From Haliotis rubra (Eukaryota), in contig NW_025765147.1 in the NCBI RefSeq assembly GCF_003918875.1, positions 186,001-248,687 on the forward strand: DNA of 62,687 nucleotides, given 5' to 3'. Shown here piece by piece: positions 1 to 62,687 of this stretch; the stretch's first letter is position 1; each line of letters starts with the position of its first letter. The translations under genes and the position numbers were made by a program. The notes beneath the pieces were generated by a model. The model had not been told where the DNA came from and made no database searches. It worked only from the letters and a program-made list of their open reading frames with translations.

Positions 1-237
1 CGTATGGTATATGTCAAAATTGCATCGGACATTGTTTTTGTCACTGATGCATCAAATTTGGAAATGTCCTCCCCATGTCTACTATGAAACAATTGGTGCC
101 CATGGGGATGTCTACTTCATGGTCAAATATTTTACCCTACATTTTACAAAGATGTTATCAAGGAGAAATATTTCACACATTGTTTTCTCTGTAAACTTCC
201 AATGACATTTGCTTTCATTATTGACAAAGTGCCCTAA

Positions 238-397
238 GTGAGTGAGTTTAGTTTTACGCCGCTTTAGCAATATTCCGGCAATATCACGGCAGGGGACACC
301 AGAAATGGGCTTCACACATTGTATCAATGTGGGGAATCGAACCCGGGTCTTCTGCGTGACGAGCAAACGCTTTAACCACTAGGCTGCCCCACCGCCC
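238..397 (-). mobile_element. tRNA-derived SINE, family 1
   Basis: Minus strand shows an A-box-like (TAGTGG) and B-box (GGTTCGATTCC) head and an (ACTC)n tail; similar copies at 7278, 26034, 37073, 45956. Confidence 0.85.
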
Positions 398-526
398 GAC
401 AAAGTGTCCTGAACCTCTGAAGATAGATGTGTAGGTATTTCGTTGTTCACCGCGTTTGTTTATACCCCATGGATCAGGGAATGAATGTTTCCCTTAAGTT
501 AGTCATATACAACGCTGAAATGTTTC

Positions 527-790
527 CTAGTTTTTGAGAATCGACATGGTATTAATTCGGCATATCTTAAAATCTTTCTGTGAATATCGAGAAAGTCCTT
601 CCTTGATAGTATTAAGGATTATGGATAATCTTTGAGACAGGGATTTGGTGGTACATTTGCTGGAACCAGCAATATATCTCTCCTTGCAAAGAATTTTATG
701 TAGTTTTGGAATCAAGTACAAAAGAGGAGTGGACATGTCTTCAGGTTTAAGAGTCAAGTCAAACGTTGGTAACACCGTTGAGTGGTTTAG
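527..790 (-). mobile_element. Intronic reverse transcriptase fragment, Penelope-like
   Basis: Translation [11 protein letters not shown]...[16 protein letters not shown]; a shorter copy lies in the same intron of the PTP gene (~43688-43830). Confidence 0.5.
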
Positions 791-813
791 GCTAATACCT
801 ATATTTCTAGTAC

Positions 814-2458
814 CGTATATTTCCACCTCGCAGAAACTCAGATTCAGCATCCCTACTGTAGGTTGGCGATATATCAGAAGATGGAACCCCGTTAGGAGTA
901 CATCACACTCCAGGGTGTACTCTGGTTCCCACATGTAGGAAGAGTCCGGGGCGTGACATATTCTTCCATCTACCTTCACATATACGTCATCTTGTTGATC
1001 TGGAATATGTTGAGAAGAATGAACCATAATACCTTACTCTAAATACATATTCGGGTGTGTTTTAGCGTTGCTGTAACGTTATAGATGTCAAAGCTGGTCA
1101 ATTAATGTTTAAGATGTCTCATATAAAGTACTTGTCTGATACAAAGACCTTGTCAGTATTAGTACTATTTGTCAGTATTAGTACGCATTCGTTATCTTGT
1201 GTTTATGGTCACACAGTACCTTCCCAGAATATCTTGATCCTGGTAACTGTCCTGTTCTCTGTAAACTCCGCCTCCCATGCTGGTAATATGGACGAGACTG
1301 ATGCACACGGCCCTGACGTCACACCATCAGTAACCCATGATGCCTGCCCGGTGGTGGTGTAAGCATTGTTTTGCCCAAATGTAAAGTTACTTGCTGTTAT
1401 ATTCACTGTAATAATAAACAGTATCATTATCTGAGGTAAAGTGCATCACATTCCAATTCAGGTAGGAATTACTTTACGTACTGTATGTACAATCCAGAAA
1501 GTGTTCTTTCACTTGTTGTGTCATCTCGAGTTGCTTAAAACTTTAATATATGTTGTACCTAGTTGTCAGATTGCTAATTGCTTCTCGTGCTATATTCACT
1601 TTAACAATAAACATAGTCATTATCTGTGGGTAACCCATTTCAATATGGGGATTCAGGTAGCGATTACTGGAAGTATTGTCTGCAGTATCTAGCATATGTT
1701 GTTTCACTTCAGCTTGTCATCACGAGATGCTTCAAACTTTAAAATATATATATCTTGCATCAGCTTTGAGCATTAGTCGACTGTTATGTCTTCGTCTCCT
1801 TTAGATTTGATGATATTGTATTCTGCATCACATTGTTTATGCTGTGTTGAAAGACATCCTGCAAATGCCAACAGCAAACTCTGCTACTTACACTCTTGTG
1901 GGTAACAGGTAGTAAATGCCTAGACATAATGTGCGAATATAAACCCTAAAATAATAGCGACGCGATTCGAGTGAACATAAAGTCTTCTTGTGAATCATTC
2001 AAAAAACATATCCTGTTGATCGTTATAGACAAAACATTAAATCAATAGATAACTGAAACCAGGTGTAAATTGTAATCATGATCTGTCCTACCTGTAGCAC
2101 CTGTAATCAATACATTGAAATCAACGTTACCTAAGGTACAGTCCTGGGGACAGTTGGCGTCTTGGCTGGACACTGAAACACACACAGGCTTATGATGTGA
2201 ATTTTAGCTGATAAAGCAGTCAATAAAATGGTCATTCTCAGAAACTCTTTGTTTTCTAGGCACACGCCTGTGAACGCAATGCAATTGTTACAGTGTATGT
2301 TTATTGCGAACTGTTTATTGTGGTTTATGTAAAATACATGTATATGACCCCATTTACTAAGAATGTAGGTATTTCTTTGGCAAGTGTGTGTGTGTCTCAC
2401 CTTGCGGGCTCCATACAAACATCACAATCAAGTAAATAATGGCGTTGTTGGTCACCAT
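814..2458 (-). CDS. Receptor paralog F, 5' part: signal peptide + Cys mini-exon + fucolectin/F5-8C-like domain; continues off the left edge
   Basis: Exons 2458-2401, 2172-2131, 1393-1220, 999-814, all GT-AG and phase 1, join in frame: MVTNNAIIYLIVMFVWSPQVSSQDANCPQDCTLASNFTF...[11 protein letters not shown]...LSFCEVEIY; exon sizes equal those of the PTP gene. Confidence 0.8.
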
Positions 2459-3109
2459 GGCTACACACTTGCTGATTGTGACATGAAATCAATTCATCCT
2501 TGGAGACCAAACAAGTAAATCCATTGAGAAGAAGCTGGTTCAGAAATGAATCTATAACCACACCAGTGACAGTTATTCTATCCTGCTTTGGGCTACACAA
2601 ACCTGCTGCTCACTTCCTCGCAGCCTTTTGCGTAATGGCTCAACACATTGCTGGCAGATATTCATATATGCATTGATATATTCACGGAAATATATTCGAA
2701 TCCCACATACGGAACAAATACAGAGAGTCTGGTGTGCACAGTCATCGAACATTGCGTCCAATGTCCTAGGGTACACAATGAGAAATGTTCAGTAGAAAAG
2801 GCCACAGAGTAGATTCGCTGACCTGGTTGTCATAGTGTCCCAATTGCGTAGATCGATGCTCATGATATCAATGACTGGATTCGCAAGTCCAGGCTGACGG
2901 AACGACAAATTTGCAGCAACGAAACAAAATGTCCAAAGTCAAATGTCTCAATAGTACGTGAGTGAGTTTAGTTTTACGCCGCATTCAGCAATATTTCAGC
3001 TATATGACAACTCTGAATAGAAAGGGTACTTTGGGGGATTTGTTACTATCATGTTCTCCTTCTGTTGATAAATATGTCTGCATGAAACATTAAGTAGACA
3101 CTGCTTGTA

Positions 3110-3470
3110 GATCGCAATAGTGCAGTGGTAGGATGTCTGCCTTTCACGCTGAAGGCCTGGGTTCGATCTTCGGTGGAGGCACCTTGGTTCGAGTCCCGAG
3201 GTGGGCACATTTGCGTAGTATCCTTGAACAAGATACTTAGTTCCACAGTGTCTCAGTTCACCCAGCTGTAAAATGGGTATCCGTGAGGATGTGCTGGCAA
3301 TGTGAGTGCTTAGTTCATTGCGCCTAACAGGCAGCATGGCTGTATGATCCCCAGGGAGTTGGCAAAATATCGGAAAGTACAATAGTGTCCTATGACCAGG
3401 GATATAGAGAATACTACACGAGGTCTCAGTTCATACGAATTATATGAAACGAGTGTCCTTCCTATGGTAT
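3110..3470 (+). mobile_element. tRNA-derived SINE, family 3 (Deu/CORE-like body)
   Basis: tRNA-like head (TAGTGCAGTGG...CTTTCAC...GGTTCGA) followed by TCCTTGAACAAG...CACCCAGCTGTAAAATGGGTA. Confidence 0.6.
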
Positions 3471-5295
3471 CTGACCGACGTCTTACATGCATTAAATTGA
3501 CAACATAGCGTAATTTAGTTATGTTTTGGTTTCAAACCGAAACCGGTTTCATAAAGAGGTTGCGGAAGAGTTTTGTACTGTAGTGCAATATGTGCATGAC
3601 GTCAGAGTGCAATGACGTCACTGCCTTGGTAACCGACGTCACGATGCATGTCATTTGCCATCGCCTTGTACAGCCTCCTACAGTAAACTACTCAGTACCA
3701 CCTCGTTTCTTGGTTTCCAGTTGCTTTATTCGGCTAACATCACTGGTGGAAACATTGCATTTATGGTTTTCGACGGATATAATGTCTCAGTTCTACTCAC
3801 AATTAAACAGCGACACGGCAACGTTCGCAATGTTTACATTCCCACAATGCATTTAAGTTGTACAATGAATGAATTCACATGTTTGTTATGAATGAAAAAA
3901 TAGTTACGTCAGAATGTGACCTAATTGAGAGGTCATCGGTTATCCAATCAAATCGTTAGAATTTCAGGTCAAGTCGTTACGACACAGGTCAACGCGATAC
4001 GACACTCGTGTGACGTACGAGATTAGTATGCAACTACCATTCGGGGTTGAGTAGCTATGACACAAAGATCAAGTGAAGTGTAACAGTTGCAACAACATGG
4101 AAAAAACTGTCACATTGTTAGAGTAGCCTGTGCTAGTGGTGGTGCTATTCGTGAAATCCTGATGCCTATACTGATTCTCTGTGATTTAATCATATTTGTT
4201 ACTCCTACTTTGCTGTTTACACCCAGTGGAATATGTTTCGTTTGATATCCAGGATTGGTTATTTTTTTAACATTGACGTCTCATATTTAGACTCGAACTG
4301 CCCACGCACATGAGTACCGATTTGTGACCTGCAAACAACGCCTTGGTGTAACATGTCTGTTAGTGTCCTCATGGTCCCTAGAATCATTACTAGTCTTAGA
4401 TTGAAATCTGTGATAAACTAATTATTTTACTATTTATGTGTATTATGAAGTAATAACTTGTTTTTAGTCACGATTTGGCCTGTGTGACTTAAAAAATTAA
4501 CTCACTCACTCACCCAGTATCCTCCTGTGATATTTATAGAGCAGCTACCAGGGTGTAATCAGTTGTTACATGATCTGCTGTGACAGTTGAGTCATTTATG
4601 GGAGATAAAAAATTGTAGCTTATCCTTAGTTTGATCATCGATTTTCTGGGCGTACTAGCCATGGAAGCAAAGAATATATGTTTTATGAGAATGTCACAAC
4701 TAGTGTTGCATAAAGAGCCAAAGAACTGGAGTTTATCAATGTCGCCAATCATGGTTCACAATCCAATGTTTGCAATATTGGTTTCAGGCGGAGATCTCTA
4801 ATCTAGTTCCTGGACAGTTCGGGCAAAGTAACGCTGTGTGTTTTGTAGCATTAAAAGCTCAAATAAGCGACGAGACAGTCTTCGACATGGTGTCCTACAT
4901 CAGGCCAGTCTTCCAGTCACATTGTAATGGCTGTTGTAGCGGAATATGGAAACGTGTTCTAGTCAAGGCTCACTAGATCTGACCCCTACTGACTATGAGG
5001 TGTTTGTAAATTTGAATATTCAACCCTTACGTTATTACAATGACTTGGTTGTTGTCACAGATGACTGGTTGATGAGCATTCGAAAGACAAAAACATCCCA
5101 CTTCCAAAAACATACATCAACGAATTATGTTATGTGTTCGAAAACGTGGTCACTATGACATTTCATATTTGGCCATCCTCCGTAACCCCCATATGGGCAA
5201 AGTACAAGAATAGGATGGTCTTCATGGAAGACACTGCAACAGTAGTAGCTCACTATGCGATTTATGTTTCACCTGAATGACAGCAGGGAGCAATC

Positions 5296-7180
5296 TTATG
5301 TGCGGATATTTAGGGCATTTTCGTACAGACTCAAATCAGTAGTATTAACATACATGTTTGATTCTCCCGCTGCTTCACCGATGTCTTGATTATTAGAACC
5401 AACGTTGACATAGCATGATGTTCCAGTTGACACATTCTGATCATTAAAGTATTCGTTGTTCACATAGGTGTATTCGTTTTCATTAATGTTCTCATAGCTG
5501 GTAGAAACTGTCGTGTTAACATAAGTGGATGTCTGATTTGACCATCCCCTTGGTGTTCTGTGACTTTGTATGATCTGGGCCCTGTTCCTCAAAGCGATCG
5601 TAGCGCTAAGATGATCGTAACTCCCATACTTTAACATAGACTTACGACATTCGTAGCGCTACGATCGCTTTGAGGAACGGGGCCCTGGTATTGAGTGTGA
5701 TCAGAGGGTTCAGCTACACACAGTTCATAAGATGGCGTAACTGCTTCTCTAGCGTCCTTGGCTTGGGACCTTTTTCCTTTCTGTCTCCTGAAACATCGAA
5801 TTATGAATATGATCTTACAATGGTGCTCCCAAACAATATTAAAAGATCCGGTTCCGTTGAAAGGACCACACCGATGCTGATAGAAGAGAGGTACTCATGT
5901 CATTAATATTCTACATCTTGACAGAGGTGTTATTTAAATGTGTCGACGAAATGTTGCCTCTGCCCAAATGTGCAGTGGAAAAAAGTATAGTTTCGCCATG
6001 AATTATTCCAGTAAAAGCATGAGGACCGTTGTGTTCGGATGTTTTGACATTATCGTTGCCATTAACAGTTCCGGTGAAACGACCAAACCAAATTCCTCTG
6101 ATGGAACAGAGGTATTCATGTCATAAATATTCCACATCTTGACATAGGTGTTATTTATATGTGTCGACGAAGTCTCTGAGAAATGTTCCCCTGCCCAAAT
6201 ATGCAGCGAAATAAAGTATAGTACCATGAAGTATTCCAGTAAAAGCATCAGGTCCTTTTTGTCAGGATGTTTTGACATTATTGTTGTCAATAACAAAGGG
6301 GAGGAAATTTGAGATCAACCTATTACTGTTGTAAATTCGGGAACTTTAATCTTCCAGCGAAGCATTTTATGTATGCTATATTATCTTAACATACACATTT
6401 GTATCAGAAACATACTTCTTTTAGAGCTGTTGATAGCTGCACCATACCTCACACACACAACAGCAACAACCGCAACAGTGACGACACCAGCAACCACAGC
6501 ACCCGTGACAATGACGTATAGTAACGGGAACCTGCTATCGGGGGACTCTGAAAGTGTAGGATACATTCAAGCGAGGAAATAAAACACATTACACATTAAT
6601 ACATTGAACAGGTAATTTTTGTATGTGAAATAGACACTTTTATGCCGCATTAATATCCTTTTCAACAATGACATGCTTCTTTTGGATGAACATATTTCTT
6701 CTTATGTGAGTGCATGCGAGTATAATATATATATATTACATACGTGCCGGGTTTGCACGTGAGATAATACCCACAATACAATACAAACACAAAAGGTCAG
6801 CAATATAAATCGGCCTTGATCATCTGCAGTGATTAACAAGAGTGAAAGACTCGAAGTGACATAGTGCCAGTTATCATAGTGTTGGCCAAGTATACAATAT
6901 AAATGTATATTTAATTCATGGCATAAATATTCATCTCAAACTCCTGCTTTTGAAATGTCACGTGCAAAGATAAACTTTCTCTAATCCTGCTTGTTTCAAT
7001 AAATACAATATCATTGGGAGATTTAAAATGTTTATTAATTGCGCAATTACAATTGACAGTAACTACAACCTGCAAGAATTTCGCACTCTTTCATTGTCTT
7101 TAACTCGTCCGTTTTTGAAGAACCCCCAAAACCTATACATCACTTCCTTTACCTGCTGCACCAGATGGAGGCGTGGATGG
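5296..7180 (-). pseudogene. Receptor paralog E (YxN-tail type): mucin remnant, TM exon 6547-6448, tail exon 5787-5296
   Basis: TM exon intact (LLYVIVTGAVVAGVVTVAVVAVVCV); tail exon interrupted by a MITE with an in-frame stop; ectodomain exons absent (junction ~7185). Confidence 0.8.
5578..5684. mobile_element. PIF/Harbinger-like MITE
   Basis: ~31-bp TIRs (GGCCCYGTTCCTCAAAGCGATCGTAGCGCTA), CTG target-site duplication (5575-5577/5685-5687), empty site in paralogs at ~49210 and ~58750. Confidence 0.85.
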
Positions 7181-7277
7181 TCGCTTTAAAGTTATCACAG
7201 TAATATTGCACAGACTAAAAGCGAAATATATGTAATTTACAAAGGTTGCAGAGCTGCATTGACTACCTCCTTAGCAA

Positions 7278-7420
7278 GGGGGTAGCCTAGTGGTTATGGC
7301 GTTCGCTCGACACGCCGAAGACACGGGTTCGATAGCCCACATGGGTACAATGTGTGAAGCCCATTTCTGGTCATATTGCTGGAATATTGCTAAGAGCGGC
7401 GTAAAGCCAGAAGTCACTCT
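7278..7420 (+). mobile_element. SINE family 1
   Basis: GGGGGTAGCCTAGTGG head and GGTTCGA B-box; same flanking context as the 45956 copy. Confidence 0.8.
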
Positions 7421-8588
7421 CTCCTCCTTATCAATATCGCAGTTCATCGGCTTTAATGGGTAATACACTCTGGGAAGTATATTAATATATGCTGCTGCAA
7501 CACAAAGTAGATTCGCTGACCTGGTTGTCATAGTGTCCCAATTGCGTAGATCGATGCTCATGATCTCAATGACTGGATTTTCAAGTCCAGGCTGACGGAA
7601 CCACAATTTACAGCAACGAAACAAAATGTCTAAAGTCTGGATACGACAATACCATTCAGAAATATCCAGTCAAACACCTTTAGCTTTATTGATTGGAACT
7701 GGCAAGCAATTATCTGTGGAAGTTGGTTTAAGCTGTAGATGTTTTTGCAAGCAGACGGTCCATAGGTGCTGCTGTACAAACAGGTTACAAATTTCAGAAC
7801 CAAATACTTTAATAAAAAGTGAAATATTATCTGTTTCACATAAAAGTACAAATATCTGTTTGTAATATGCACAAACAATTCACAAAATCTATCCAACACT
7901 AGATATTCATTTCCATCTGTAATAGATTGCTGCGCCATATTAAATACATATGATATATGGTTTGGGGCAAAATGTAAGTTGGCATTAGATATCTGTACGA
8001 ATAATGCTTCCACTTTGGTGGCATGAACTATTTTTTCTGCAATTCCTTAAATTGTTTTGTCGGTGCTTTTGTCCACGACTAGAGCGTGTGAGCGCCAGAA
8101 GTCTATGATATCCTTAATGTTACTGCTTAAGTAAGTGTACGGCCGGCGAAAGGGGCAAGGAAGCAGATGCGGCACTCAGTGTATAATAGATACTTTGAAT
8201 TGTCTTACATAACTTAAAGAACACAGTGTTAACTTATGTGTACCTGCTAGTTATTATACTGTATATTCGGTGAGGCTGACTGGTGGTTGCATGTTAGGTA
8301 AGTGATCAGCCATTGCATGGACATGAAACGCTGTGCAATAACTTAAAGTAAAGTATCATTTTAAGTCATTCCTCGTGGCCTAAAATGACATGACGAAGCT
8401 TTTTCTTCACTCTTTTTGCGACGGTAAGGTGAAGCTTATATGTACGGAAAAGGCGCAGTTCTCCTTGGTATTAAATGTTCATGTGATGCATACATGTTTT
8501 ACATAGTAATGTTTAATAATGACCTTTTGTCTACATGGCTGGAATGTTCTTTGGGTTAAGACATCGAGTCTGACCGACCGAAGGCCTG

Positions 8589-11500
8589 TTACGAGGATAT
8601 ATTAAAGTCAAACGATGTTGTAGTGTTTTCAATAATATTATCAAGGGAATCATCATTTCCAGAGAAAAATCCAACGTGGTCAGAGCGGCGGTTGGTGACC
8701 ATGACGGTCTCGTAATCTCCATCGTCTTTCGTCTCTGCCAATGCACAAGCGTACGCATCATCCTGCGTCTTGTCAGCGGTAAAATATGACAACATCCTGG
8801 AACAAACAGCTGAAGATCAGCATCATGCGATGGTACCCTTAACTCTGACGATGTCTGTTTGTTGTTGAACGCTGTGCTGGCAATGATAAATTCTATATGA
8901 CGGCAGTATGTAAATATTGTCGTACCATACATTCCAGTGATTGATATTGTAATCTTAGTGTAAAATAAGTGAGTGAGTGAGTGAGTTTAGTTTTACGCCG
9001 CACTCAGCAATATTCCAGCTATATGGCGGCGGTCTGTAATTAATCTAGTCCGGACCAGACAATCTAGTGATCAACAGCATGATCATCGATCTACGCAGTT
9101 GGGAACCGATGACATGTGTCAACCAAGCCAGCGAGCCTGACCAACCGATCCCGTTAGTCGCCTCTTACGACAAGCATGGGTTACTGAAGGTTCATTCTAA
9201 CCCGGACCTTCACGGGTTAGTGTAAAATTACAACACCAGATATCACCAGTCTCGATTGTTCCACCACACATTCCATATATTGTATGGTGTATTTAATAGC
9301 AAAGATTCACTGAGTGAGGACACCAGTTTCGAGGCAAGCGTAAACATGTTCTGCCCTAACTGTATCACCACTCATATGATCTGCATTTTAATAGTACATG
9401 TTTGTTGCTTGGCAACGCCTGACAACTCACAACGCATAACAGTACTAAGGTCAGCCGGCACCCATGAAGGGCCACCTCCTCGTGGTGGGTGCTGGGTAAC
9501 GCTAAGCGCCCTTCAACCCCCCGTTGTGGACCCGGGAGGGATATTAGCTCCACCAACCTGTTTGCCGTGGGTTGCGCCCCTGTGTCGGTGGAGGAAGGGA
9601 TTCTGGTGGTTGAGGGCACTGGCTCCAGGAACAGTGTTCCTTTGCCCAACACACCACTTCGGCCCTTACTTCACCTAGACGGGTGGTTGAACTGGCCCGG
9701 TTCAATCAATCGGCTGGTCACGCCGAGCCCTGTGGTATGCATTTTTGCTATGTCTTGACTCGGTACACTTGTTTTAAATACTATCTGTGTTCATAAAGTT
9801 ATTTAATATTCTTGCCTAGAGCTCATGCCCAGAAGGCGGTGGCTCATGGGCCAATCTGGTTTATCCTCTGGATTAACTAGAGTATATCATTTCTGTAACC
9901 CTTTGGTGTCAGTTTGCTGGAACACCGCATACGTATGACATCGCTCTTGTTGGCGCTCCATGGTGGGCAGGGACCAGATTTGATGAACCAATATACAATT
10001 CACTATGGGTAAACAAAATCCAAAAAAACCAAAACGGCAACTTTCCAAATCTGATTCTGAGTAGGGCTTCAACGAGTCCATTTTTTGGGACTCGAGTACT
10101 CGAGGGGTGAGACTCGACTCGGACCCGAGTACTCGAAATTCATACCTTTCAAGCAAACGATCAATTGTCAAGATAGTTACCTAATCATTTTAAGAAGTGA
10201 AATCTCAGTCGATGTATAATATTTACTCTCATCTGCAGACTTGTAACAACTAATACCATACAGCCACACCGTGTTAGGAGTACACTATTTAATCTAGGTG
10301 TTAATAAAAACATTATCAGATGGCTTAAAGAATTCAGGGTACATAGAACTCAGTATGTCAGTGTCAATGGCTATCAATCTTCTTTTCCCTCAACCTCTAC
10401 TGGAGATCCACATGGCTGTGTTCCTTCATCCGTACTCTTCGTTTTGTATACCAATGACTGTTACTTGTCAATATATGACTTGTTTACTGTGAAATTTGCA
10501 GATGACGCCACTGTTAATGGCCTAATTTCTGATTCTGAACATTATTATCGTCAAGGTATTGACAAAACCGTAATGACAGTTTTTTATCAAACCTTTATTC
10601 AAAGTGTGTTGACCTACAATTTTCTATGTTGGTATGGGGATCTGTCTCATCTTAACAAAAACAGACTTTTCAAAATTGTTAATACTGCTTGCAAAATTTC
10701 TGGAGTGTATTTCGAGTATAGTCAAAAAGACAGCTAAAATTAGATTTGATAGTTGACATATTTGATCTCACCATTTTGAACTACTTCCTTCTGGACGCTG
10801 CTGTAGATTACCTTCCCTCAAAACAGAGCGCGACAGTCTTTCATACCATCAAGTATTCGTGAATGCAACAAATATTTTGAATCACCATGATGTGTTTAGA
10901 ACTAGAATTATTCAGCCTCTTTACCTATGTGGTTAATTGAATTATATCATGTCAGTTTTATTTGTAAATAGCATTCGTTTTGAGCATGTAATTATTGTGT
11001 TTATTTTTGTGAACTGTGTATATATTTATTTTGAGACAGTTTGGATGTATGAGAATTTCCTCCGGGATAATAAAGTTATATCTTTTTCTTAATATTTATA
11101 GGATATCAAACGAGCTTCCCCTTTCATATCAAGTTTATGTCCCGAGTGAAATAATTTTGGTTTGTCACGAGCTTTAGCGAGTGACAAAGCAAAATTATTT
11201 CACCTTTCATATCAAGTTTATGTCCCGAGTGAAATAATTTTGGTTTGTCACGAGCTTTAGCGAGTGACAAAGCAAAATTATTTCACGAGGGACATAAACT
11301 TGATATGAAAGGGGAACGAGTTTTGTATCCTATTTATTACCCACGTTCTAAAATGAAAATATTGTTAAAATAAAGCAATATCTTGCTTTCCTATATAGAA
11401 CCGCACTGCGCGGATTAATATATCATATTGGTGATTGGAATGTCGACCGTTTCACTCCAGGGAAACGTATGCTGCGTAGAGGCAATGTAGTTCCTTTAAC

Positions 11501-14500
11501 TAGTCTAGATAATAAATAAATTATGACGGAATCAAGTCGTAATCAAAATTTAATTCTTTTCATTAGAGGTTTTGCTTTCAAATACAATAATGTAATTCAT
11601 CAAAACACTTGTAAACTGTAAACCTTTTCAATTTAACTACGTGACCTAAATATCGCCTGAACGTCAGTCGGCCATCACTGTCGGGATAGTCGTGTTGAAA
11701 ATTGTTCACAAACAAGCAGATAAAAGTTACGCATTAGGAGCGACACACACAACTGAAGAAGCCAAATGTAAATAACAGGGAACTGTATGTCTCAAATAGT
11801 TGTGGTTAGTGTCGTTGTCATTGCTTACACGCTATTCTTCATCGGAGGACGAGTCACTGTAGATAATACGGCGACGCTTGGCGGAGGACATTGGCTCGTC
11901 TCGGCCTGGAATTCCCACTTGTCGAGATTCGATGTTTATGTTGAATACTCCACCGTAAATTGGGCCTGAAAACACACTGCCTACAACCTCGAATGAAGAG
12001 GATTTCAAGCCGATTGTGTTCTGACTGTGAGAAGTGTTATCAACCTCTAGATGAGAAACCACGGGAGGCATGGCAGTGGCAGTAGAACACACGTTTTGTG
12101 CGAGAGGACAAGTGGACGCGGCTGACAGTGGCAGTGATCGAGATACCAAGGTGCCGCTCATCTTTTGATGTTGTGTATTCGAAACTTTGGCATATGAATT
12201 CACAGAAGCAACATTTTTATGGCCTGAAAGCTGCATTATGTGTGTAGGTGCAAAGTTATGTTCACTGAGAGTTTGCAACATGGTTTTTTCTCGCACTGTG
12301 ATTAGTCAAGCGTTTGTCACTTGACAAGTGTGCGTGTTGTGCCATGGATTTCATGATGTTTCCAAGTTTATTTTTCCCCACTGGCTGTCGCTTAAACCAA
12401 GATTCGCCATCACGAGGGACACCCTTTGTGTGTGAAGCTAAGTAGAATGGATGATCATTTGAAGAGAAATTCTGAGGACGGAGGCTACGATACTTCTTGT
12501 ACAGTGCTACCGGACATCTGGCAGGGTCACTCGGTACAGCCCATACTCTCGGGGGGGAATCCGTCTTGTGTCGTTCGGATTAGCACCGGTGCGGGTCTTG
12601 GTTTGTCGCTCGCAGTACTCAAGATACTCCTGACCCTCACTGTCAACTCGAAGTGAGACATCTCCCCAGAGCATATTTCTGTGTGGACGGACAGATCTTA
12701 AGCCAAAAAACATGGTATTATTCCACCACAATGTGTTAAGAATAGCATCGGGACACCCCTCTCCGAGTTGACCCACTTCCCAAAGTTTGTTTATTTCGGA
12801 TTGTGACACGGCCTCGGCGGCTTTAGGTAAGTTCCCCTTCCCTTCCGCCTTCACGTGCTTTAATTTACACGTAAACACCTCCCTAGATCGAGCAAATTCG
12901 GGGTCAAGTAGAATTGATTTTTGATATTTCAATCTCTTCAAATGGCGGTCCAAACTTGATCGAAATCCGCGGAGTGACGATGGCTCATACTCGTCCCCGT
13001 TTGCTTTTTTGGCATCCATGAAAAATTTGCAAAGTAATTGATTCAGTTCGAGTGGGGGGGATTTTTTCAAGAGATTTGTGTTCCTGCAGAACATTTTGGA
13101 AATAAAATGAGACCGTTTTCAAGTCATATTTTGTTTTCTTTGCCGTGTTTTCATTTTCATTTTTGGTCAGAAAGTCGATCAATTTCTTTATTCCATACTT
13201 CATCATTTGTGTCGAAATTAGCATCTAGGCCAAGATCTACATCATTCTCATCTTCTCTAAAGAGTTCATTAATCAGTTCTTGTGACAGATCAGAATAATC
13301 GCCAATCGGCAAATTTGGGGGAGGGACCAACGAAACAGTCTCGGGCAACACTTTCAGTCTGTATCTAGGTACTTGCTTTTCTCCCTGTGCTGTCCTGACA
13401 ACATACACGTTGAATGTATTCAATGGCCTGATAATATTCACAACTCTTCCAACCAGTTGTCCGTCAATTTTGACCAAGTCATTAACTTTTACGGGCGACG
13501 CCATATTTGTTTACACTCCCGATAGTCCTAGCAGACGTATTTGTTTACTTATTTAGATTGTTTTATTTTCGTTTTTATGAACAGAAATTTTGGTTATTAA
13601 AGGACTGAACACCTGTACTTGTAACTACACTAAATAAATTTTTTTATTTAATTTCATAGAAGTGTTCTCGTTTTACATGCTTTCAGAATGTGTGAAAACT
13701 TCTGAATGAAAAACATGAATGGAATGAGTGATGAAAGTAGTACCGGTAATGTCAAAGTTCACGTATTAGCCAATCAAATCAATCGAAGGTGTTATGACAC
13801 ATATGTGTCAGAACACTTTGTTATGAAACCCCTTTACGAAGTACCACGTGGGTAATAATAGACGTTAACGGCCGCTCATGCTTAGCACATGGCAGACAGT
13901 CCGTCAACGTCAATAATTCGAGTTATCTCCCCTTTTCGAGTCCTCGAGTCCTTGAAAATGGACTCGAGTCCAGCTACACCCGACTCGTCCTCGAGTACTC
14001 GAGTACCCGTGGAAGCCCTAATTCTGAGCTTGACTCTGATGAAGATGACGTGGTTACTAAACTGCTATATTCTGAAAGGGATACTTGGCCACGCTTTCTT
14101 GTTCTGGAAGCAAAGGGTGACCGAACACTTGCTTCCTATTCACCATTTTTGTTAGAAAAGGGATTACAAGGTAAAGCAGGTGAGTTGAAAAACGTTACCA
14201 AATTACGGTCTGGAGGTCTTTTAGTTGAATGTGTCAGGAAATCGCAGGCAATTAACCTCATGACGTCAGCCAAATTAGCTGACATTCCAATTACATGTTC
14301 AGCACACAAGACCCTTAACTTTTCCAAAGGTCTCATCCGTGACAGAGACCGAAGTCTCGCAGATGAATCTGTTGAAGACATTGTATCTCAGCTTAGAAGT
14401 CAAGGTGTCCTTGAGGCCAAACAATTTACATATCGTAAAGATGATCGTGTATTCCCGTCCAACACATATCTTTTGACTTTTGACACCCCGGTTCTGCCAA

Positions 14501-17500
14501 CTTCTATTAAGGTTGGATGTTTTTCCATGAGGGTGGATCTCTTTATCCCACGCCCTACTCGTTGTTTTAATTGTCAAAAGTTTGGCCATGGGCAAAATTC
14601 GTGTAGGAATAAGTTAGCTTGTTTCAGGTGTGGAGAACCTGATCATGATGGCAAAATATGTACAAACACTATCAAGTGCTTACATTGCAAAGGTGAACAT
14701 ATGGCATCTTCAACAGACTGTCCTGTGTGGAAATATGAAGCCACTGTACAGAAATTAAAAACTGAGAAACGACTCAGTTATGTCGATGCGAGGAAAGAAG
14801 CCAGACTACTTGCACCTGATCCAACACGTCCATCATATGCTTCAGCAGCCAAAAAGGTAGCAACTGCATCTATTCTCTGTCAGACGGACCTTACTTGGGT
14901 GAAATCTGAACATCCAAAATCCCTCTCAGAAATTGAACTAAATACAGTAAGTTCCAAACCGGCCACAGATCTAGATAAGTCACCAATAAAGCAAAGAGGA
15001 ACATCTTCAACACAAACAGAGTCAAATCAAAACAAATCGTCTACTAAAGTGGACATAAAGAAAAAACAGATTCAATCTGACAGATTGCCAAAGGCATTGA
15101 AAGACACGGTGCAATTCCATAATAAATATGGATTGCTTGAAGATATGGATACTGAAGTATCCACATGTGTGAGCGCTGGTGGCCATACGCGTGGTCACTC
15201 ACCGAAAAAGAAAGGTAGAGCATTATCTCCTGTTATTGCTCCTTAGATAATTACACCGCCATGAGCCATTCCCCTAATCTAGTACAATGGAATTGCAGAG
15301 GACTTAAAAATAACTTTAATGAACTACAGTTGTTAGTTCAAGACTTTAAACCGTCGGCAATATGTCTCCAAGAGACGTATCTTAAACATACTGATACATT
15401 TGATTTACGGCAGTATAGCTGTTATCATTCATTTTCTCCTCCAGGAGATAGAGCGACTGGGGGTTCGACTATATTGGTTAGATATAACATCATTCATAGT
15501 GATGTTCACCTGAATACCAATCTCCAAGCCATAGCTATTCGCCTCAGCCTGCACATTGCGTTTACTCTATGCTCTTTGTACATTCCACCCTCATCTGCCC
15601 TTCGACAAACTGATCGTCAGAATCTCTATGATCAGCTACCAAAGCCCTGTATCATCATGGGCGATTTGAACGGGCACAACCCTCTATGGGGAAGTACAAG
15701 TACAAACAATAAAGGCAAGATTATTGAGGATTTTATATCTGATAACAACTTGTGTGTTTTTAATGACGACTCAAACACTTATTTACATCCTGGTACGGGA
15801 ACTTATTCTACACTTGATCTGTCCCTTGCTGATTCAAATGTCTACAACGAATTTGAATGGTATGTTCATGATGACCTTTGCGGAAGTGACCACTTCCCAA
15901 CTGTCCTGAAATCAATCACACCAGATGATGACCCACCTTTATCACGATGGAATTTTAATAAGGCCAATTGGTCTTTGTATGGAACATTGTGTATGGAAAA
16001 ATTAATGCCGGAAAATTTTATAAATGTATCAGATCCGATAGAGTTGTTTTCAGCTCAGTTAAATGAAATTGCTGACCAGTCAATTCCTAAGTCCTCTGTA
16101 ATTCCTCACATTCGTAAACCATGGTTCAACAATGAATGTAAACAAGCAAGAAAGTGTAGGAAGAAAGCAGAAAAATACTTCCGCAGACATCTTACAGTTC
16201 ATAACTTAAATAATGTTAAAATTACTAGTGCCAAGGCACGGCGAGCTTATAAACAAAACAAACGCCAGTCTTGGAGGAAATATGTTTCCAACATTAATTC
16301 GCGCACACCCATGTCTAAGGTGTGGAATATGGTCCAGCGAATAAAAGGCAAAGGCTTCAAGTCTTCTGTTAAACATCTTAAAGAAGGTGATAAATTGATA
16401 ACTGGTAAGTGTGATATTGCCAATAAAATTGGTGAAACTCTTTCCAGAAATTCTTCATCATCAAATTATATCCCTGAATTTCAGAAATATAAAAATCGAC
16501 AAGAAAAAAAAAGAATTAATTTTGACTCTAACAACGGTGAAGATTATAATGAAATATTTTCATTGCATGAGCTACGCACTGCTCTCGAGCAAGCTCATGA
16601 TACTGCAACTGGTGAAGACAACATTCATTACCAGTTACTGAAACATTTGCCTGATTCATGTCTTTTGACACTTTTGGGAATATTTGACCATATTTGGATT
16701 TCAGGAAATTTTCCTCCTTCGTGGCACAATGCCATTATAATCCCCATACCAAAGCCTGGCAGGGATCATACAGATCCCTCAATTACCGCCCTATATCGTT
16801 AACCAGTTGCGTTTGTTTGGTAAACAATAGATTAGTCTGGTATTTGGAAACGAATAATCTTATCACAGATATTCAATGTGGTTTCCGAAAAAACCGAAGT
16901 ACTATTGATCATTTAGTACGACTAGAATCCTATGTTAAGAATGCTCTTGTAAATAAACAACACGTAGCATCAATTTTCTTCGATCTGGAGAAAGCATATG
17001 ATACTACTTGGCACGGAATTTTCAAGGATTTACATGATTTCGGATTTTGAGAGGTCGTTTACCCTTTTATATCACAGTTTTTAAGAGACAGGCAGTTTCA
17101 AGTCCGAGTGGGTTCAACCCTGTCTGATCATTATAATCAGGATCAGTGTGTCCCACAAGGCAGTATTTTGTCTGTCACCAGTGTTAAAATAAATAGTCTT
17201 TCTAAAGTTTTAAATGATGCAGTTGATGGATCACTTTTCGTGGATGATTGTAATGTTTCTTGTTGTGGTAAAAATGCATACAATAGAGAGGCAGTTACAA
17301 TTATGTCTTAATACAATTCATAAATGGTGTCTTGAAAACGGCTTTAAATTTTCTAAATTAAAAAACTAATTGTCTACACTTCTGTAGAAAATATAAGCCT
17401 CATAAAGACCAGAACTGTTTTTTAAATGGCACTCCCATCAAGGTTGTAAAAGAGGCCAAATTCTTGGGTCTGATTTGGGACTCCCATTTAACCTTTCTTC

Positions 17501-20500
17501 CGCATATTAAATCTCTAAAAACTAAATGCCAGAAGGCACTCGATTTATTGAAAGTCGTGTCTAATTCAAGGTGGGAGGGATCAAGCTACGCTCCTACACC
17601 TTTACAGATCACTTTGTCCGCTCGAAGCTTGATTATGGCTCAATCGTATATGGTGGAGCCTGTAAAAGCAATTTAAAACTCTTAGATTCAGTCCACCACC
17701 GGCCTAAGACTTTGTCTTGGGTCCTTTAGAACCTCTCCCATTGATAGTCTATATGTTGAAGCAGATGAGCTTCTCTTACACAACGCCGTATAACATTATC
17801 TCTACAATACATTACTAAACTATATTCTAGCGAGTCTAACCCTGCATTTAACTGTGTCTTTAATCCCCTCTATGAGGATATATACAACAAAAAACCTTCT
17901 ATTGTTCCGCCTCTTGGGCACAGAATTAAGCCCTTTCTTTCTGCTGCTGGCATTGAGCTTGAAAATATAGCTCCTTCCCGTCTTCTTTCTTCTCCGTCTT
18001 GGCAACTGGGTGAGGCCTGAAGTTGACCTAACTCTGACAAAGTTTAAGAAATCTGTAACTAATGAATTACAATATAAACAAGAATATAATCAATTAAAAA
18101 CTAAATGTAATACATACAAATCCTTATTTACTGATGGGTCCAAGGATGGTGGCGCAGTGGCATGTGCCACTGTCATTGGATCCCGAACAATATCTTCTAG
18201 AATACGACGGAAACACTATAACCTTACCATGGCTTACGAACCCCCCTCAAACAATCAAAGCGTCCTCTTGATACTACTGGATCCTGATGTTAACAACCAA
18301 AGACTGTCCACCTCTATTGATTACTGGGCCACGATTTATTGTAATTTAGACCACTGACAATACTCCATTAAAGCTGAACCTTTTGCCGTATCTAAAGGCA
18401 TACAAGGCATTGCAGGAGATGTGAGAAATGTTAAGCGATTTTACGTTCTGGTTCTTTACTTATTGAATGCACTAGGGCACCAGGCAAACAACCTCCTTTC
18501 AACTAAATCATTTTGTCGGCATTCCAGTATCAGTCTCTGCCCACCGAACACTTAACACCAGCAAAGGCATTGTGAGACCGTGATAGACTTTGCTGATATG
18601 ATGGAAATTGATATTGCCTCTACTGAGAGATGAAGACCAAGGTGTGTTATTCGTCAAACGTTTCACTACCCGAAAATACAACCAGATTCAACAAACCAAC
18701 ACTTACTTGTTTTCATTTTTTTCTCAGCTGCTCCAAAGTCAATCAAGCGCTGGTTACTGTCATCAAAGTGGAAACGTATATTCCAGAATCCACTGAGATG
18801 TTTCAAATGCCAAAAGTATGGTCATGGTGTAAGTACCTGCACATTGTCTGTTGTGTGTGCTCACTGCGGTGTGAAGACCCACACAACAGAAGATTGTGAC
18901 AGTGATTACAAGAAATGCACCAATTGTTCAGGAGATCATTCCTCTTTCTCTAAAAGAGTGTCAATTGGGAAGGAAGCACCAGATGGAAATTAACAGGATT
19001 AAGTTTACTGAAAATATTAGTTTTGCCGAAGCAAAACAACGTTCAAAGATCTGACCCACAGGAAACATATGCTTCAAAAACCAAAACACCGTCTGAGCCA
19101 TCCACTAAAGTTTCTAAATCTTCTTCAGGTTCCCAAACCAACTTGACTTGGGTGAACACCGATTCTCCACAGATTTTCTCACCTGCAATATCTACTCAGA
19201 CTGCTGAGCCACTTCCTGCCAATTCACTAAGTCAGTCAGGGTCAGCTTCTGTGCATAGTTCATCATCACAGCCACCCACAAAGTCTCAATCTTTGTCTAA
19301 TGTAAAACAAGTTCCTAGAGGAAAAAATAAACCTAAGCCTGATTCTTCACAAAAGCAAAGTGGCAGAGCCCCAAAAGGGTCTGAAAATAAAATCAAACTT
19401 TACAACAAATACGGATCACTCGAGGATATGGACGTGTCCGAAAACGTCCCAATCTAGGGCACGAAGCTTGTCGCCCTCCAAAACAGTGCGGGGTAGATCC
19501 CCAGTAAATCCCCCGAAAAGATAGTTTATTCCAACACCATCGTACAGTGGAATTGCAGAGGACTACGGCATAATTACAATGAGTTACAGTTATTAGTCCA
19601 GGATTGTATGCCGTCAGCATTTTGTCTGCAGGAGACTTATTTAAAGCAGACGGATCTTTTTGACCTACGTCATTTCAATTCTTATCATTATTTCTCACCT
19701 CCAGGTGACAGGGCCACTGGAGGTTCTTCAATCTTAGTCAAACAGAATGTTATCCATAGCCCTATTACACTCACTTCTAATCTTCAAGCAGTTGCAGTGC
19801 GACTAACTTTACACGTTGCATTTACATTATGCTCTTTGTATATCTCACCATCTTCAGTCATTCAGAAGACTGATCTTCAAACTCTGTATGACCAACTCCC
19901 TAAACCCTGTATTATTATGGGGGACTTAAATGGCCACAACCCACTGTGGGGTAGCATAAATACAAACGCTAAAGGTAAACTACTGGAGGAGTTTTGTTTA
20001 GACAATGATTTATGTATTTATAATGATGGTTCCAACACGTATTTACACCCTGGTACAGGAACCTATTCTACTCTCGACTTATCAATCACGAATTCAGAAT
20101 TACTAAATGAATTTGAATGGTCAGTCCATGATGACCTATGTGGAAGTGACCATTTCCCGACTATACTAAAACCTGTAAACCCATCTGATATTACTCCATA
20201 TTCGAGATGGAACTTTAAAAAGCTAACTGGCCTTTGTACCAAGCTCTGTGTTGTAACAGACTTAAACCCGAACTCTTTATAGAATGTACTGATCCTATAA
20301 AAGATTTCTCTGATGAACTTATTAACATTGCTGATGAGTGTATCCCCAAATCCTCTGCAATTTCACACATACGAAAACCATGGTTCACCAATGAGTGCAA
20401 ACAGGCTAGGAGGGCACGGAAGAAAGCTGAGAATTATTTCCGTCGCCATCCTATGGTCCATAATTTGAATAAATTTAAAATTATAAATGCTAAGGCACGG

Positions 20501-23500
20501 CGTACCTTCAAGCAAAGTAAACGTCAATCCTGGCGAACTTATGTCTCAAAAATAAATTCACGAACGCCGATATCAAAAGTATGGAATATGATCCAGAAAA
20601 TAAAAGGTAAGGGTTCTAAATGTAGCATTAAGCATCTGAAAGATGGAGACGAATTATTAACTAGTCAATCTGATATTGCAAATAAACTCGGAGAAACTTT
20701 GGCCAAACACTCTTCCTCATCGAATTATTTACCTCAATTCCAAAATTATAAAAAACAACAGGAAAGGAAAACTATTAATTTCAATTCAGATAATGGGGAA
20801 GATTACAATGAACTGTTTTCTATTCATGAGCTTCATACAGCTCTTGATCAAGCTCATGATACGGCTACAGGTGCTGATAACATACATTATCAGCTCCTGA
20901 AACACTTACCGGATTCATGCTTAGAAACCCTTTTAAACATTTTTGATGATATTTGGACTTCTGGACAATTTCCTTCTTCATGGCACGATGCTATTATTGT
21001 ACCCATCCCTAAACCTGGACGTGATCATACTGATCCTTCGAATTATCGACCAATCTCATTAACTAGCTGCGTTTGCAAGACCATGGAGCGCATGATAAAT
21101 AATCGACTTGTGTGGTGCTTGGAAACTAATAACCTTATAACAGACATTCAATGTGGTTTTCGTAAAACAGAAGTACTATCGATCATTTAGTGCGTTTAGA
21201 ATCCTTTATTAAAATGCCATTATTAAAACAACATGCAGTGTCGATCTTTTTCGATTTAGAAAAAGCATATGACACCACATGGAAACATGGTATTTTAAGA
21301 GATTTACACGATTTTGGATTGAGAGGCCGTTTGCCTCTTTTTATCTCACAGTTTTTAACGGACAGGCAATTTCAAGTTCGAGTGGGTTCTACCCTGTCTG
21401 ATCATTACAATCAGGATCAGGGTGTCCCACAAGGCAGTATTTTATCTGTCACACTCTTTAGTATTAAAATAAATAGTCTGTCAAAGGTTTTAAGTGATTC
21501 AATCGATGGATCTCTTTTCGTGGATGATTTTAATATTTCTTGCCGTGGTAAAAACATGAGAACTATTGAGAGACAATTACAAATTTGTCTCAACAAAATT
21601 CATAAATGGTGTCTTGAAAACGGGTTTAAAATTTTCGAAATCCAAAACCAACTGTCTACATTTTTGTAGGAAATACAAACCCCATAAAGATCCTGAATTA
21701 TCTCTAAATGGCACACCCATCAAAGTTGTCAAGGAAGCTAAATTCCTTGGTCTCATCTTTGATTCGCATTTAACCTTTCTGCCACATATCAAAATCTAAA
21801 AGCCAAATGCCTGAAAGCACTCGACTTGTTGAAAGTCGTTTCCAGTTCAAAGTGGGGGAGGGACCAAACCACCCTCCTTCATTTGTATAGATCACTGGTC
21901 CGATCAAAACTTGATTACGGCTCTATCGTATATGGTGGGGCCTGTAAAAGCAATCTCAAACTACTTGATTCTATCCATCACCAGGGTCTAAGACTTTGTC
22001 TTGGGTCTTTCAGAACCTCTCCCATTGACAGTCTCTACGTTGAGGCCGATGAGCCATCTTTAAAACTTCGCCGTATCAAATTGTCCCTACAATATATCAC
22101 AAAGTTATATTCTAATGAATCCAATCCTGCTCACACTTGCGTTTTTAATCCTCTTTATGAGGACTTGTATAATAAAAAACCTTCACTTGTTCCACCTCTA
22201 GGGATAAGAATCCAACAATATATTTCTGCTGCTGGCATTGAGTTGGAGAATATATCTCCTTCCCGTCTTCTTTCTTCTCCTCCTTGGCAATTAGTGAGGC
22301 CACAAGTTGACCTAACACTGACAAAGTTTAAAAAATCAGAAACAAACGAATTACAGTATAAACAAGAATATAATCAATTAAAGAATAACTATAATACATA
22401 CAAATCCTTATTTACAGATGGGTCCAAGGATGGTGGCGCGGTGGCATGTGCCACTGTCATTGGATCCAGAACAATATCTTCTCGTTTACCAGATAACAGC
22501 TCTATTTTTACAGCAGAAGCAAACGCCATATTAACAGCTCTTAAATATATTAATAAACACCGTAAATATAAACAATATATCATCTTTTCAGATTCTCTTT
22601 CTTGTCTTCAGGCTATTAAAAATATTTCTTGCAAACATCCACTTTTATTAGAAATTATTGAATTGAATAATGAGCTTGCTACTGGCCAGTGCGACATCGT
22701 CTTTTGTTGGTTACCCAGCCACGTTGGCATTTCTGGGAATACCATGGCTGATCTTGCTGCCAAGGCAGCACTCAACAAATCTGTGACACCACTTCTTATT
22801 CCATACTCTGATTATAAAGCTGGCATTAGAACTTACATCCGTGATCTGATGCAGAAGAAGTGGGACGCCCAAGTAGGTATTAATAAGTTACATGCAATAA
22901 AACCCTATATTGGTTACACTCACTTGGGTTGTCAGTCCAGATTTGAAGAGGTCATCATGCGACGATGTCGTATTGGCCACACTAGATACACGCATGCGTA
23001 CCTATTGAAAGGTGAGGATCCTCCGTTTTGTATCCCTTGTGATGAGAGAACCACGGTCAAGCATGTCCTGCTTGACTGTGTTGAATTCTCCATCATAAGG
23101 GATAAATACTTCAATGTGAAAACAGTTAAGGATCTTTTTACTACTGTTCATTCTCATTTAATTCTTGGTTTTAAAAGAAATTGACTTAATGAATGAATTT
23201 TGAATAATATGCTGTGTACATATTTGTATTTTAATTATTGGTAGACTTGATTAATAACTTAGATTGTTAATGGCTGTACCCTCAAAGGGGGTTGAAGTAT
23301 TGTAAAATTATTGTCCTCCTGAGAGGGTACGTAAGTCCCAAAACATTTCAAGTGCATTTCAGTATACCAGGTGTTTTAATCGTAGTATTTTTGTCATTTT
23401 AATGTATGGCTAATTCTCGGTATAAACGCCAACAGCTGAAGGGATGGTGTAAATCCAGCTAGGGTCCATGCAGGTAGCAAAAGTAATGTAAGTCCCCATG

Positions 23501-25647
23501 GTTCCTAGTATGGTGATCTACCTTCAGTTGTTGGCGATCTATAGCCCATTTTTAGATTGTGTTGTCCCCTATAATTAAAATGTTTTAGATTCAATTACTA
23601 GTTTTACATATATATCTGTGATTCTCTAGTTGCTTTACTGTCCTTCGTCGGCAGGTTTTATAATATCTATATATATATATATATTGTTTTCAATATCAAA
23701 TGTTCTCGTCACGATATGGCTGAAATATTGCCGATGTGACGTTAAATATTAACTCACTCACTCACTCCAAACATCCACTTTTATTAGAAATTATTGAATT
23801 GTACAATGACACTTGCTACTGGCCAATGCGACATCGTCTTTTGTTGGTTACCCAGCCACGTTGGCATTTCTACCAGGAACACGATGGCTAATATTGCTGC
23901 TAAAGGCAGCACTCAACAAATCTGTGACACCACTTCTTATCCCATACTCTGATTATAAAGCCAGCATTAGAACATACATCCGCGATCTAATGCAAAGAAG
24001 TTAGGACACCCAAGTAGGTATTAATAAATTACATGCAATAAAACCCTACATTGGTTACATCTACTTGGGTTGTCAGCCCACATTTGAGGAGGTCATTATG
24101 CGACGATGTCGCATTGGCCATACCAGATATACTCATGAATATTTATTGAAAGGCGAAGATCCTCCGTTTTGTATCCCTTGTGATGAAAAGAATCACAGTC
24201 AAGCATGTCTTGCTTGACTGCATTGAATATTCCATCACAAGGGATATCTATTCAAATCAAAACTCTGAAGGATCTTTTTAATAATGTCAGTTCTCATTTA
24301 ATTATTGCATTTTTTAAAAAATTAGATTTGTTGACTGATTTGTAAATAGTTAAATATTTTATTGTTGGTAGTTTATATTAGTAACTGAGATTGTTAGTGG
24401 CTGTACCCTCAAAGGGGTTGACGTAGCGTAAAATTATTGTCCCCTGAAGTACGTACGTAGAGTCCACAACTTTCAAAGTTAATTTAAGTGTACCAGGTTT
24501 TAATCGTAGAATATGTGTGCTTTTTAATTTCTGGCTAGATTTCTCTTCTGTCGCCAATGGCTGAAGGGATGGTGTAAAAATCAGCTAGGGTCCATGCAGG
24601 TAGCAAAGTAATGTAAGTCCCCATGGGCCTTAGTATGGTGATCTACCCTCAGTTGTTGGCGATCTATAGCCAATTTTTACATTGTATTGTCTTCTTTAAT
24701 TGGAATTTTTTAGCTTTGTTTGCTAGTTTTATATTTATCTATGTGATTGTCTAGTATTTTTACTGTCCTTCGTCGGCAGGTTTTTATAATAACTATATAT
24801 ATTCTATTTCAATGTCAAATGTTCTCGTCACGATATGGCTGAAATATTGCCGATGTGACGTTAAATACTAACTCACTCACTCACTCACTAAGGTCAGCCT
24901 GTAGTGAGTGAGTGAGTTGGATACTTCTAACCTCATCAATATTCCAGATATGTATGGCCACGGTCTGTAAATATTCAAATCTGGACCACACAATCCGGTG
25001 GTCAACATCATGAGCATCGATCTACGCACTTTGGATATGATCACGTGTCAACCAAGCCCCGTTAGTCGCCTCTTACGTCAAGCTGAAGACCAATTCTTAC
25101 CCGGATCTTCACGGATAAACCCCACACAATAACAAATCTACCCTTCTTGCTTAAACGTACAACTACGTCTTTTCGACATATGCATGTGCATAATAGCAGG
25201 GACAATGAGCATGAATTCATGTCGTCATGTCGATAAAACGTCAATGAAGAGAAAACAAATCACCGAGCCGAACAACATAATCTCTGGATCTTCCTTCTGC
25301 TCTACATGTAATACATGTATACTCATCATAGGAACAAATAAGGGAACACATGGAAGTACAAGTGATCCTTTATTATATATTTCCAGAATTCCACTCACAT
25401 TGCAATACATACCTTGTGAAGGAACCTGGAAATGAATAAAGGAACACTTGTACTTGCATGTGTTCCACATATTGTTCTCTATATATTTTCAGAATCGTTT
25501 TCATTTATTTTGAATAATTACAAAGAACAGATACGCCACTTGAAGGTATATTTTGAGATGTAATTTACCTGTAGAGCGTGACTGCCAGGAACACGAACAC
25601 CAAGAAGGCCACAACCAGCACCACGCAGCTGATGACAAGGAGAATAT
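8589..25647 (-). CDS. Putative single-pass TM protein D with acidic Tyr tail (last two exons: 25647-25569, 8796-8589)
   Basis: TM exon ILLVISCVVLVVAFLVFVFLAVTLY ends phase 2 (AG|gt) and fits the acceptor ttccag|G, giving R-MLSYFTADKTQDDAYACALAETKDDGDYETV...*; 5' exons not resolved. Confidence 0.55.
8969..9217 (-). mobile_element. SINE-like repeat, family 2
   Basis: CCCGTGAAGGTC...TGTCGTAAGAGGCGACTAACGGGATCG...GCTGGAATATTGCTGAGTGCGGCGTAAAAC(TCAC)n; multiple copies in window. Confidence 0.8.
10280..11080 (+). mobile_element. Degraded 3' LINE fragment (Rex1/L2-like RT)
   Basis: TGDPHGCV..SVLFVLYTNDC...KFADDATV, FYQTFIQSVLTY..LCWYG; ends near AATAAA. Confidence 0.65.
11091..13860 (-). mobile_element. 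Crypton-type tyrosine recombinase DNA transposon
   Basis: YR coding region, long terminal hairpin (11098-11333), inverted repeat TTATTACCCACGT (11334-11346) / ACGTGGGTAATAA (13846-13858). Confidence 0.75.
11832..13504 (-). pseudogene. Tyrosine recombinase (DUF3504/Crypton-like), frameshifted
   Basis: GDEYEPSSLRG..SLDRHL, FFGLRS (R), KTR (K), LTNHSAR (HxxR), SGHKNVASVNSY (H,Y) distributed over several frames. Confidence 0.85.
15261..18200 (+). pseudogene. Outer LINE ORF2 (AP endonuclease, RT, start of RNase H), frameshifted
   Basis: QWNCRG, LQET, GDLNGH, SDHFP; YRPISL, FFDLEKAYD, PQGS, FVDD; FTDGS. Confidence 0.9.
18201..23767 (+). mobile_element. Inner I/Nimb-type LINE nested in the outer LINE's RNase H region
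   Basis: Frameshifted ORF1 from 18229; ORF2 ~19540-23184 with APE, RT, RNase H (FTDGS, AEANAI, FSDS, WLPSHVG) and C-terminal CCHC; (ACTC)n tail ending 23767. Confidence 0.9.
24904..25113 (-). mobile_element. SINE-like family 2
   Basis: Similar to the 8969 copy, with an internal deletion. Confidence 0.7.
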
Positions 25648-26033
25648 CTTAATCAGATCACAATAAACATTATGTGTGTACCTTGCATGTTTGTCAGATG
25701 CAGCAAGTGAATTTTCAGAGATGAATTGCGTCCTTAAACTGAAGATCAGGTAATTTACGCCTTGTAAGCTAAATGTGAGCGTAACTATGAAGAGAGTTAT
25801 TTGGGGTTTGTGAAACCCATGACCACGGTACAAGTCTCGAATCATGCAAACATCGGTACAAACATCATCATCTATAATGCATTCGATCACGAGAATCCCA
25901 CTCGTGAAAGAGACACTACTCTGCATAGCTTATTGAGAGGCATCAGGCGACTGGGCAAAAGCTGTCCACAAACAGCAGTATGTTTTGTGTATTTCTAAAA
26001 GGGACTGAATTAGTCCCTGAGTGTAACATATGC

Positions 26034-26195
26034 GTGAGTTAACCTTTAATTTCACGCCACTTTTAGCACTATTCCAGCAATATCACGGCAGGGGACACCA
26101 GAAATGGACTTCGCACATTGTACTCCTGTGGGGAATCGAACCCGGGTCTTCGGCGTGACAAGCGGACGACGAGTTCACTAGGCTACCCCATCGCT
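26034..26195 (-). mobile_element. SINE family 1
   Basis: GGGGAATCGAACCCGGG B-box and body match the 238 copy. Confidence 0.8.
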
Positions 26196-27345
26196 CTGTA
26201 TGTATCATATGAGCATTATGAGTAGATTGTCACGAATCCGTGACATATCTATCTGTGACTTACAATCAAATTCCACGGAACAGACAATATGTAAAGAAAA
26301 CCTGATGTTTAATTCACTGCTCATAAGGATAATGGGTACTCCTGGTTCAATACAGACGCATGAACTGGCCAACTGATTTACACTTCCAGCAACGATGTTC
26401 GTAATTACATGATTTCATGAATCGCGCCAGTGCACCAAAATGAGACATGCACGTATTGCATACATAGGATCAATAGTAATAAACTCAGAGGTCATGATGA
26501 ACTTTATGAACTGTTCACTAACACACTTTCCGAAATGACTTTCCGGGCGACAAAGATATACTCGTTGTTCCCAAACTTAGTCTCCTCCTAAGTACCAAAG
26601 TTATATCTTGGCGTAAGCTTATCTTTACGGCCTGTCACTACGACCGATGTAAGATGTAAGGAGGTTCACGGGTTTTCAAGTTTTCTGGCCATGTTAAAAA
26701 ACTCTGGGGCTTTACATTTTAAAATAAATTAACAAAATGAACAACATTGAGATACATACAAGAAAGAGGACGATATCACAAACATTTTGCTGTCTTTCTC
26801 GACACATTCTGTAGGTAACCTTTAAGCATAGTATTATGCTATTTGTGGTTATAGTTATAATTAGTTAATTAGTTATATTGTTAAGGATTTCAGCATTTCC
26901 AAGTAATGATTTGGGGTGTTGATTGGGAAAAAAACACAAGATTCACATACAGTCGAACACTGTTGTGTATTTTCTAGGTACGCCACAGCGGCAAATGACT
27001 AAATACCAGCTTTTGCTTCGAGACAATGGTACGTTCGTCACATCAAAATTCAGAGACAATGGTGTTTGACTGCAACATACCCTTTACGTAGTAGACACAA
27101 AGAGGTGATTAGGACGGACAACGTGTTGTTTGCAGAGACAGATTTGGCCATTTGTCCTCTACTTGCCTTTGTTTTCCATGACGTCAGCAGTCCTCGAAGT
27201 GTCACAGCCGCGTTGTGTATCTGCCATCACAAAGGTTGCGTTAACGCATTCAGCAATAGCGTTACGGTCAATATGTATCAGACATAAACAGTAGTTCTTT
27301 AATATCTTTTACAAGAGATCAGGTAAGATGCAGCTCAATGTTTGA

Positions 27346-28740
27346 CGCAGCTGAGGCCATACTGAGGGATCACTTTGTGACTAGATATTAGACGCAACAA
27401 CGGCCCTACAGAGGGATCACTTTGTGACTAGATATTAGACTAGAAAAGTCCGTGCAGAGGGATCACTTTGTGACTAGATATTAGACACAGCGAAGGCCAT
27501 ACAGAGGGATCACTTTGTGACAAGATATTAGACGCAGCAACAGCCCTAAAGAGGGATCACTTTGTGACTAGATATAAGAGGCAGCGAAGTCCGTACAGAG
27601 GGATCGCTTAGTGACTAGATATGAGACGCTGCTAAGGCAGTTTAGAGGGATCATTTTGTGACTAGATATTAGACGCAGCAAAGTCCGTACAGAGAGATCA
27701 CTTTGTGACTAGATATTAGACGTATAAATGTCCGTGCAGAAGGATCACTTTATGACTAGATATTTTACGTAGAAGGGTCCGTAAGGAGGGATCACTTAGT
27801 GACTAGATATTAGACATAGAAAAGTCCGTAGTGAGGGATCACTTTGTGACAAGATATGAGACGCAGCAAAGTCCGTACAGAGGGATCACTTAGTGACTAG
27901 ATATGAGACGCTGCTAAGGCAGTTGAGAGGGATCACTTTGTGACTAGATATTAGACGCAGCAACGTCCGTACAGAGGGATCACTTTGTGACTAGATGTTA
28001 GACGCAGCAAATTCCGTACAGAGGGATCACTTTGTGACAAGATATGAGAGGCAGCAAAGTCCCTACAGAGGGATCGCTTTGTGACTAGATATGAGAGGCA
28101 GCGGAGTCCGTACAGAAGGATCACTTTGTGACAAGATATTAGACGTAGAAAAGTCCGTGCAGAAGGATCACTTGATGGCAAGATATTTAAGGTAGAAAGG
28201 TCCGCACAGAGGGATCACTTTGTGACTAGATATTAGACGTAGAAAGGTCCGTAGTGAGGGATCACTTTGTGACAAGATATTAGACGCAGCAAAGTCCGTA
28301 CAGAGGGATCACTTAGTGACTAGATATGAGACGCTACTAAGGCAGTTGCGAGGGATCACTTTGTGACTAGATATTAGACGCAGCAAAGTCCGTACAGAGG
28401 GATCACTTTGTGACAAGATATTAGACGTAGAAAAGTCCGTTCAGAAGGATCACTTTATGACTAGATATTTAACGTAGAAAGGTCCGTACAGAGGATCACT
28501 TTGTGACTAGATATTAGACGTAGAAAAGTCCGTGCAGAGGGATCACTTTGGGACTAGATATTAGACGTAGAAAGGTCCGTAGTGAGGGATCACTTTGTGA
28601 CAAGATATTAGACGGAGCAAAGTCCGTACAGAGGATCACTTTGTGACTAAATATGAGAGGCTGCTAAGGCAGTTGAGAGGGATCACTTTGTGACTAGATA
28701 TTAGAAAAAAGTCCGTACAGGGGTCACTTTGACTCTAGAC
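27346..28740. repeat. ~47-bp minisatellite, about 30 units
   Basis: Unit GAGGGATCACTTTGTGACTAGATATTAGAC plus a variable ~17 bp (e.g. GCAGCAAAGTCCGTACA). Confidence 0.95.
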
Positions 28741-29159
28741 ATTAACTCTAACTGTTGTTCAACACGACGTTTAATCCAGTACACTCATTCCCTGCGTGAA
28801 ACATTATCAACTGCCACTTAAGCTCAACCCTTTTCCACACAATATGCAAGGCTCTGTGATCTGCAAATATTGTTCTTTTGTAAATGAGATATTGGGTTTA
28901 CGAGGAGGTAGGACAGATACTAGCGGTTACATACTGTCAGCAAAGAGACAATACACAGGGAAGGGCTGCATCCAGAACAATTATGCCAATTTTTTTTTTT
29001 GATTCAGACATTCGTACAAGCATTTGTATGCGCTATTTAGATAGGATTTCGCGTGTCGATGGGTTAGGTTTTGGTGTACATACATCGAACCACCTTGTAT
29101 CCTTTCTGCTCAGTATTAAACAAGAGTAAGTTAGTCTCATACTTCTGCCATCCCTGATT

Positions 29160-29390
29160 GGTTTGTTATTTAACGCCGCACTCAGCAATATTCAAGCTAT
29201 ATAGCGGCGGCCTGTAAATTATCGAGTCTGGACCAGATAATCCAGTGATCAACATAATGAGCATCGATCTGCACAATTGAGATATTATGACATGTGTCAA
29301 CCAAGTCAGCGAGTCTGACCACCCTACCGTTAGTCGGCTCTTACGACAAGCATGGGTTACTGAAGATTAATCTCACCCGCATCTTCACTG
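29160..29390 (-). mobile_element. SINE-like family 2
   Basis: Matches the 8969 and 30034 copies. Confidence 0.75.
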
Positions 29391-30033
29391 GTTTCCCTGA
29401 CATAGACGTGACGTAGATATGACCAAACGAACATGAGTATGGTGCTGTAAAACTACAATCTGAGAAAACAACGCAATGCATTGTACTGAATCAAAAGGGA
29501 ATTCCTGAATCTTTATTAGTATACAATGCGAGGCAGAAAGCCTCGTCTGCAATCAAACATTGAGGAACGACACAAGACTTGATTCATAGTATTGAACGAG
29601 AATGGCATCCTCAAGTGAGTGAGAGGACTCGATATTTAAGGCACTTGTGATTTTCAGATAACACTTATTTGCATTTTCAAAATGCTGAAGATGATAATTT
29701 ACAATAGCGACAATCCGTATTGATCGATTTGTGTATTTGTTCATAAATGTTATCGTAAAACGACCTTCAGGGTAATGCAGTGGGTAATGAAAAAATATGA
29801 ATGCAAACAAGGAAAAACAACAACAATTTTCTGTAACGCAAGTTTATCTGCAGATTATTCGTTTACAAAGCAATCATACATGACACGAAAAAAAAAATGA
29901 GATTAGTTGCTGGAAAATAACATTCGCGCCCAAGGCACTCACTCAATTTGAAAGAAGATACAACAATCGGTCAAAGACATTATACATTTCTGTGGTTTTT
30001 AGCAAACATATATTTCTGTACTTACATGCTTAA

Positions 30034-30278
30034 ACCCGTGAAGGTCGGGTTAAAATTGGTTTGCAGCAACCCATGCTTGTCGTAAGAAGGCGACTAACGG
30101 GATCGGGTGGTCAGGCTCGCTCACCTGGTTGACACACGTTGCGTAGATTGCGTAGATCGATTCTCATGTTGTTGATCCCTGGATTGGCTGGTCCAGACTC
30201 GATTATTTACAGACCGCTGCCATATAGCTGGAAAATTGTTGAGTGCGGCGTAAAACTAAACTCGCTCACTCACTCACT
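30034..30278 (+). mobile_element. SINE-like family 2
   Basis: ACCCGTGAAGGTC start through (CTCA)n tail. Confidence 0.8.
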
Positions 30279-31047
30279 TAAAGACACATATATGAGATAA
30301 TCTCAAAGCATCTGTTACCGTTGAATCATTAAAGGTGAAAAGATATTGTTAACTTTCGAAGTCGTTGTCTCCAAGCACGGATGTGTTACATGTAATGAAT
30401 CATATTATAAACTAACCGTAAGAAGCCAACTTCAGTTTTAGGAGACTGCCTCTTAAGCGGTGACTGTATCAGTGAACAGTTCAGTATTAAAACAAGCTTC
30501 AGAAAACAAAGTTTACGTATACAACGTATTTTGTGAAACAAAATTGATAAAAAGTAGTAAAATGTTATTATGAAAATGTAAGAATATCTTGACCGCTATA
30601 CAACAACAACTACGTATCTGAAATACTGTGTTTGCATAACCATTGTGAAAATGTTTCAGAAATATATTTTGACATAAATATAATACCTTTATTATTCCCT
30701 GCACATGCTAAAACTATCTTACCATTCACATGGTCAATTTTCAGTCAAAGGTTTGGAAGTAGATTTCGAATGTACAGAATTTTGAACAAGGAAGGTATTT
30801 CCTGTATGACTGGGATGTTTCTAAAAGATGAAAGTTACATAACAGTGGACAAGCAATAGTAAACCGAAGGTTGGAACAACAAACAGTGTTTTATATAATT
30901 TAGATGGAAAACAATAATTTTAATGAATGTGGTATTACACCGCGTTTAGAAATATTCCAATATATCGGTGCGTGTGACCAATTCCTCTTCAATTCCACAT
31001 GTAACACTGAACACTGAATGAGCATATAAAGAGAATCGTGGTGTCCA

Positions 31048-34000
31048 TCATTTGGTGGCGAATGTGTTTGTAGACTGCACCTGCTGGCAGGCCAACTCGT
31101 ACAGGTATCTGTAGTCCTCCTGAATAACAAACAAGAGGATCGAAGAGAATTGTTTGCAAATCCATGTCAGCATTTATAATTATTATACCTATCCATAGAA
31201 ACATGAGAGTATTGATTTTAAAGGAACACGAAGCAGTTGATCGAGTCCTTGAATCACGTTTCGCACTGATCTTGTCAAAACCATACGCGTTCTTTACTTA
31301 CCTTTGCATGGGCATGTGGCTGATATGATCGACGTGCAGAATACTTTCAACTGTTCTCGAGTACATGGTATCGTCGTTAATTTATAGTGAATTATTAACA
31401 TCTCCTTAGGATATATATTGAACAGCATAACAAATTCTGCTTTGAGCAGATATTTGCAGTTTTTTGTTTTCAGGAACCTGTTAAACGTCTATGATATGTT
31501 TTAATTCGGGCTTTCTTTCACGTCAAACCTACCGCCATGGTTTAACTGATATTGTGTTCAACATCTCCATCTGAACATATAAAGTATGCTCACCACACAG
31601 GTGATGGGTTGCCCATTTCTACACTGTATCTCCCTGACTGTCAAGTAGATGTCCACTTCCTTGTCCAGTCTCAGGCTGGTCAGCACACTGACTGCAGCAG
31701 CAAAGAGGCTGCACTTCCTGGGATCGTCTCTGGTGTATAGTATATTTGATAACAGTATATTTGATAATAGGCGCAAACATATTCATTATCTGTAAATCTT
31801 TATATTTCCTGTTGGGGCCCTGGCATGTTGGACAGTCATCAGGCAGACAGTTTATCGAAAACAACTATCTGTGTATCAGATGTCGAATAATGAATTATAA
31901 TTCGTGTTGTTTTCATGGCGTCATGCAGAAACAAATGGCTACATGCACTGAAGGTGTAAACGTTGCCTGCATATGCTACGTGCACACCATCTACTGACTA
32001 TTCAATATACCTGAGAGACGGAGTCACTTTCACCTGTCATAACTGATGGCCTATGAGCTTTCGAAACGTTTGTGTAACGGACATACATTCAAGAACAGCG
32101 ACCTACCGACACTGGAGTATGACGGGATGGGGCCCACTGATGTGTTGACGTTCAGTCAGGATCTCTACGAGCATCAGGAGATTGGCTTTGTCAAAGTGAC
32201 GTTCTGTAGATGGGGAGTTGAAGTTGTAGTTGACGATAGACGCCACACCTGATCCGCTGTCCTGTAACAAAGGAACCAAACCAACACATGATCAATCAAC
32301 CATGTCCTGTGGGACAAAGTATATTAGTGGCTGTGGGTTGCCAAGAATAACGACACACCCGTGTTAAAGAATTGTCCATACCCAAAATGTCTGCATCGTC
32401 TTTGATTCGATGGTTAGTTTCATCCCCGTCACTCCTACAGAAACGTCATCAACGGAGTTCAAGGTCACGTGAAACTCTCCAAATGTCAACGACGTGCCAA
32501 CGTCCTTTGGCATGGCATCAGAAGGATTCTAAGGATGAAGGTAAAATCAAATCTACAAGGAGATCCGTAATTCACAAGTGTCCATTAGGCTAACACTTAC
32601 AAAACTAAGATATAAGCTATAACATGTTATTTCATGTTGATCATGTCAGTGCGCAGTGGGAAGCGTAATTTTGATGCTATCTGTGGTAAGGATTTCTAAT
32701 AATTATTGAAAGGACTTCGTTGTATGAATATCCATCGAGTTTTTCAGGGCCAAAGTATTGACACATTGTCAAATCTCTCAGACATAACAAGTGAACATAT
32801 TGGTATTGATAAGCAATAAAAGGGTACCCGATAATTTCATTTCTCATGATATGCCTTGAGACCTAAAATGTACATTATTGTTACCTGGCTGATGGTGATG
32901 ATGGTACCAGAACTGTTCCCGCATACCAGCTGCCATAGTTCTTCGAGAGAAGGCTCCTTAACCACTCCGATGTTGAGGAAGCCCTTCTTGTTGAAATACG
33001 ACTTTGAAAGCAAATAATATATTTTCTTCATCCATACAATTGGCAGATTTGGATTTATTTCGTCCTGCATTTATGTAGATAATATGTATAACAAACAAAA
33101 CAAAGAAAAGTAAACAAAATGATTGTAGAAATTATTCGCTCAATACATACCGGCAGAGGTGTTATATTGAAATTGAATAGATCATCACCTACAAAAGAAA
33201 AACCATGTTAACATATTTCCTCAAGACATACTAGTAGAATATGTGTGAACGAAGGGAATGAAACAATAAACCCCGAAAACTTTGTATGAAAGTCCACACC
33301 AACATATTAACATAAACGTTCTTCAAGTAAATTGTCATTCCGTAAGAAGTTACTTTTGATGACACACTTGATACATTTTAGATTTTGACAAATATGTTTA
33401 CCAAGATAATATTGTGTTAAAGGCTTTAGAATTTAGCTGCAAGGCATAATTTGTTGTACCATCTTCTTGTGTGGGATCTGGCTTTGCGTCAGTCTTCTGG
33501 TCTCTCTGGAGTGACATCATAACTTCCAAATTCTGGAATAAAATTAATATCCACATTCAGAACATATTCAAGTATTCGTTAAACTTTGATCCTACCGTAA
33601 GATACTTTGGTTTGTTAATTATTTTTCTTTACATAAGTAAATTTGTTTAAAGAATCGTCACGTAACACTATAGATTTATCCCAAAACGTCACCAGAATCA
33701 CCTCGTATTCCTCCTGGATTACGATGTTGCCTGCTTCCAACATAGCTGGCAGTTCTCTAGCCACTACCGGCGAATCCCTGCTGAAGAGTGCCTCGAGGAC
33801 AGCCCAGTGGAGGAACTTATACTGTCCCTAGAACAAACACCAACACCAACAATACTACATGTGCCAGGAGAACCTTTTATTTATTTAGAAACACCCACAA
33901 ACATTCGCAATACATTATATACTAATATGGATCAGATGGTTTATGCCAGTGTGTTGGCATACGATATAGAACGTCAGTGCAAAAGAACACCCAGTATTCC

Positions 34001-37000
34001 CAGAAACCAATTCCATTTAGCATGAAGTACATGGAATGGAAGAATTCGTTTACACAGTTCCTGTCTGGAGAAGTCATGCCTACTACACCTGTGTCTGCAC
34101 CATGTTCATCCTCTGGTCCCTCATGTTGAGGACGACGATGAAGAAGTTCACTTTCTCCTCCACAAGCGCCTCATTCATCAAGATGTCAAGACCGATGAAA
34201 GTACCTGTCCGACCCACTCCAGCACTAGTGGACAAACAAACGTATTTCTGTACCACTGGTTGTGTTCCTATTTTAGACAACGTGTTAACCCAACAGCAGT
34301 ATTACTACTTCTTGTAACGTTTTGCGAAAGCAAACATTTATGGATGTTTACGTTTCGGTGTATATTCTTATTCCTTCACCTCATCCTCTTTATTTTGAGG
34401 AACAAGACATTTCTGAGAATGTTAACGTTTTTACTCCTTCATCAGGTGTAGGAGTAAGAATATATTCCGAAACGTACATGTAGTGTTCCTCAAAACAGAG
34501 AAGGTGACATCCATACATCTTTACCTTGTGTATTACTTCTAAATGCCGTTTAAAGAACTTACTTTTATTTAGATTTGAATATTAACAATATCTGTTGCAA
34601 TAAAATTTGGTCCTCATGGGTTGAACCGATTATAGAAGCCTTAAGATTCGCCGATACTTCTTGGAACGTATTGCCTGCTTTGTCTGCCTTTTCTCCCACT
34701 ATTGTCACACTATTAAAGGAATCGGAAGATTAGCCTAACTCACCCTATATCTCAACTAATGAGGTTACAAGATGTCCATGTTGCCGAGCTTTGTGATGTA
34801 TTAATAGGATCCTTATTCAGTGAATATTAGAAGGAATTTAAGGACTTTATATAATCAAGTTGAGTCAATTTCTGGTCTTAACAACCAGCACCAAGACCAT
34901 ATGCATTAACACTACCAACAACCTTGATGGATCAACGTTTATCTTTCACATATTTCAGATAAATTATTTTGGTGTTTTGGAATTTGTCAAACTGCATGCA
35001 ATTTCTTTTATTTCGACATGGCAAACACATTGTAAAAAGCAAATACGATACAGTGATACCTGCAGTGGACAATTATTGGTCCTGCTTGTCCGTCATTTTG
35101 CTTGCTGCATATGTTGACATGTCTCCAGAAATTGACGAGAGAGGGCGCCGTGGGAACTCCATGGTCTGGCCACGAGGTGTAGTGGTACTGGGTCACTTCA
35201 CGCCGAGTGTCCTCCTGAAAATATGCCACTTATAAAAACTGAAAGACGACAATAGGAAAGGTGACCCAATGGCGATAACTCAATCTGTTGTAATCTCTTC
35301 AAGGTATTGAACATCTATGAACAGCTGAGTTTATACTAATTTTCTCAGGGGCATCCTGAGTCAGTCGACGAACGAACTGATAATAATTCATGGTTTGTCT
35401 ACAGCATACCAGTGTTCTTTGATTTGACCGAAATATTCAAACGTCTCAGACGTACGTCTCTTTAGCATGGGTACCACCCTGGTTATGTCTACACGTGACA
35501 TTAGACTCTCCCTTACCAGAGAGATTTGGACTTTGACTATCAAACGTACCTTACGGTGATGCAGCAAGAAGATGCGAACTGTGTAGTGTGCACGTTCTAT
35601 AGACTTCTCCTGTGTCACAGTGATGTTTCCATAACTACCGCGTTCTCCCTTTCCTAGCCAATACATGTGGCACATGTGCTGAAACGAAAGTAACACTTCA
35701 TTCAAAGATATCCAATTGCACCACATAGTATATTACTATGGACTGTATTTATTGAGGGTATCAAATCATAGTAGTTGTAGAACTAATAGCGTTTGGATAC
35801 GTATCAGAATTGTTTTGATGGCTGTTCTTTGTTGAAACATATTGTTAATTGCCTCTTCCTTGAACGTAACGCATAATTTCTCCACGCACCTGGCCATCTT
35901 CCAGTAGATTGGTGACCATGACGATCTCCCGAGATCCCTCCTGCCAGACCATACTCCAAAAGTCTACAGCCGTCGAGTTCAGGGGACCTGTGAATCATTG
36001 TTGGTATGTGAGTGTGTGTCGTTATATATCGTTCTTACCAACATTCCAGTAATACCAAAACGGTGGACACAAGAAATGGTCTTCTGCAACACCACATGGA
36101 TATCCAACCGTCTCATCATAATTTACATGAAACTGTATGTCTATACACAACATTTCCAAGTTAAAAGAAACTGTATTTTAGATGACATCCAATGCGTGGG
36201 CATACAGGTGTTTGGGTTACACATCGGTCACACAGTATTTCAGATTCAAGTAAGAAGCAAGCAAAACCACCAGCATGGGTATGATTCGAGCAGGCCCGGG
36301 GTTTAGGATCAATCTTGAAGTTGAAACCAGGAAAATAAGTCTGTGAGTCTTCAGGGATGGATATTGTAGCGTGTCAGACTGCTGTATCTCCTGTATCCCA
36401 TGTGATGTGGATGACTAATTATTTTAACTTTGACAACACATATGGCAAATAGAACTTTATACTTACCTTGCGCAGCTATGAATTTCAGAGGACTTTTAAA
36501 GCCCTGAAAAAAAAACCCAATGTATTCTATCAAAGTTCATGATTTCTGTCTGTTTGTTTGTTGTTTAACGCCGCACTATTCAATATACTATAACAATATT
36601 CCATCGAAATGGCGACAGTCTATAAATAATCGAGTCTGGGACAGACAATCCAGTGATCAACAGCATGGGAACTGGAGAACGCATTTGGGATACGATGACA
36701 TGTGTCAACCAAGTCAGCGAGTCTGACTACCCGATTCAGTGGATTCTAACTGGGATCGTCACGGCTTGTTTATGAATGAAACACAATGAAAGCTTATGAG
36801 CTTGGTTTAAATGGCGGATATATAATACGTATAAACGTAATATAATCATGTTTTTGTTATATCATATTTATGCTCTTGCCTCTCTCTACATACGTGTATG
36901 TACGATGCGTTGATATAATCTGCCCCACTTTCGCTCTGTAAGTGCACCCGAGTATCGTCATCTGTTGATGATACGTGACAAATCGAAAGTGGTGCATACG

Positions 37001-40000
37001 AATGATAACATTGTAACGTATGTTATGTATTAACATGTACTGTACCACAGTCACTTTGGCCGAATGGAAAGGGTGAGTGAGTTACTTTGGTTTTTCCAGC
37101 AATGTCATGGCAGGGGACACCGGTAATGTGCTTCAGACATTGCACTCATGAGGGGAATCAACCCGCCTCTTCAGCGTGACGAGCGAACGCTTTATCCACT
37201 TGGCTACCCCACCGTCCCCATACCCGTAGGAATGTGTTGTCAAAACGATTGGCCGATTATCTAACTATATCATACGCATATGCTTATGAATACCTCCCAA
37301 ATGATAAACAAGATGTGTATGAAAATCTTAGGTATGCTGTCCCAACGGTTGGGCCATCACAAACACTTGAAAAGGCAAGTCAAGCATTCGCCACATCATA
37401 TGACGATTTTGTTTTACAATATATCATCATTACATCCATGCATATATATCTTTTATGTTAGAGAATCCAACACGATATAACCGATCCCTGCTGTTTCTTA
37501 AGAACTTAAGACAAATGATGTTACATGCAAATAGTCTGTTGTAGCGGTTCTTTTGGAGATTTTTCTCTCTCGCTGCAGTCTCATATGTGTGAGTGTTCCT
37601 CAGGCCGGCCGGTAACATCTGAAAGAGAGCGGCAGTCATATAAATAGTATTACGTTTTTAAGCATAAACAATAAGTGTTTACATTCTGCAGCAGCGCATG
37701 GCATCTTGACGTAATGCTACTTCCACTGCAAATTAGGGTCCATGCAGGAACCAAATGTACTGTAAGTCCCCATGGTCGCTGGTATGGTGATCTACCTTCA
37801 GTTGTTGGCAATCTATAGCCGGTTTATATATTGTATTGCCATTTAAAAGTAACATATTTTAGATTTTATTACTAGTCTTAAATTTTTCCCTCTGATAATC
37901 TAGTAGTTTTACTGTCCTTTGTCGACAGGTGTTTTATAATGTAATTGTGTTTATTGTTAATTTATAACTTTTTAAGTCACAATATGGCTGAAATATTGCC
38001 GATGTGACTATAAATTTGAACTCACTCACTCCACTGGAAATTTGTTTTTCCAGACTCCAGAGAATACAGATCCTACTACATTTGTTTAGTTGAGTCCAAT
38101 CTGGGATTTATACCCACACTGTCTGACAGAATGGATTAGATGGCTGACTTTGTGTGCTGGCGATTACGTGCCTTACTCTGAGAGTGTGGGTTCGAAATCG
38201 GATGGGACTCAACCCATCAAAGGTACAAGAATCTGTATTTTGCTGAGAAAGTGTAATCCTATATTTAACACCTGTTACGTTTGATCAATATCTAAATTGC
38301 CTTGTGTATCCATAAGATGAAACTGGGAAGGTACTTGCCGCGTACTCCGTGGCGTTGTTAGCATCCAGCTTCTCTCTGATGTAGCTGGGGAGATTCGCCA
38401 CACTAACAGCACTAGGGATGTGGCTCTGGAGGGATCCGTTAAGAGACGCAGATTTTTCCTCCGGGTAAGTAGGTAGTGCCACACTTTTGAACTCATTAAG
38501 ATCAAACACTGTTGAGTTCGGCTGTTCGACTTCATCCATCTTAATTGCTTGATTCCTCACGGCAGCTGATTGATCATTCATGCATTACATGAATATCAAG
38601 TTCTCGTACAACTCTCAACCAACTATCAGTAGATGTTATATATTATGTATTTTTACGAGCCAATATGCACATGTTGACCTATATTAGCCACAACAGTTTG
38701 TCGTTGATGATGCCAATATGCCAATACCATTTTGTATGCTATACTTATGATTTTAGTTATATCAGGTCCCTTCTCGTGCCCTTGGCACTCACTCACCCAA
38801 ACTCATGCACACACGCACGCACGCACTCACTCACTCACGCACCCACCCACCGATCATGCTCGCTCACTCGACAACCAACACACTCACTCGGTATGTAATA
38901 CATTGCTCGGTTACCTCTGGCTTCTGCATCCTTTGGGTTATACCATTTTTTAATTCCATTTCTGAAAAGTATAGAGATCGGTAATGCATACACAAGTGCT
39001 CCAAATGACTAACAGTTTTGGGTGAACCCTTGTGTCAATATTTACAGACAAATTAGAATACGATAAATACGAATTTTAATGACACTCGTGAAATTGAAAC
39101 AGCGGTGTCATATTAACTTGTCCTTGCCTGTGACAAAACAAAATGTGAATACGACGTGATGGTGTTATCAGCAGACACAGATGGGTTTACCTGCAGACAA
39201 CTGCCACTACGACGATAATCAGCAGCAGCACGACCACTCCCACTACTGCAGCAATCATCGTCCCTGAAATTGACAATTCACCAAACTGGAAGTTCTTGAA
39301 AGCAACTGGGTGACATGAAACAACTATTACGTGACTTACTTTACTGACATCGCTCATACATATTGATTAAAACACTTTGCTTCCTACCTCTTGCATGGAT
39401 GTAAATTGATCTGCTCGTTGAAATGTTTAGTAAGCTGTTTGGGTATATCTTAAATTACAAACGTCCTCACGGAAATATAATGTTTTTTGGAGTTTATTTC
39501 GTAGTTTTGAACACAACTAAAGTTTCATTGTTAAATATTCTATGACTATCGTTTTTCACATTTTTTTGTTTTCAACACTTTTCGTAAAATCATCCGAAAT
39601 AGATGAGTTTTACAGGAGAGCAAATGGTGTCATTTGTACCCCTTGAAATTTCGTCAAAGTTAAAATGTACATTTCTGATGCAAGCTATGGTATGCAAATG
39701 AGATGTAATCTCCATAGGTTCGCGTAAATAAGATATTTTATGCATAATGTTATATACCATTCATCCTTCATTTCTAATAAATCTTAATTGACACACAAAA
39801 TAATTGATTTAGGGATTTCCTCATTACATGTTTCATATATTTAACAATGACACTTATTGAAAGTTTACTATTTTTATTTTTACGAGTTGATAGCTTGGAT
39901 TGTCAATTGCACAATCGCTATGGCAACACAATCGCTATAGCAACACAATCGCTTCCCGTCAAAACAGTGCTGCAGGTAGTTGTTACGACCCACTGTTGAT

Positions 40001-43000
40001 AGTGACGTAAGTTATAGCATGTTTCTATTTTATTGAAAATATACAATCTTTTTACCTGTAAAATGGTATTTTGAATGATGAATAGCGGATCAACTTAAAA
40101 GACCTAGTTGGGACAAAACATAGTTATTTTCATATTTGTTAAAACGACCTATTTTAATGAAGTAATAAACAAATAAACTCCCGAAACAATTTTATTTCTA
40201 CTTCCGTGAGTACTTTACACCTCCACCCCCTGCTTGACTGTGTTGAATTCTCCATCATAAGGGATACATATTTCAATATCAAAACAGTAAAGGACCTTTT
40301 TAATAAAGTTAATTATCATTTAATCATTGATTTTTTAAAAGAGATAGATTTGTTACATGAATTTTGATATATGTTTTGTAAATAGAGAAAGTTATACAAT
40401 TGGTAGTTCAGATTATCAACTTAGATTGTTGGTGGCTGTATCCTCAAAGGGAGTTGAAGTAGCGTAAAATTATTGTCCTCCTGAGAGGGTACGTAAGTCC
40501 CCAAAATTGTCAAAGTCAATCTTGCTCAACCATACTTTTAATCGTAGTATATTTGTTTCCTTTAAAATTCGGCTAAACTTTTCCTACAATCGCCAGCGGC
40601 TGAAGAGATGGTGTAAGTCCAACTAAGGTCCATGCAGGTAGCAAAGGTACTGTAAGTCCCCGTGGACCCTAGTATGATCAACTACCTTCAGATGCTGGCG
40701 ATCTATAGCCCGTGTTTTAAATTGTACAGTCTTCTTCAATTAAAATGCTTTAGATTTACATTCTAGTTTTATATTCATATCTGTGATACTCTAGGATTTT
40801 TACTGTCCATCTTCGACAGGTTTAACTCTTCACAACATTTTTATATTGTATGCATTGTTTTTGTCACGATATGGCTGAAATATTGCCGATGTGACGTTAA
40901 ATATTAACTCACTTACTCACTCACACCTCCACCCGCAGGGGCGGATACAACTTTTTGGGAAAGGGGAGGGGGAAGGTGCACACTCTTGAGAAAAGGGAGG
41001 GTGCACACTTCATTTTCACCCGTTTTCACGGGTCATTTAATAAACTTTCAGGACAAAAGCAGGGGTGGCACATGCAACTTAAGAACTTCATGAATATGTA
41101 CACTATTTAATTAAGTTCCATGTTATAATTAAGTAACATTAACAAAGTGGAAGAAACACTAAGCGCCACGCTACTAATAAACAACATCCTCGTGCAGTCT
41201 TAGTAGACATGTCATGAGCAAATAGATTCTCCAAGACAGCATATTTTCATTGATGCAGATGTCAAATTTCAACTCATGAGATCATATATTTTGGATGCGA
41301 CATGTTGTGCCCGCCCAAATTATTCACTCAGTTTGCATTTTGCCTATCAGTATTTCATTTACCTGTATCCGCAACAGCAGGTTGTGTCGTTGGTTTTGTT
41401 TGCGACGTTGTTGAGGTCTCTGTTGGAACTGGTGCAGCGGTGCTTGTTTGGGATGATGTCGTGGGCTTGGTCGTTGTTATGGACGTGGTGGTGGTTGTTG
41501 ACTCTCCTGTATTGGACATAGTAGACATGGTAGAGGACGTTACTATCGGGTCAGCTAAAGAAAACCAGAAATGCATTTCCATATGTTGTATGAACCTTGA
41601 ATTGGACGTAAGGATATCTTAATACCACAAATGTATCTGAAATGAAACGTAATTGCATCAAAACAGAAACGAAACGCTTCGCCTTTGATTTAAACATCAG
41701 GGTACCGTTCCTCAAAGCAATCGTAGCGTTAAGGTGATCGTAACTCCTATGCTTTAACATAGACTTACGACACTCGTAGCGCTACGATCGCTTTGTGGAA
41801 CGGGCCCCAAGTCAGTTGAAGATGACAACCGCACAGAAGTTTGATGGATTTCCTCTTAAATATCTCCGAGAGCCATCGAAATGTGGTACAAGAACATTGT
41901 CTTGAATGTCAGTGATGTACCGTCGCCCATTCAGATTTTGTGTGAACGTGAAACGGTCAAGTTTACAGTCATATGAGGGGAAACACTACACCATAAAATG
42001 AATCCAAGGATTACTTGCTCCAAGATACTCCGTTGTGCAAGTTTAAAGTGTTTCTGCGGTGTTAGTCACGAGCTCGACCATCAGTCATGAACGACGAAAT
42101 CCACTTTCGTCTCACCAGTGGATCCTTCCCCCCTGACGTCAGTGGCATCGAGCTTACACCAAGTTAGTCGCACTGCTGTGAGCTCTGGGGATAACAACGT
42201 GCGTCTGATAGGTTGTCTGGCTCTATACCCTGCCGAAGTTAGGTAGTTTTGGACCAATCTGATGGACAAACGACGATGTGGAAGCCACTCTGATTTAACT
42301 ACGCCACTTGACAAAACGGGTAATGTCTTGGGATTCTGAGAATGCCTGTATCCTCCCTATGAGTTGTGACTCGCGGTCGTCGTGAAAGCTGACGGAACAT
42401 AACATCCTTAGTTTGCTGATGTTTTCTGGCCAGTCGGCTGATGACAACTTAACCATCATCTACTGACAAGCCCTGAACGACATGTTAGCATTCAGTATAC
42501 CAGTAACTTGCCATCTGTGAGAAGTTGTCTGTTAAGGAGGCCCTATATGTGTTTATCAACAATGGCATCAATTCATTTTCCAGGTGTAACAACAGTTTAC
42601 TGAAACTTGACATTTACTTAATGACAGGTGATGCGCGTAATGCTCGCCTTAGACTGGAACACGTGCATAACTAAATTAATGTATTGTACGCCCGATGAGT
42701 CAAAATACTCATTCAAACAAACATAATTATGATATGAATATAAATTGACATATGGGAGTTAAAAATCACAGGTGTTGCGGTACTTTTACCATGTGTATAG
42801 TTAAACGCGAACGATACGTTACGCCGTTACGCATACGGGTACTGATTTAGACATTAGTTCCGTTGAAGATACAAACGTGCATATGAAGGTGAAGGTATTT
42901 CGTGTAGTCACGGCATCGTAGGCCTGTGCTATGCTTTATATTATGAATTCTAATGGTATCGAAGAACGAAATGAGTAAAGTGAGCGAAGGAGTTACAACG

Positions 43001-45367
43001 TATAGTCACATTGACTTTATTTCAGCACCATCCTGACTAAACAAGTTATGAGTGATATATATTTTAATTATACAAACCTGTCGACAAAGGCCAGTATAAG
43101 TAACTAGAAAATCACAGAAACAGTATTGAAAATCTCTAAATATCTCTACAATTTAAGTTATATTTAGAACAATACAAATTACAAACGTTCTATGCATCGC
43201 CAGAAACTGAAGGTAAATCACCATACTAGGGACCATGGGGAAGTACAGTACTGACAGATTTACACGTTCCCTTAAGCCGTTGACACATAAATTGAAATCA
43301 AAACTATTCTACGTTATGAATGCTGATAGACTTATACGTAGGCTGAAAGAGGACCATAATTTTACAATGCTTCAAACTCTGTGTGGATACAGCCACTAAC
43401 AATATCAGGTATTAATATAAACTACAAACTATAAAGCATATACTTGTTTAAAAAACAGGTTTCAAATTTTATGAAACAATTCAATTTCTTATAACAATCC
43501 AATAATTAAATGAGAATTGACATTATGGAAAAGATCCTTCACTGTTTTTACAATGAAATATATATCCTTTGTGATTGAAAAATATGAACAAAATAATGTA
43601 TCGTCATTGACTAAACACATGTACATAAAACTTCTACCGTATATTTCCATAGATTCAGCATCATCGCACCTTCTGTAGGTTGGCGATTTGGTGGTACATT
43701 TGCTGGAATCAGCAATATATCTCTCCTTGTCAAGATTATTTTGTAGTTTTGGAATCAAGTACAAAAGAGGAATGGGCATGTCTTCAGGTGTAATAGTCAA
43801 GACAAACGCTGATAGCGCTGATGAAAGGTTTAGGCAAATACATATATTTCTAGTACCGTATATTTCCACCTCGCAGAAACTCAGATTCAGCATGCTAGCT
43901 GTAGGTTGGCGATATATCCGGAGATGGATCCCCGTCAGGGGTACATCACACTCCAGGGTGTACTCTGCTTCCCACATGTAGGAAGAGTTCGCGATGTGAC
44001 ATATTCTTCCATCTACAGACACATTTACGTCATCCTGTTGATCTGGAATATGTTGAGAAGAATGAACCAAATACCTTACACTAAATACAGATTCGGGTGT
44101 TTTTAGCATTGCTGTAACATAATAGCTGGTCAATTAATGTTTAAGATGTCTCATATAAAGTACTTGTCTGATATAAAGACCTTGTCAGTATTAGTACTAT
44201 TAATTTTGTCCGTATTAGTACGCAGCGGCGTAAAACTTTCGTTATTTTGTGTTTCTGATGACACAGTACCTTCCCAGAATATCTTGATCCTGGTAACTGT
44301 CCTGCTCTGTGTAAACTCCGCCTCCCATGCTGGGTATAAGGACGAGACTGATGCACACGGTCCTGACGTCACACCATCAGTAACCCAGGATGCCTGTCCA
44401 GTGATGGTGTAAGACTTGTTGTCCCCAGATGTAAAGTTACTCGCTGCTATATTATCTGTAATAATAAACAGTATCATTATCCGTGGTATGATAAGTTCAT
44501 CACATTCCAATATGGTGATTCAGGTTGGAATAACTGTACGTACTGCATGTAGAATCCAGAAAATGTTCTTTTACTTCGGCTTGTCATCACGAGTTGTTTA
44601 AAACGTTCCAGTATCTTGCATCAGCTTTCAGCATTAGTCTATTGTTATATCTTCATCTCAATCAGATTGGACACTATTGTATCGTTTTCTGCACTACATT
44701 CTTTATATTGTGTTGCTACTACTTACACTTAATTTAATTTAAAGTAAAAACCTAATGTGCTAACATAAACACTAAACTAATGGCAATGCGATTTAAATGT
44801 ACATGATGTCTTATTGTGCATCATTGACAAACATATTCCGTTCGCAGTTATGGGCAACATATTAAATAAATAGGTAACTGAAAAGCAGGTGTAAATTGTA
44901 ATCCTGACCTGCCTTACCTGTAACAGCCATAATCAAAACATCGATATCAACGTTACCTGCGGTACAGTTCTGGGTGCAGCTGGGGTCTTGGCCGGGCACT
45001 GTAACACACATAGGCTTTGGGTTAACATGTGAATATGGAATGATACATCAGTCCATAAAATGGTCATTCTTTGATTTCAAGGCACGTCGGTGAACGTACA
45101 GTGTATGTTTATTGTGCATTATTTGTTGTGGTTTATGCACATTTATGTTTCCGTTGACCAGAAACGTAGATATTTCCTCATTCTCATCAGATGTATGTTT
45201 GTCTATGTGTTATTAGAATTACTTGTTGTGGTTTATGATCATTTATGTTTCCTTTCACAAGGAACGTAGGTATTTCCTCGTTGGCATCAGATGTAAATGA
45301 GTGTCTCACCTTGCGAGATCCATACAGCCATCAAAATCAAGTAAACAATGGCGTTCTGGGTAATCAT
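31048..45367 (-). CDS. Receptor-type protein tyrosine phosphatase with fucolectin/F5-8C-like ectodomain, mucin stalk, TM and tandem PTP domains (paralog C), 859 aa
   Basis: 23 phase-compatible exons totalling 2580 nt: 45367-45310, 44998-44957, 44443-44270, 44042-43857, 41554-41363, 39263-39191 (TM), 38961-38915, 38565-38339, 37618-37525 (KNRY), 36961-36894 (DYINAS), 36503-36467, 35987-35890, 35678-35550, 35214-35060 (WPDHG, VHC), 34224-34089 ([12 protein letters not shown]), 33827-33702, 33532-33460, 33188-33151, 33001-32885, 32528-32382, 32261-32107, 31729-31594, 31119-31048. Confidence 0.88.
36550..36765 (-). mobile_element. SINE-like family 2, degraded
   Basis: CAGACAATCCAGTGATCAACAGCATG...GACATGTGTCAACCAAGTCAGCGAG. 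Confidence 0.65.
37073..37219 (-). mobile_element. SINE family 1
   Basis: Body and head match the 238 copy. Confidence 0.7.
37735..38029 (+). mobile_element. 5'-truncated I/Nimb LINE (3' UTR only)
   Basis: Matches ~23460-23767; flanked by TSD TCCACTG(C/G)AAATT. Confidence 0.8.
40229..40922 (+). mobile_element. 5'-truncated I/Nimb LINE
   Basis: Matches ~23070-23767; TSD ACACCTCCACCC (40217-40228 / 40923-40934). Confidence 0.85.
41701..41807. mobile_element. Harbinger-like MITE, second copy
   Basis: Same sequence family as 5578-5684; flanked by CAG/CAA. Confidence 0.8.
41830..42800 (-). mobile_element. Degraded Tc1-like transposon
   Basis: Transposase-like residue ([31 protein letters not shown]) and TACAC...AAAAGTACCGCAACAC-type terminus. 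Confidence 0.6.
43075..43620 (-). mobile_element. Degraded I/Nimb LINE 3' end
   Basis: [30 protein letters not shown] plus 3' UTR motifs on the minus strand. Confidence 0.75.
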
Positions 45368-45955
45368 GATTCCACACTTGCTGATTGAGACATGAAATTA
45401 ATTCATCCCTTGAGGCCACACAAGTACATCCATTAAGAAGCAACTAGTTCAGAAATGAAACTACAACCACACCCGTGACAGTTATTCAAGCATGCAATGA
45501 GGTACTCCAACCAGCTCACTTCCTCACAGCCTTTTGCGCATTTGGCTCGACACATTGCCGGTAGATATTCATATATGCGTTGATATATTCACGGAAATAT
45601 ATTCACAGAGATAGGACACATTCAATAAAACGAGCATGGTGTGAACAGTCATCGAAAACTGCGTCCCATGTCCTAGAGTACACAATGAGAAATGTTCAGT
45701 GAAAAGGCCTGCTTCAATGTTCTTACTAAGAGGACATGTAGTGGATTAAAGGATCATATGCAGTGTATTGGAAAACGCCAGTGCGTCAAGATTGTGATCA
45801 TTTTCCTCCTGATAAGCAATATGTGACCAGACTGTTCTCATCACGTGTACCTGTGATAAAATATCAGAGTTATCACTGTAAAATTGCACAAACTAAAAAC
45901 GCCATATATGCAGGTTACAATGGTTGCAAAGCTGCATCCACTTCCTCCTTATCAA

Positions 45956-46108
45956 GGGGGTAGCCTAGTGGTCAAAGCGTTTGCCCGTCACGCCGAGACC
46001 CTGGTTCGATTCACCACGTGGGTACAATGTGTGAAGCCCATTTCTGGTGTTCCTCACCCTGATATTGCTGAAATATTACTAAGAGCGGCGTAAAATTAAA
46101 CTCACTCA
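45956..46108 (+). mobile_element. SINE family 1
   Basis: A/B boxes and ACTC tail. Confidence 0.8.
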
Positions 46109-48930
46109 TTCCCAGGCCTCCTTATCAATACTGCTGTTCATCGGCTTGCATGGATAATATATTGTTGTGTGATGAACACATATATCTCCAGACTCTGGGA
46201 ATGATATTAATACATGCTGCAACACAAAGTAAACTCGCTGGCGTGGTTGTCATAGTGTCCCAATTGCATAAATCGATGATCATGATGTCAATGAGGGGAT
46301 TCTCAAGTCCAGACCTACAGAACGATAAATTTACAGTAACGAATTCGAAACAAAATGTCCAAAGTCAAATGTCTGAATAGAAAAGGTAATTTGAGGGATT
46401 TGTTACACCCGGGTTCTTCTTCGGTTGGCAAATATATCTGTATGAAACACATTCCCACTTCATTTAGAAGACATGACATTGCACTGATGAAGATGTTGCT
46501 GTTTACACATCGTGTGTGCTACAAAGTGAACGGTAAGCAAGGTGATGGGTAGGCTGTGACATGTCATGCAAATACAACATGTGGCTATTCCAGGAACACA
46601 AAAATACACGCAGCATCTCAATGAGAGTGCTTACACCTGAGGTGATCCCTGTTTGATGGTGATTCATAAGCACATGATTCTGATGTAGTCAGACTATTCA
46701 TTAAAGAATGGAGGTTGTCGCCTTATACAAATATTTGTAAAAGGATTATGATACGATTGGTATCTGAATAATCGTGCTTCGTGTCGACAGGAAAACGTGT
46801 GTAGGTTTTCTGTGTGATAACTTTCCTCGTGATAAGCAATATGTGTCACGGTATGATCTGCTATGAGGTATCACTACTTTTTTTATCTCCCATAAATGAT
46901 TCAACTGCTACAGCAGCTACTATAACTACTGATAACCTCCCAGTGGCTGCTCAATACTATCAGGATAGGACACTGACTAACATGGTACAGCAGGGCGTTG
47001 TTTGCAGGTCACAAATCAGTATTCACCTCCTCACGATGAACGTACAGGATGATGAGAGTGAGACGTCAATGCCTCACAATAAACAGTCGCGATTATCAAA
47101 CAAAACATATTCCACTGGGTGTAAACAGGAAAGTAAAGGTAACAAATTTGGGTAAATCACAGAGAATCAGTATAGGCATCAGGATTTCACGAATAGTGCA
47201 AATGTCCCCTGCACCACCACTAGCACAGGCTACTCTAACAATGTGACAGGTTTTTCCGTGTTGTTGCAACTGTTACACTTCACTTGACTTTTGTGTCAGA
47301 GCTACCCAACCCAGATATGATAACGATGTAGCCTGGACTACCTTTTACTTGGCAATGTCAGAGAGCGTGAGCTTCAGAGCTATACACTCCCGGCTAATTT
47401 CGAAATGTGTTGTTGCTGGTGCGTGTGTGTGTGTCATGTGTGCACTGTTTCGAGGCCGTTTTAGAGGTATTTATACATGTACAAAATATCCACAATGTAT
47501 ATTAGGAGGTATTTTACCTATTCCAACTATGGTTTCAGATACATCTTCAGGCGTCATTGCTTAAAATTTCTGACTGTTGATAAGGTCGACATTGAAAGAC
47601 TTCGCCTGGGTGAAATATTGTTTTGTGACGACCGCATTCATTTGTAGTCCTTTGAAAAGGTGTGATACATATATACATGCATAATGCACACCTTTTTAAA
47701 ACGATTTTGCTGTATTTAAAGTATCTGAATGGTCTTGCCAAAGAGTTACGGTCACAGGTTTGTTACTGGTATCAAACAAACACTTATGACAATATGTATA
47801 GGAAAACAGTCACCATTGATGATCAAAGGATAAACAGCTGTGTATCTGAAGTGTGTAAAAGTCACCAAATGCAGGTATGAGGCCACGGTTTGCGGGGTCA
47901 AAAAGTAGAATTTGTTTGGCTGAAGGGCTACAAGGGACGGTAAACGAAACCGTTTAATTATTTGTGTATTTTGGGGGGAATATTCCAACTATGAAAAGCG
48001 TAAGGCTAAATTTTGAAATGAGTAAATAATCACACAGATCAGTGGAGGTTACACAAGTTATACTGGGCCAAAAGGAATTAGGTTTACAATCACGAAAGGG
48101 AATACCATAGTAAAATCCGCAGAAGATGAGACTCTTTATATTTATTCATTTAACAACTTTTAGAAGCCGGTATGATGAACAGGTACTTTTTATGGACAAG
48201 TTTTTTATTGCAATGGAGGCATCGTTTCGATGTAGATGCTAACACCGTTATCAAGCAAGTGATATACAACATTATGGACAAGGCGAATATATACATGGAC
48301 GATATTGGAGCTATACAATTATTCTATTCATGAAACGCTGAATACACATGCAACATATCTTTTTGAAGAATGTCAGTTACATTTCGTTAATTGGTGCCGT
48401 GTAGAAACGCAACCATTCAAAGCTTTTGAAGCTTTATACAGTATTATACATATATTAAGCAGAATTAACGTGAACATTGTGACAGTTATGGGCAGTGTTA
48501 ATGACTTTCAAAGGTAAAAAAAGCGGTGCGGCAGTCTGCAACATGGTGTCCTTCATGAGGCTAGCCTTGCAGCCTCGTTGCAATGGCTGTTGTACCGGAA
48601 TATGGAAATTAGCCTCTATGTCCAGGTTCACCTACTGACTATCAGGTGTTTTGAATACCGAGCCCTTACGTTAATATAATGACTTGGTGGTTGTCACAGA
48701 GTGCTGGTAGATGAACTAGCACTTGAAAGACAAAGCCATTCCACTTATGAAAACATATGTCAATCAGTTTATGTGTTCGAAAACGTGGTCACACAGTTTT
48801 TATTTGGCCATCCACCCTAACCCGCGCATATATGATGAAAGTAATTGAATATAATGGTCTATATGGAAAATATTACAACATTAATAACTTCATGCAAGTT
48901 AGGTTTCACCTGAATGACAGCAGGCATCAA

Positions 48931-51900
48931 TCAAGTGCAGATATTTAAGGTATTTTCGTACAGACTAAAGTGATTAGTACTAACATACATGTTTGATTCT
49001 CCCACTGCTTCCCCGATGTCTTGATTAATAGAACCAACGTTGACATAACATGACGTGCCAGTTGACACATTCTGATCATTAACGTATTCGTTATTGACAT
49101 ATGTGTATTCGTTTTCCCTTGTGTTCTCACAACTGGTAGAAGCTGTCGTGTTAACATAATGGATCCTTGATCTGACCATCCCCTTGGTGTTCCGTGGCTT
49201 TGTATGCTCTGGTACTGAGTATGATCGAAGGGTTCCGCTACACACAGTTCATAAGATGGCATGACTGCTTCTTCAGCGTCCCTGGCTTGGGGCCTTTGTC
49301 CTTTCTGCCTCCTGAAACATCGAATTATGAATAATGATATTACAATGGTGCTTCCTAACAATATTCAAAATTTAGAAAAAGTGATAATTGAACTGGGTCA
49401 AGAGAGTGATATAGCGAGAGTGAATCGGATTGTGAAAGTAACTGACATTGTAAAGTTAGTATATCAAGCTAGATAGCATAAATCAAGCTTGACTGTAAAA
49501 ACAATTCAAGTAAAACATGAAATTATGTTTTTTGTCAAAAGAGTTGTTGTCAGGGACAAGTGCTGTAACCAATCCATGTATGCATGCTTCGCACGAACGG
49601 AACATTAATAACATTCTCTGCTCCCCTATTTAATGGAGATAGTCCGACCTGCCGTTTGTGTCATTTGACATCCTTGGTAATGCATATGTAGAGTAGCTCA
49701 GGTCAAGCTGAACAAGCTGTACTCATGTCATTAATATTCTACATATTGACAGAGGTGTTATTTACATTCGTAGACGAAATGTTCCCACTGCACAAATGTG
49801 CAGTGGAATCCAGTACAGTTTCACCATGAATTATTCCAGTAAAAGCATGAGGACCTAAGTGTTTTGACATTATCGTTGACATTAACAGTTCCGGTGAAAC
49901 AACCAAACCAAATTCCTCTGATAGAAGAGAGGTACCTACGTCATTATTATTATACATCTTGACAGAGGTGTTATTTATATGTGTCGACGGAGTCTCAGAG
50001 AAATGATCCCTCTGCCCAAATGTGCAGTGTAATAATGCAGTAGTTTTGCCATGAATTATTCCAGTAAAAGCAAGAGGACCTTTGTGTCAGGATGTTTTGA
50101 CATTATTGTTGTCAATAACAAAGGAATTTGAGATCAGCCTATTGTTACGGTATATTCGTCCTCGTTAATCTTCCAGCGAAGCTTTAAATTGTGCTCTATC
50201 ATCATAACCTATAGAACATTTGTTTCACGCACATAATACTTTACCATCTCTTGATAGCTGTACCATACCTCATATACACAGCAGCAACAACCGCAACAGC
50301 GACGACACCAGCAACCACAACACCCACGACAATGACGTACAGTAGCGGGAACCTGCTATCGGGGGGACCCTGAAAATGTAGCGATGCATTCAAGCGAGGA
50401 AATCAAACACATTACACATTATCAGTTTGAACAGTTAATTTTTTTATGTGAAATGCACATTTATAAGCGGTATTGATATCCTTTTCAACAATGCCTTGCG
50501 TCTTTTGCATGAAAATATTTTTTCAGGCAAAACACAAAAGACGTTTTCACCGGTCACCATGCAATGTATGTGATTGATTACGGCGCCTTCAGAATTGAAA
50601 GAGGTATTTTACGCCTGGTGAGAAATATCTCTGACTACATACACTAAAAAGACTTCCCCTTTGCACTAACTCTCATAATCCTTACATATGACCTGCTTGA
50701 TTCTTAATCATATAACCTCATAGTAAATGTAATGAGTAATGATGAGGGGTATTTTCTTCTTATATGTGTGCATGCGAGTGTATTATATACATATATTACA
50801 TGCGTACCCACAATGCATTACAAACACAAAAGGTCAGCGACATAAATCGATCTTGATTATCAGCAATGAAAGACTCGAGGTTATCACTGTGTTGGCCGAG
50901 TATACAATTCAACTGTCTATCATTCATGGCATTAATATACACTTCAAAATTCTGCTGTTGAAATGTCACGTGCAACGATAACCTATATCCAAGTCTGTTT
51001 GTTTGAATAAATGCAATATCAATGTGAGAGTTAAACTGTTTATTAATTGCGCTTACCTCCGAGGTAAGCACGACGTTAAACCCAATTTCACCTCACCTCA
51101 CCCCCGAGGTGACAATAACTACAACCTGCAAGAAGTTTGCACTCTGTCATTGTCTTTAACCCGTTCGTCTTTGACGGACCCTCAAAACATATATATCACT
51201 TCCTTTACCTGCACCGGATGGAAGCGTGGATGTTTCCGATGGGTGTGCTGCCGCAGTCCGTGGTGTGACCATTGTGTTTGATGTTTCTGCCGTAGGTGAT
51301 ACAACCGCCGATGTCATCGGTGTTGGAATGGATGTTAAGGACGTTGTACTCTTATCCATGCTGACCCAGAACTCTGTAATTATTGTCGAGGATGCTATTG
51401 GTGAAGTAGTCACTTTTCTCGTAAACAATGTCGTGGATGTTGTTGGCATAGTAGTAGTTGTGGAAGAAGACACCGAAGAAGACGTTACCACCGAATCAGC
51501 TAAAGAAACACATACATGTCTTTCTTAATTTCAATGTAGCTTGAATGGAAGGTATATGATACAATGTATCTGATTTGGTAGCGGACTGATTTGGCATTTG
51601 ACAATTCAACATATGTCATATTTTGGATTATACTTTCTTAGTAAAGTACAGATTCTAGTACTGGTGGTCTGGACCACGGACGTTGTGGAAGCCTTGGTGC
51701 CTAAGCAGGCTAGGCGTCTGACTTTGTGTGCTGCTGATTAGGTGCCTGACGCTGAGTCTGTGGGTTCGAATCCCATGTGTGATGATAAGCATGCGGGTAA
51801 CACTAAATTCGTAAGTTGAAAATAAAATATATTGTACAATCAAGTGATATACGTAAAATATACCAGATTTTAGAGAATATTTTACTTTATTCGTGATCTG

Positions 51901-54900
51901 GCAACAAAAGAAAATATCATTTCAAAAATAAAATTCATTGATTTGAATTGACATCTTAGCACAAATTATTTTAATCATCATCATGATAAAAAGATTCATA
52001 ACACATAGTACACATCCAGTCTTCACTGTAGTTTCATTAAGAATGAACTGCGTCTGCCTACACTTATTCTGCCAGTAGACAAATCATCATATATTTATGT
52101 TATATGTTGTATTTATTATCTCAGCAGATATTTATACCTTTATATTATTGTTGACACGTTCGTGGTTACGTATGCCAGGATGTTTGGTGACTATATCATC
52201 GACAGTGGAGACGGTTAAGTCTCTACAACATCCCGAGGATGCAGCATTTCTCTAAAGTGTATCCATCGATACATATCTTCCACCTCGTGAAGTCGGAATG
52301 AAATTTTACTCTAACTGCTGGTTTGCCATAATGAAAGTGATGAATTAGAAAGTATGGCCAGCATATTATGTACCCAAATTGAGTTGGTGCTTACTCATAT
52401 CAATTAATCTCAATCAATCGTTGTCAAAACAAACGAAGTGAGTTCAAATTCATTGATTTTAATTGTGTAAGTGTGTAAGGGGTAAGTTCATGTCACCTAA
52501 TTCGTTAGGTAGTTCAGAAATGTGTATAACCCAGAGACTTAATCGCTTAAAACAACATGCACAGTCAGTCCCCCAACATCAAAGGATTTTCACTGTAATT
52601 ACAAATGTATACCAGGTAAGACATCACTGAATACACCTACATTCTGTCGTGTAAACACAGCGACCTTCCTTCAAGGATTAACGACAATATTTCATTTTTT
52701 AGAAGAATTGTGGACACCATGTAAAAAATTGTCAGGTGTGTTATCTTTGGTGTCCAATGAAACAAGGTCACGTGACATGGAACAGGCTTTTGGCAGCTGC
52801 AGATCAATGGTATATTGTTCAGTTATGTGGATACTGATGGATACATTTCTCAAACAAGGTACATGTAATAGCCCAATAGTTTGCTATAACGTTAGTTGGT
52901 TTGATATCTGTATTTTGTCTTTTTGTAACTGAAACCCAATGCAAAGTTTCGTAAATCAGGATAACTGAAACCTAATGAAGCCTTACCGGTTTCTCAGTAA
53001 TTTATCAATTTAAATTATCTGTAATTAAGTTTACCAAACGAAACGTAAAGGAGACAAAGTAGAATCTTAAGTTTCCATATTCTTTCAATTAGGTTTAAGT
53101 TTTCCTGAAATTAATTTTATGTGACCATATCTTTTATTTGAATTCTGGTGTACAGAAACATTGAAATCACTAAACTGAAACCTATATACATGTAGTATAT
53201 GGGCAGTTTAACAGGTTTCTGGATATATGCTGTATATACTGGTATATATGGAGTCAAATTAATTTCCTCTACGTTCGTTTCATTCAAGTTCTCATCAATG
53301 ATGGTTTCCAGTTGCGTTACGCAATGGAAATTACCAATGATACTTTCTGGAAACTAACTTTGTTGGTATCCGGCAGTTTCCCAGTCGCTGAAGCTAACCT
53401 TGTTGGTTTCCGGCAGGTTCAGGTCGCTGAAACTAACCTTGTTAGCCGGAAACCAACAATCATAGTTTCCGTGAGCGGAAACCTACGTGATTCTGACATT
53501 ACCAAGTTTCATGTAGGTTTCCGGAAAAATGGAACCTTGTACCTTGTTATTTTTGCTGTGATAGGACTCAACCCAACAAAAGTACTAGAATCTGTACTTT
53601 ACTAAGACAGTGAAATCTCAAATACAATATACGTTACATTTGACGACTTTCTAATCTCATTTTGTATTCATAGTCGGCAATTTACACATGAAAGTTCAAG
53701 TGTTCCTTTGTTCTTTTCCAGGTTTCTTCTCAAGGTTGCACTGTGGATGAAAATAAGGAAATAAATAACGGAACATTTGTACTTTCATGTGTTCCCTTAT
53801 TTGTTTCCATGAGTATATTTAACCAGACCGTAAGCATTGCGCTGATTCAGTTATACGTTTTGTGAAGATATACAACCGCTCAAACAGTCCATGAATGATC
53901 TCATATATCTTCAGTAATGTTCAACGGTCAATTTGTGAAACGTCCCGTCAGAGCCAGCGTCCTGGTGGTGTTAGTGAACTTCCCTCGAATCACTGTCGGT
54001 ACAGTAGATGTATTTGCTATCTGAATTTAAATATCTAATAACAAACTAGTTTTCCATATTAGATTTTAGTTGGTGCCGTTTTCGCCATAAGATATGTAGC
54101 CGTTTTTGCCAAGTCGAGGTTCCATTATGTCTAAATGGTGCCAAACAAATAATCCCAATGATTGGGCAAAATTATGTATCATTATTGACTGAATACATAT
54201 ATCTTCTACCGTATACTTCCACCTCGCAGAAACCCAGATTTAGCATTCTCGCATCTTCTGTAGGTTGTCGATGTATCAGGAGATGGTCCCCCCGTCACGG
54301 GTACATCACACTCCAGGGTGTACTGTGGTCCCCATCTGTAGGAAGAGTTTTGCGGGGTGTGACAGATTCTATCACCTACAGACACATATACGTCATCCTG
54401 TTGATCTGGAATATGTTTTGAGAAGAAAAAACAAAATACCTCACACTGAATTACTGGTAACATAAAAGATTTCAAAGCTGGTCAAATAATATTTAAGATG
54501 TCTCATATAAAGTACTTGCCTCATATAAAGTACTTGCCTCATATAAAGATACTCATATATCAGTATTAATACTATTTGTCAGTATTAGTACGCATTCGTT
54601 ATTTTGTGTTTCTGATGATACAGAACTTTTGCAGAATATCTTGATCCTGCTAACTGTCCTGTTCTGTGTAAACTCCGCCTCCCATGCTGGGAATATGGGC
54701 GAGACTGATGCACACTGCCCTCACGTCACACCATCAGTAACCCAGGATGCCAGCCCCCGTGATAGTGTAAGTACTGTTTACTCGCTGCTATATTAACTGT
54801 AATAATAAACAGTATCATTATCTGTTGTACGTTAAGTTCATCACATTCCAATATGGGGATTCGAGTTACTGTCTGTAGAATCCAGAGAATGTTCTTTCTC

Positions 54901-55605
54901 TTTGATTTGTCATCAAAGTTGTTTAAATCTTTAAAATATGTTGCGTCACCTTTCAGCATCTGTCCATTAGATCGAAGAAGTATTGTATTGTTTCCAACAT
55001 CATCTTCGTTACAGTGTGTTGCCCCTTTTGTTGAAAGACATCTTGTTAAATACCAAATACTAACTCTCCTACTTACACTCTTGTGGTTAACAAGTAGTTA
55101 ACAAGTAGTAAATGTCTATACAAAAAACATAATTTGGAACTATAAACCCTAGTATATTGGCAACGAGATAAGTTTTCGAGTGGTTTAGCGACAAAACATA
55201 TTCCGTTGGCCGTGAAAAGCAAGTGAGAAAGTTCTTATAACAATTAATGAAAACTTCGATATCAACGTTACCTAAGGTACAGTCCCGGGGGCAGTTGGAG
55301 ACTTGACCGGACACTGTAACGTACAGAGGATTTGGGTCAATATGAATATCTGATGATTAAATGGTTAATATAATGGTCATTCTCAGAAACATTTGCTTTC
55401 AAAGCATTCCTCTGTGAATCCAATGCAATTGTCACTGCGCATGTTTATTCTAAACTGTTTGTGTATGCTCATGTTTCAGGTTCTAGGAATGTAGGTATTT
55501 CATCATTGGCACCAGATTTATGTGTGTAGCAGATGTATACAGCTCACCTTGCAGGCTCCAGACAAGCGTCAGAATCAGGTAAGCAATGGCGTTCTGGGTA
55601 ACCAT
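48931..55605 (-). pseudogene. Receptor paralog B: lectin-like ectodomain + mucin + TM + YxN tail, several frameshifts
   Basis: Exons 55605-55548, 55313-55272, 54784-54627, 54405-54210, 51499-51209, 50369-50269, ~49312-48931; indels in exon 3, exon 4, the TM exon (G6) and the tail (~49158). Confidence 0.75.
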
Positions 55606-58474
55606 GGTTCCACATTGGTTGAGTATGACATGAAATGAATTCATCCTTAGAGACCATACCATTAAGTTCATTGAGAGGAGACGAGATCAGAAATGACACT
55701 ACAACCTCACCAGTGAAGCTCACTCTTTCTGTTGGTAAATATATGTGCGTGAAACATAGTCACACATCATTCAGAAGATAAATTTGGCTATATACTGTTC
55801 ATATACTGTACACATTATGTGTACTACAAAAGGTACATTAAGCCAGGTCGTGTGTATGCTATGATATGGTGTATAAATACAATAATTGCCTATTTCAGAA
55901 AAATGAATATTAAATCCGCCGAGGTGTGACTCCTGCTTGATGGTGATTCTTAAACAGATGATTGTGATGTAGTCGGTGTATTATAGAATGGAGTATGTTG
56001 CTTTTATACAATTATTTGTAAACTGACTGAGATACGATTGATATCTGAATAATCGTCCTTTGTGTCTACAGGAAAATGCGTTCGGGTCTACTGTGTGATA
56101 ACATTCCTCGTGATAAGTAATGTACTCCTCAAAACAAAGTCGGGGAACTTCAGTTTTAATTAACGATTGAACATATTGGGAGATATATCGGATTCAATCA
56201 ATGTTGATATGATGATTATGAATGTTTGGGGAGTGCATTACCGCTTCCACTTCCTTATGACCAATGTTTGTACAGTAATCGCTCTTGAAAAAATGATTGG
56301 TGTATGACGTGAAATTTGCATGTGTACAATTTTCATCTTCAAACAAAACATACAGGCTGGATGAAACACTAACAAATTTGTAATGCAAGATGATTGTCAA
56401 AATTAATGCAGAGATTTATTGACCTTCTTGAAAACCGTCAAAATCAAGTATGCCACCCAATGGACGTGTATGGGGCTACTGCGTTGTGCATGTCACGTGC
56501 ATCCCATGCGTTGTGTTGAGAGGTGGTGATAAGGAAAATTGTGGTGCTTTCATAAGATGTATGTCTTTGTAAGTTTATACTTCCAATCCAAATTGATACT
56601 TCAGGTTCCCCTACTTTTTAAAAAAATATATGGGAAGAGTATATAAAGAGATGTTGTCACTAACGGTATGATCTGCAAAGAGGTGTCACTACATTTTGGG
56701 GCATCTCCCATAACTGCCTCAACTGCCACACCAGTTACTATAACAACTGATAACATCCCAGAGAATACTTAATAAATGTTAGAGTAGGACACTGACACGC
56801 ATGGTACAGCGGGCGTTGTTTGCAGGTCACAAATCAGAACGCATTCCTTCACAATGCAGTAGTACGTGGGCAGATGGATGATGAACGTGAGACGTCAATG
56901 CCTGACAATAACCAGTCTCGGGTATCAAACGGAATATATTCCACTTGGTGTAAACAGCAAAGTAGAGTAAATCACTGAGCATCAGTATAGGCATCATGAT
57001 TTCACGAATAGCCCGAATGCCTCCTGACGCACGTCAGCACAAGCTACAATGTGACAGGTTTTTCCGTGTTGTCGCAACTGTTACACTTCACTTGACCTTT
57101 GTGTCATAGCTACCAAACCCTTATATGATAACCATATAGCCTGGACTACCTGTTACTTGGCAATGATCTGAAAGCGTGAATGGCAGTCAAGTGCGTCGAT
57201 ATCAGTGCTAGAACTTTAGAGATATCGCAAACTGTCGCACTGTCGAAAACTGTCGGCACGCGGTGTTGTCGGTGTTTGCCGCAATCACATGTTGCTTAAT
57301 AGGATAATCGTAACGAGCGTTCCAAGGGACATAGCTTTATGAGGTTCGCTTGAAAAAACGGTCGGTCGGTAGAGGGCGCGAGAGTCGATCTAATGCAATG
57401 TTGCATTAATTCATTCGAACTTTTTAATTTCAAATTGTAATACCTAATATTTTTTCGGAATAAAGTATATAGTAGTTTCGCTCGGGGCTGATAGTTACAA
57501 TTATTAATGAGAGAAATGCATTATTGATTTTTAGAGAAGTGTGACGTGATAGTGTGCTTTTAAGGGCTAAAAAGTTAAGTACCAAAACCTTTTAAGTATT
57601 TGTTTTATGCTACATTTTGAAATGAGTAAATAATGACATAACATCAGTGGATGTTCACAAGTTATTTTGGGACATACAGAATTAGGTTTACACTCAAGAA
57701 AGATAATACCATAAACCAGTATCATGTACTCTCTAAAATGAAATACGAATCAGACGAGACCCTGGATTTTACATGTTCATTAAACATCTTTTAGAAGCCG
57801 AACAGGAACAATTATTTTATGGATAACATCTTTATTGCAGTTGGTGCGACGTTTCGATGTAGATGGTTTCTAGCACCGTTATCAAGCCAGTGATAAACAA
57901 CACTATGGACAAGGAAAATAGAATATGAAGGATATTGGAGTTGAACAATGATTTTATTCGTAAAACGATCATTACACATGCAATATGTCTTATTGAACGC
58001 TCTCATGTTACATTTTCGTTAAATGGTACCGTGTACAAACGCACCAGTTTTAACATTTTATTAAGCTTTATAAGTATTATATGAGTGCATGAACATGTGA
58101 TGGAAAGGAGTTCTAAAACAGAATTAGCGGGACGTTGTCACACTTATGTGCGGTGTTGTGGGAACGAACCTCTTCGTACAGGTTCACCAGATCTTGCCCC
58201 TACTGACTCTCAGGTGTTTTCAAATTTGAATATTGAATCATTAAGTTATTATTGGTGGTTGTCACAGAGGGCTGGTTGATGAACCAGCTTTCGAAAAACA
58301 TATGTCAATGAATTATTTTAAGTGTTCGAAAATGTGATCACTTCTAATTTTTCCATCCATAACCCTCGCCCTTATGGGCAAAGTACTAGAATATGATGGT
58401 CTTCACGGACGATACTGCAACGTTAATAGCTCCATGCGAGTTATGTTTCACCTGAACGACAGTAGGCACCAATC

Positions 58475-60321
58475 TTAAGTGAGGATATTTGGGGTATTTT
58501 TGTACAGACTAAAATCATTAGTATTAACATACATGTTTGATTCTCCCGCTTCACCGCTGTCTTGATTATTAGAACCAACGTTGACATAGCATGATGTTCC
58601 TGTTGACACATTCTGATCATTAACGTATTCGTTGTTGACATAGGTGCATTCGTTTTCATAAATGTTCGCAAGACTGGTAGTTGTTGTCGTGTTAACATAA
58701 ATGGATCCTTGATCTGACCATCCTCTAGGTGTTCTGTGGCTTTGTATGTTCTGGTACCGAGTATGATCGATGGGTTCCGCTATGCACTCTTCATAAGATG
58801 GCACAGCTGCTTCTTCAGCGTTCTTGTCTTGGGGCCTTTTCCCTTTCCGTCTCCTGAAACATCGAATAATGAATATGACTTTATAATGGTGCTTCCAAAC
58901 AATATTTGAAAATCCGGTTCAGGTGAAACGACCAAACAAACCAAATTCCTCTGATAGAACAGAGGTACTTATGTCATTGTTTCCTCTGCCCAAATGTGCA
59001 GTGAAAGTATAGTTATTTCCAGTTAAGGAGGACTTTTGCGTCAGGATGTTTTGACGTTATCATTGTCAAGGGGAGCAAATTTGAACAGAATTTTGAGGTC
59101 AGCCTATCCCCGTTAATATTTCAGCGAAGCCTTTTAGTATGCTCTGTTATCATAACTTATACAACATTTATATCAAGAGCATAATAGTTTACGAACTGTT
59201 GATAATTGCACCATACCTCACACACACAATAGCAACAACTGCAACAGTGACGACACCAGCAACCACCACACCCACGACAATTACGTACAGTAACGGGAAC
59301 CTGTTATCAGGGGACTCTGGAAATGTAGACATACATTCAAGCGAGGAAATCGAACCCATTAGATATTAACACATAGAACATTTAAATGTTTATATGTGAA
59401 ACAGACATGTGCATACCGCATTGATATCCTTTTCAACAATGACATGCTTCTTTTAGCTAGAACACAAACAACTTTTGCACCCGTTACCATACAGCATTAT
59501 GTGATTGAATACTACTCCTGCAGAATCGAAAGAGGTATTTTACGCCTGTTGAGAAATATATCTGACTTTATATACTAAAATGACTTCCCCTTTGCAATAG
59601 CACCTTACATATAACTTGCTTGACTCTTAATCATATAACCTCAAAGTATATATAATTAGTAAATGGTGAAAAGTGTTTTCTTCTAATGTGTGTACCTGCG
59701 AGTATGATATACATATTATAATTACAGGCGTGATGTACTACCCACAATGTAATACAAACACAAAAAGTACCCGATATAAATCGGTCTTGATCATCTGCAG
59801 TGATTAATAATAGTGAAAGACTCGAAGGGACATATTATCATAGTTTTGGCCGAGTATACAATATAACTGTTTTGTTTTTTTCTTTAATGACATGTAAACA
59901 TGTACTTACAAATTCTGCTGTTGAAATGTCACGTGTAACAATAATCCTTCTCCAAGTCTGTTTCAATACAAGCAGTATCAATGTGAGATTTAAACTGGTT
60001 ATTGACTGCGCGTACCTCTGCTGTGACAAGAACTACAACCTGCAAGAATTTAACCCGTTCGTCGTTGAAGAACCCCCCAAACATATACATCACTTCCTTT
60101 ACCTTCACCAGATGGAGGCGTGGATGTTTCCGATTGGTTTGCTGTCGCTGTTGTTGGTGTTGCCATTGTGTTGGATGTTTGTGCAGTAGTGGACATAGTG
60201 ACCAAGAACGCTGTACCTATTGGTGAAGTAGTCACGTTTGTCGTAGACAATGTCTTGGATGTTGTTGGCATGGTAGTAGTTGTGGAAGAAGACATTGAAG
60301 AAGACGTTTCCAGCGGTACAG
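58475..60321 (-). CDS. Receptor paralog A, 3' part: mucin stalk, TM, YxN-rich tail; 5' exons off the right edge
   Basis: Exons 60321-60103, 59316-59217, 58853-58475 join in frame; tail has 9 Tyr, 8 of them YxN. Confidence 0.82.
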
Positions 60322-60570
60322 CTAAAGAAACACATGCATTTCTTTCTATATTGATACGTAGCTTGAATGGAAGGTATTTCTAATGCTACACATGTGTCTG
60401 ATTTGGAAGCGGTAAAGTGTCTGCAGTCGACAGTATATCAATATACTTAACCAGACCTTAAGCGTTCGGCTAATGATACTGATTCAGATATCAGTTTCGT
60501 GAAGATATACAACACACAGTCAGATGGATTTCATCTAACATTGATGTCATATATCTTCAAGTTTGACCAG

Positions 60571-62333
60571 GCTTGGGATTTAGAAAGGGATATTCTACCA
60601 CTGATCATATATTTACTCTGTATGCACTAGTCAAAATCGCTATCAAAAAGAAACATAAGGTTGTACATAGCATTTGTAGATTTTAAAAGGCATTCGACTC
60701 AGTCAATCGTTTTAAATTATGGCAGTGTTTACGCAAGCACTTGGGTTTACGAGGGAAAATGGTTAGCATTCTCAAATCCAATGTATTCTAACGTTCGATC
60801 TTGTGTGCGTTGTAAAAGACAGGGTTACAAGATTTTCGATTGCCCACTTGGTTTAAAGACAGAGGTTGCTGCTTAAGTCCACTCCTATTTTCCTTCTTCA
60901 TTAGTGAATTATATCCACGATATCAATTTTAGCTGGAAAACATGGAACTAAATGTACCCAGATCTTGTAGGAAGTCCTAATGCTCCTTTTTGCTGACGAC
61001 GTTATTTTTAGTTTCGGATACTGTGAAGTCGGTTTACAAAATCAATTAAATATCTTAGAAGTTATACCTTTAAAGAATGGAAGTTAACAGTAAAATTTAA
61101 GCAAAACAGAAATTGTGATATTTAGGAGGAGGGCGGTCCCGTGGCCAGGAAACGAACGCTGGTTTTTGATGGTCAGTTGATGAATGTATCGATCAATATT
61201 CTTACTTAGGGTTTTGTTTTCAAACAGAATGAACTTGAATAAATGTGCACATAACTTAACTTTACGTGGAAAAAGGCTTTGATACAAGTTTTATCGGTTT
61301 TAACCTACAAAGTTGGAACTATGTCACCCAATGTGTTTTTAAGATATTTAATTCTCAGATTCAACCCATTTTATTATATGGATCTGAAATATGGGGTTTT
61401 CAGCGTTTCCTTTGATTGTATTGAGAGAGTGCATCTTTTAGCCTGTAAAAGTACCTCCAATGTAAGCTCAAAGACACCTAACTGCATGGTATATGGCGAA
61501 TGGCAGATTTCCTTTTGTATATCAATTCTCACATAAGATGTTTAAAATAATTGGTTTAAGGTTCTAAATATGCACGAACAACGTCTCGCCAAAATTAGCT
61601 TTACAATATGCTTTTAAATCTGGATAATTTGGGAAAACACACTTGGGTAACTGATATCAGAAATTTATTATTTTCTTCACGGTTTCGGTTTCCACCATGG
61701 TTAGAGCCAAACAATTGGCGATGTGAACTTTGGTTTATTAATGAATTTCAAGTGTTAGATCAATAGATATATTTCAATCAAGAATGGAAATCCACCCTAG
61801 ATTCAAGCTCACGATAATATAGATAATTCACAGGACCTTTAAAACGTTACTCAGCCAGAAAATACTTATCAATAATTCACAACTTATATAGTTTTAAGAA
61901 CAATGTTCGTAAGAAAGTATCGTTTAGGTTTATTTATCTTCAATGATTAATGAGATTGTTGAAAAACCTCTGTATCCAGAAAGAACATCGATATTGTCCT
62001 TTTATGTAACGTTGGAATAGAAAATGGAAATTCATTTTACCCTGATATATCCTTGTTATCACAGAATTAAGACGAAATATATACCGCACCATCGTTTCTT
62101 TAAAAGCAGCCCCATTATGCATATATATCTTTATTTACAAACCAATAATAAAGAAATATTCTTGCTCAATTGTCCTTATACTTAAAATGCGCATTAGCTA
62201 AAAAGAATCTTATAAAGCCGAATTGTATACCCATTAAATATAACATATAAATATCCAGAATATTCCTTTATCCTGTAACTCTCTCATGTATATGGGCCAG
62301 GAGGCCTCATACAATAAACATCTTTTGACTGAC
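60571..62333 (+). mobile_element. Degraded 5'-truncated non-LTR retrotransposon (RTE-X/CR1-like)
   Basis: GFRKGYSTTDHIFTL, YIAFVDFK, LSPLLF, LLFADDV; AATAAA and TGAC tail; TSD TTTGACCAG (60562-60570 / 62334-62342); site empty in paralog B (~53910). Confidence 0.75.
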
Positions 62334-62687
62334 TTTGACCAGAACACACATTTCTATAACGTCCCATCAAAGGAAAGCCTGCGTCCCTGGTGAGGTGTTA
62401 GTGGAACGTCTCGTGTATTCAGACTAGAGTACACCCAAGTCAGGGAGTCTACATTTTACTTGTATCTGGTTTGTTCACAGGCGCATGGAGTACAACTGCT
62501 GCTGACCAGTGTAAGCTTGCTAACAAAATAGTTTACAAGTTTGTGAGGTGACAGGTGCTACTTTCCGGTGGGAACAGGACATGATTATCCTTTTAAGCGC
62601 CCGCATCTTATATAATTTTAACAGATATTTTGTAACTTTCTGTTTTCCGGAATTTTGTTTCTGAAAGAAATGATCAAAACTGGGACA

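Follow-up and report, generated by a model that had tools for sequence, protein, structure and literature searches.

Abalone receptor genes that join one type of lectin-like ectodomain to either a tandem tyrosine phosphatase or a multi-YxN tail

Can one kind of extracellular domain serve both a receptor tyrosine phosphatase and a tail suited to phosphotyrosine docking? This question is raised by the terminal 62.7 kb of Haliotis rubra contig QXJH01001229.1 (100% identity; the contig ends at position 62687), the whole of which was analysed here and is referred to as the window. All family copies in the window lie on the minus strand and share a common exon order: a 58-nt signal exon, a 42-nt CxxxC exon, two phase-1 lectin-like exons of 186 nt each and a mucin exon rich in Ser/Thr. 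After the mucin exon there are two endings, either a transmembrane (TM) exon and one YxN-rich tail exon, or a TM exon followed by juxtamembrane and D1/D2 phosphatase exons. An earlier note on this DNA described at least five tandem paralogues; the strand and the shared exon plan hold, but three lectin-exon pairs and three tail sets do not make five full copies. Copy C is the sole complete gene in the window, copies B and D are pseudogenes, and copies A and E are cut off.

Copy C is predicted to form one intact receptor phosphatase gene, with an open reading frame over 23 exons and compatible splice phases throughout. Its features are as follows:

45310-45367 and 44957-44998 (44957..45367), minus strand: signal exon (58 nt) and CxxxC exon (42 nt)
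44270-44455 and 43857-44042 (43857..44455), minus strand: two lectin-like exons of 186 nt each, intact
41363..41554, minus strand: mucin exon, of a sequence type unlike the A/B mucin exon
39191-39263, 38915-38961 and 38339-38565 (38339..39263), minus strand: TM exon, small exon and juxtamembrane exon
33702..37618, minus strand: protein tyrosine phosphatase (PTP) domain D1, eight exons (one of them 35550-35678)
31048..33532, minus strand: linker and degenerate D2, seven exons, with the stop at 31048

The open 23-exon frame and a full set of D1 motifs bear out the earlier proposal that this copy continues into a D1/D2 phosphatase. All D1 motifs are present ([24 protein letters not shown] and QTxxQY), with KNRY, WPD, HC(X)5R and the Q-loop read in the assembled frame, and PF00102 matches the exons (E = 1e-87 for paralogue P0015). 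D2 carries the signature QCRDDPRK, without C(X)5R, in a stretch matched against tandem PTP structures, and judging from these residues it is presumably inactive. The closest non-Haliotis PTPs are of the PTPalpha/epsilon (R4) type. The juxtamembrane exon ends in a GC donor (GCG/GCAAGT), which the NCBI model reads through, splitting the gene there. The predicted lectin-to-PTP join is also modelled in paralogue P0015 and in the H. cracherodii orthologue P0023, a 939-aa protein whose single NCBI model spans the lectin, mucin, TM and D1D2 parts.

The distinct TM exon and single Tyr-rich tail exon previously assigned to copies A, B and a copy then called E (our fragment D) are present in all three. 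These copies, together with the 5' half-copy that we designate E, are laid out as follows:

60103..60321, minus strand: copy A mucin exon (Ser/Thr-rich), phase 1-1, AG/GT splice sites
59217..59316, minus strand: copy A TM exon, 100 nt, intact
58475..58853, minus strand: copy A sole cytoplasmic tail exon including the stop, 125 aa
55548-55605 and 55272-55313 (55272..55605), minus strand: copy B signal exon (58 nt) and CxxxC exon (42 nt), both open
54210..54796, minus strand: copy B lectin-like exons, broken (exon 1, 54627-54796; exon 2, 54210-54405)
48931..51499, minus strand: copy B 3' part (mucin, TM and tail exons)
5296..7179, minus strand: fragment D, 5'-truncated (mucin remnant 7153-7179, the last ~27 nt; TM exon 6448-6547; tail exon 5296-5787)
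814..2458, minus strand: copy E, 5' half only (signal exon 2401-2458, 58 nt; CxxxC exon 2131-2172, 42 nt; lectin exons 1220-1405 and 814-999), all open

The tail of copy A has nine Tyr, eight of them in YxN (five YVN plus YQN, YEN and YKN), with YEEC near the membrane; the NCBI gene at this position encodes 223 aa from an ATG at 60295. Upstream of its mucin exon, up to position 62687 where the contig ends, no lectin exons were found. From ~60570 onwards the sequence is unrelated to locus L004, where the paralogue of copy A has lectin exons 0.4-1.3 kb upstream of the mucin exon. Fragment D likewise has no lectin exons upstream and lacks most of its mucin exon, and its tail exon is split by a 109-nt MITE at 5577-5685. 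The 3' half of copy E lies off the window, so its cytoplasmic type is not readable there.

In the window, lectin exons and a YxN tail come together only in copy B, a pseudogene carrying one stop codon and four frameshifts. Lectin exon 1 has lost 17 nt, gained 1 nt and carries a TGA at 54721-54723, and lectin exon 2 is frameshifted by an extra G near 54288-54293. The mucin exon (51209-51499) is open; the TM exon (50269-50369) has an extra C near 50361-50366 that shifts the frame into a stop, and the tail exon (48931-49311) has lost a T near 49159. Three of the lesions lie at homopolymers, but the TGA and the 17-nt deletion do not. A further copy (L003), 72-100 kb away on the same contig, shares the TGA and the TM frameshift, so that these two are not random assembly errors. 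The link of ectodomain and YxN tail within one gene, for which the earlier note relied on copy B, thus depends in the window on a pseudogene, and no demonstrably complete YxN-tailed gene was found within its 62.7 kb. The note's exon anatomy was sound, but it had missed that B is broken, D a fragment and A and E partial.

Intact relatives lie elsewhere. An intact 386-aa lectin-mucin-TM-YxN gene (L004) is present on the same H. rubra contig, and orthologous lectin-YxN genes are modelled at NCBI in H. rufescens (P0007) and H. cracherodii (P0016). With copy C and P0023 on one side and L004, P0007 and P0016 on the other, the central claim that one ectodomain type is joined to either a tandem PTP or a multi-YxN tail is upheld by intact genes. 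NCBI left the H. rubra L004 YxN gene unannotated, and current abalone annotations split or chimerise other genes of the family, for causes that include the GC donor, pseudogene exons and the unannotated intact gene. The family has further members in which a matching ectodomain carries short or other tails (P0003, P0006, P0017, P0018 and P0019). No family match outside Haliotis was accepted in a search of 1.8 billion proteins; bacterial phmmer matches to the lectin exon (P0008-P0012) were ELWxxDGT-repeat proteins in which the WVTDG motif alone matched, and were set aside as chance. Literature searches found no description of a Haliotis lectin-PTP/YxN-tail family.

The contig contains three mega-units that are 92-98% identical over tens of kilobases, introns included, and these could in part be assembly duplication. 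Together with the termination of the window at a contig end, this identity raises the possibility that the multiplicity is largely an artefact of haplotigs placed in tandem, the real locus comprising a single RPTP gene plus one or two tail genes. We consider this very unlikely, given that the A-, B- and C-type units inside one mega-unit are 15-25% divergent with differing lesions, and that the same gene types adjoin in the chromosome-level assembly of H. rufescens, in which the YxN gene is flanked by two RPTP genes.

In the ectodomain, a signal peptide and a small CxxxC motif precede a beta-sandwich of ~125 aa and a mucin stalk. An AF2 model of the lectin-like domain, of moderate confidence (pLDDT 64, pTM 0.65), matched best among solved structures to the F-type lectins 3cqo (Z 12.3, rmsd 2.0 Å, 111 residues) and 1k12 (Z 10.9, TMq 0.68), and the fold is accordingly predicted to be F-type-lectin-like (galactose-binding-domain-like). 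Compared with F-type lectins (eel agglutinin, 1K12; striped bass FBP32, 3CQO) and CBM32, the predicted beta-sandwich superposes with Z of 10.9-12.3 over ~110 of 127 residues, but identity is 19-21% and the abalone domain is shorter (~125 aa). The fucose-binding sequence motif of F-type lectins is H-x24-R-x-D-x4-(R/K). By inspection of the ectodomain alignment (A4) this motif is absent: the invariant His (79) is followed by an invariant Arg at +29, and no R-x-D is found at +25/+27. Pfam gave only sub-threshold matches to PF22633 (best E = 0.0013, 19.7 bits versus a cut-off of 27.8) and nothing above threshold for F5_F8_type_C or the F-lectin family, and a PDB profile search with the ectodomain alignment yielded no sequence relative. 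The term 'lectin-like' can thus be kept for the predicted fold, but not for a Pfam family or a fucose-binding site.

The ectodomains of the two receptor types are also matched, as had been suggested. Amino acid identity is 84% across types within H. rubra (copy C versus the L004 YxN gene) compared to 66-68% between same-type orthologues, and lectin dS is 0.08-0.16 across types within H. rubra compared to 0.31-0.35 between same-type genes of two species. A tree of the ectodomain divides by species lineage rather than by tail type (support 97/92), and grouping by tail is rejected in the AU test, with p = 1.2e-8 for a clade of YxN-type ectodomains and p = 6e-6 for one of the PTP type. Since the lectin domains group by lineage and not by tail type, the ectodomain exons of both tail types evolve in concert; this pattern suggests that gene conversion or repeated exon exchange keeps the exons of both types alike within each lineage. 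Omega is 0.5-0.9 for the ectodomain and 0.6-1.2 for paralogues, and the latter values, along with the many broken copies, fit a cluster with fast birth and death, some of whose members may be drifting.

The other half of the pairing is a low-complexity tail module of ~125 aa with 7-8 YxN motifs and YE[EG]C near the membrane. pYxN is the Grb2 SH2 consensus. Searches with the tail matched only two Haliotis proteins and no Pfam family. Seven YxN are kept at aligned positions in P0007 and P0016, even though the tail overall is drifting (omega 0.61). An extracellular placement, which many NxT/S sequons might suggest, is contradicted by the N-terminal signal peptide, the order of the ectodomain and an Arg/Lys-rich stop-transfer after the TM. 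A reading of the motifs as YxxPhi endocytic signals fits the YVNV and YENI sites alone and leaves the invariant Asn unexplained.

High omega also fits a reading in which there is no functional pairing and the locus is a fast birth-and-death array, in which unequal crossing-over moves a 5' cassette (signal, lectin and mucin) onto any downstream 3' exons, so that the two types are independent or the tail genes are decaying by-products. Pseudogenes and fragments (B, D, a frameshifted PTP exon in L003 and lectin relics in L004) are consistent with this explanation, as are the same-ectodomain members with short or other tails and the boundary of the duplicated unit, which spans one gene's 3' half and the next gene's 5' half. 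However, the YxN tail gene has stayed open across three species, its motif positions conserved, both types are still neighbours in H. rubra and H. rufescens, and Asn at Y+2 in 8/9 Tyr of copy A is far above expectation (~1e-6 by composition, with 14% Asn). We regard the absence of pairing as possible but doubtful.

In our preferred reading, which we hold at about even chances, these are type-I membrane glycoproteins, so far confined to Haliotis, with a shared ectodomain and differing cytoplasmic modules, a common ligand and a coupling between tail and phosphatase. A shared ligand, probably a glycan, would bring both receptor types together, and a Src-family kinase would phosphorylate the YxN tail, turning it into a multivalent dock for the SH2 domain of Grb2/Drk. 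The phosphatase with the same ectodomain would then tune the signal, either by stripping phosphate from the tail or, in the manner of PTPalpha and CD45, by removing the inhibitory phosphate of the Src-family kinase and so licensing tail phosphorylation. PTPs of the PTPalpha/epsilon (R4) kind activate Src kinases in vertebrates, and because the PTP of copy C is of this kind, the earlier wording of a phosphatase that could erase the scaffold describes only one of two plausible directions. One ectodomain type, matched across two kinds of tail, thus survives from that interpretation, while a link within one gene through copy B, the unqualified 'lectin' and the 'eraser' do not stand as worded.

The family might instead serve non-immune surface recognition, for example gamete or larval-settlement sensing of algal or conspecific glycans, with the YxN tail as a general Ras/MAPK input and not as one arm of a paired circuit of immune type. 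In abalone, proteins involved in reproduction and recognition typically evolve fast, and both the Haliotis-restricted distribution and the ectodomain omega agree with such a role, but nothing in the sequence points to gametes and we think it improbable.

More specifically, and only tentatively, the locus may represent an undescribed form of paired receptor, in which a gene-converted, fast-evolving ectodomain is fused to either an RPTP or a LAT-like Grb2/Drk scaffold and the ligand would co-cluster a writer-controlling or eraser enzyme with that scaffold. Both paired receptors and scaffolds of the LAT type are seen as inventions of the vertebrate immune system. A mollusc family with phosphatase- and multi-YxN-tailed receptors and a homogenised ectodomain would, if this form is real, mean that such logic evolved independently, here with a phosphatase that is part of the receptor itself rather than recruited through an ITIM. 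One ectodomain with two tails would be a compact and testable system for phosphotyrosine gating at invertebrate cell surfaces.

Like the abalone genes, vertebrate paired receptors (KIR, Ly49, SIRP, PILR and CEACAM1/3) are clustered, with near-identical ectodomains that are homogenised per lineage and attached to different signalling ends. Their ectodomains are Ig or C-type lectin rather than lectin-like plus mucin, their counter-arm is an ITIM tail recruiting SHP-1/2 where the putative counter-arm in abalone is the receptor phosphatase itself, and their other arm relies on an ITAM adaptor and a charged TM residue where abalone has a multi-YxN tail. The R4 phosphatases PTPalpha and PTPepsilon, and CD45, resemble copy C in their short, heavily glycosylated mucin-type ectodomain, single TM, active D1 and second domain D2, but the abalone protein adds an N-terminal F-lectin-like domain and CxxxC, has a strongly eroded D2 and lacks the C-terminal Grb2-binding Tyr of PTPalpha. 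The closest likeness to the tail is found in LAT and NTAL/LAB (LAT2), which are single-pass proteins with a disordered tail bearing many pYxN docks for Grb2/Gads; the abalone tail carries 7-8 YxN, YVNV among them, and a Cys lies at the inner TM end. LAT has almost no ectodomain, whereas the abalone proteins have a lectin-like and mucin ectodomain of ~250 aa, and there is no sequence homology. LAT is reported to be absent even from ascidians (PMC12582321), and any abalone likeness is therefore convergent.

The window corresponds to the terminal part of H. rubra contig QXJH01001229.1 (GCA_003918875.1; 100% identity over 34.4 kb), which ends at window base 62687. Self-comparison of the window identified one duplicated minus-strand unit, which starts with the mucin, TM and tail exons that form the 3′ half of a gene, crosses a spacer of ~3 kb and takes in the signal, CxxxC and lectin exons that form the 5′ half of the gene behind it: 642-7179 matches 43685-51232 and, in part, 54192-60412.

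Receptor copies and intervening repeats, in 5′ to 3′ order along the minus strand:
60321-58475, minus strand: copy A, with mucin, TM and tail exons
55605-48931, minus strand: copy B, full set of exons
45367-31048, minus strand: copy C, full set of exons plus phosphatase
~24-8 kb: two LINE copies and other repeats, between C and D
7179-5296, minus strand: copy D, a fragment
2458-814, minus strand: copy E, signal exon to lectin exon 2

The two LINE-type retrotransposon copies adjoin at 14050-23184 (plus strand), in the interval that separates fragment D from the 3′ end of C, with a mutual identity of ~76%; ORFs for APE endonuclease, RT and RNase H occur in both, and the open ORFs of the second are longer. 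Downstream of C, a 47-nt satellite (27344-28731; ~30 copies, 82% match) was identified, and it also follows paralogous genes on two other stretches of the contig (L003 and L004). At 11835-13510 (minus strand) lie ORFs that show DUF3504 and a QRICH1-like match below threshold; they probably represent a mobile-element gene, domesticated or decaying, and have no relation to the receptor family. Upstream of A's mucin exon, 60570-62687 is unlike the paralogous locus and contains short plus-strand ORFs of RT-like appearance, with no Pfam match at E ≤ 0.01.

DNA alignments of the copies confirmed the exon micro-anatomy described in the earlier note. A hydrophobic N terminus is encoded by a 58-nt exon, and the motif ...C-x3-C... 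by one of 42 nt. A ~125-aa domain that has four invariant cysteines is divided between two phase-1 exons of 186 nt each, and a Ser/Thr-rich exon follows these lectin-like exons. The 3′ end takes one of two forms: a 100-nt TM exon with a terminal exon of 379 nt, or another TM exon that leads into phosphatase exons. All exon junctions are AG/GT and phase-compatible in this plan, except for a GC donor at 38339 in copy C.

By sequence, copy C is a complete receptor phosphatase, in agreement with the earlier reading that it continues into D1/D2. Using as a guide the paralogous NCBI protein P0015 (95% identical), a single model that covers the mucin, TM and juxtamembrane parts as well as the PTP, we found all PTP exons without lesions; the 23 exons of C form a single open frame of ~865 aa, with catalytic motifs and Q-loop present in D1 and a degenerate D2 (QCRDDPRK). 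The GC donor (GCG|GCAAGT, minus strand) closes the juxtamembrane exon and opens the GC-AG intron that precedes the PTP exons. In the RefSeq models (XP_046556808-810) this donor is read through, so the ectodomain (XP_046556810.1, P0013; 'uncharacterized protein') and the PTP (XP_046556809.1, P0020, plus a 164-aa D2 piece; 'RPTP epsilon-like') are annotated as separate genes. An independent one-piece model from H. cracherodii (P0023, 939 aa) extends from signal through D2. The closest PTPs outside Haliotis are of PTPalpha/epsilon type, and the best solved relatives are the tandem domains of PTPRS, LAR, PTPalpha, PTPepsilon and CD45.

Copy B had been proposed to link ectodomain and YxN tail within one gene, a claim that is not supported for this window, because B is broken by a stop and frameshifts. 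Scored against the C, E and L004 paralogues, its lectin exon 1 has lost 17 nt, gained 1 nt and acquired a TCA-to-TGA stop (54721-54723), lectin exon 2 has an extra G, the TM exon has an extra C that leads immediately to TAG, and the tail exon is missing a T; B is a pseudogene. Its stop and TM frameshift recur in an L003 copy (94-98% identical) and are thus older than that duplication. NCBI P0013 is a chimera of B and C; from B it takes the signal exon, the frameshifted lectin exon 2 and a portion of the tail exon. The contig's second RPTP copy is interrupted by a frameshift or stop within its D1 exon for HKCHMYW... (L003:19262-19390), so phosphatase copies are not all intact either.

Copy A has three intact 3′ exons, with homology to the complete paralogue ending at ~60570 and no lectin exons between its mucin exon and the contig end; E has four intact 5′ exons and a 3′ half beyond the window. 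All that remains of D, with no lectin exons upstream, is ~27 nt of mucin exon, the TM exon and a tail exon. Into this tail exon a MITE of 109 nt has inserted (5577-5685; terminal inverted repeats of ~32 nt, GGGCCC.GTTCCTCAAAGCGATCGTAGCGCTA). ORF 41554-41781 has a comparable peptide signature, which suggests another MITE copy just upstream of C's mucin exon.

Despite the broken B, gene models indicate that the lectin-mucin-TM-YxN architecture is real. At L004:6335-11769 (~40.7-46.2 kb of the contig), seven exons with canonical splice sites encode an open 386-aa protein with signal, CxxxC, lectin-like domain, mucin, TM and YxN tail in that order, the 3′ half having 93.5% DNA identity to A. This gene has no annotation of its own, and 30 nt of its mucin exon, 20 kb upstream, serve RefSeq RPTP isoform X1 as first exon. 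NCBI models the same architecture in H. rufescens (XP_046340997.2, P0007, 379 aa) and H. cracherodii (XP_071083743.1, P0016, 384 aa); in H. rufescens, two RPTP genes flank the YxN gene and the downstream one has the same lectin exons. The ectodomain also occurs in members with a short tail behind a long mucin (P0003, P0006, P0018 and P0019) and in one with another Tyr tail (P0017).

In A's tail, eight of nine tyrosines have Asn at +2 (five YVN, plus YQN, YEN and YKN), with a chance probability of ~1e-6 at 14% Asn. Seven YxN are kept in P0007 and P0016, with which six sites of the A tail align. The Grb2-SH2 consensus is pYxN, and YVNV is a site of the kind found in Shc and LAT; the membrane-proximal YEEC/YEGC may resemble the Src-SH2 motif YEEI. 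Tail omega between H. rubra and H. rufescens (0.61) indicates weak constraint over the whole tail, which would fit a disordered scaffold where short motifs alone matter. Tail searches matched two Haliotis proteins only.

For the ectodomain, lectin exon 1 was compared by phmmer with a set of 1.84 billion representatives; meaningful scores came from Haliotis proteins only, and Pfam gave repeated sub-threshold matches to PF22633 (NedA-like galactose-binding domain). The AF2 model, built on an alignment of 10 sequences, is an all-beta sandwich (pLDDT 64, pTM 0.65). Among solved structures it matches F-type lectins best (3cqo, Z 12.3, r.m.s.d. 2.0 Å over 111 residues; 1k12, TMq 0.68), followed by pneumococcal fucose-binding modules and CBM32s. 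The F-lectin fucose motif is absent and the PDB profile search was empty, so 'lectin-like' is a statement on the predicted fold, and sugar binding is putative.

Ectodomain similarity follows species lineage, not tail type. PTP-type (C) and YxN-type (L004 gene) domains within H. rubra have 84% aa identity, and Californian YxN-type orthologues have 66-68% identity to H. rubra domains. A maximum-likelihood ectodomain tree separated H. rubra and H. asinina from H. rufescens and H. cracherodii (support 97/92), and AU tests, with groups named after the identity matrix had been seen, rejected monophyly of the YxN type (p = 1.2e-8) and of the PTP type (p = 6e-6). Synonymous divergence agrees: lectin dS between types is 0.08-0.16 in H. 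rubra and 0.20 in H. rufescens, versus 0.31-0.35 for same-type genes between these species. Given the clear orthology of the tails between species and the great age of the PTP, ectodomain exons must have been swapped or homogenised after the lineages split, which is the signature of paired-receptor families. Ectodomain omega (0.5-0.9) marks a fast-evolving, putative binding domain.

At the sequence level, we found two receptor classes with homogenised ectodomains, an R4-like RPTP, catalytically equipped as judged by its motifs, versus a multi-YxN tail. With moderate confidence, we propose that they form a functionally coupled module; that they are independent products of a birth-and-death array is a tentative alternative, and non-immune recognition or assembly inflation are jointly unlikely. 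In a coupled module, one ligand would be common to both types, and the YxN tail, phosphorylated by Src-family kinases, would recruit Grb2/Drk multivalently. The RPTP could act as the eraser envisaged in the earlier note, or could license Src-family kinases, as PTPalpha and CD45 do; given its PTPalpha/epsilon-like subtype, licensing would be at least as plausible.

Literature searches found no description of this receptor family, and RefSeq models for these abalone genes are split (GC donor at 38339) or chimeric (B into C). LAT is absent from ascidians according to a recent Botryllus paper (PMC12582321), so a LAT-like tail in a mollusc, and thus the likeness between LAT and the abalone YxN tail, would be convergent rather than inherited.

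Follow-up and report, generated by a model that had tools for sequence, protein, structure and literature searches.

A probable complete receptor tyrosine phosphatase of the blacklip abalone with a lectin-like head, a mucin stalk and a degenerate but conserved D2 domain

The window analysed here is a 62,687-nucleotide stretch of DNA from the blacklip abalone, Haliotis rubra, and the gene under study occupies its minus strand from an ATG at 45367 to the end of a stop codon at 31048. On contig C257 three copies lie in tandem, and this is the third (copy 3). Read in the order 45367 to 31048, its 23 exons join into one unbroken frame of 863 aa; leaving out a 42-nt mini-exon (exon 1b) brings the count to 22, and the frame still holds. 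Acceptors are AG throughout, donors are GT but for one GC, and exon phases are compatible along the whole gene model. An open reading frame of 2592 nt with canonical splice sites is not explicable by chance. The RefSeq paralogue P0001/P0124 and the H. cracherodii protein P0004 served as exon guides, and between them account for all the exons from the lectin head down to the stop. The encoded protein consists of a signal peptide, a mini-exon segment with two Cys, an F5/8-C / F-type-lectin-like domain, a Ser/Thr stalk, a transmembrane (TM) helix, and two protein tyrosine phosphatase (PTP) domains, D1 and D2. We consider it likely that this gene encodes a complete type-I membrane receptor tyrosine phosphatase. 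The initial annotation had described an intact receptor PTP, a description borne out by the 23 exons in frame and by a part order that is the same as in H. cracherodii XP_071082305/6.

All exons are located on the minus strand. Exon 1 (45310..45367), with an in-frame stop directly upstream of its ATG, holds the start codon and a hydrophobic signal peptide of 19 aa, after which a GT donor in phase 1 splices the N-terminus into the ectodomain; the N-termini of P0004 and P0128-P0131 are similar. Exon 1b (44957..44998), a mini-exon in phase 1-1 that encodes two Cys (C-x4-C), is probably included; its AG and GT sites are conserved in copies 1 and 2, and P0004 and P0128-P0131 contain a counterpart segment. 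The two halves of the lectin-like domain are encoded by exon 2 (44270..44455; 75% identity to P0004) and exon 3 (43857..44042; 65% to P0004), the latter closing with a CEVEIY-type last strand. Exon 4 (41363..41554) encodes a mucin-like stalk of 64 aa in which 35 residues are Ser or Thr and 6 are Pro, a composition of the O-glycosylation type that supports the mucin region proposed for the ectodomain. Exon 5 (39191..39263) supplies the single TM helix, the sole Kyte-Doolittle peak >1.6 in a 19-aa window (residues 216-252), with basic residues following the helix. Two juxtamembrane exons come next, the basic 47-nt exon 6 (38915..38961), also present in RefSeq P0001/P0124 of copy 1, and exon 7 (38339..38565), which ends in the GC donor after 38339. 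Copies 1 and 2 share the donor of this GC-AG intron, and RefSeq P0001 splices at the same junction. Exon 1b as a probable exon, exon 6 and the GC-AG intron are additions to the model first proposed.

The assignment of the head as lectin-like, made in the initial annotation, is supported only at the level of the fold, with sub-cut-off Pfam scores, Atlas features and a Foldseek search on a low-confidence model as its support. PF22633 (F5_F8_type_C_2) scored 13.9-14.5 bits on the head, below the cut-off of 27.8, and PF00754 gave no match. Atlas features placed the head close to F5/8-C and fucolectin clusters, at scores of 0.94-0.95. Of the 50 best Foldseek matches, nearly all were CBM32, F-type lectin or discoidin domains, including eel fucolectin (1k12), bass FBP32 (3cqo), the lectinolysin lectin domain, CBM32 modules and the discoidin domains of CASPR2 and DDR2, with TM scores of 0.4-0.54 and E values of at least 3e-4 for a model of pLDDT 58. 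F-type lectin, F5/8 type C and CBM32 domains are all-beta units of ~125 aa, as the abalone head appears to be, but the head reaches them at sub-cut-off Pfam scores and a TM of ~0.5. Judged by eye, it has other residues at the positions of what we take to be the F-type lectin fucose site, His / Arg / Arg. At the sequence level, the head was found only in Haliotis. Situated at the tip of the stalk, it would bind a glycan or another extracellular ligand. Ig, FN3 and EGF families were all missing from the Pfam results, both for the ectodomain exons and for the complete H. cracherodii relative, in agreement with what had been noted from the sequence.

The public annotation of the locus differs from this model. 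The RefSeq entry (XP_046556809.1, P0123) is a 334-aa fragment. Its first exon is a different one, near 37690 within intron 7; the KNRY exon is left out, and the model ends within D2. This alternative start could reflect two transcription units, a short lectin-mucin-TM receptor made from the upstream exons and a non-membrane PTP driven by an internal promoter, in which case the joined model would be an artefact. For copies 1 and 2, too, RefSeq has models that are headless, and proteins of ~550 aa with the same head and no PTP domain occur in four abalone species. However, H. cracherodii XP_071082305/6 unites head, stalk, TM helix and both PTP domains in one model, and the same order is found in the second half of H. 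rufescens P0127. The phases of the exons also fit all along, RefSeq itself joins the juxtamembrane exons that follow the TM exon to D1 in copy 1, and no terminal exon was found 3' of the TM exon. Two separate units are thus very unlikely, and the full 863-aa model represents a correction of the public annotation.

D1 is encoded by exons 8-15 (33702..37618) and is 100% identical to RefSeq P0123 over 250 aa. Its exons are located at 37618-37525 (KNRY), 36961-36894, 36503-36467, 35987-35890, 35678-35550 (Met438), 35214-35060 (WPD), 34224-34089 (CX5R and Q-loop) and 33827-33702. The motifs that D1 had been said to retain can be read in the gene model: KNRY at 360-363, WPD at 494-496, Cys530 and Arg536 of the CX5R loop in the ten-residue D1 signature, and Gln574 and Gln578 of the Q-loop (863-aa numbering). 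The two D1 exons that were compared with PF00102 reached 43.9 and 47.9 bits (cut-off 20.9), and the paralogue P0001, whose D1 is 95% identical, reached 293.9 bits. Compared with tandem chains in the PDB, D1 scored 349-370 bits with PTPRS, LAR and PTPRA. At position 438, copy 3 alone has Met in place of the Lys conserved in the KCxxYWP motif. By its motifs, D1 would be the domain that performs the dephosphorylation, perhaps weakened by Met438.

D2 is encoded by exons 16-22 (31048..33532), located at 33532-33460, 33188-33151, 33001-32885, 32528-32382, 32261-32107, 31729-31594 (QCRDDPRKC) and 31119-31048 (stop TGA 31050-31048). The initial annotation had pointed to short first exons of 73 and 38 nt, to the absence of KNRY and WPD, and to the signature ILQCRDDPRKC; the first two exons match these lengths exactly, the alignment bears out both absences, and the signature occupies residues 791-801. 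The alignment further revealed that D2 has lost the KNRY segment, the Trp and Asp of WPD, the P-loop Arg and both Gln of the Q-loop, with the Cys kept. The Arg position of the P-loop is now Lys, adjoining two Asp. A deletion of ~20 residues takes out KNRY and the following strand, another removes six residues at the KCxxYWP site, and the tail has no counterpart to the C-terminal Tyr of YANF.

Evidence for a remaining phosphatase fold was obtained at both the sequence and the model level. PF00102 scored 27.9 bits (cut-off 20.9) on P0125, whose sequence agrees with this D2 at 99.6% identity, and covered profile positions 55-232 only; the best PDB sequence matches of D2 were the D2 domains of PTP alpha and epsilon. 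An AF2 model of D2 reached pLDDT 74 and pTM 0.75, and was partly guided, since its input alignment included canonical D2 domains. Foldseek related this model to classical PTP domains at E ~1e-12, with an rmsd of 2.6-3.6 A to PTP epsilon D2. By the Pfam match and the model alike, D2 keeps the PTP core fold.

D2 had also been called eroded. The motif losses behind this term are real, but ongoing decay is not what the comparisons show. Between copy 3 and copy 1, D2 displays Sd 16 and Nd 21, for a pN/pS of 0.37 (binomial P 0.0034), a figure that measures constraint against copy 1, copies 2 and 3 being too alike for a selection estimate on copy 3 only. D2 is 75% identical to its H. cracherodii counterpart, compared with 80% in D1 and 64-66% across the head and juxtamembrane part. 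The stem that leads to the abalone D2 domains in the tree carries 4.65 changes per site; the tips carry only 0.03-0.12. As far as these sequence comparisons tell, the eroded form of D2 has become fixed and is conserved by purifying selection. The motifs may have been lost in a single event before the split of H. rubra and H. cracherodii, with the domain kept by selection since. This type of D2 was found only in Haliotis.

The same constraint bears on whether copy 3 is a working gene. It could be a very young duplicate, silent or becoming a pseudogene, whose frame is open for want of time to decay, with the working gene elsewhere. In support of this possibility, copy 2, which lies 98.5 kb away and is 98.85% identical over 16.5 kb, is already frameshifted, with -1 and +1 indels that introduce stops in exon 12. 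The twins have diverged equally in exons and introns (0.54% in exons, ~0.6% mismatches overall), RefSeq provides a fragment only at the locus, and the change of Lys to Met at 438 is peculiar to copy 3. Against it, all 23 exons and 44 splice sites of copy 3 are intact, including the rare GC donor, and the wider family shows constraint. The indels of copy 2 could be assembly errors because one of them sits in a short G run, and a partial RefSeq model is compatible with the existence of a full transcript. We therefore regard the young-duplicate explanation as unlikely and retain the reading of copy 3 as a complete receptor gene.

Receptor tyrosine phosphatases are sorted by their ectodomains into eight vertebrate subtypes. 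A PTP-domain tree of 40 rows, which left out CD45, LAR proper, R2B, R3 and R5, grouped the abalone D2, on a very long stem, with the D2 half of the D1/D2 split (support 100) and left the abalone D1 clade in an unresolved fork with R4-type and FN3-type clades. The closest counterpart in architecture is H. cracherodii XP_071082305/6 (P0126/P0004), annotated as 'receptor-type tyrosine-protein phosphatase epsilon-like', which has the same part order, Cys linker included, the same QCRDDPRKC loop and a head with 66% identity. It differs in a stalk of ~115 aa, about twice the 64 aa of H. rubra, and in a Lys at the position of Met438.

The 'epsilon-like' label that NCBI gives to the abalone relatives points to the R4 subtype (PTP alpha/epsilon), whose ectodomain is short, disordered and heavily glycosylated with no folded domain (PMC10815196). 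The abalone gene shares with R4 the absence of Ig and FN3 domains and the subsequent TM helix and tandem PTP domains. In contrast to the R4 ectodomain, which has neither a folded domain nor a known ligand, that of the abalone carries a conserved, predicted beta-sandwich head of ~125 aa. Of the KNRY-type, Cys and Arg motifs, all of which are present in the D2 of R4 receptors, the abalone D2 has only the Cys. In the 40-row tree, the abalone D1 sits in the unresolved fork and not inside the R4 clade.

A relationship to CD45 (R1/R6), suggested in the initial annotation, finds agreement in the extracellular mucin-like region and in the tandem PTP domains with an inactive D2. The CD45 D2 loop, moreover, presumably starts C-R-D like that of the abalone. 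However, CD45 is defined by a Cys-rich domain and three FN3 domains in its ectodomain (PMC10815196), and Pfam recovered neither a Cys-rich domain nor FN3 repeats from the abalone ectodomain exons or P0004. The scores are also lower than those of the LAR/sigma and alpha/epsilon types. With D1 as query, CD45 reached 308 bits, while the tandem chains of alpha, LAR and sigma reached 349-370; with D2 as query, it reached 26 bits compared to 38.5 for alpha. The likeness is superficial, limited to the mucin region and the tandem arrangement, and a relationship to CD45 is extremely improbable. The gene is an abalone-only form of a well-known receptor class, and not a new kind of system.

Within that class, the abalone D2 can be compared with the D2 pseudophosphatases, for example that of PTPRK, which recruits the substrate Afadin (PMC9640194). 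These share with the abalone domain a membrane-distal, non-catalytic PTP fold under selection, but the loss in abalone is more extreme and its P-loop is full of charged residues. Given its motifs, the abalone D2 would not hydrolyse phosphotyrosine. By analogy with the D2 pseudophosphatases of vertebrate receptor PTPs, it may instead serve in docking or regulation, or possibly in redox sensing.

A bolder interpretation, which we put forward tentatively and think rather improbable, would make the gene the phosphatase branch of a paired-receptor system confined to abalones, with the charged, Cys-flanked loop of D2 in a new binding or redox-sensing job. A fast-changing lectin-like head, swapped among neighbours by gene conversion, would then be coupled to an active PTP in some receptors and to non-catalytic tails with Tyr motifs in others, reminiscent of the inhibitory and activating immune receptor pairs of vertebrates.

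Taken as a complete receptor PTP, the reading we favour, the gene has a modest practical value. Its D2 is stripped down yet kept by selection, and therefore offers a compact natural test case for non-catalytic D2 function. The gene also adds to the receptor PTPs a layout of the mollusc lineage, in which a lectin-like head and a mucin stalk are combined with tandem PTP domains.

Splice prediction on the minus strand, with sites set by phase and consensus and then compared with RefSeq proteins found using one exon of the second PTP domain (D2), gave a gene of 23 exons (C257:217048-231367) that begins with the ATG at 45367 and closes with the stop at 31050-31048. The resulting coding sequence of 2592 nt (863 aa) contains no internal stops, in agreement with the initial annotation, which had described an intact receptor PTP and whose listed motifs were all present in minus-strand open stretches. 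The acceptors are all AG and the donors all GT, except for one GC donor after 38339; this GC-AG intron follows exon 7 (gcg/gcaagt, window 38338-38339), its GC donor is kept in copies 1 and 2 of the tandem array on contig C257, in which the present gene is the third copy, and RefSeq uses the junction in copy 1. The two short D2 exons described earlier, of 73 nt (33532-33460) and 38 nt (33188-33151), were recovered on the minus strand, and a basic juxtamembrane exon of 47 nt (38961-38915, minus) extends the earlier picture. RefSeq paralogue junctions were the basis for this exon together with an acceptor at 39263; a transmembrane-exon acceptor at 39305 and a direct splice from the transmembrane exon to 38423 were both dropped in their favor. 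A 42-nt exon encoding two Cys (44998-44957, minus, phase 1-1) is probably included in the transcript, since it has counterparts in all the relatives; without it, the frame is still open (849 aa).

The joined 863-aa model was used locally alone, to check the frame, compute identities and pN/pS, run a local HMM scan, and build the tree, while the search, family, and fold tools received single exons or stand-in database proteins: P0123 (XP_046556809.1, from this locus) and P0125 (copy 2), which are 99.6-100% identical over the parts covered, and the orthologue-like P0004 from H. cracherodii. XP_046556809.1 spans the exons from 36961 to 32885 only, plus a different first exon, and skips the KNRY exon. 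That alternative first exon lies within intron 7 (window 37639-37716, minus) and is spliced straight to 36961. An isoform of this predicted type would be a non-membrane PTP without the phosphotyrosine-recognition loop. Phase fit, the lack of another gene in between, and joined models in H. cracherodii and H. rufescens argue that the head and the phosphatase belong to one gene. Several introns carry dispersed repeats of ~230-300 nt that are 70-75% alike (37731-38031, 40621-40918, and, inverted, 42982-43251; also 40248-40480 and 43349-43581). Within intron 3, a sub-threshold PF01498 match (E 5.8e-5; window 42084-42356, minus) marks what is left of a transposase HTH of Tc1/mariner type.

The greater part of the window is a repeat of C257:96-148 kb (93-98.9% identity) and of C257:0-43 kb (~92-95%). 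The window corresponds to the third unit of an array with a period of ~98.5 kb, and its segment 27338-49638 matches C257:114783-137097 at 97.8%. In the flanks of this block, identity is only 93-96%, a difference that points to recent conversion or staggered duplication. Over 16.5 kb, introns included, copy 2 and the present gene share 98.85% identity, and we considered whether this twin, 98.5 kb away, could be a haplotype misplaced in tandem. Against this stand the range of identity along the unit (93-98.9%) and the presence of a third array unit, so that sequence comparison favors a real tandem array without settling the matter.

On the predicted frames, the present copy is the sole full open one among the three on C257, because both others carry length changes. 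In exon 12 of copy 2 (C257:123011-123139, outside the window), one nucleotide is missing from a short run of G and another is inserted 62 nt further along, so that ~20 codons are shifted and stops fall at codons 457 and 463; this could reflect a genuine pseudogene or an error of assembly, and the RefSeq model (P0125) covers the 3' half only. Copy 1 has two head units, its second head exon is changed in length by 1 nt, and its RefSeq model (P0124) begins in the stalk. Divergence between the present copy and copy 2 is equal in exons and introns; therefore, intactness alone is uninformative about selection in this copy.

The head is a single domain of ~125 aa encoded by two 186-nt exons (44455-44270 and 44042-43857), and it is conserved across four Haliotis species, in receptor PTPs as well as in ~550-aa proteins named "mucin-5AC-like" or "uncharacterized". 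Its only Pfam match, to F5_F8_type_C_2, was sub-threshold, and its language-model features placed it nearest to F5/8-C and fucolectin clusters (0.94-0.95). The AF2 model of the head is all-beta and of low confidence (pLDDT 58), and a Foldseek search with this same low-confidence model matched nearly exclusively CBM32, F-type lectins (1k12, 3cqo, lectinolysin), and discoidin domains, with TM ~0.5. The earlier label "lectin-like" therefore appears fair at the fold level, with sugar binding only putative. The head was not found beyond Haliotis at the sequence level in the length range searched. Ser or Thr make up 55% of the stalk exon, as expected from the mucin region noted previously, and the ectodomain contains six N-glycosylation sequons. 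Pfam detected no Ig, FN3, or EGF families in the ectodomain, as had been claimed.

At least eight head units occur on C257, at ~27, 44, 98, 132, 150, 168, 187, and 230 kb. The nearest paralogue of the first head exon is the unit at 43.8 kb (95.1%), and that of the second is the unit at 149.6 kb (96.7%), a mosaic that suggests exon-scale gene conversion. Diversifying selection may act on the second head exon, although its pN/pS, 0.8-2.0, was not significant. The window also contains two other minus-strand head units of this family, at 54208-55650 and 809-1412: the one at 54.2-54.8 kb stays open only with a change of frame within its second head exon, and that at 0.8-1.4 kb is part of a gene running off the window. 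Beyond the second head exon of the present gene, an open stretch (window 43492-43760, minus) contains a degenerate copy of a head-exon end, with a "MEIYG"-like ending.

The first PTP domain (D1) presents the complete set of catalytic motifs (KNRY, WPD, the CX5R loop, and the Q-loop), as annotated initially. Used as a query against the PDB, D1 returned the tandem chains of PTPRS, LAR, and PTP alpha at the top with 349-370 bits, and CD45 with 308 bits, each tandem-chain total adding up two aligned segments; D1 chains with a single domain, from several subtypes, scored similarly to one another (183-204 bits). One departure is Met438: the KCxxYWP motif has a conserved Lys at this position, and both sister copies and H. 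cracherodii retain it. By analogy with Lys120 of PTP1B, Met438 may lower D1 activity but should not abolish it.

Alignment of D2 with canonical domains confirmed that KNRY and WPD are absent, as reported earlier, and the signature noted there, ILQCRDDPRKC, is present. A deletion of ~20 residues takes out KNRY and the next strand, the DYINAS site is degenerate, six residues are deleted at the KCxxYWP site, and the Trp and Asp of WPD are gone, as are both Q-loop Gln residues. The P-loop reads QCRDDPRKC, with Lys in place of Arg and two Asp within the phosphate cradle. Cys alone is retained among the catalytic motif residues. Single D2 exons had no match in Pfam or in a PDB sequence search, while the whole D2 matched PF00102 above the cut-off (27.9 bits) at profile positions 55-232 only, and its best PDB sequence matches were the D2 domains of PTP alpha and epsilon. 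The AF2 model (pLDDT 74, pTM 0.75) is disordered at residues 41-66, the site of the two short exons; outside them it resembles classical PTP domains (E ~1e-12), with an rmsd of 2.6-3.6 Å to PTP epsilon D2. As the input alignment contained canonical D2 domains, the model is support for a PTP fold, not proof.

The initial annotation had called D2 heavily eroded; the motif loss stands, and ongoing decay does not. Comparison with copy 1 revealed 16 synonymous and 21 non-synonymous differences (pN/pS 0.37; binomial P 0.0034 against neutrality). Identity to H. cracherodii is 80% for D1, 75% for D2, 66% for the head, 64% for the transmembrane and juxtamembrane region, and 40% for the stalk. QCRDDPRKC is intact in four of the five aligned abalone D2 sequences, the fifth (P0005) having Leu for Gln, and the CRDDPRKC core is common to all five. 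In a 40-row tree, the split between D1 and D2 domains puts the abalone D2 clade with the D2 domains; its stem measures 4.65 changes per site (0.92 for the D1 stem), and its tips are as short as those of D1. Judged by these comparisons, D2 is conserved, not decaying; constraint, identity, and a long stem with short tips suggest that the motifs were lost in a single event before these abalone species split and that the domain has been retained since.

This D2 type has a narrow range. Among 1.84 billion representatives, a large protein search with the D2 exon yielded a single true cluster, and two other hits (P0002 and P0003) were set aside as spurious repeat proteins; with the whole D2, a search of 5.8 billion proteins over a set length range yielded only three clusters, all from Haliotis. 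In this genome, the type is confined to the three C257 copies, apart from two weak matches elsewhere. For PF00102, the 1.38-Gb genome has 563 candidates at first look and 158 matches that were scored, numbers from which we conclude that receptor PTP genes are much expanded here. Literature searches found no published account of lectin-headed receptor PTPs in abalone or gastropods.

The CD45 ectodomain consists of a mucin-like region, a Cys-rich domain, and three FN3 domains (PMC10815196). The likeness to CD45 drawn earlier holds for the mucin region and the tandem PTP domains; however, the Cys-rich and FN3 domains of CD45 are absent in the abalone gene, and CD45 scored lower with D1 (308 versus 349-370 bits). 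R4 phosphatases, with a short, disordered, glycosylated ectodomain and tandem PTP domains, offer a nearer analogy, in agreement with the NCBI name "epsilon-like", although the abalone gene differs from them in its folded head, predicted dead D2, and missing C-terminal Tyr, and the 40-row tree does not put D1 inside the R4 clade, showing it in an unresolved fork with the R4-type and FN3-type clades. The initial observation is thus confirmed and its reading supported, with corrections on D2 decay and CD45 likeness and with the full-length transcript as a prediction. The gene represents a variant, restricted to its lineage, of a receptor class that is already known, and public data annotate part of it. 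For the role that its D2 may play, the best model is PTPRK, in which a D2 pseudophosphatase has an established role in substrate recruitment (PMC9640194).

What the first reader, a model, noticed from the sequence alone, without database searches (positions are those of the whole stretch)
58475..58853. Cytoplasmic tail with 8 of 9 tyrosines in YxN motifs
The tail of A has YQN, YVN, YEN, YVN, YVN, YVN, YVN, YKN within about 90 aa. Most are retained in B and E. This density resembles multivalent adaptors such as LAT, which cluster Grb2/SOS, but here it is fused to a ligand-binding ectodomain. No canonical ITAM is evident.
Basis: partly seen in the sequence, partly recalled or inferred. Interest (0 to 1): 0.8.

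Follow-up and report, generated by a model that had tools for sequence, protein, structure and literature searches.

The report
Abalone receptor tail packed with YxN
The stretch is the last exon of an uncharacterised blacklip abalone membrane-protein gene, and its inner tail carries eight Tyr-x-Asn sites, five kept in three abalone species, so it probably docks a Grb2-type adaptor, though nothing shows that yet.

Summary
Window 58475-58853 (minus strand) is exactly the last coding exon of Haliotis rubra LOC124266039 (XP_046556803.1, "uncharacterized protein"). Its tail has 9 tyrosines, 8 of them in YxN and five of those as YVN. None of 200,000 shuffles reached 8.

Relatives of the tail were found only in abalones. 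Complete proteins in H. rufescens and H. cracherodii join a signal peptide, a weak F-type-lectin-like domain, a mucin stalk, one membrane span and this tail, with 7 YxN each. Five YxN sites are invariant across the three species.

- Gene A's own ectodomain is not in the window, because the contig ends inside its upstream intron.
- Copies B and E are broken: a 1-bp deletion in B, a 110-bp MITE in E.
- Most copies in the H. rubra array carry lesions.

The tail has no sequence relation to LAT and no conserved palmitoylation motif, so the resemblance is functional only. My best reading is a non-catalytic receptor tail that docks Grb2/Drk when phosphorylated (confidence 0.55); LAT-like clustering is speculative. 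No RNA run was listed.

A phosphatase receptor gene with the same ectodomain sits next to the YxN gene in all three species. The scan has noted other tyrosine-tail lectin-like receptor clusters elsewhere in this genome, but not this family.

The parts
58475..58853 (-). Last coding exon of gene A (H. rubra LOC124266039): cytoplasmic tail of about 126 aa with 9 Tyr, 8 in YxN. Stop codon at 58475-58477.
   Evidence: Translation. 99-100% match to XP_046556803.1. Exon borders with AG acceptor and full CDS reconstruction.
59217..59316 (-). Transmembrane exon of gene A: a hydrophobic span followed by VCV, then the RRRKGKR stop-transfer that starts in the next exon.
   Evidence: GT-AG borders. Paralogous exons at 6423-6557 and 50253-50375.
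60103..60321 (-). Thr/Ser-rich mucin-like stalk exon of gene A. NCBI's CDS starts at the internal Met at 60295. The exon has an intact phase-1 acceptor, like the paralogs in which it is spliced to the second lectin exon.
   Evidence: Splice pattern EIY|AVPLE seen in P0013.
60571..62333 (.). 1.76-kb insertion in the intron upstream of the stalk exon, absent from paralogs F, G and H. Intron homology to H resumes at 62334-62684 and runs to the contig end, so A's lectin exons would lie about 1 kb beyond the window.
   Evidence: blastn of the A region against L003. Window end equals the end of contig QXJH01001229.1.
48931..49319 (-). Paralog B tail exon: 5 of A's 8 YxN sites kept, but a 1-bp deletion between 49160 and 49159 shifts the frame before the first YVN.
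54202..54851 (-). Paralog B lectin-like exons, with an in-frame stop in the first and a frameshift in the second.
5296..5795 (-). Paralog E tail exon, split by a 110-bp MITE-like insertion at 5573-5682. Six of A's YxN positions kept, plus one shifted.
629..1439 (-). Lectin-like exons of paralog F. Its tail lies outside the window and has a deletion and a stop.
43492..44510 (-). Lectin-like exons of the neighbouring receptor tyrosine phosphatase gene C (same ectodomain type). PTP motifs KNRY and WPD...VHC lie at 37433-37657 and 35011-35229.
   Evidence: (P0009). Conserved neighbourhood in H. rufescens and H. cracherodii.

Best explanation
The exon encodes the cytoplasmic tail of a single-pass membrane protein family found only in abalones.

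Architecture. Complete members have a signal peptide, one small F-type-lectin-like beta-sandwich, a Thr-rich mucin stalk, one membrane span and a tail with no enzymatic domain. This part is shown here.

Mechanism. This part is inferred.
- The protein works as a non-catalytic, tyrosine-phosphorylated receptor.
- When the ectodomain is engaged or clustered, a cytoplasmic Src-type kinase phosphorylates the tail. The conserved membrane-proximal SYEEC may be its entry site.
- That brings Sos or a Gab/Dos scaffold to the membrane and turns on Ras-MAPK or PI3K.
- With five or more usable sites per chain, Grb2-Sos cross-linking of tails as on LAT is possible, but this is the least supported step.
- The adjacent phosphatase receptor with the same ectodomain is a candidate antagonist.
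For: - Motif count and chance test.
- The exon is part of an NCBI gene model with correct splice sites.
- Type I topology: signal peptide in P0002, and an RRRKGKR/RRTKRRR cluster after the membrane span.
- Relatives only in Haliotis among 1.84 billion representatives. Complete proteins P0002 and P0006 each carry 7 YxN.
- YVNT, TYVN, CYVN, MYVNT and LY[KE]NT are invariant in four tails from three species that are otherwise about 50% identical.
- Tyr is invariant at 7 of 9 positions against 33 of 111 other columns in six tails. Fisher p = 0.02 for Tyr and Asn(+2) together.
- A YEN site has moved by 4 residues and an extra YENV was gained in the American species, while the total stays at 7-8.
- The motif copies share only motif-sized DNA repeats, so the density is not a recent internal duplication.
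- pYxNx is the ligand of the SH2 domain of Grb2 (LAT Y171/Y191/Y226, PMC3291652) and of Drosophila Drk (Sevenless Y2546, PMC11203457).
- Grb2, Sos and Ras are reported as expressed genes in a bivalve mollusc (PMC13198591).
- No ITAM, YxxM, NPxY or PxxP is present in A.
Against: - There is no evidence of expression, phosphorylation or binding. No RNA run was listed.
- Gene A is incomplete in the assembly.
- All other H. rubra copies examined carry a lesion somewhere: B, E, F, G, H and I.
- Codon tests give no clear purifying selection. A versus H shows 7 non-synonymous and 0 synonymous changes. H. rufescens versus H. cracherodii gives omega about 1.2 on 16 changes. A/B/E pairs give 0.3-0.6.
- Asn(+2) is invariant at only 3 of 8 sites once degenerate copies are included.
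- Y74 and Y79 are 5 residues apart, so they can hardly be occupied together.
- I could not check the abalone Grb2 orthologue or its specificity-setting residues.
Confidence: 0.55

Rival explanations
1. Copy A is one unit of a decaying birth-and-death array and is itself non-functional. On this view its motifs are inherited from a working ancestor and mean nothing for A today, whatever the family does in other species.
For: Six other tail-bearing copies on the same contig all show lesions:
- B: 1-bp deletion, plus a stop and a frameshift in the lectin exons.
- E: MITE insertion.
- F: deletion and a stop.
- G: stop in a lectin exon.
- H: 13 gap columns in the stalk exon.
- I: stop in a lectin exon.

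A's 5' part is unseen. A versus H shows 7 non-synonymous and 0 synonymous changes. NCBI could only build partial or chimeric models here.
Against: All three visible exons of A are open, with intact splice sites. A has the highest YxN count of any copy. Against H, the tail exon differs at 1.9% while the introns differ at 4.7-7.4%, though gene conversion could explain that. Some lesions may be assembly errors, for example a 1-bp change in a T run.
Confidence: 0.3
2. The tyrosines act mainly through partners other than Grb2. Candidates are an SHP2/Csw-type phosphatase or SAP-like adaptor at ITIM/ITSM-like sites, or AP-2 at YxxPhi endocytic signals. The tail would then be inhibitory or a sorting signal rather than a Ras-activating platform.
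For: SCYVNV fits the ITIM pattern, TRYQNI fits the ITSM pattern, and YQNI and YVNV fit YxxPhi. H. rufescens has YENI-x6-YVNI, which fits a loose ITAM pattern.
Against: These fits are not conserved. The American species have SCYVNT, KYSDL replaces TRYQNI, and the ITAM-like pair is lost in H. cracherodii. The feature that is conserved is Asn at +2, which these partners do not need. Six of A's eight sites have a polar residue at +3.
Confidence: 0.12
3. The NCBI model is correct as it stands. A would then be a headless transmembrane adaptor (70-aa mucin stub, membrane span, tail) that works like LAT, NTAL or SIT beneath some other receptor.
For: XP_046556803.1 has no signal peptide or lectin domain. 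No lectin exon lies in the 2.4 kb upstream.
Against: The stalk exon keeps the phase-1 acceptor used to join the lectin exon in paralogs. The upstream intron is homologous to that of paralog H right up to the contig end, and H's lectin exons lie about 1 kb further on. Complete orthologues have the head.
Confidence: 0.1
4. The motif density is a by-product of Asn-rich composition or of chance.
For: The tail has 17 Asn in 128 residues.
Against: None of 200,000 composition-preserving shuffles reached 8, and the maximum was 7 even within the Asn-rich distal part. Five sites are invariant across three species.
Confidence: 0.01

Closest known systems
LAT / NTAL (LAB) / LAX transmembrane adaptors of vertebrate lymphocytes
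   Same: A membrane-anchored tail with no enzymatic domain and several YxNx sites. LAT has three, LAB's three distal tyrosines all bind Grb2, and LAX has five of ten tyrosines in Grb2 motifs (PMC3291652). YVNV is the very sequence of LAT Y171 and Y191 (my knowledge). Valence of 3 or more allows Grb2-Sos cross-linking.
   Different: There is no sequence similarity and no CxxC palmitoylation motif. The lone Cys is Ser in two species. There is no PLC-gamma-type site. Complete members carry about 200 residues of ectodomain with a lectin-fold head. The YxN count is higher, at 7-8.
Non-catalytic tyrosine-phosphorylated receptors (immunoreceptors) with a direct Grb2 site, such as CD28 YMNM or the membrane IgG/IgE tail tyrosine
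   Same: A type I receptor with a small ectodomain, no kinase domain, and tail tyrosines that need a Src-family kinase (PMC11399299 for the class). The receptor docks Grb2 directly rather than through a separate adaptor (my knowledge).
   Different: Those receptors have one YxN. This tail has 7-8, and its head is a lectin fold rather than an Ig domain. The family is confined to abalones.
Sevenless / EGFR-type receptor tyrosine kinase tails that bind Drk/Grb2
   Same: pYxNx docking of the SH3-SH2-SH3 adaptor, shown in an invertebrate for Sevenless Y2546 (PMC11203457).
   Different: There is no kinase domain here, so phosphorylation must come from a separate kinase.
F-type lectins (eel agglutinin 1k12, striped bass FBP32 3cqo) and CBM32 modules
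   Same: These are the best structural matches of the ectodomain model. There is a weak profile match to FBP32, with the shared C-terminal LCEVE[IV]YG strand.
   Different: The model is of low confidence (pLDDT 58). Pfam scores are below threshold. The His of the fucose-binding motif is not kept in the profile alignment. No ligand is known.

Membership tests
LAT/NTAL/LAX transmembrane adaptor family | Detectable sequence homology (Pfam LAT, LAT2 or LAX families) | tested here: not met
   No Pfam family at E up to 1 for the tail and none of these families for P0002, P0006 or P0013. The exhaustive HMMER search found only Haliotis relatives.
LAT/NTAL/LAX transmembrane adaptor family | Very short ectodomain with no ligand-binding domain | tested here: not met
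   The complete relative P0002 has a signal peptide, a lectin-like domain and a mucin stalk. For A itself the 5' end is off the contig.
LAT/NTAL/LAX transmembrane adaptor family | Juxtamembrane CxxC palmitoylation motif | tested here: not met
   H. rubra copies have a single Cys (VCVRRRK). H. rufescens and H. cracherodii have Ser at that position.
LAT/NTAL/LAX transmembrane adaptor family | Three or more YxN sites in the tail | tested here: met
   8 in A and 7 in H, P0002 and P0006. Five are invariant.
Grb2/Drk SH2 ligands (pYxNx) | Tyr with Asn at +2 on the cytoplasmic side | tested here: met
   Topology follows from the signal peptide and the positive cluster after the membrane span.
Grb2/Drk SH2 ligands (pYxNx) | Tyrosine is phosphorylated and binds the SH2 domain | not testable with these tools
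   This needs phosphoproteomics or binding assays.
Non-catalytic tyrosine-phosphorylated receptors | Single-pass receptor, no catalytic domain, conserved tail tyrosines | tested here: met
   Architecture of P0002 and P0006. Tyr is invariant at 7 of 9 positions.
ITAM-bearing receptors | Yxx[LI]-x6-12-Yxx[LI] | tested here: not met
   Absent from A, G, H, I and H. cracherodii. There is one non-conserved fit in H. rufescens.
F-type lectin domain | Galactose-binding-like beta-sandwich fold | tested here: inconclusive
   The top Foldseek matches are 1k12 and 3cqo at E about 1e-4 with TM 0.45-0.49, but the model has mean pLDDT 58. Pfam F5_F8_type_C_2 scores only E 0.02-0.15.
F-type lectin domain | Fucose-binding His/Arg/Arg motif | tested here: not met
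   In the profile alignment to FBP32, the lectin's C-T-H-T is matched by C-A-S-V. The alignment is weak, at E 0.17.

The most novel reading that the evidence does not exclude
The locus is a conserved two-part signalling switch. One lectin-like ectodomain is wired in neighbouring genes either to a 7-8-valent Grb2-docking tail or to a tandem tyrosine phosphatase. A single ligand would then gather both a phosphotyrosine platform and its eraser. The YxN tail would itself condense with Grb2-Sos, merging receptor and LAT-type scaffold in one chain. That would be an invertebrate solution unrelated by descent to vertebrate paired receptors.
Probability: 0.15. Interest if true: 0.75.

Novelty: new variant of a known kind. 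Interest (0 to 1): 0.45.

Why it matters
If the tail does recruit Grb2/Drk, it would show that a multivalent YxN scaffold arose independently in a mollusc. In vertebrates that role belongs to separate adaptors such as LAT. Here it would be built directly into a lectin-fold surface receptor.

The gene also sits beside a phosphatase receptor with the same head, in three species. That gives a simple, testable system for how invertebrate cells without antigen receptors turn surface recognition into Ras signalling.

It would also give a first functional handle on one of the many abalone-only receptor arrays. Until expression and binding are shown, it remains a well-conserved motif pattern in an uncharacterised gene.

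Tried and rejected
- RNA evidence: the look-up of sequencing runs listed no run.
- Pfam on the tail, stalk and whole relatives gave nothing above threshold.
- A literature search for the LOC and XP identifiers gave no paper. A search for YxN, Grb2 and mollusc together gave nothing relevant.
- I suspected the phosphatase gene's juxtamembrane segment shared ancestry with the YxN tail. BLASTP found no similarity, so I rejected this.
- I considered internal duplication as the source of the motif density. Only motif-sized repeats of 13-16 nt were found, so I rejected this.
- I considered inverted topology, with the NxT sequons of YVNTT glycosylated outside the cell. The signal peptide and the positive-inside cluster rule this out.
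- Codon-based selection tests were uninformative because there were few changes and signs of mosaic history. Tail dS was 0.036 against lectin-exon dS of 0.13-0.31 between H. rufescens and H. cracherodii.
- The contrast 'intact copies keep YxN, broken ones lose it' is not clean. E keeps 7 and H is itself damaged.
- Full-length AlphaFold gave mean pLDDT 34. It shows no fold in the tail but is too poor to count as evidence of disorder.
- I could not look up the abalone Grb2 orthologue.
- The window has no N runs and nothing in it was taken for human.

Full report
**What is at the coordinates**

Window 58475-58853 on the minus strand translates without stops into a tail. It begins with a basic cluster (RRRKGKR) and ends at a stop codon at 58475-58477.
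- A word search found a 223-aa NCBI protein that is 99-100% identical: XP_046556803.1, 'uncharacterized protein LOC124266039' of Haliotis rubra, the blacklip abalone.
- Rebuilding that model on the window gives three coding exons with GT-AG borders:
  - a Thr/Ser-rich stalk exon, 60321-60103 (NCBI's Met is at 60295);
  - a transmembrane exon, 59316-59217;
  - the tail exon, 58853-58475.
- The window contains no N runs.

**The observation**

The tail has 9 tyrosines.
- Eight are followed by Asn at +2: YQNI, YVNT, YENE, YVNN, YVND, YVNV, YVNT and YKNT.
- The ninth is a membrane-proximal SYEEC.
- Shuffling the residues 200,000 times never gave more than 6 YxN. Shuffling only the Asn-rich distal 95 residues gave at most 7. 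Five YVN never occurred.
- At the DNA level the only internal repeats are the 13-16 nt around the motif codons themselves, so the density is not left over from a recent internal duplication.
- Pattern searches find no ITAM, YxxM, NPxY or PxxP in A. There is one ITIM-like fit (SCYVNV) and one ITSM-like fit (TRYQNI), and neither is conserved in the other species.

**Paralogs in the window**

tblastn finds two more tail exons, and both are damaged.
- B, at 48931-49319, has a 1-bp deletion between 49160 and 49159, just before the first YVN. Its lectin-like exons at 54202-54851 carry a stop and a frameshift.
- E, at 5296-5795, is split by a 110-bp element with inverted ends at 5573-5682. A second copy of that element lies at 41707-41804.
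- Read across the lesions, B keeps 5 of A's 8 sites. E keeps 6, plus a YEN displaced by four residues.

**Is A fused to an ectodomain?**

This cannot be seen here.
- No lectin-like exon lies between the stalk exon and the window end.
- The window end is the end of contig QXJH01001229.1.
- The stalk exon keeps the phase-1 acceptor that, in paralogs, joins it to the second lectin exon.
- The contig continues below the window start, and I fetched that part as locus L003. It holds further copies F, G, H and I.
- A is 93.6% identical over 2.3 kb to copy H. After a 1.76-kb insertion private to A (60571-62333), the homology with H's intron resumes and runs to the last bases of the contig.
- In H the lectin exons lie about 1 kb further upstream.
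- A's 5' end is therefore most likely cut off by the assembly, not by biology.
- Every other copy on the contig shows some lesion:
  - F has a deletion and a stop in the tail.
  - G and I have stops in a lectin exon.
  - H has 13 gap columns in the stalk exon.
- NCBI's 245-aa model P0013 spans 40 kb and mixes exons of different copies.
- The H. rubra array looks like a birth-and-death cluster. Whether any copy, A included, is intact is open.

**Relatives elsewhere**

- An exhaustive HMMER search with the tail against 1.84 billion representatives found only two animal proteins: A itself and a 379-aa protein of H. rufescens, XP_046340997.2. The other hits were long bacterial proteins matched through short low-complexity stretches.
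- Word searches added a 384-aa H. cracherodii protein.
- The H. rufescens protein is complete. It has a signal peptide, a domain of about 130 aa, a mucin stalk, a membrane span and a tail with 7 YxN.
- In an alignment of four tails from three species, which are about 50% identical between the Australian and American species, five sites are invariant: YVNT, TYVN, CYVN, MYVNT and LY[KE]NT. The SYE.C block is also invariant.
- Over six tails, Tyr is invariant at 7 of 9 positions against 33 of 111 other columns. Fisher p = 0.02 for Tyr and Asn(+2) together.
- Sites also turn over. A YEN has shifted by four residues and the American species have an extra YENV, yet the count stays at 7-8 in A, H, H. 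rufescens and H. cracherodii.
- Codon tests add little:
  - A versus H shows 7 non-synonymous and 0 synonymous changes.
  - H. rufescens versus H. cracherodii gives omega about 1.2 on 16 changes.
  - A/B/E pairs give 0.3-0.6.
- Between H. rufescens and H. cracherodii, tail dS (0.036) is far below that of the lectin exons (0.13-0.31). This points to a mosaic history or gene conversion.

**The ectodomain**

- Pfam gives only sub-threshold hits to F5_F8_type_C_2.
- An AlphaFold model from eight abalone sequences is a beta-sandwich of modest confidence: mean pLDDT 58, and 70-83 over the core.
- Its best PDB matches are the eel and striped-bass F-type lectins and bacterial CBM32 modules, at E about 1e-4 and TM 0.45-0.49.
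- A profile search of PDB sequences gives FBP32 at E 0.17. In that alignment the lectin's C-T-H-T, which holds the fucose-binding His, is matched by C-A-S-V.
- The head is therefore lectin-like in fold but lacks the canonical sugar site. 'Ligand-binding' is an assumption.

**Neighbourhood**

- In the window, genes A and B are followed on the same strand by gene C. C starts with the same lectin-like exons (43492-44510) and carries PTP motifs, KNRY and WPD...VHC, at 35-37.7 kb.
- In H. rufescens and H. cracherodii the single YxN gene is likewise followed, about 5 kb downstream on the same strand, by a gene with Y_phosphatase domains. That gene's first exons are 68-83% identical to the YxN gene's lectin exons.
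- Only the head is shared. The phosphatase gene's membrane-proximal part shows no similarity to the YxN protein.

**How it most likely works**

Shown:
- a type I membrane protein family with a conserved, enzyme-free tail rich in YxN.

Established knowledge:
- pYxNx is the ligand of the Grb2 SH2 domain (LAT Y171, Y191 and Y226; PMC3291652).
- The same holds for Drosophila Drk (Sevenless Y2546; PMC11203457).
- Grb2, Sos and Ras are reported as expressed genes in a bivalve mollusc (PMC13198591).
- Receptors without kinase domains need Src-family kinases (PMC11399299).

Inferred:
- Ligand-driven clustering leads to phosphorylation of the tail by a cytoplasmic kinase.
- The abalone Grb2/Drk orthologue then docks at up to 5-8 sites.
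- That recruits Sos or a Gab/Dos scaffold.
- Cross-linking into LAT-like assemblies needs a valence of three or more (PMC3291652). This is possible here but untested.
- Y74 and Y79 are too close together to be used at the same time.

**Comparison with known systems**

- It works like LAT, NTAL or LAX but is not a member of that family. There is no homology and no CxxC motif, the lone Cys is not conserved, and complete members have a sizeable ectodomain.
- It is best filed as a new, abalone-restricted family within the broad class of non-catalytic tyrosine-phosphorylated receptors. What is unusual is its 7-8 Grb2-type sites and a neighbouring phosphatase receptor with the same head.
- The gene is already annotated as 'uncharacterized' and no paper mentions it.

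**Limits**

- No RNA run was listed, so expression and splicing rest on NCBI's models.
- I could not inspect the abalone Grb2 orthologue.
- The full-length AlphaFold model was too poor to use.

Noticed in passing
window 5573-5682 and 41707-41804: A roughly 110-bp element with terminal inverted repeats (MITE-like) is inserted in the tail exon of copy E. A 93% identical copy lies inside the phosphatase gene region.
   Followed up: partly
window 60571-62333: A 1.76-kb insertion is private to gene A's upstream intron and absent from paralogs F, G and H. It has no other copy in the window and its nature was not determined.
   Followed up: partly
L003 10001-50818 (contig below the window start): NCBI model 'mucin-5AC-like isoform X1' (245 aa) spans 40 kb. 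It joins the end of F's lectin exon to stalk and membrane exons of another copy and to H's tail exon, so it is a chimeric gene model across paralogs.
   Followed up: partly
window 31000-45400; L002 22175-27381; L004 19141-24573: A receptor tyrosine phosphatase gene with the same lectin-like first exons lies directly downstream of the YxN gene, on the same strand, in H. rubra, H. rufescens and H. cracherodii. H. rufescens also has a second F5/8-type-C phosphatase receptor upstream on the other strand.
   Followed up: partly
L002 tail exon 16977-17378 (H. rufescens): YENI-x6-YVNI fits a loose ITAM pattern in H. rufescens only. H. cracherodii has YVNN at the second site and H. rubra has no fit.
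   Followed up: yes
P0007 (H. cracherodii 'mucin-3B-like', 365 aa): A paralog with the same lectin-like head but an unrelated tail carries LYANEGI, the same core as the Sevenless pY2546 Drk-binding site quoted in PMC11203457. It also carries VYANG, so YxN docking may recur in other tails of this ectodomain family.
   Followed up: no
L002 versus L004: Between H. rufescens and H. cracherodii the tail exon is far less diverged (dS 0.036) than the two lectin exons (dS 0.13 and 0.31; omega 1.3 and 0.7). This suggests exon-wise gene conversion, non-orthologous heads, or fast-evolving heads.
   Followed up: partly
window 14050-23184: Two non-LTR retrotransposon copies lie between copies E and C on the plus strand. 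Their ORFs look like gag-type, endonuclease, reverse transcriptase and RNase H reading frames by eye, and no domain search was run.
   Followed up: no
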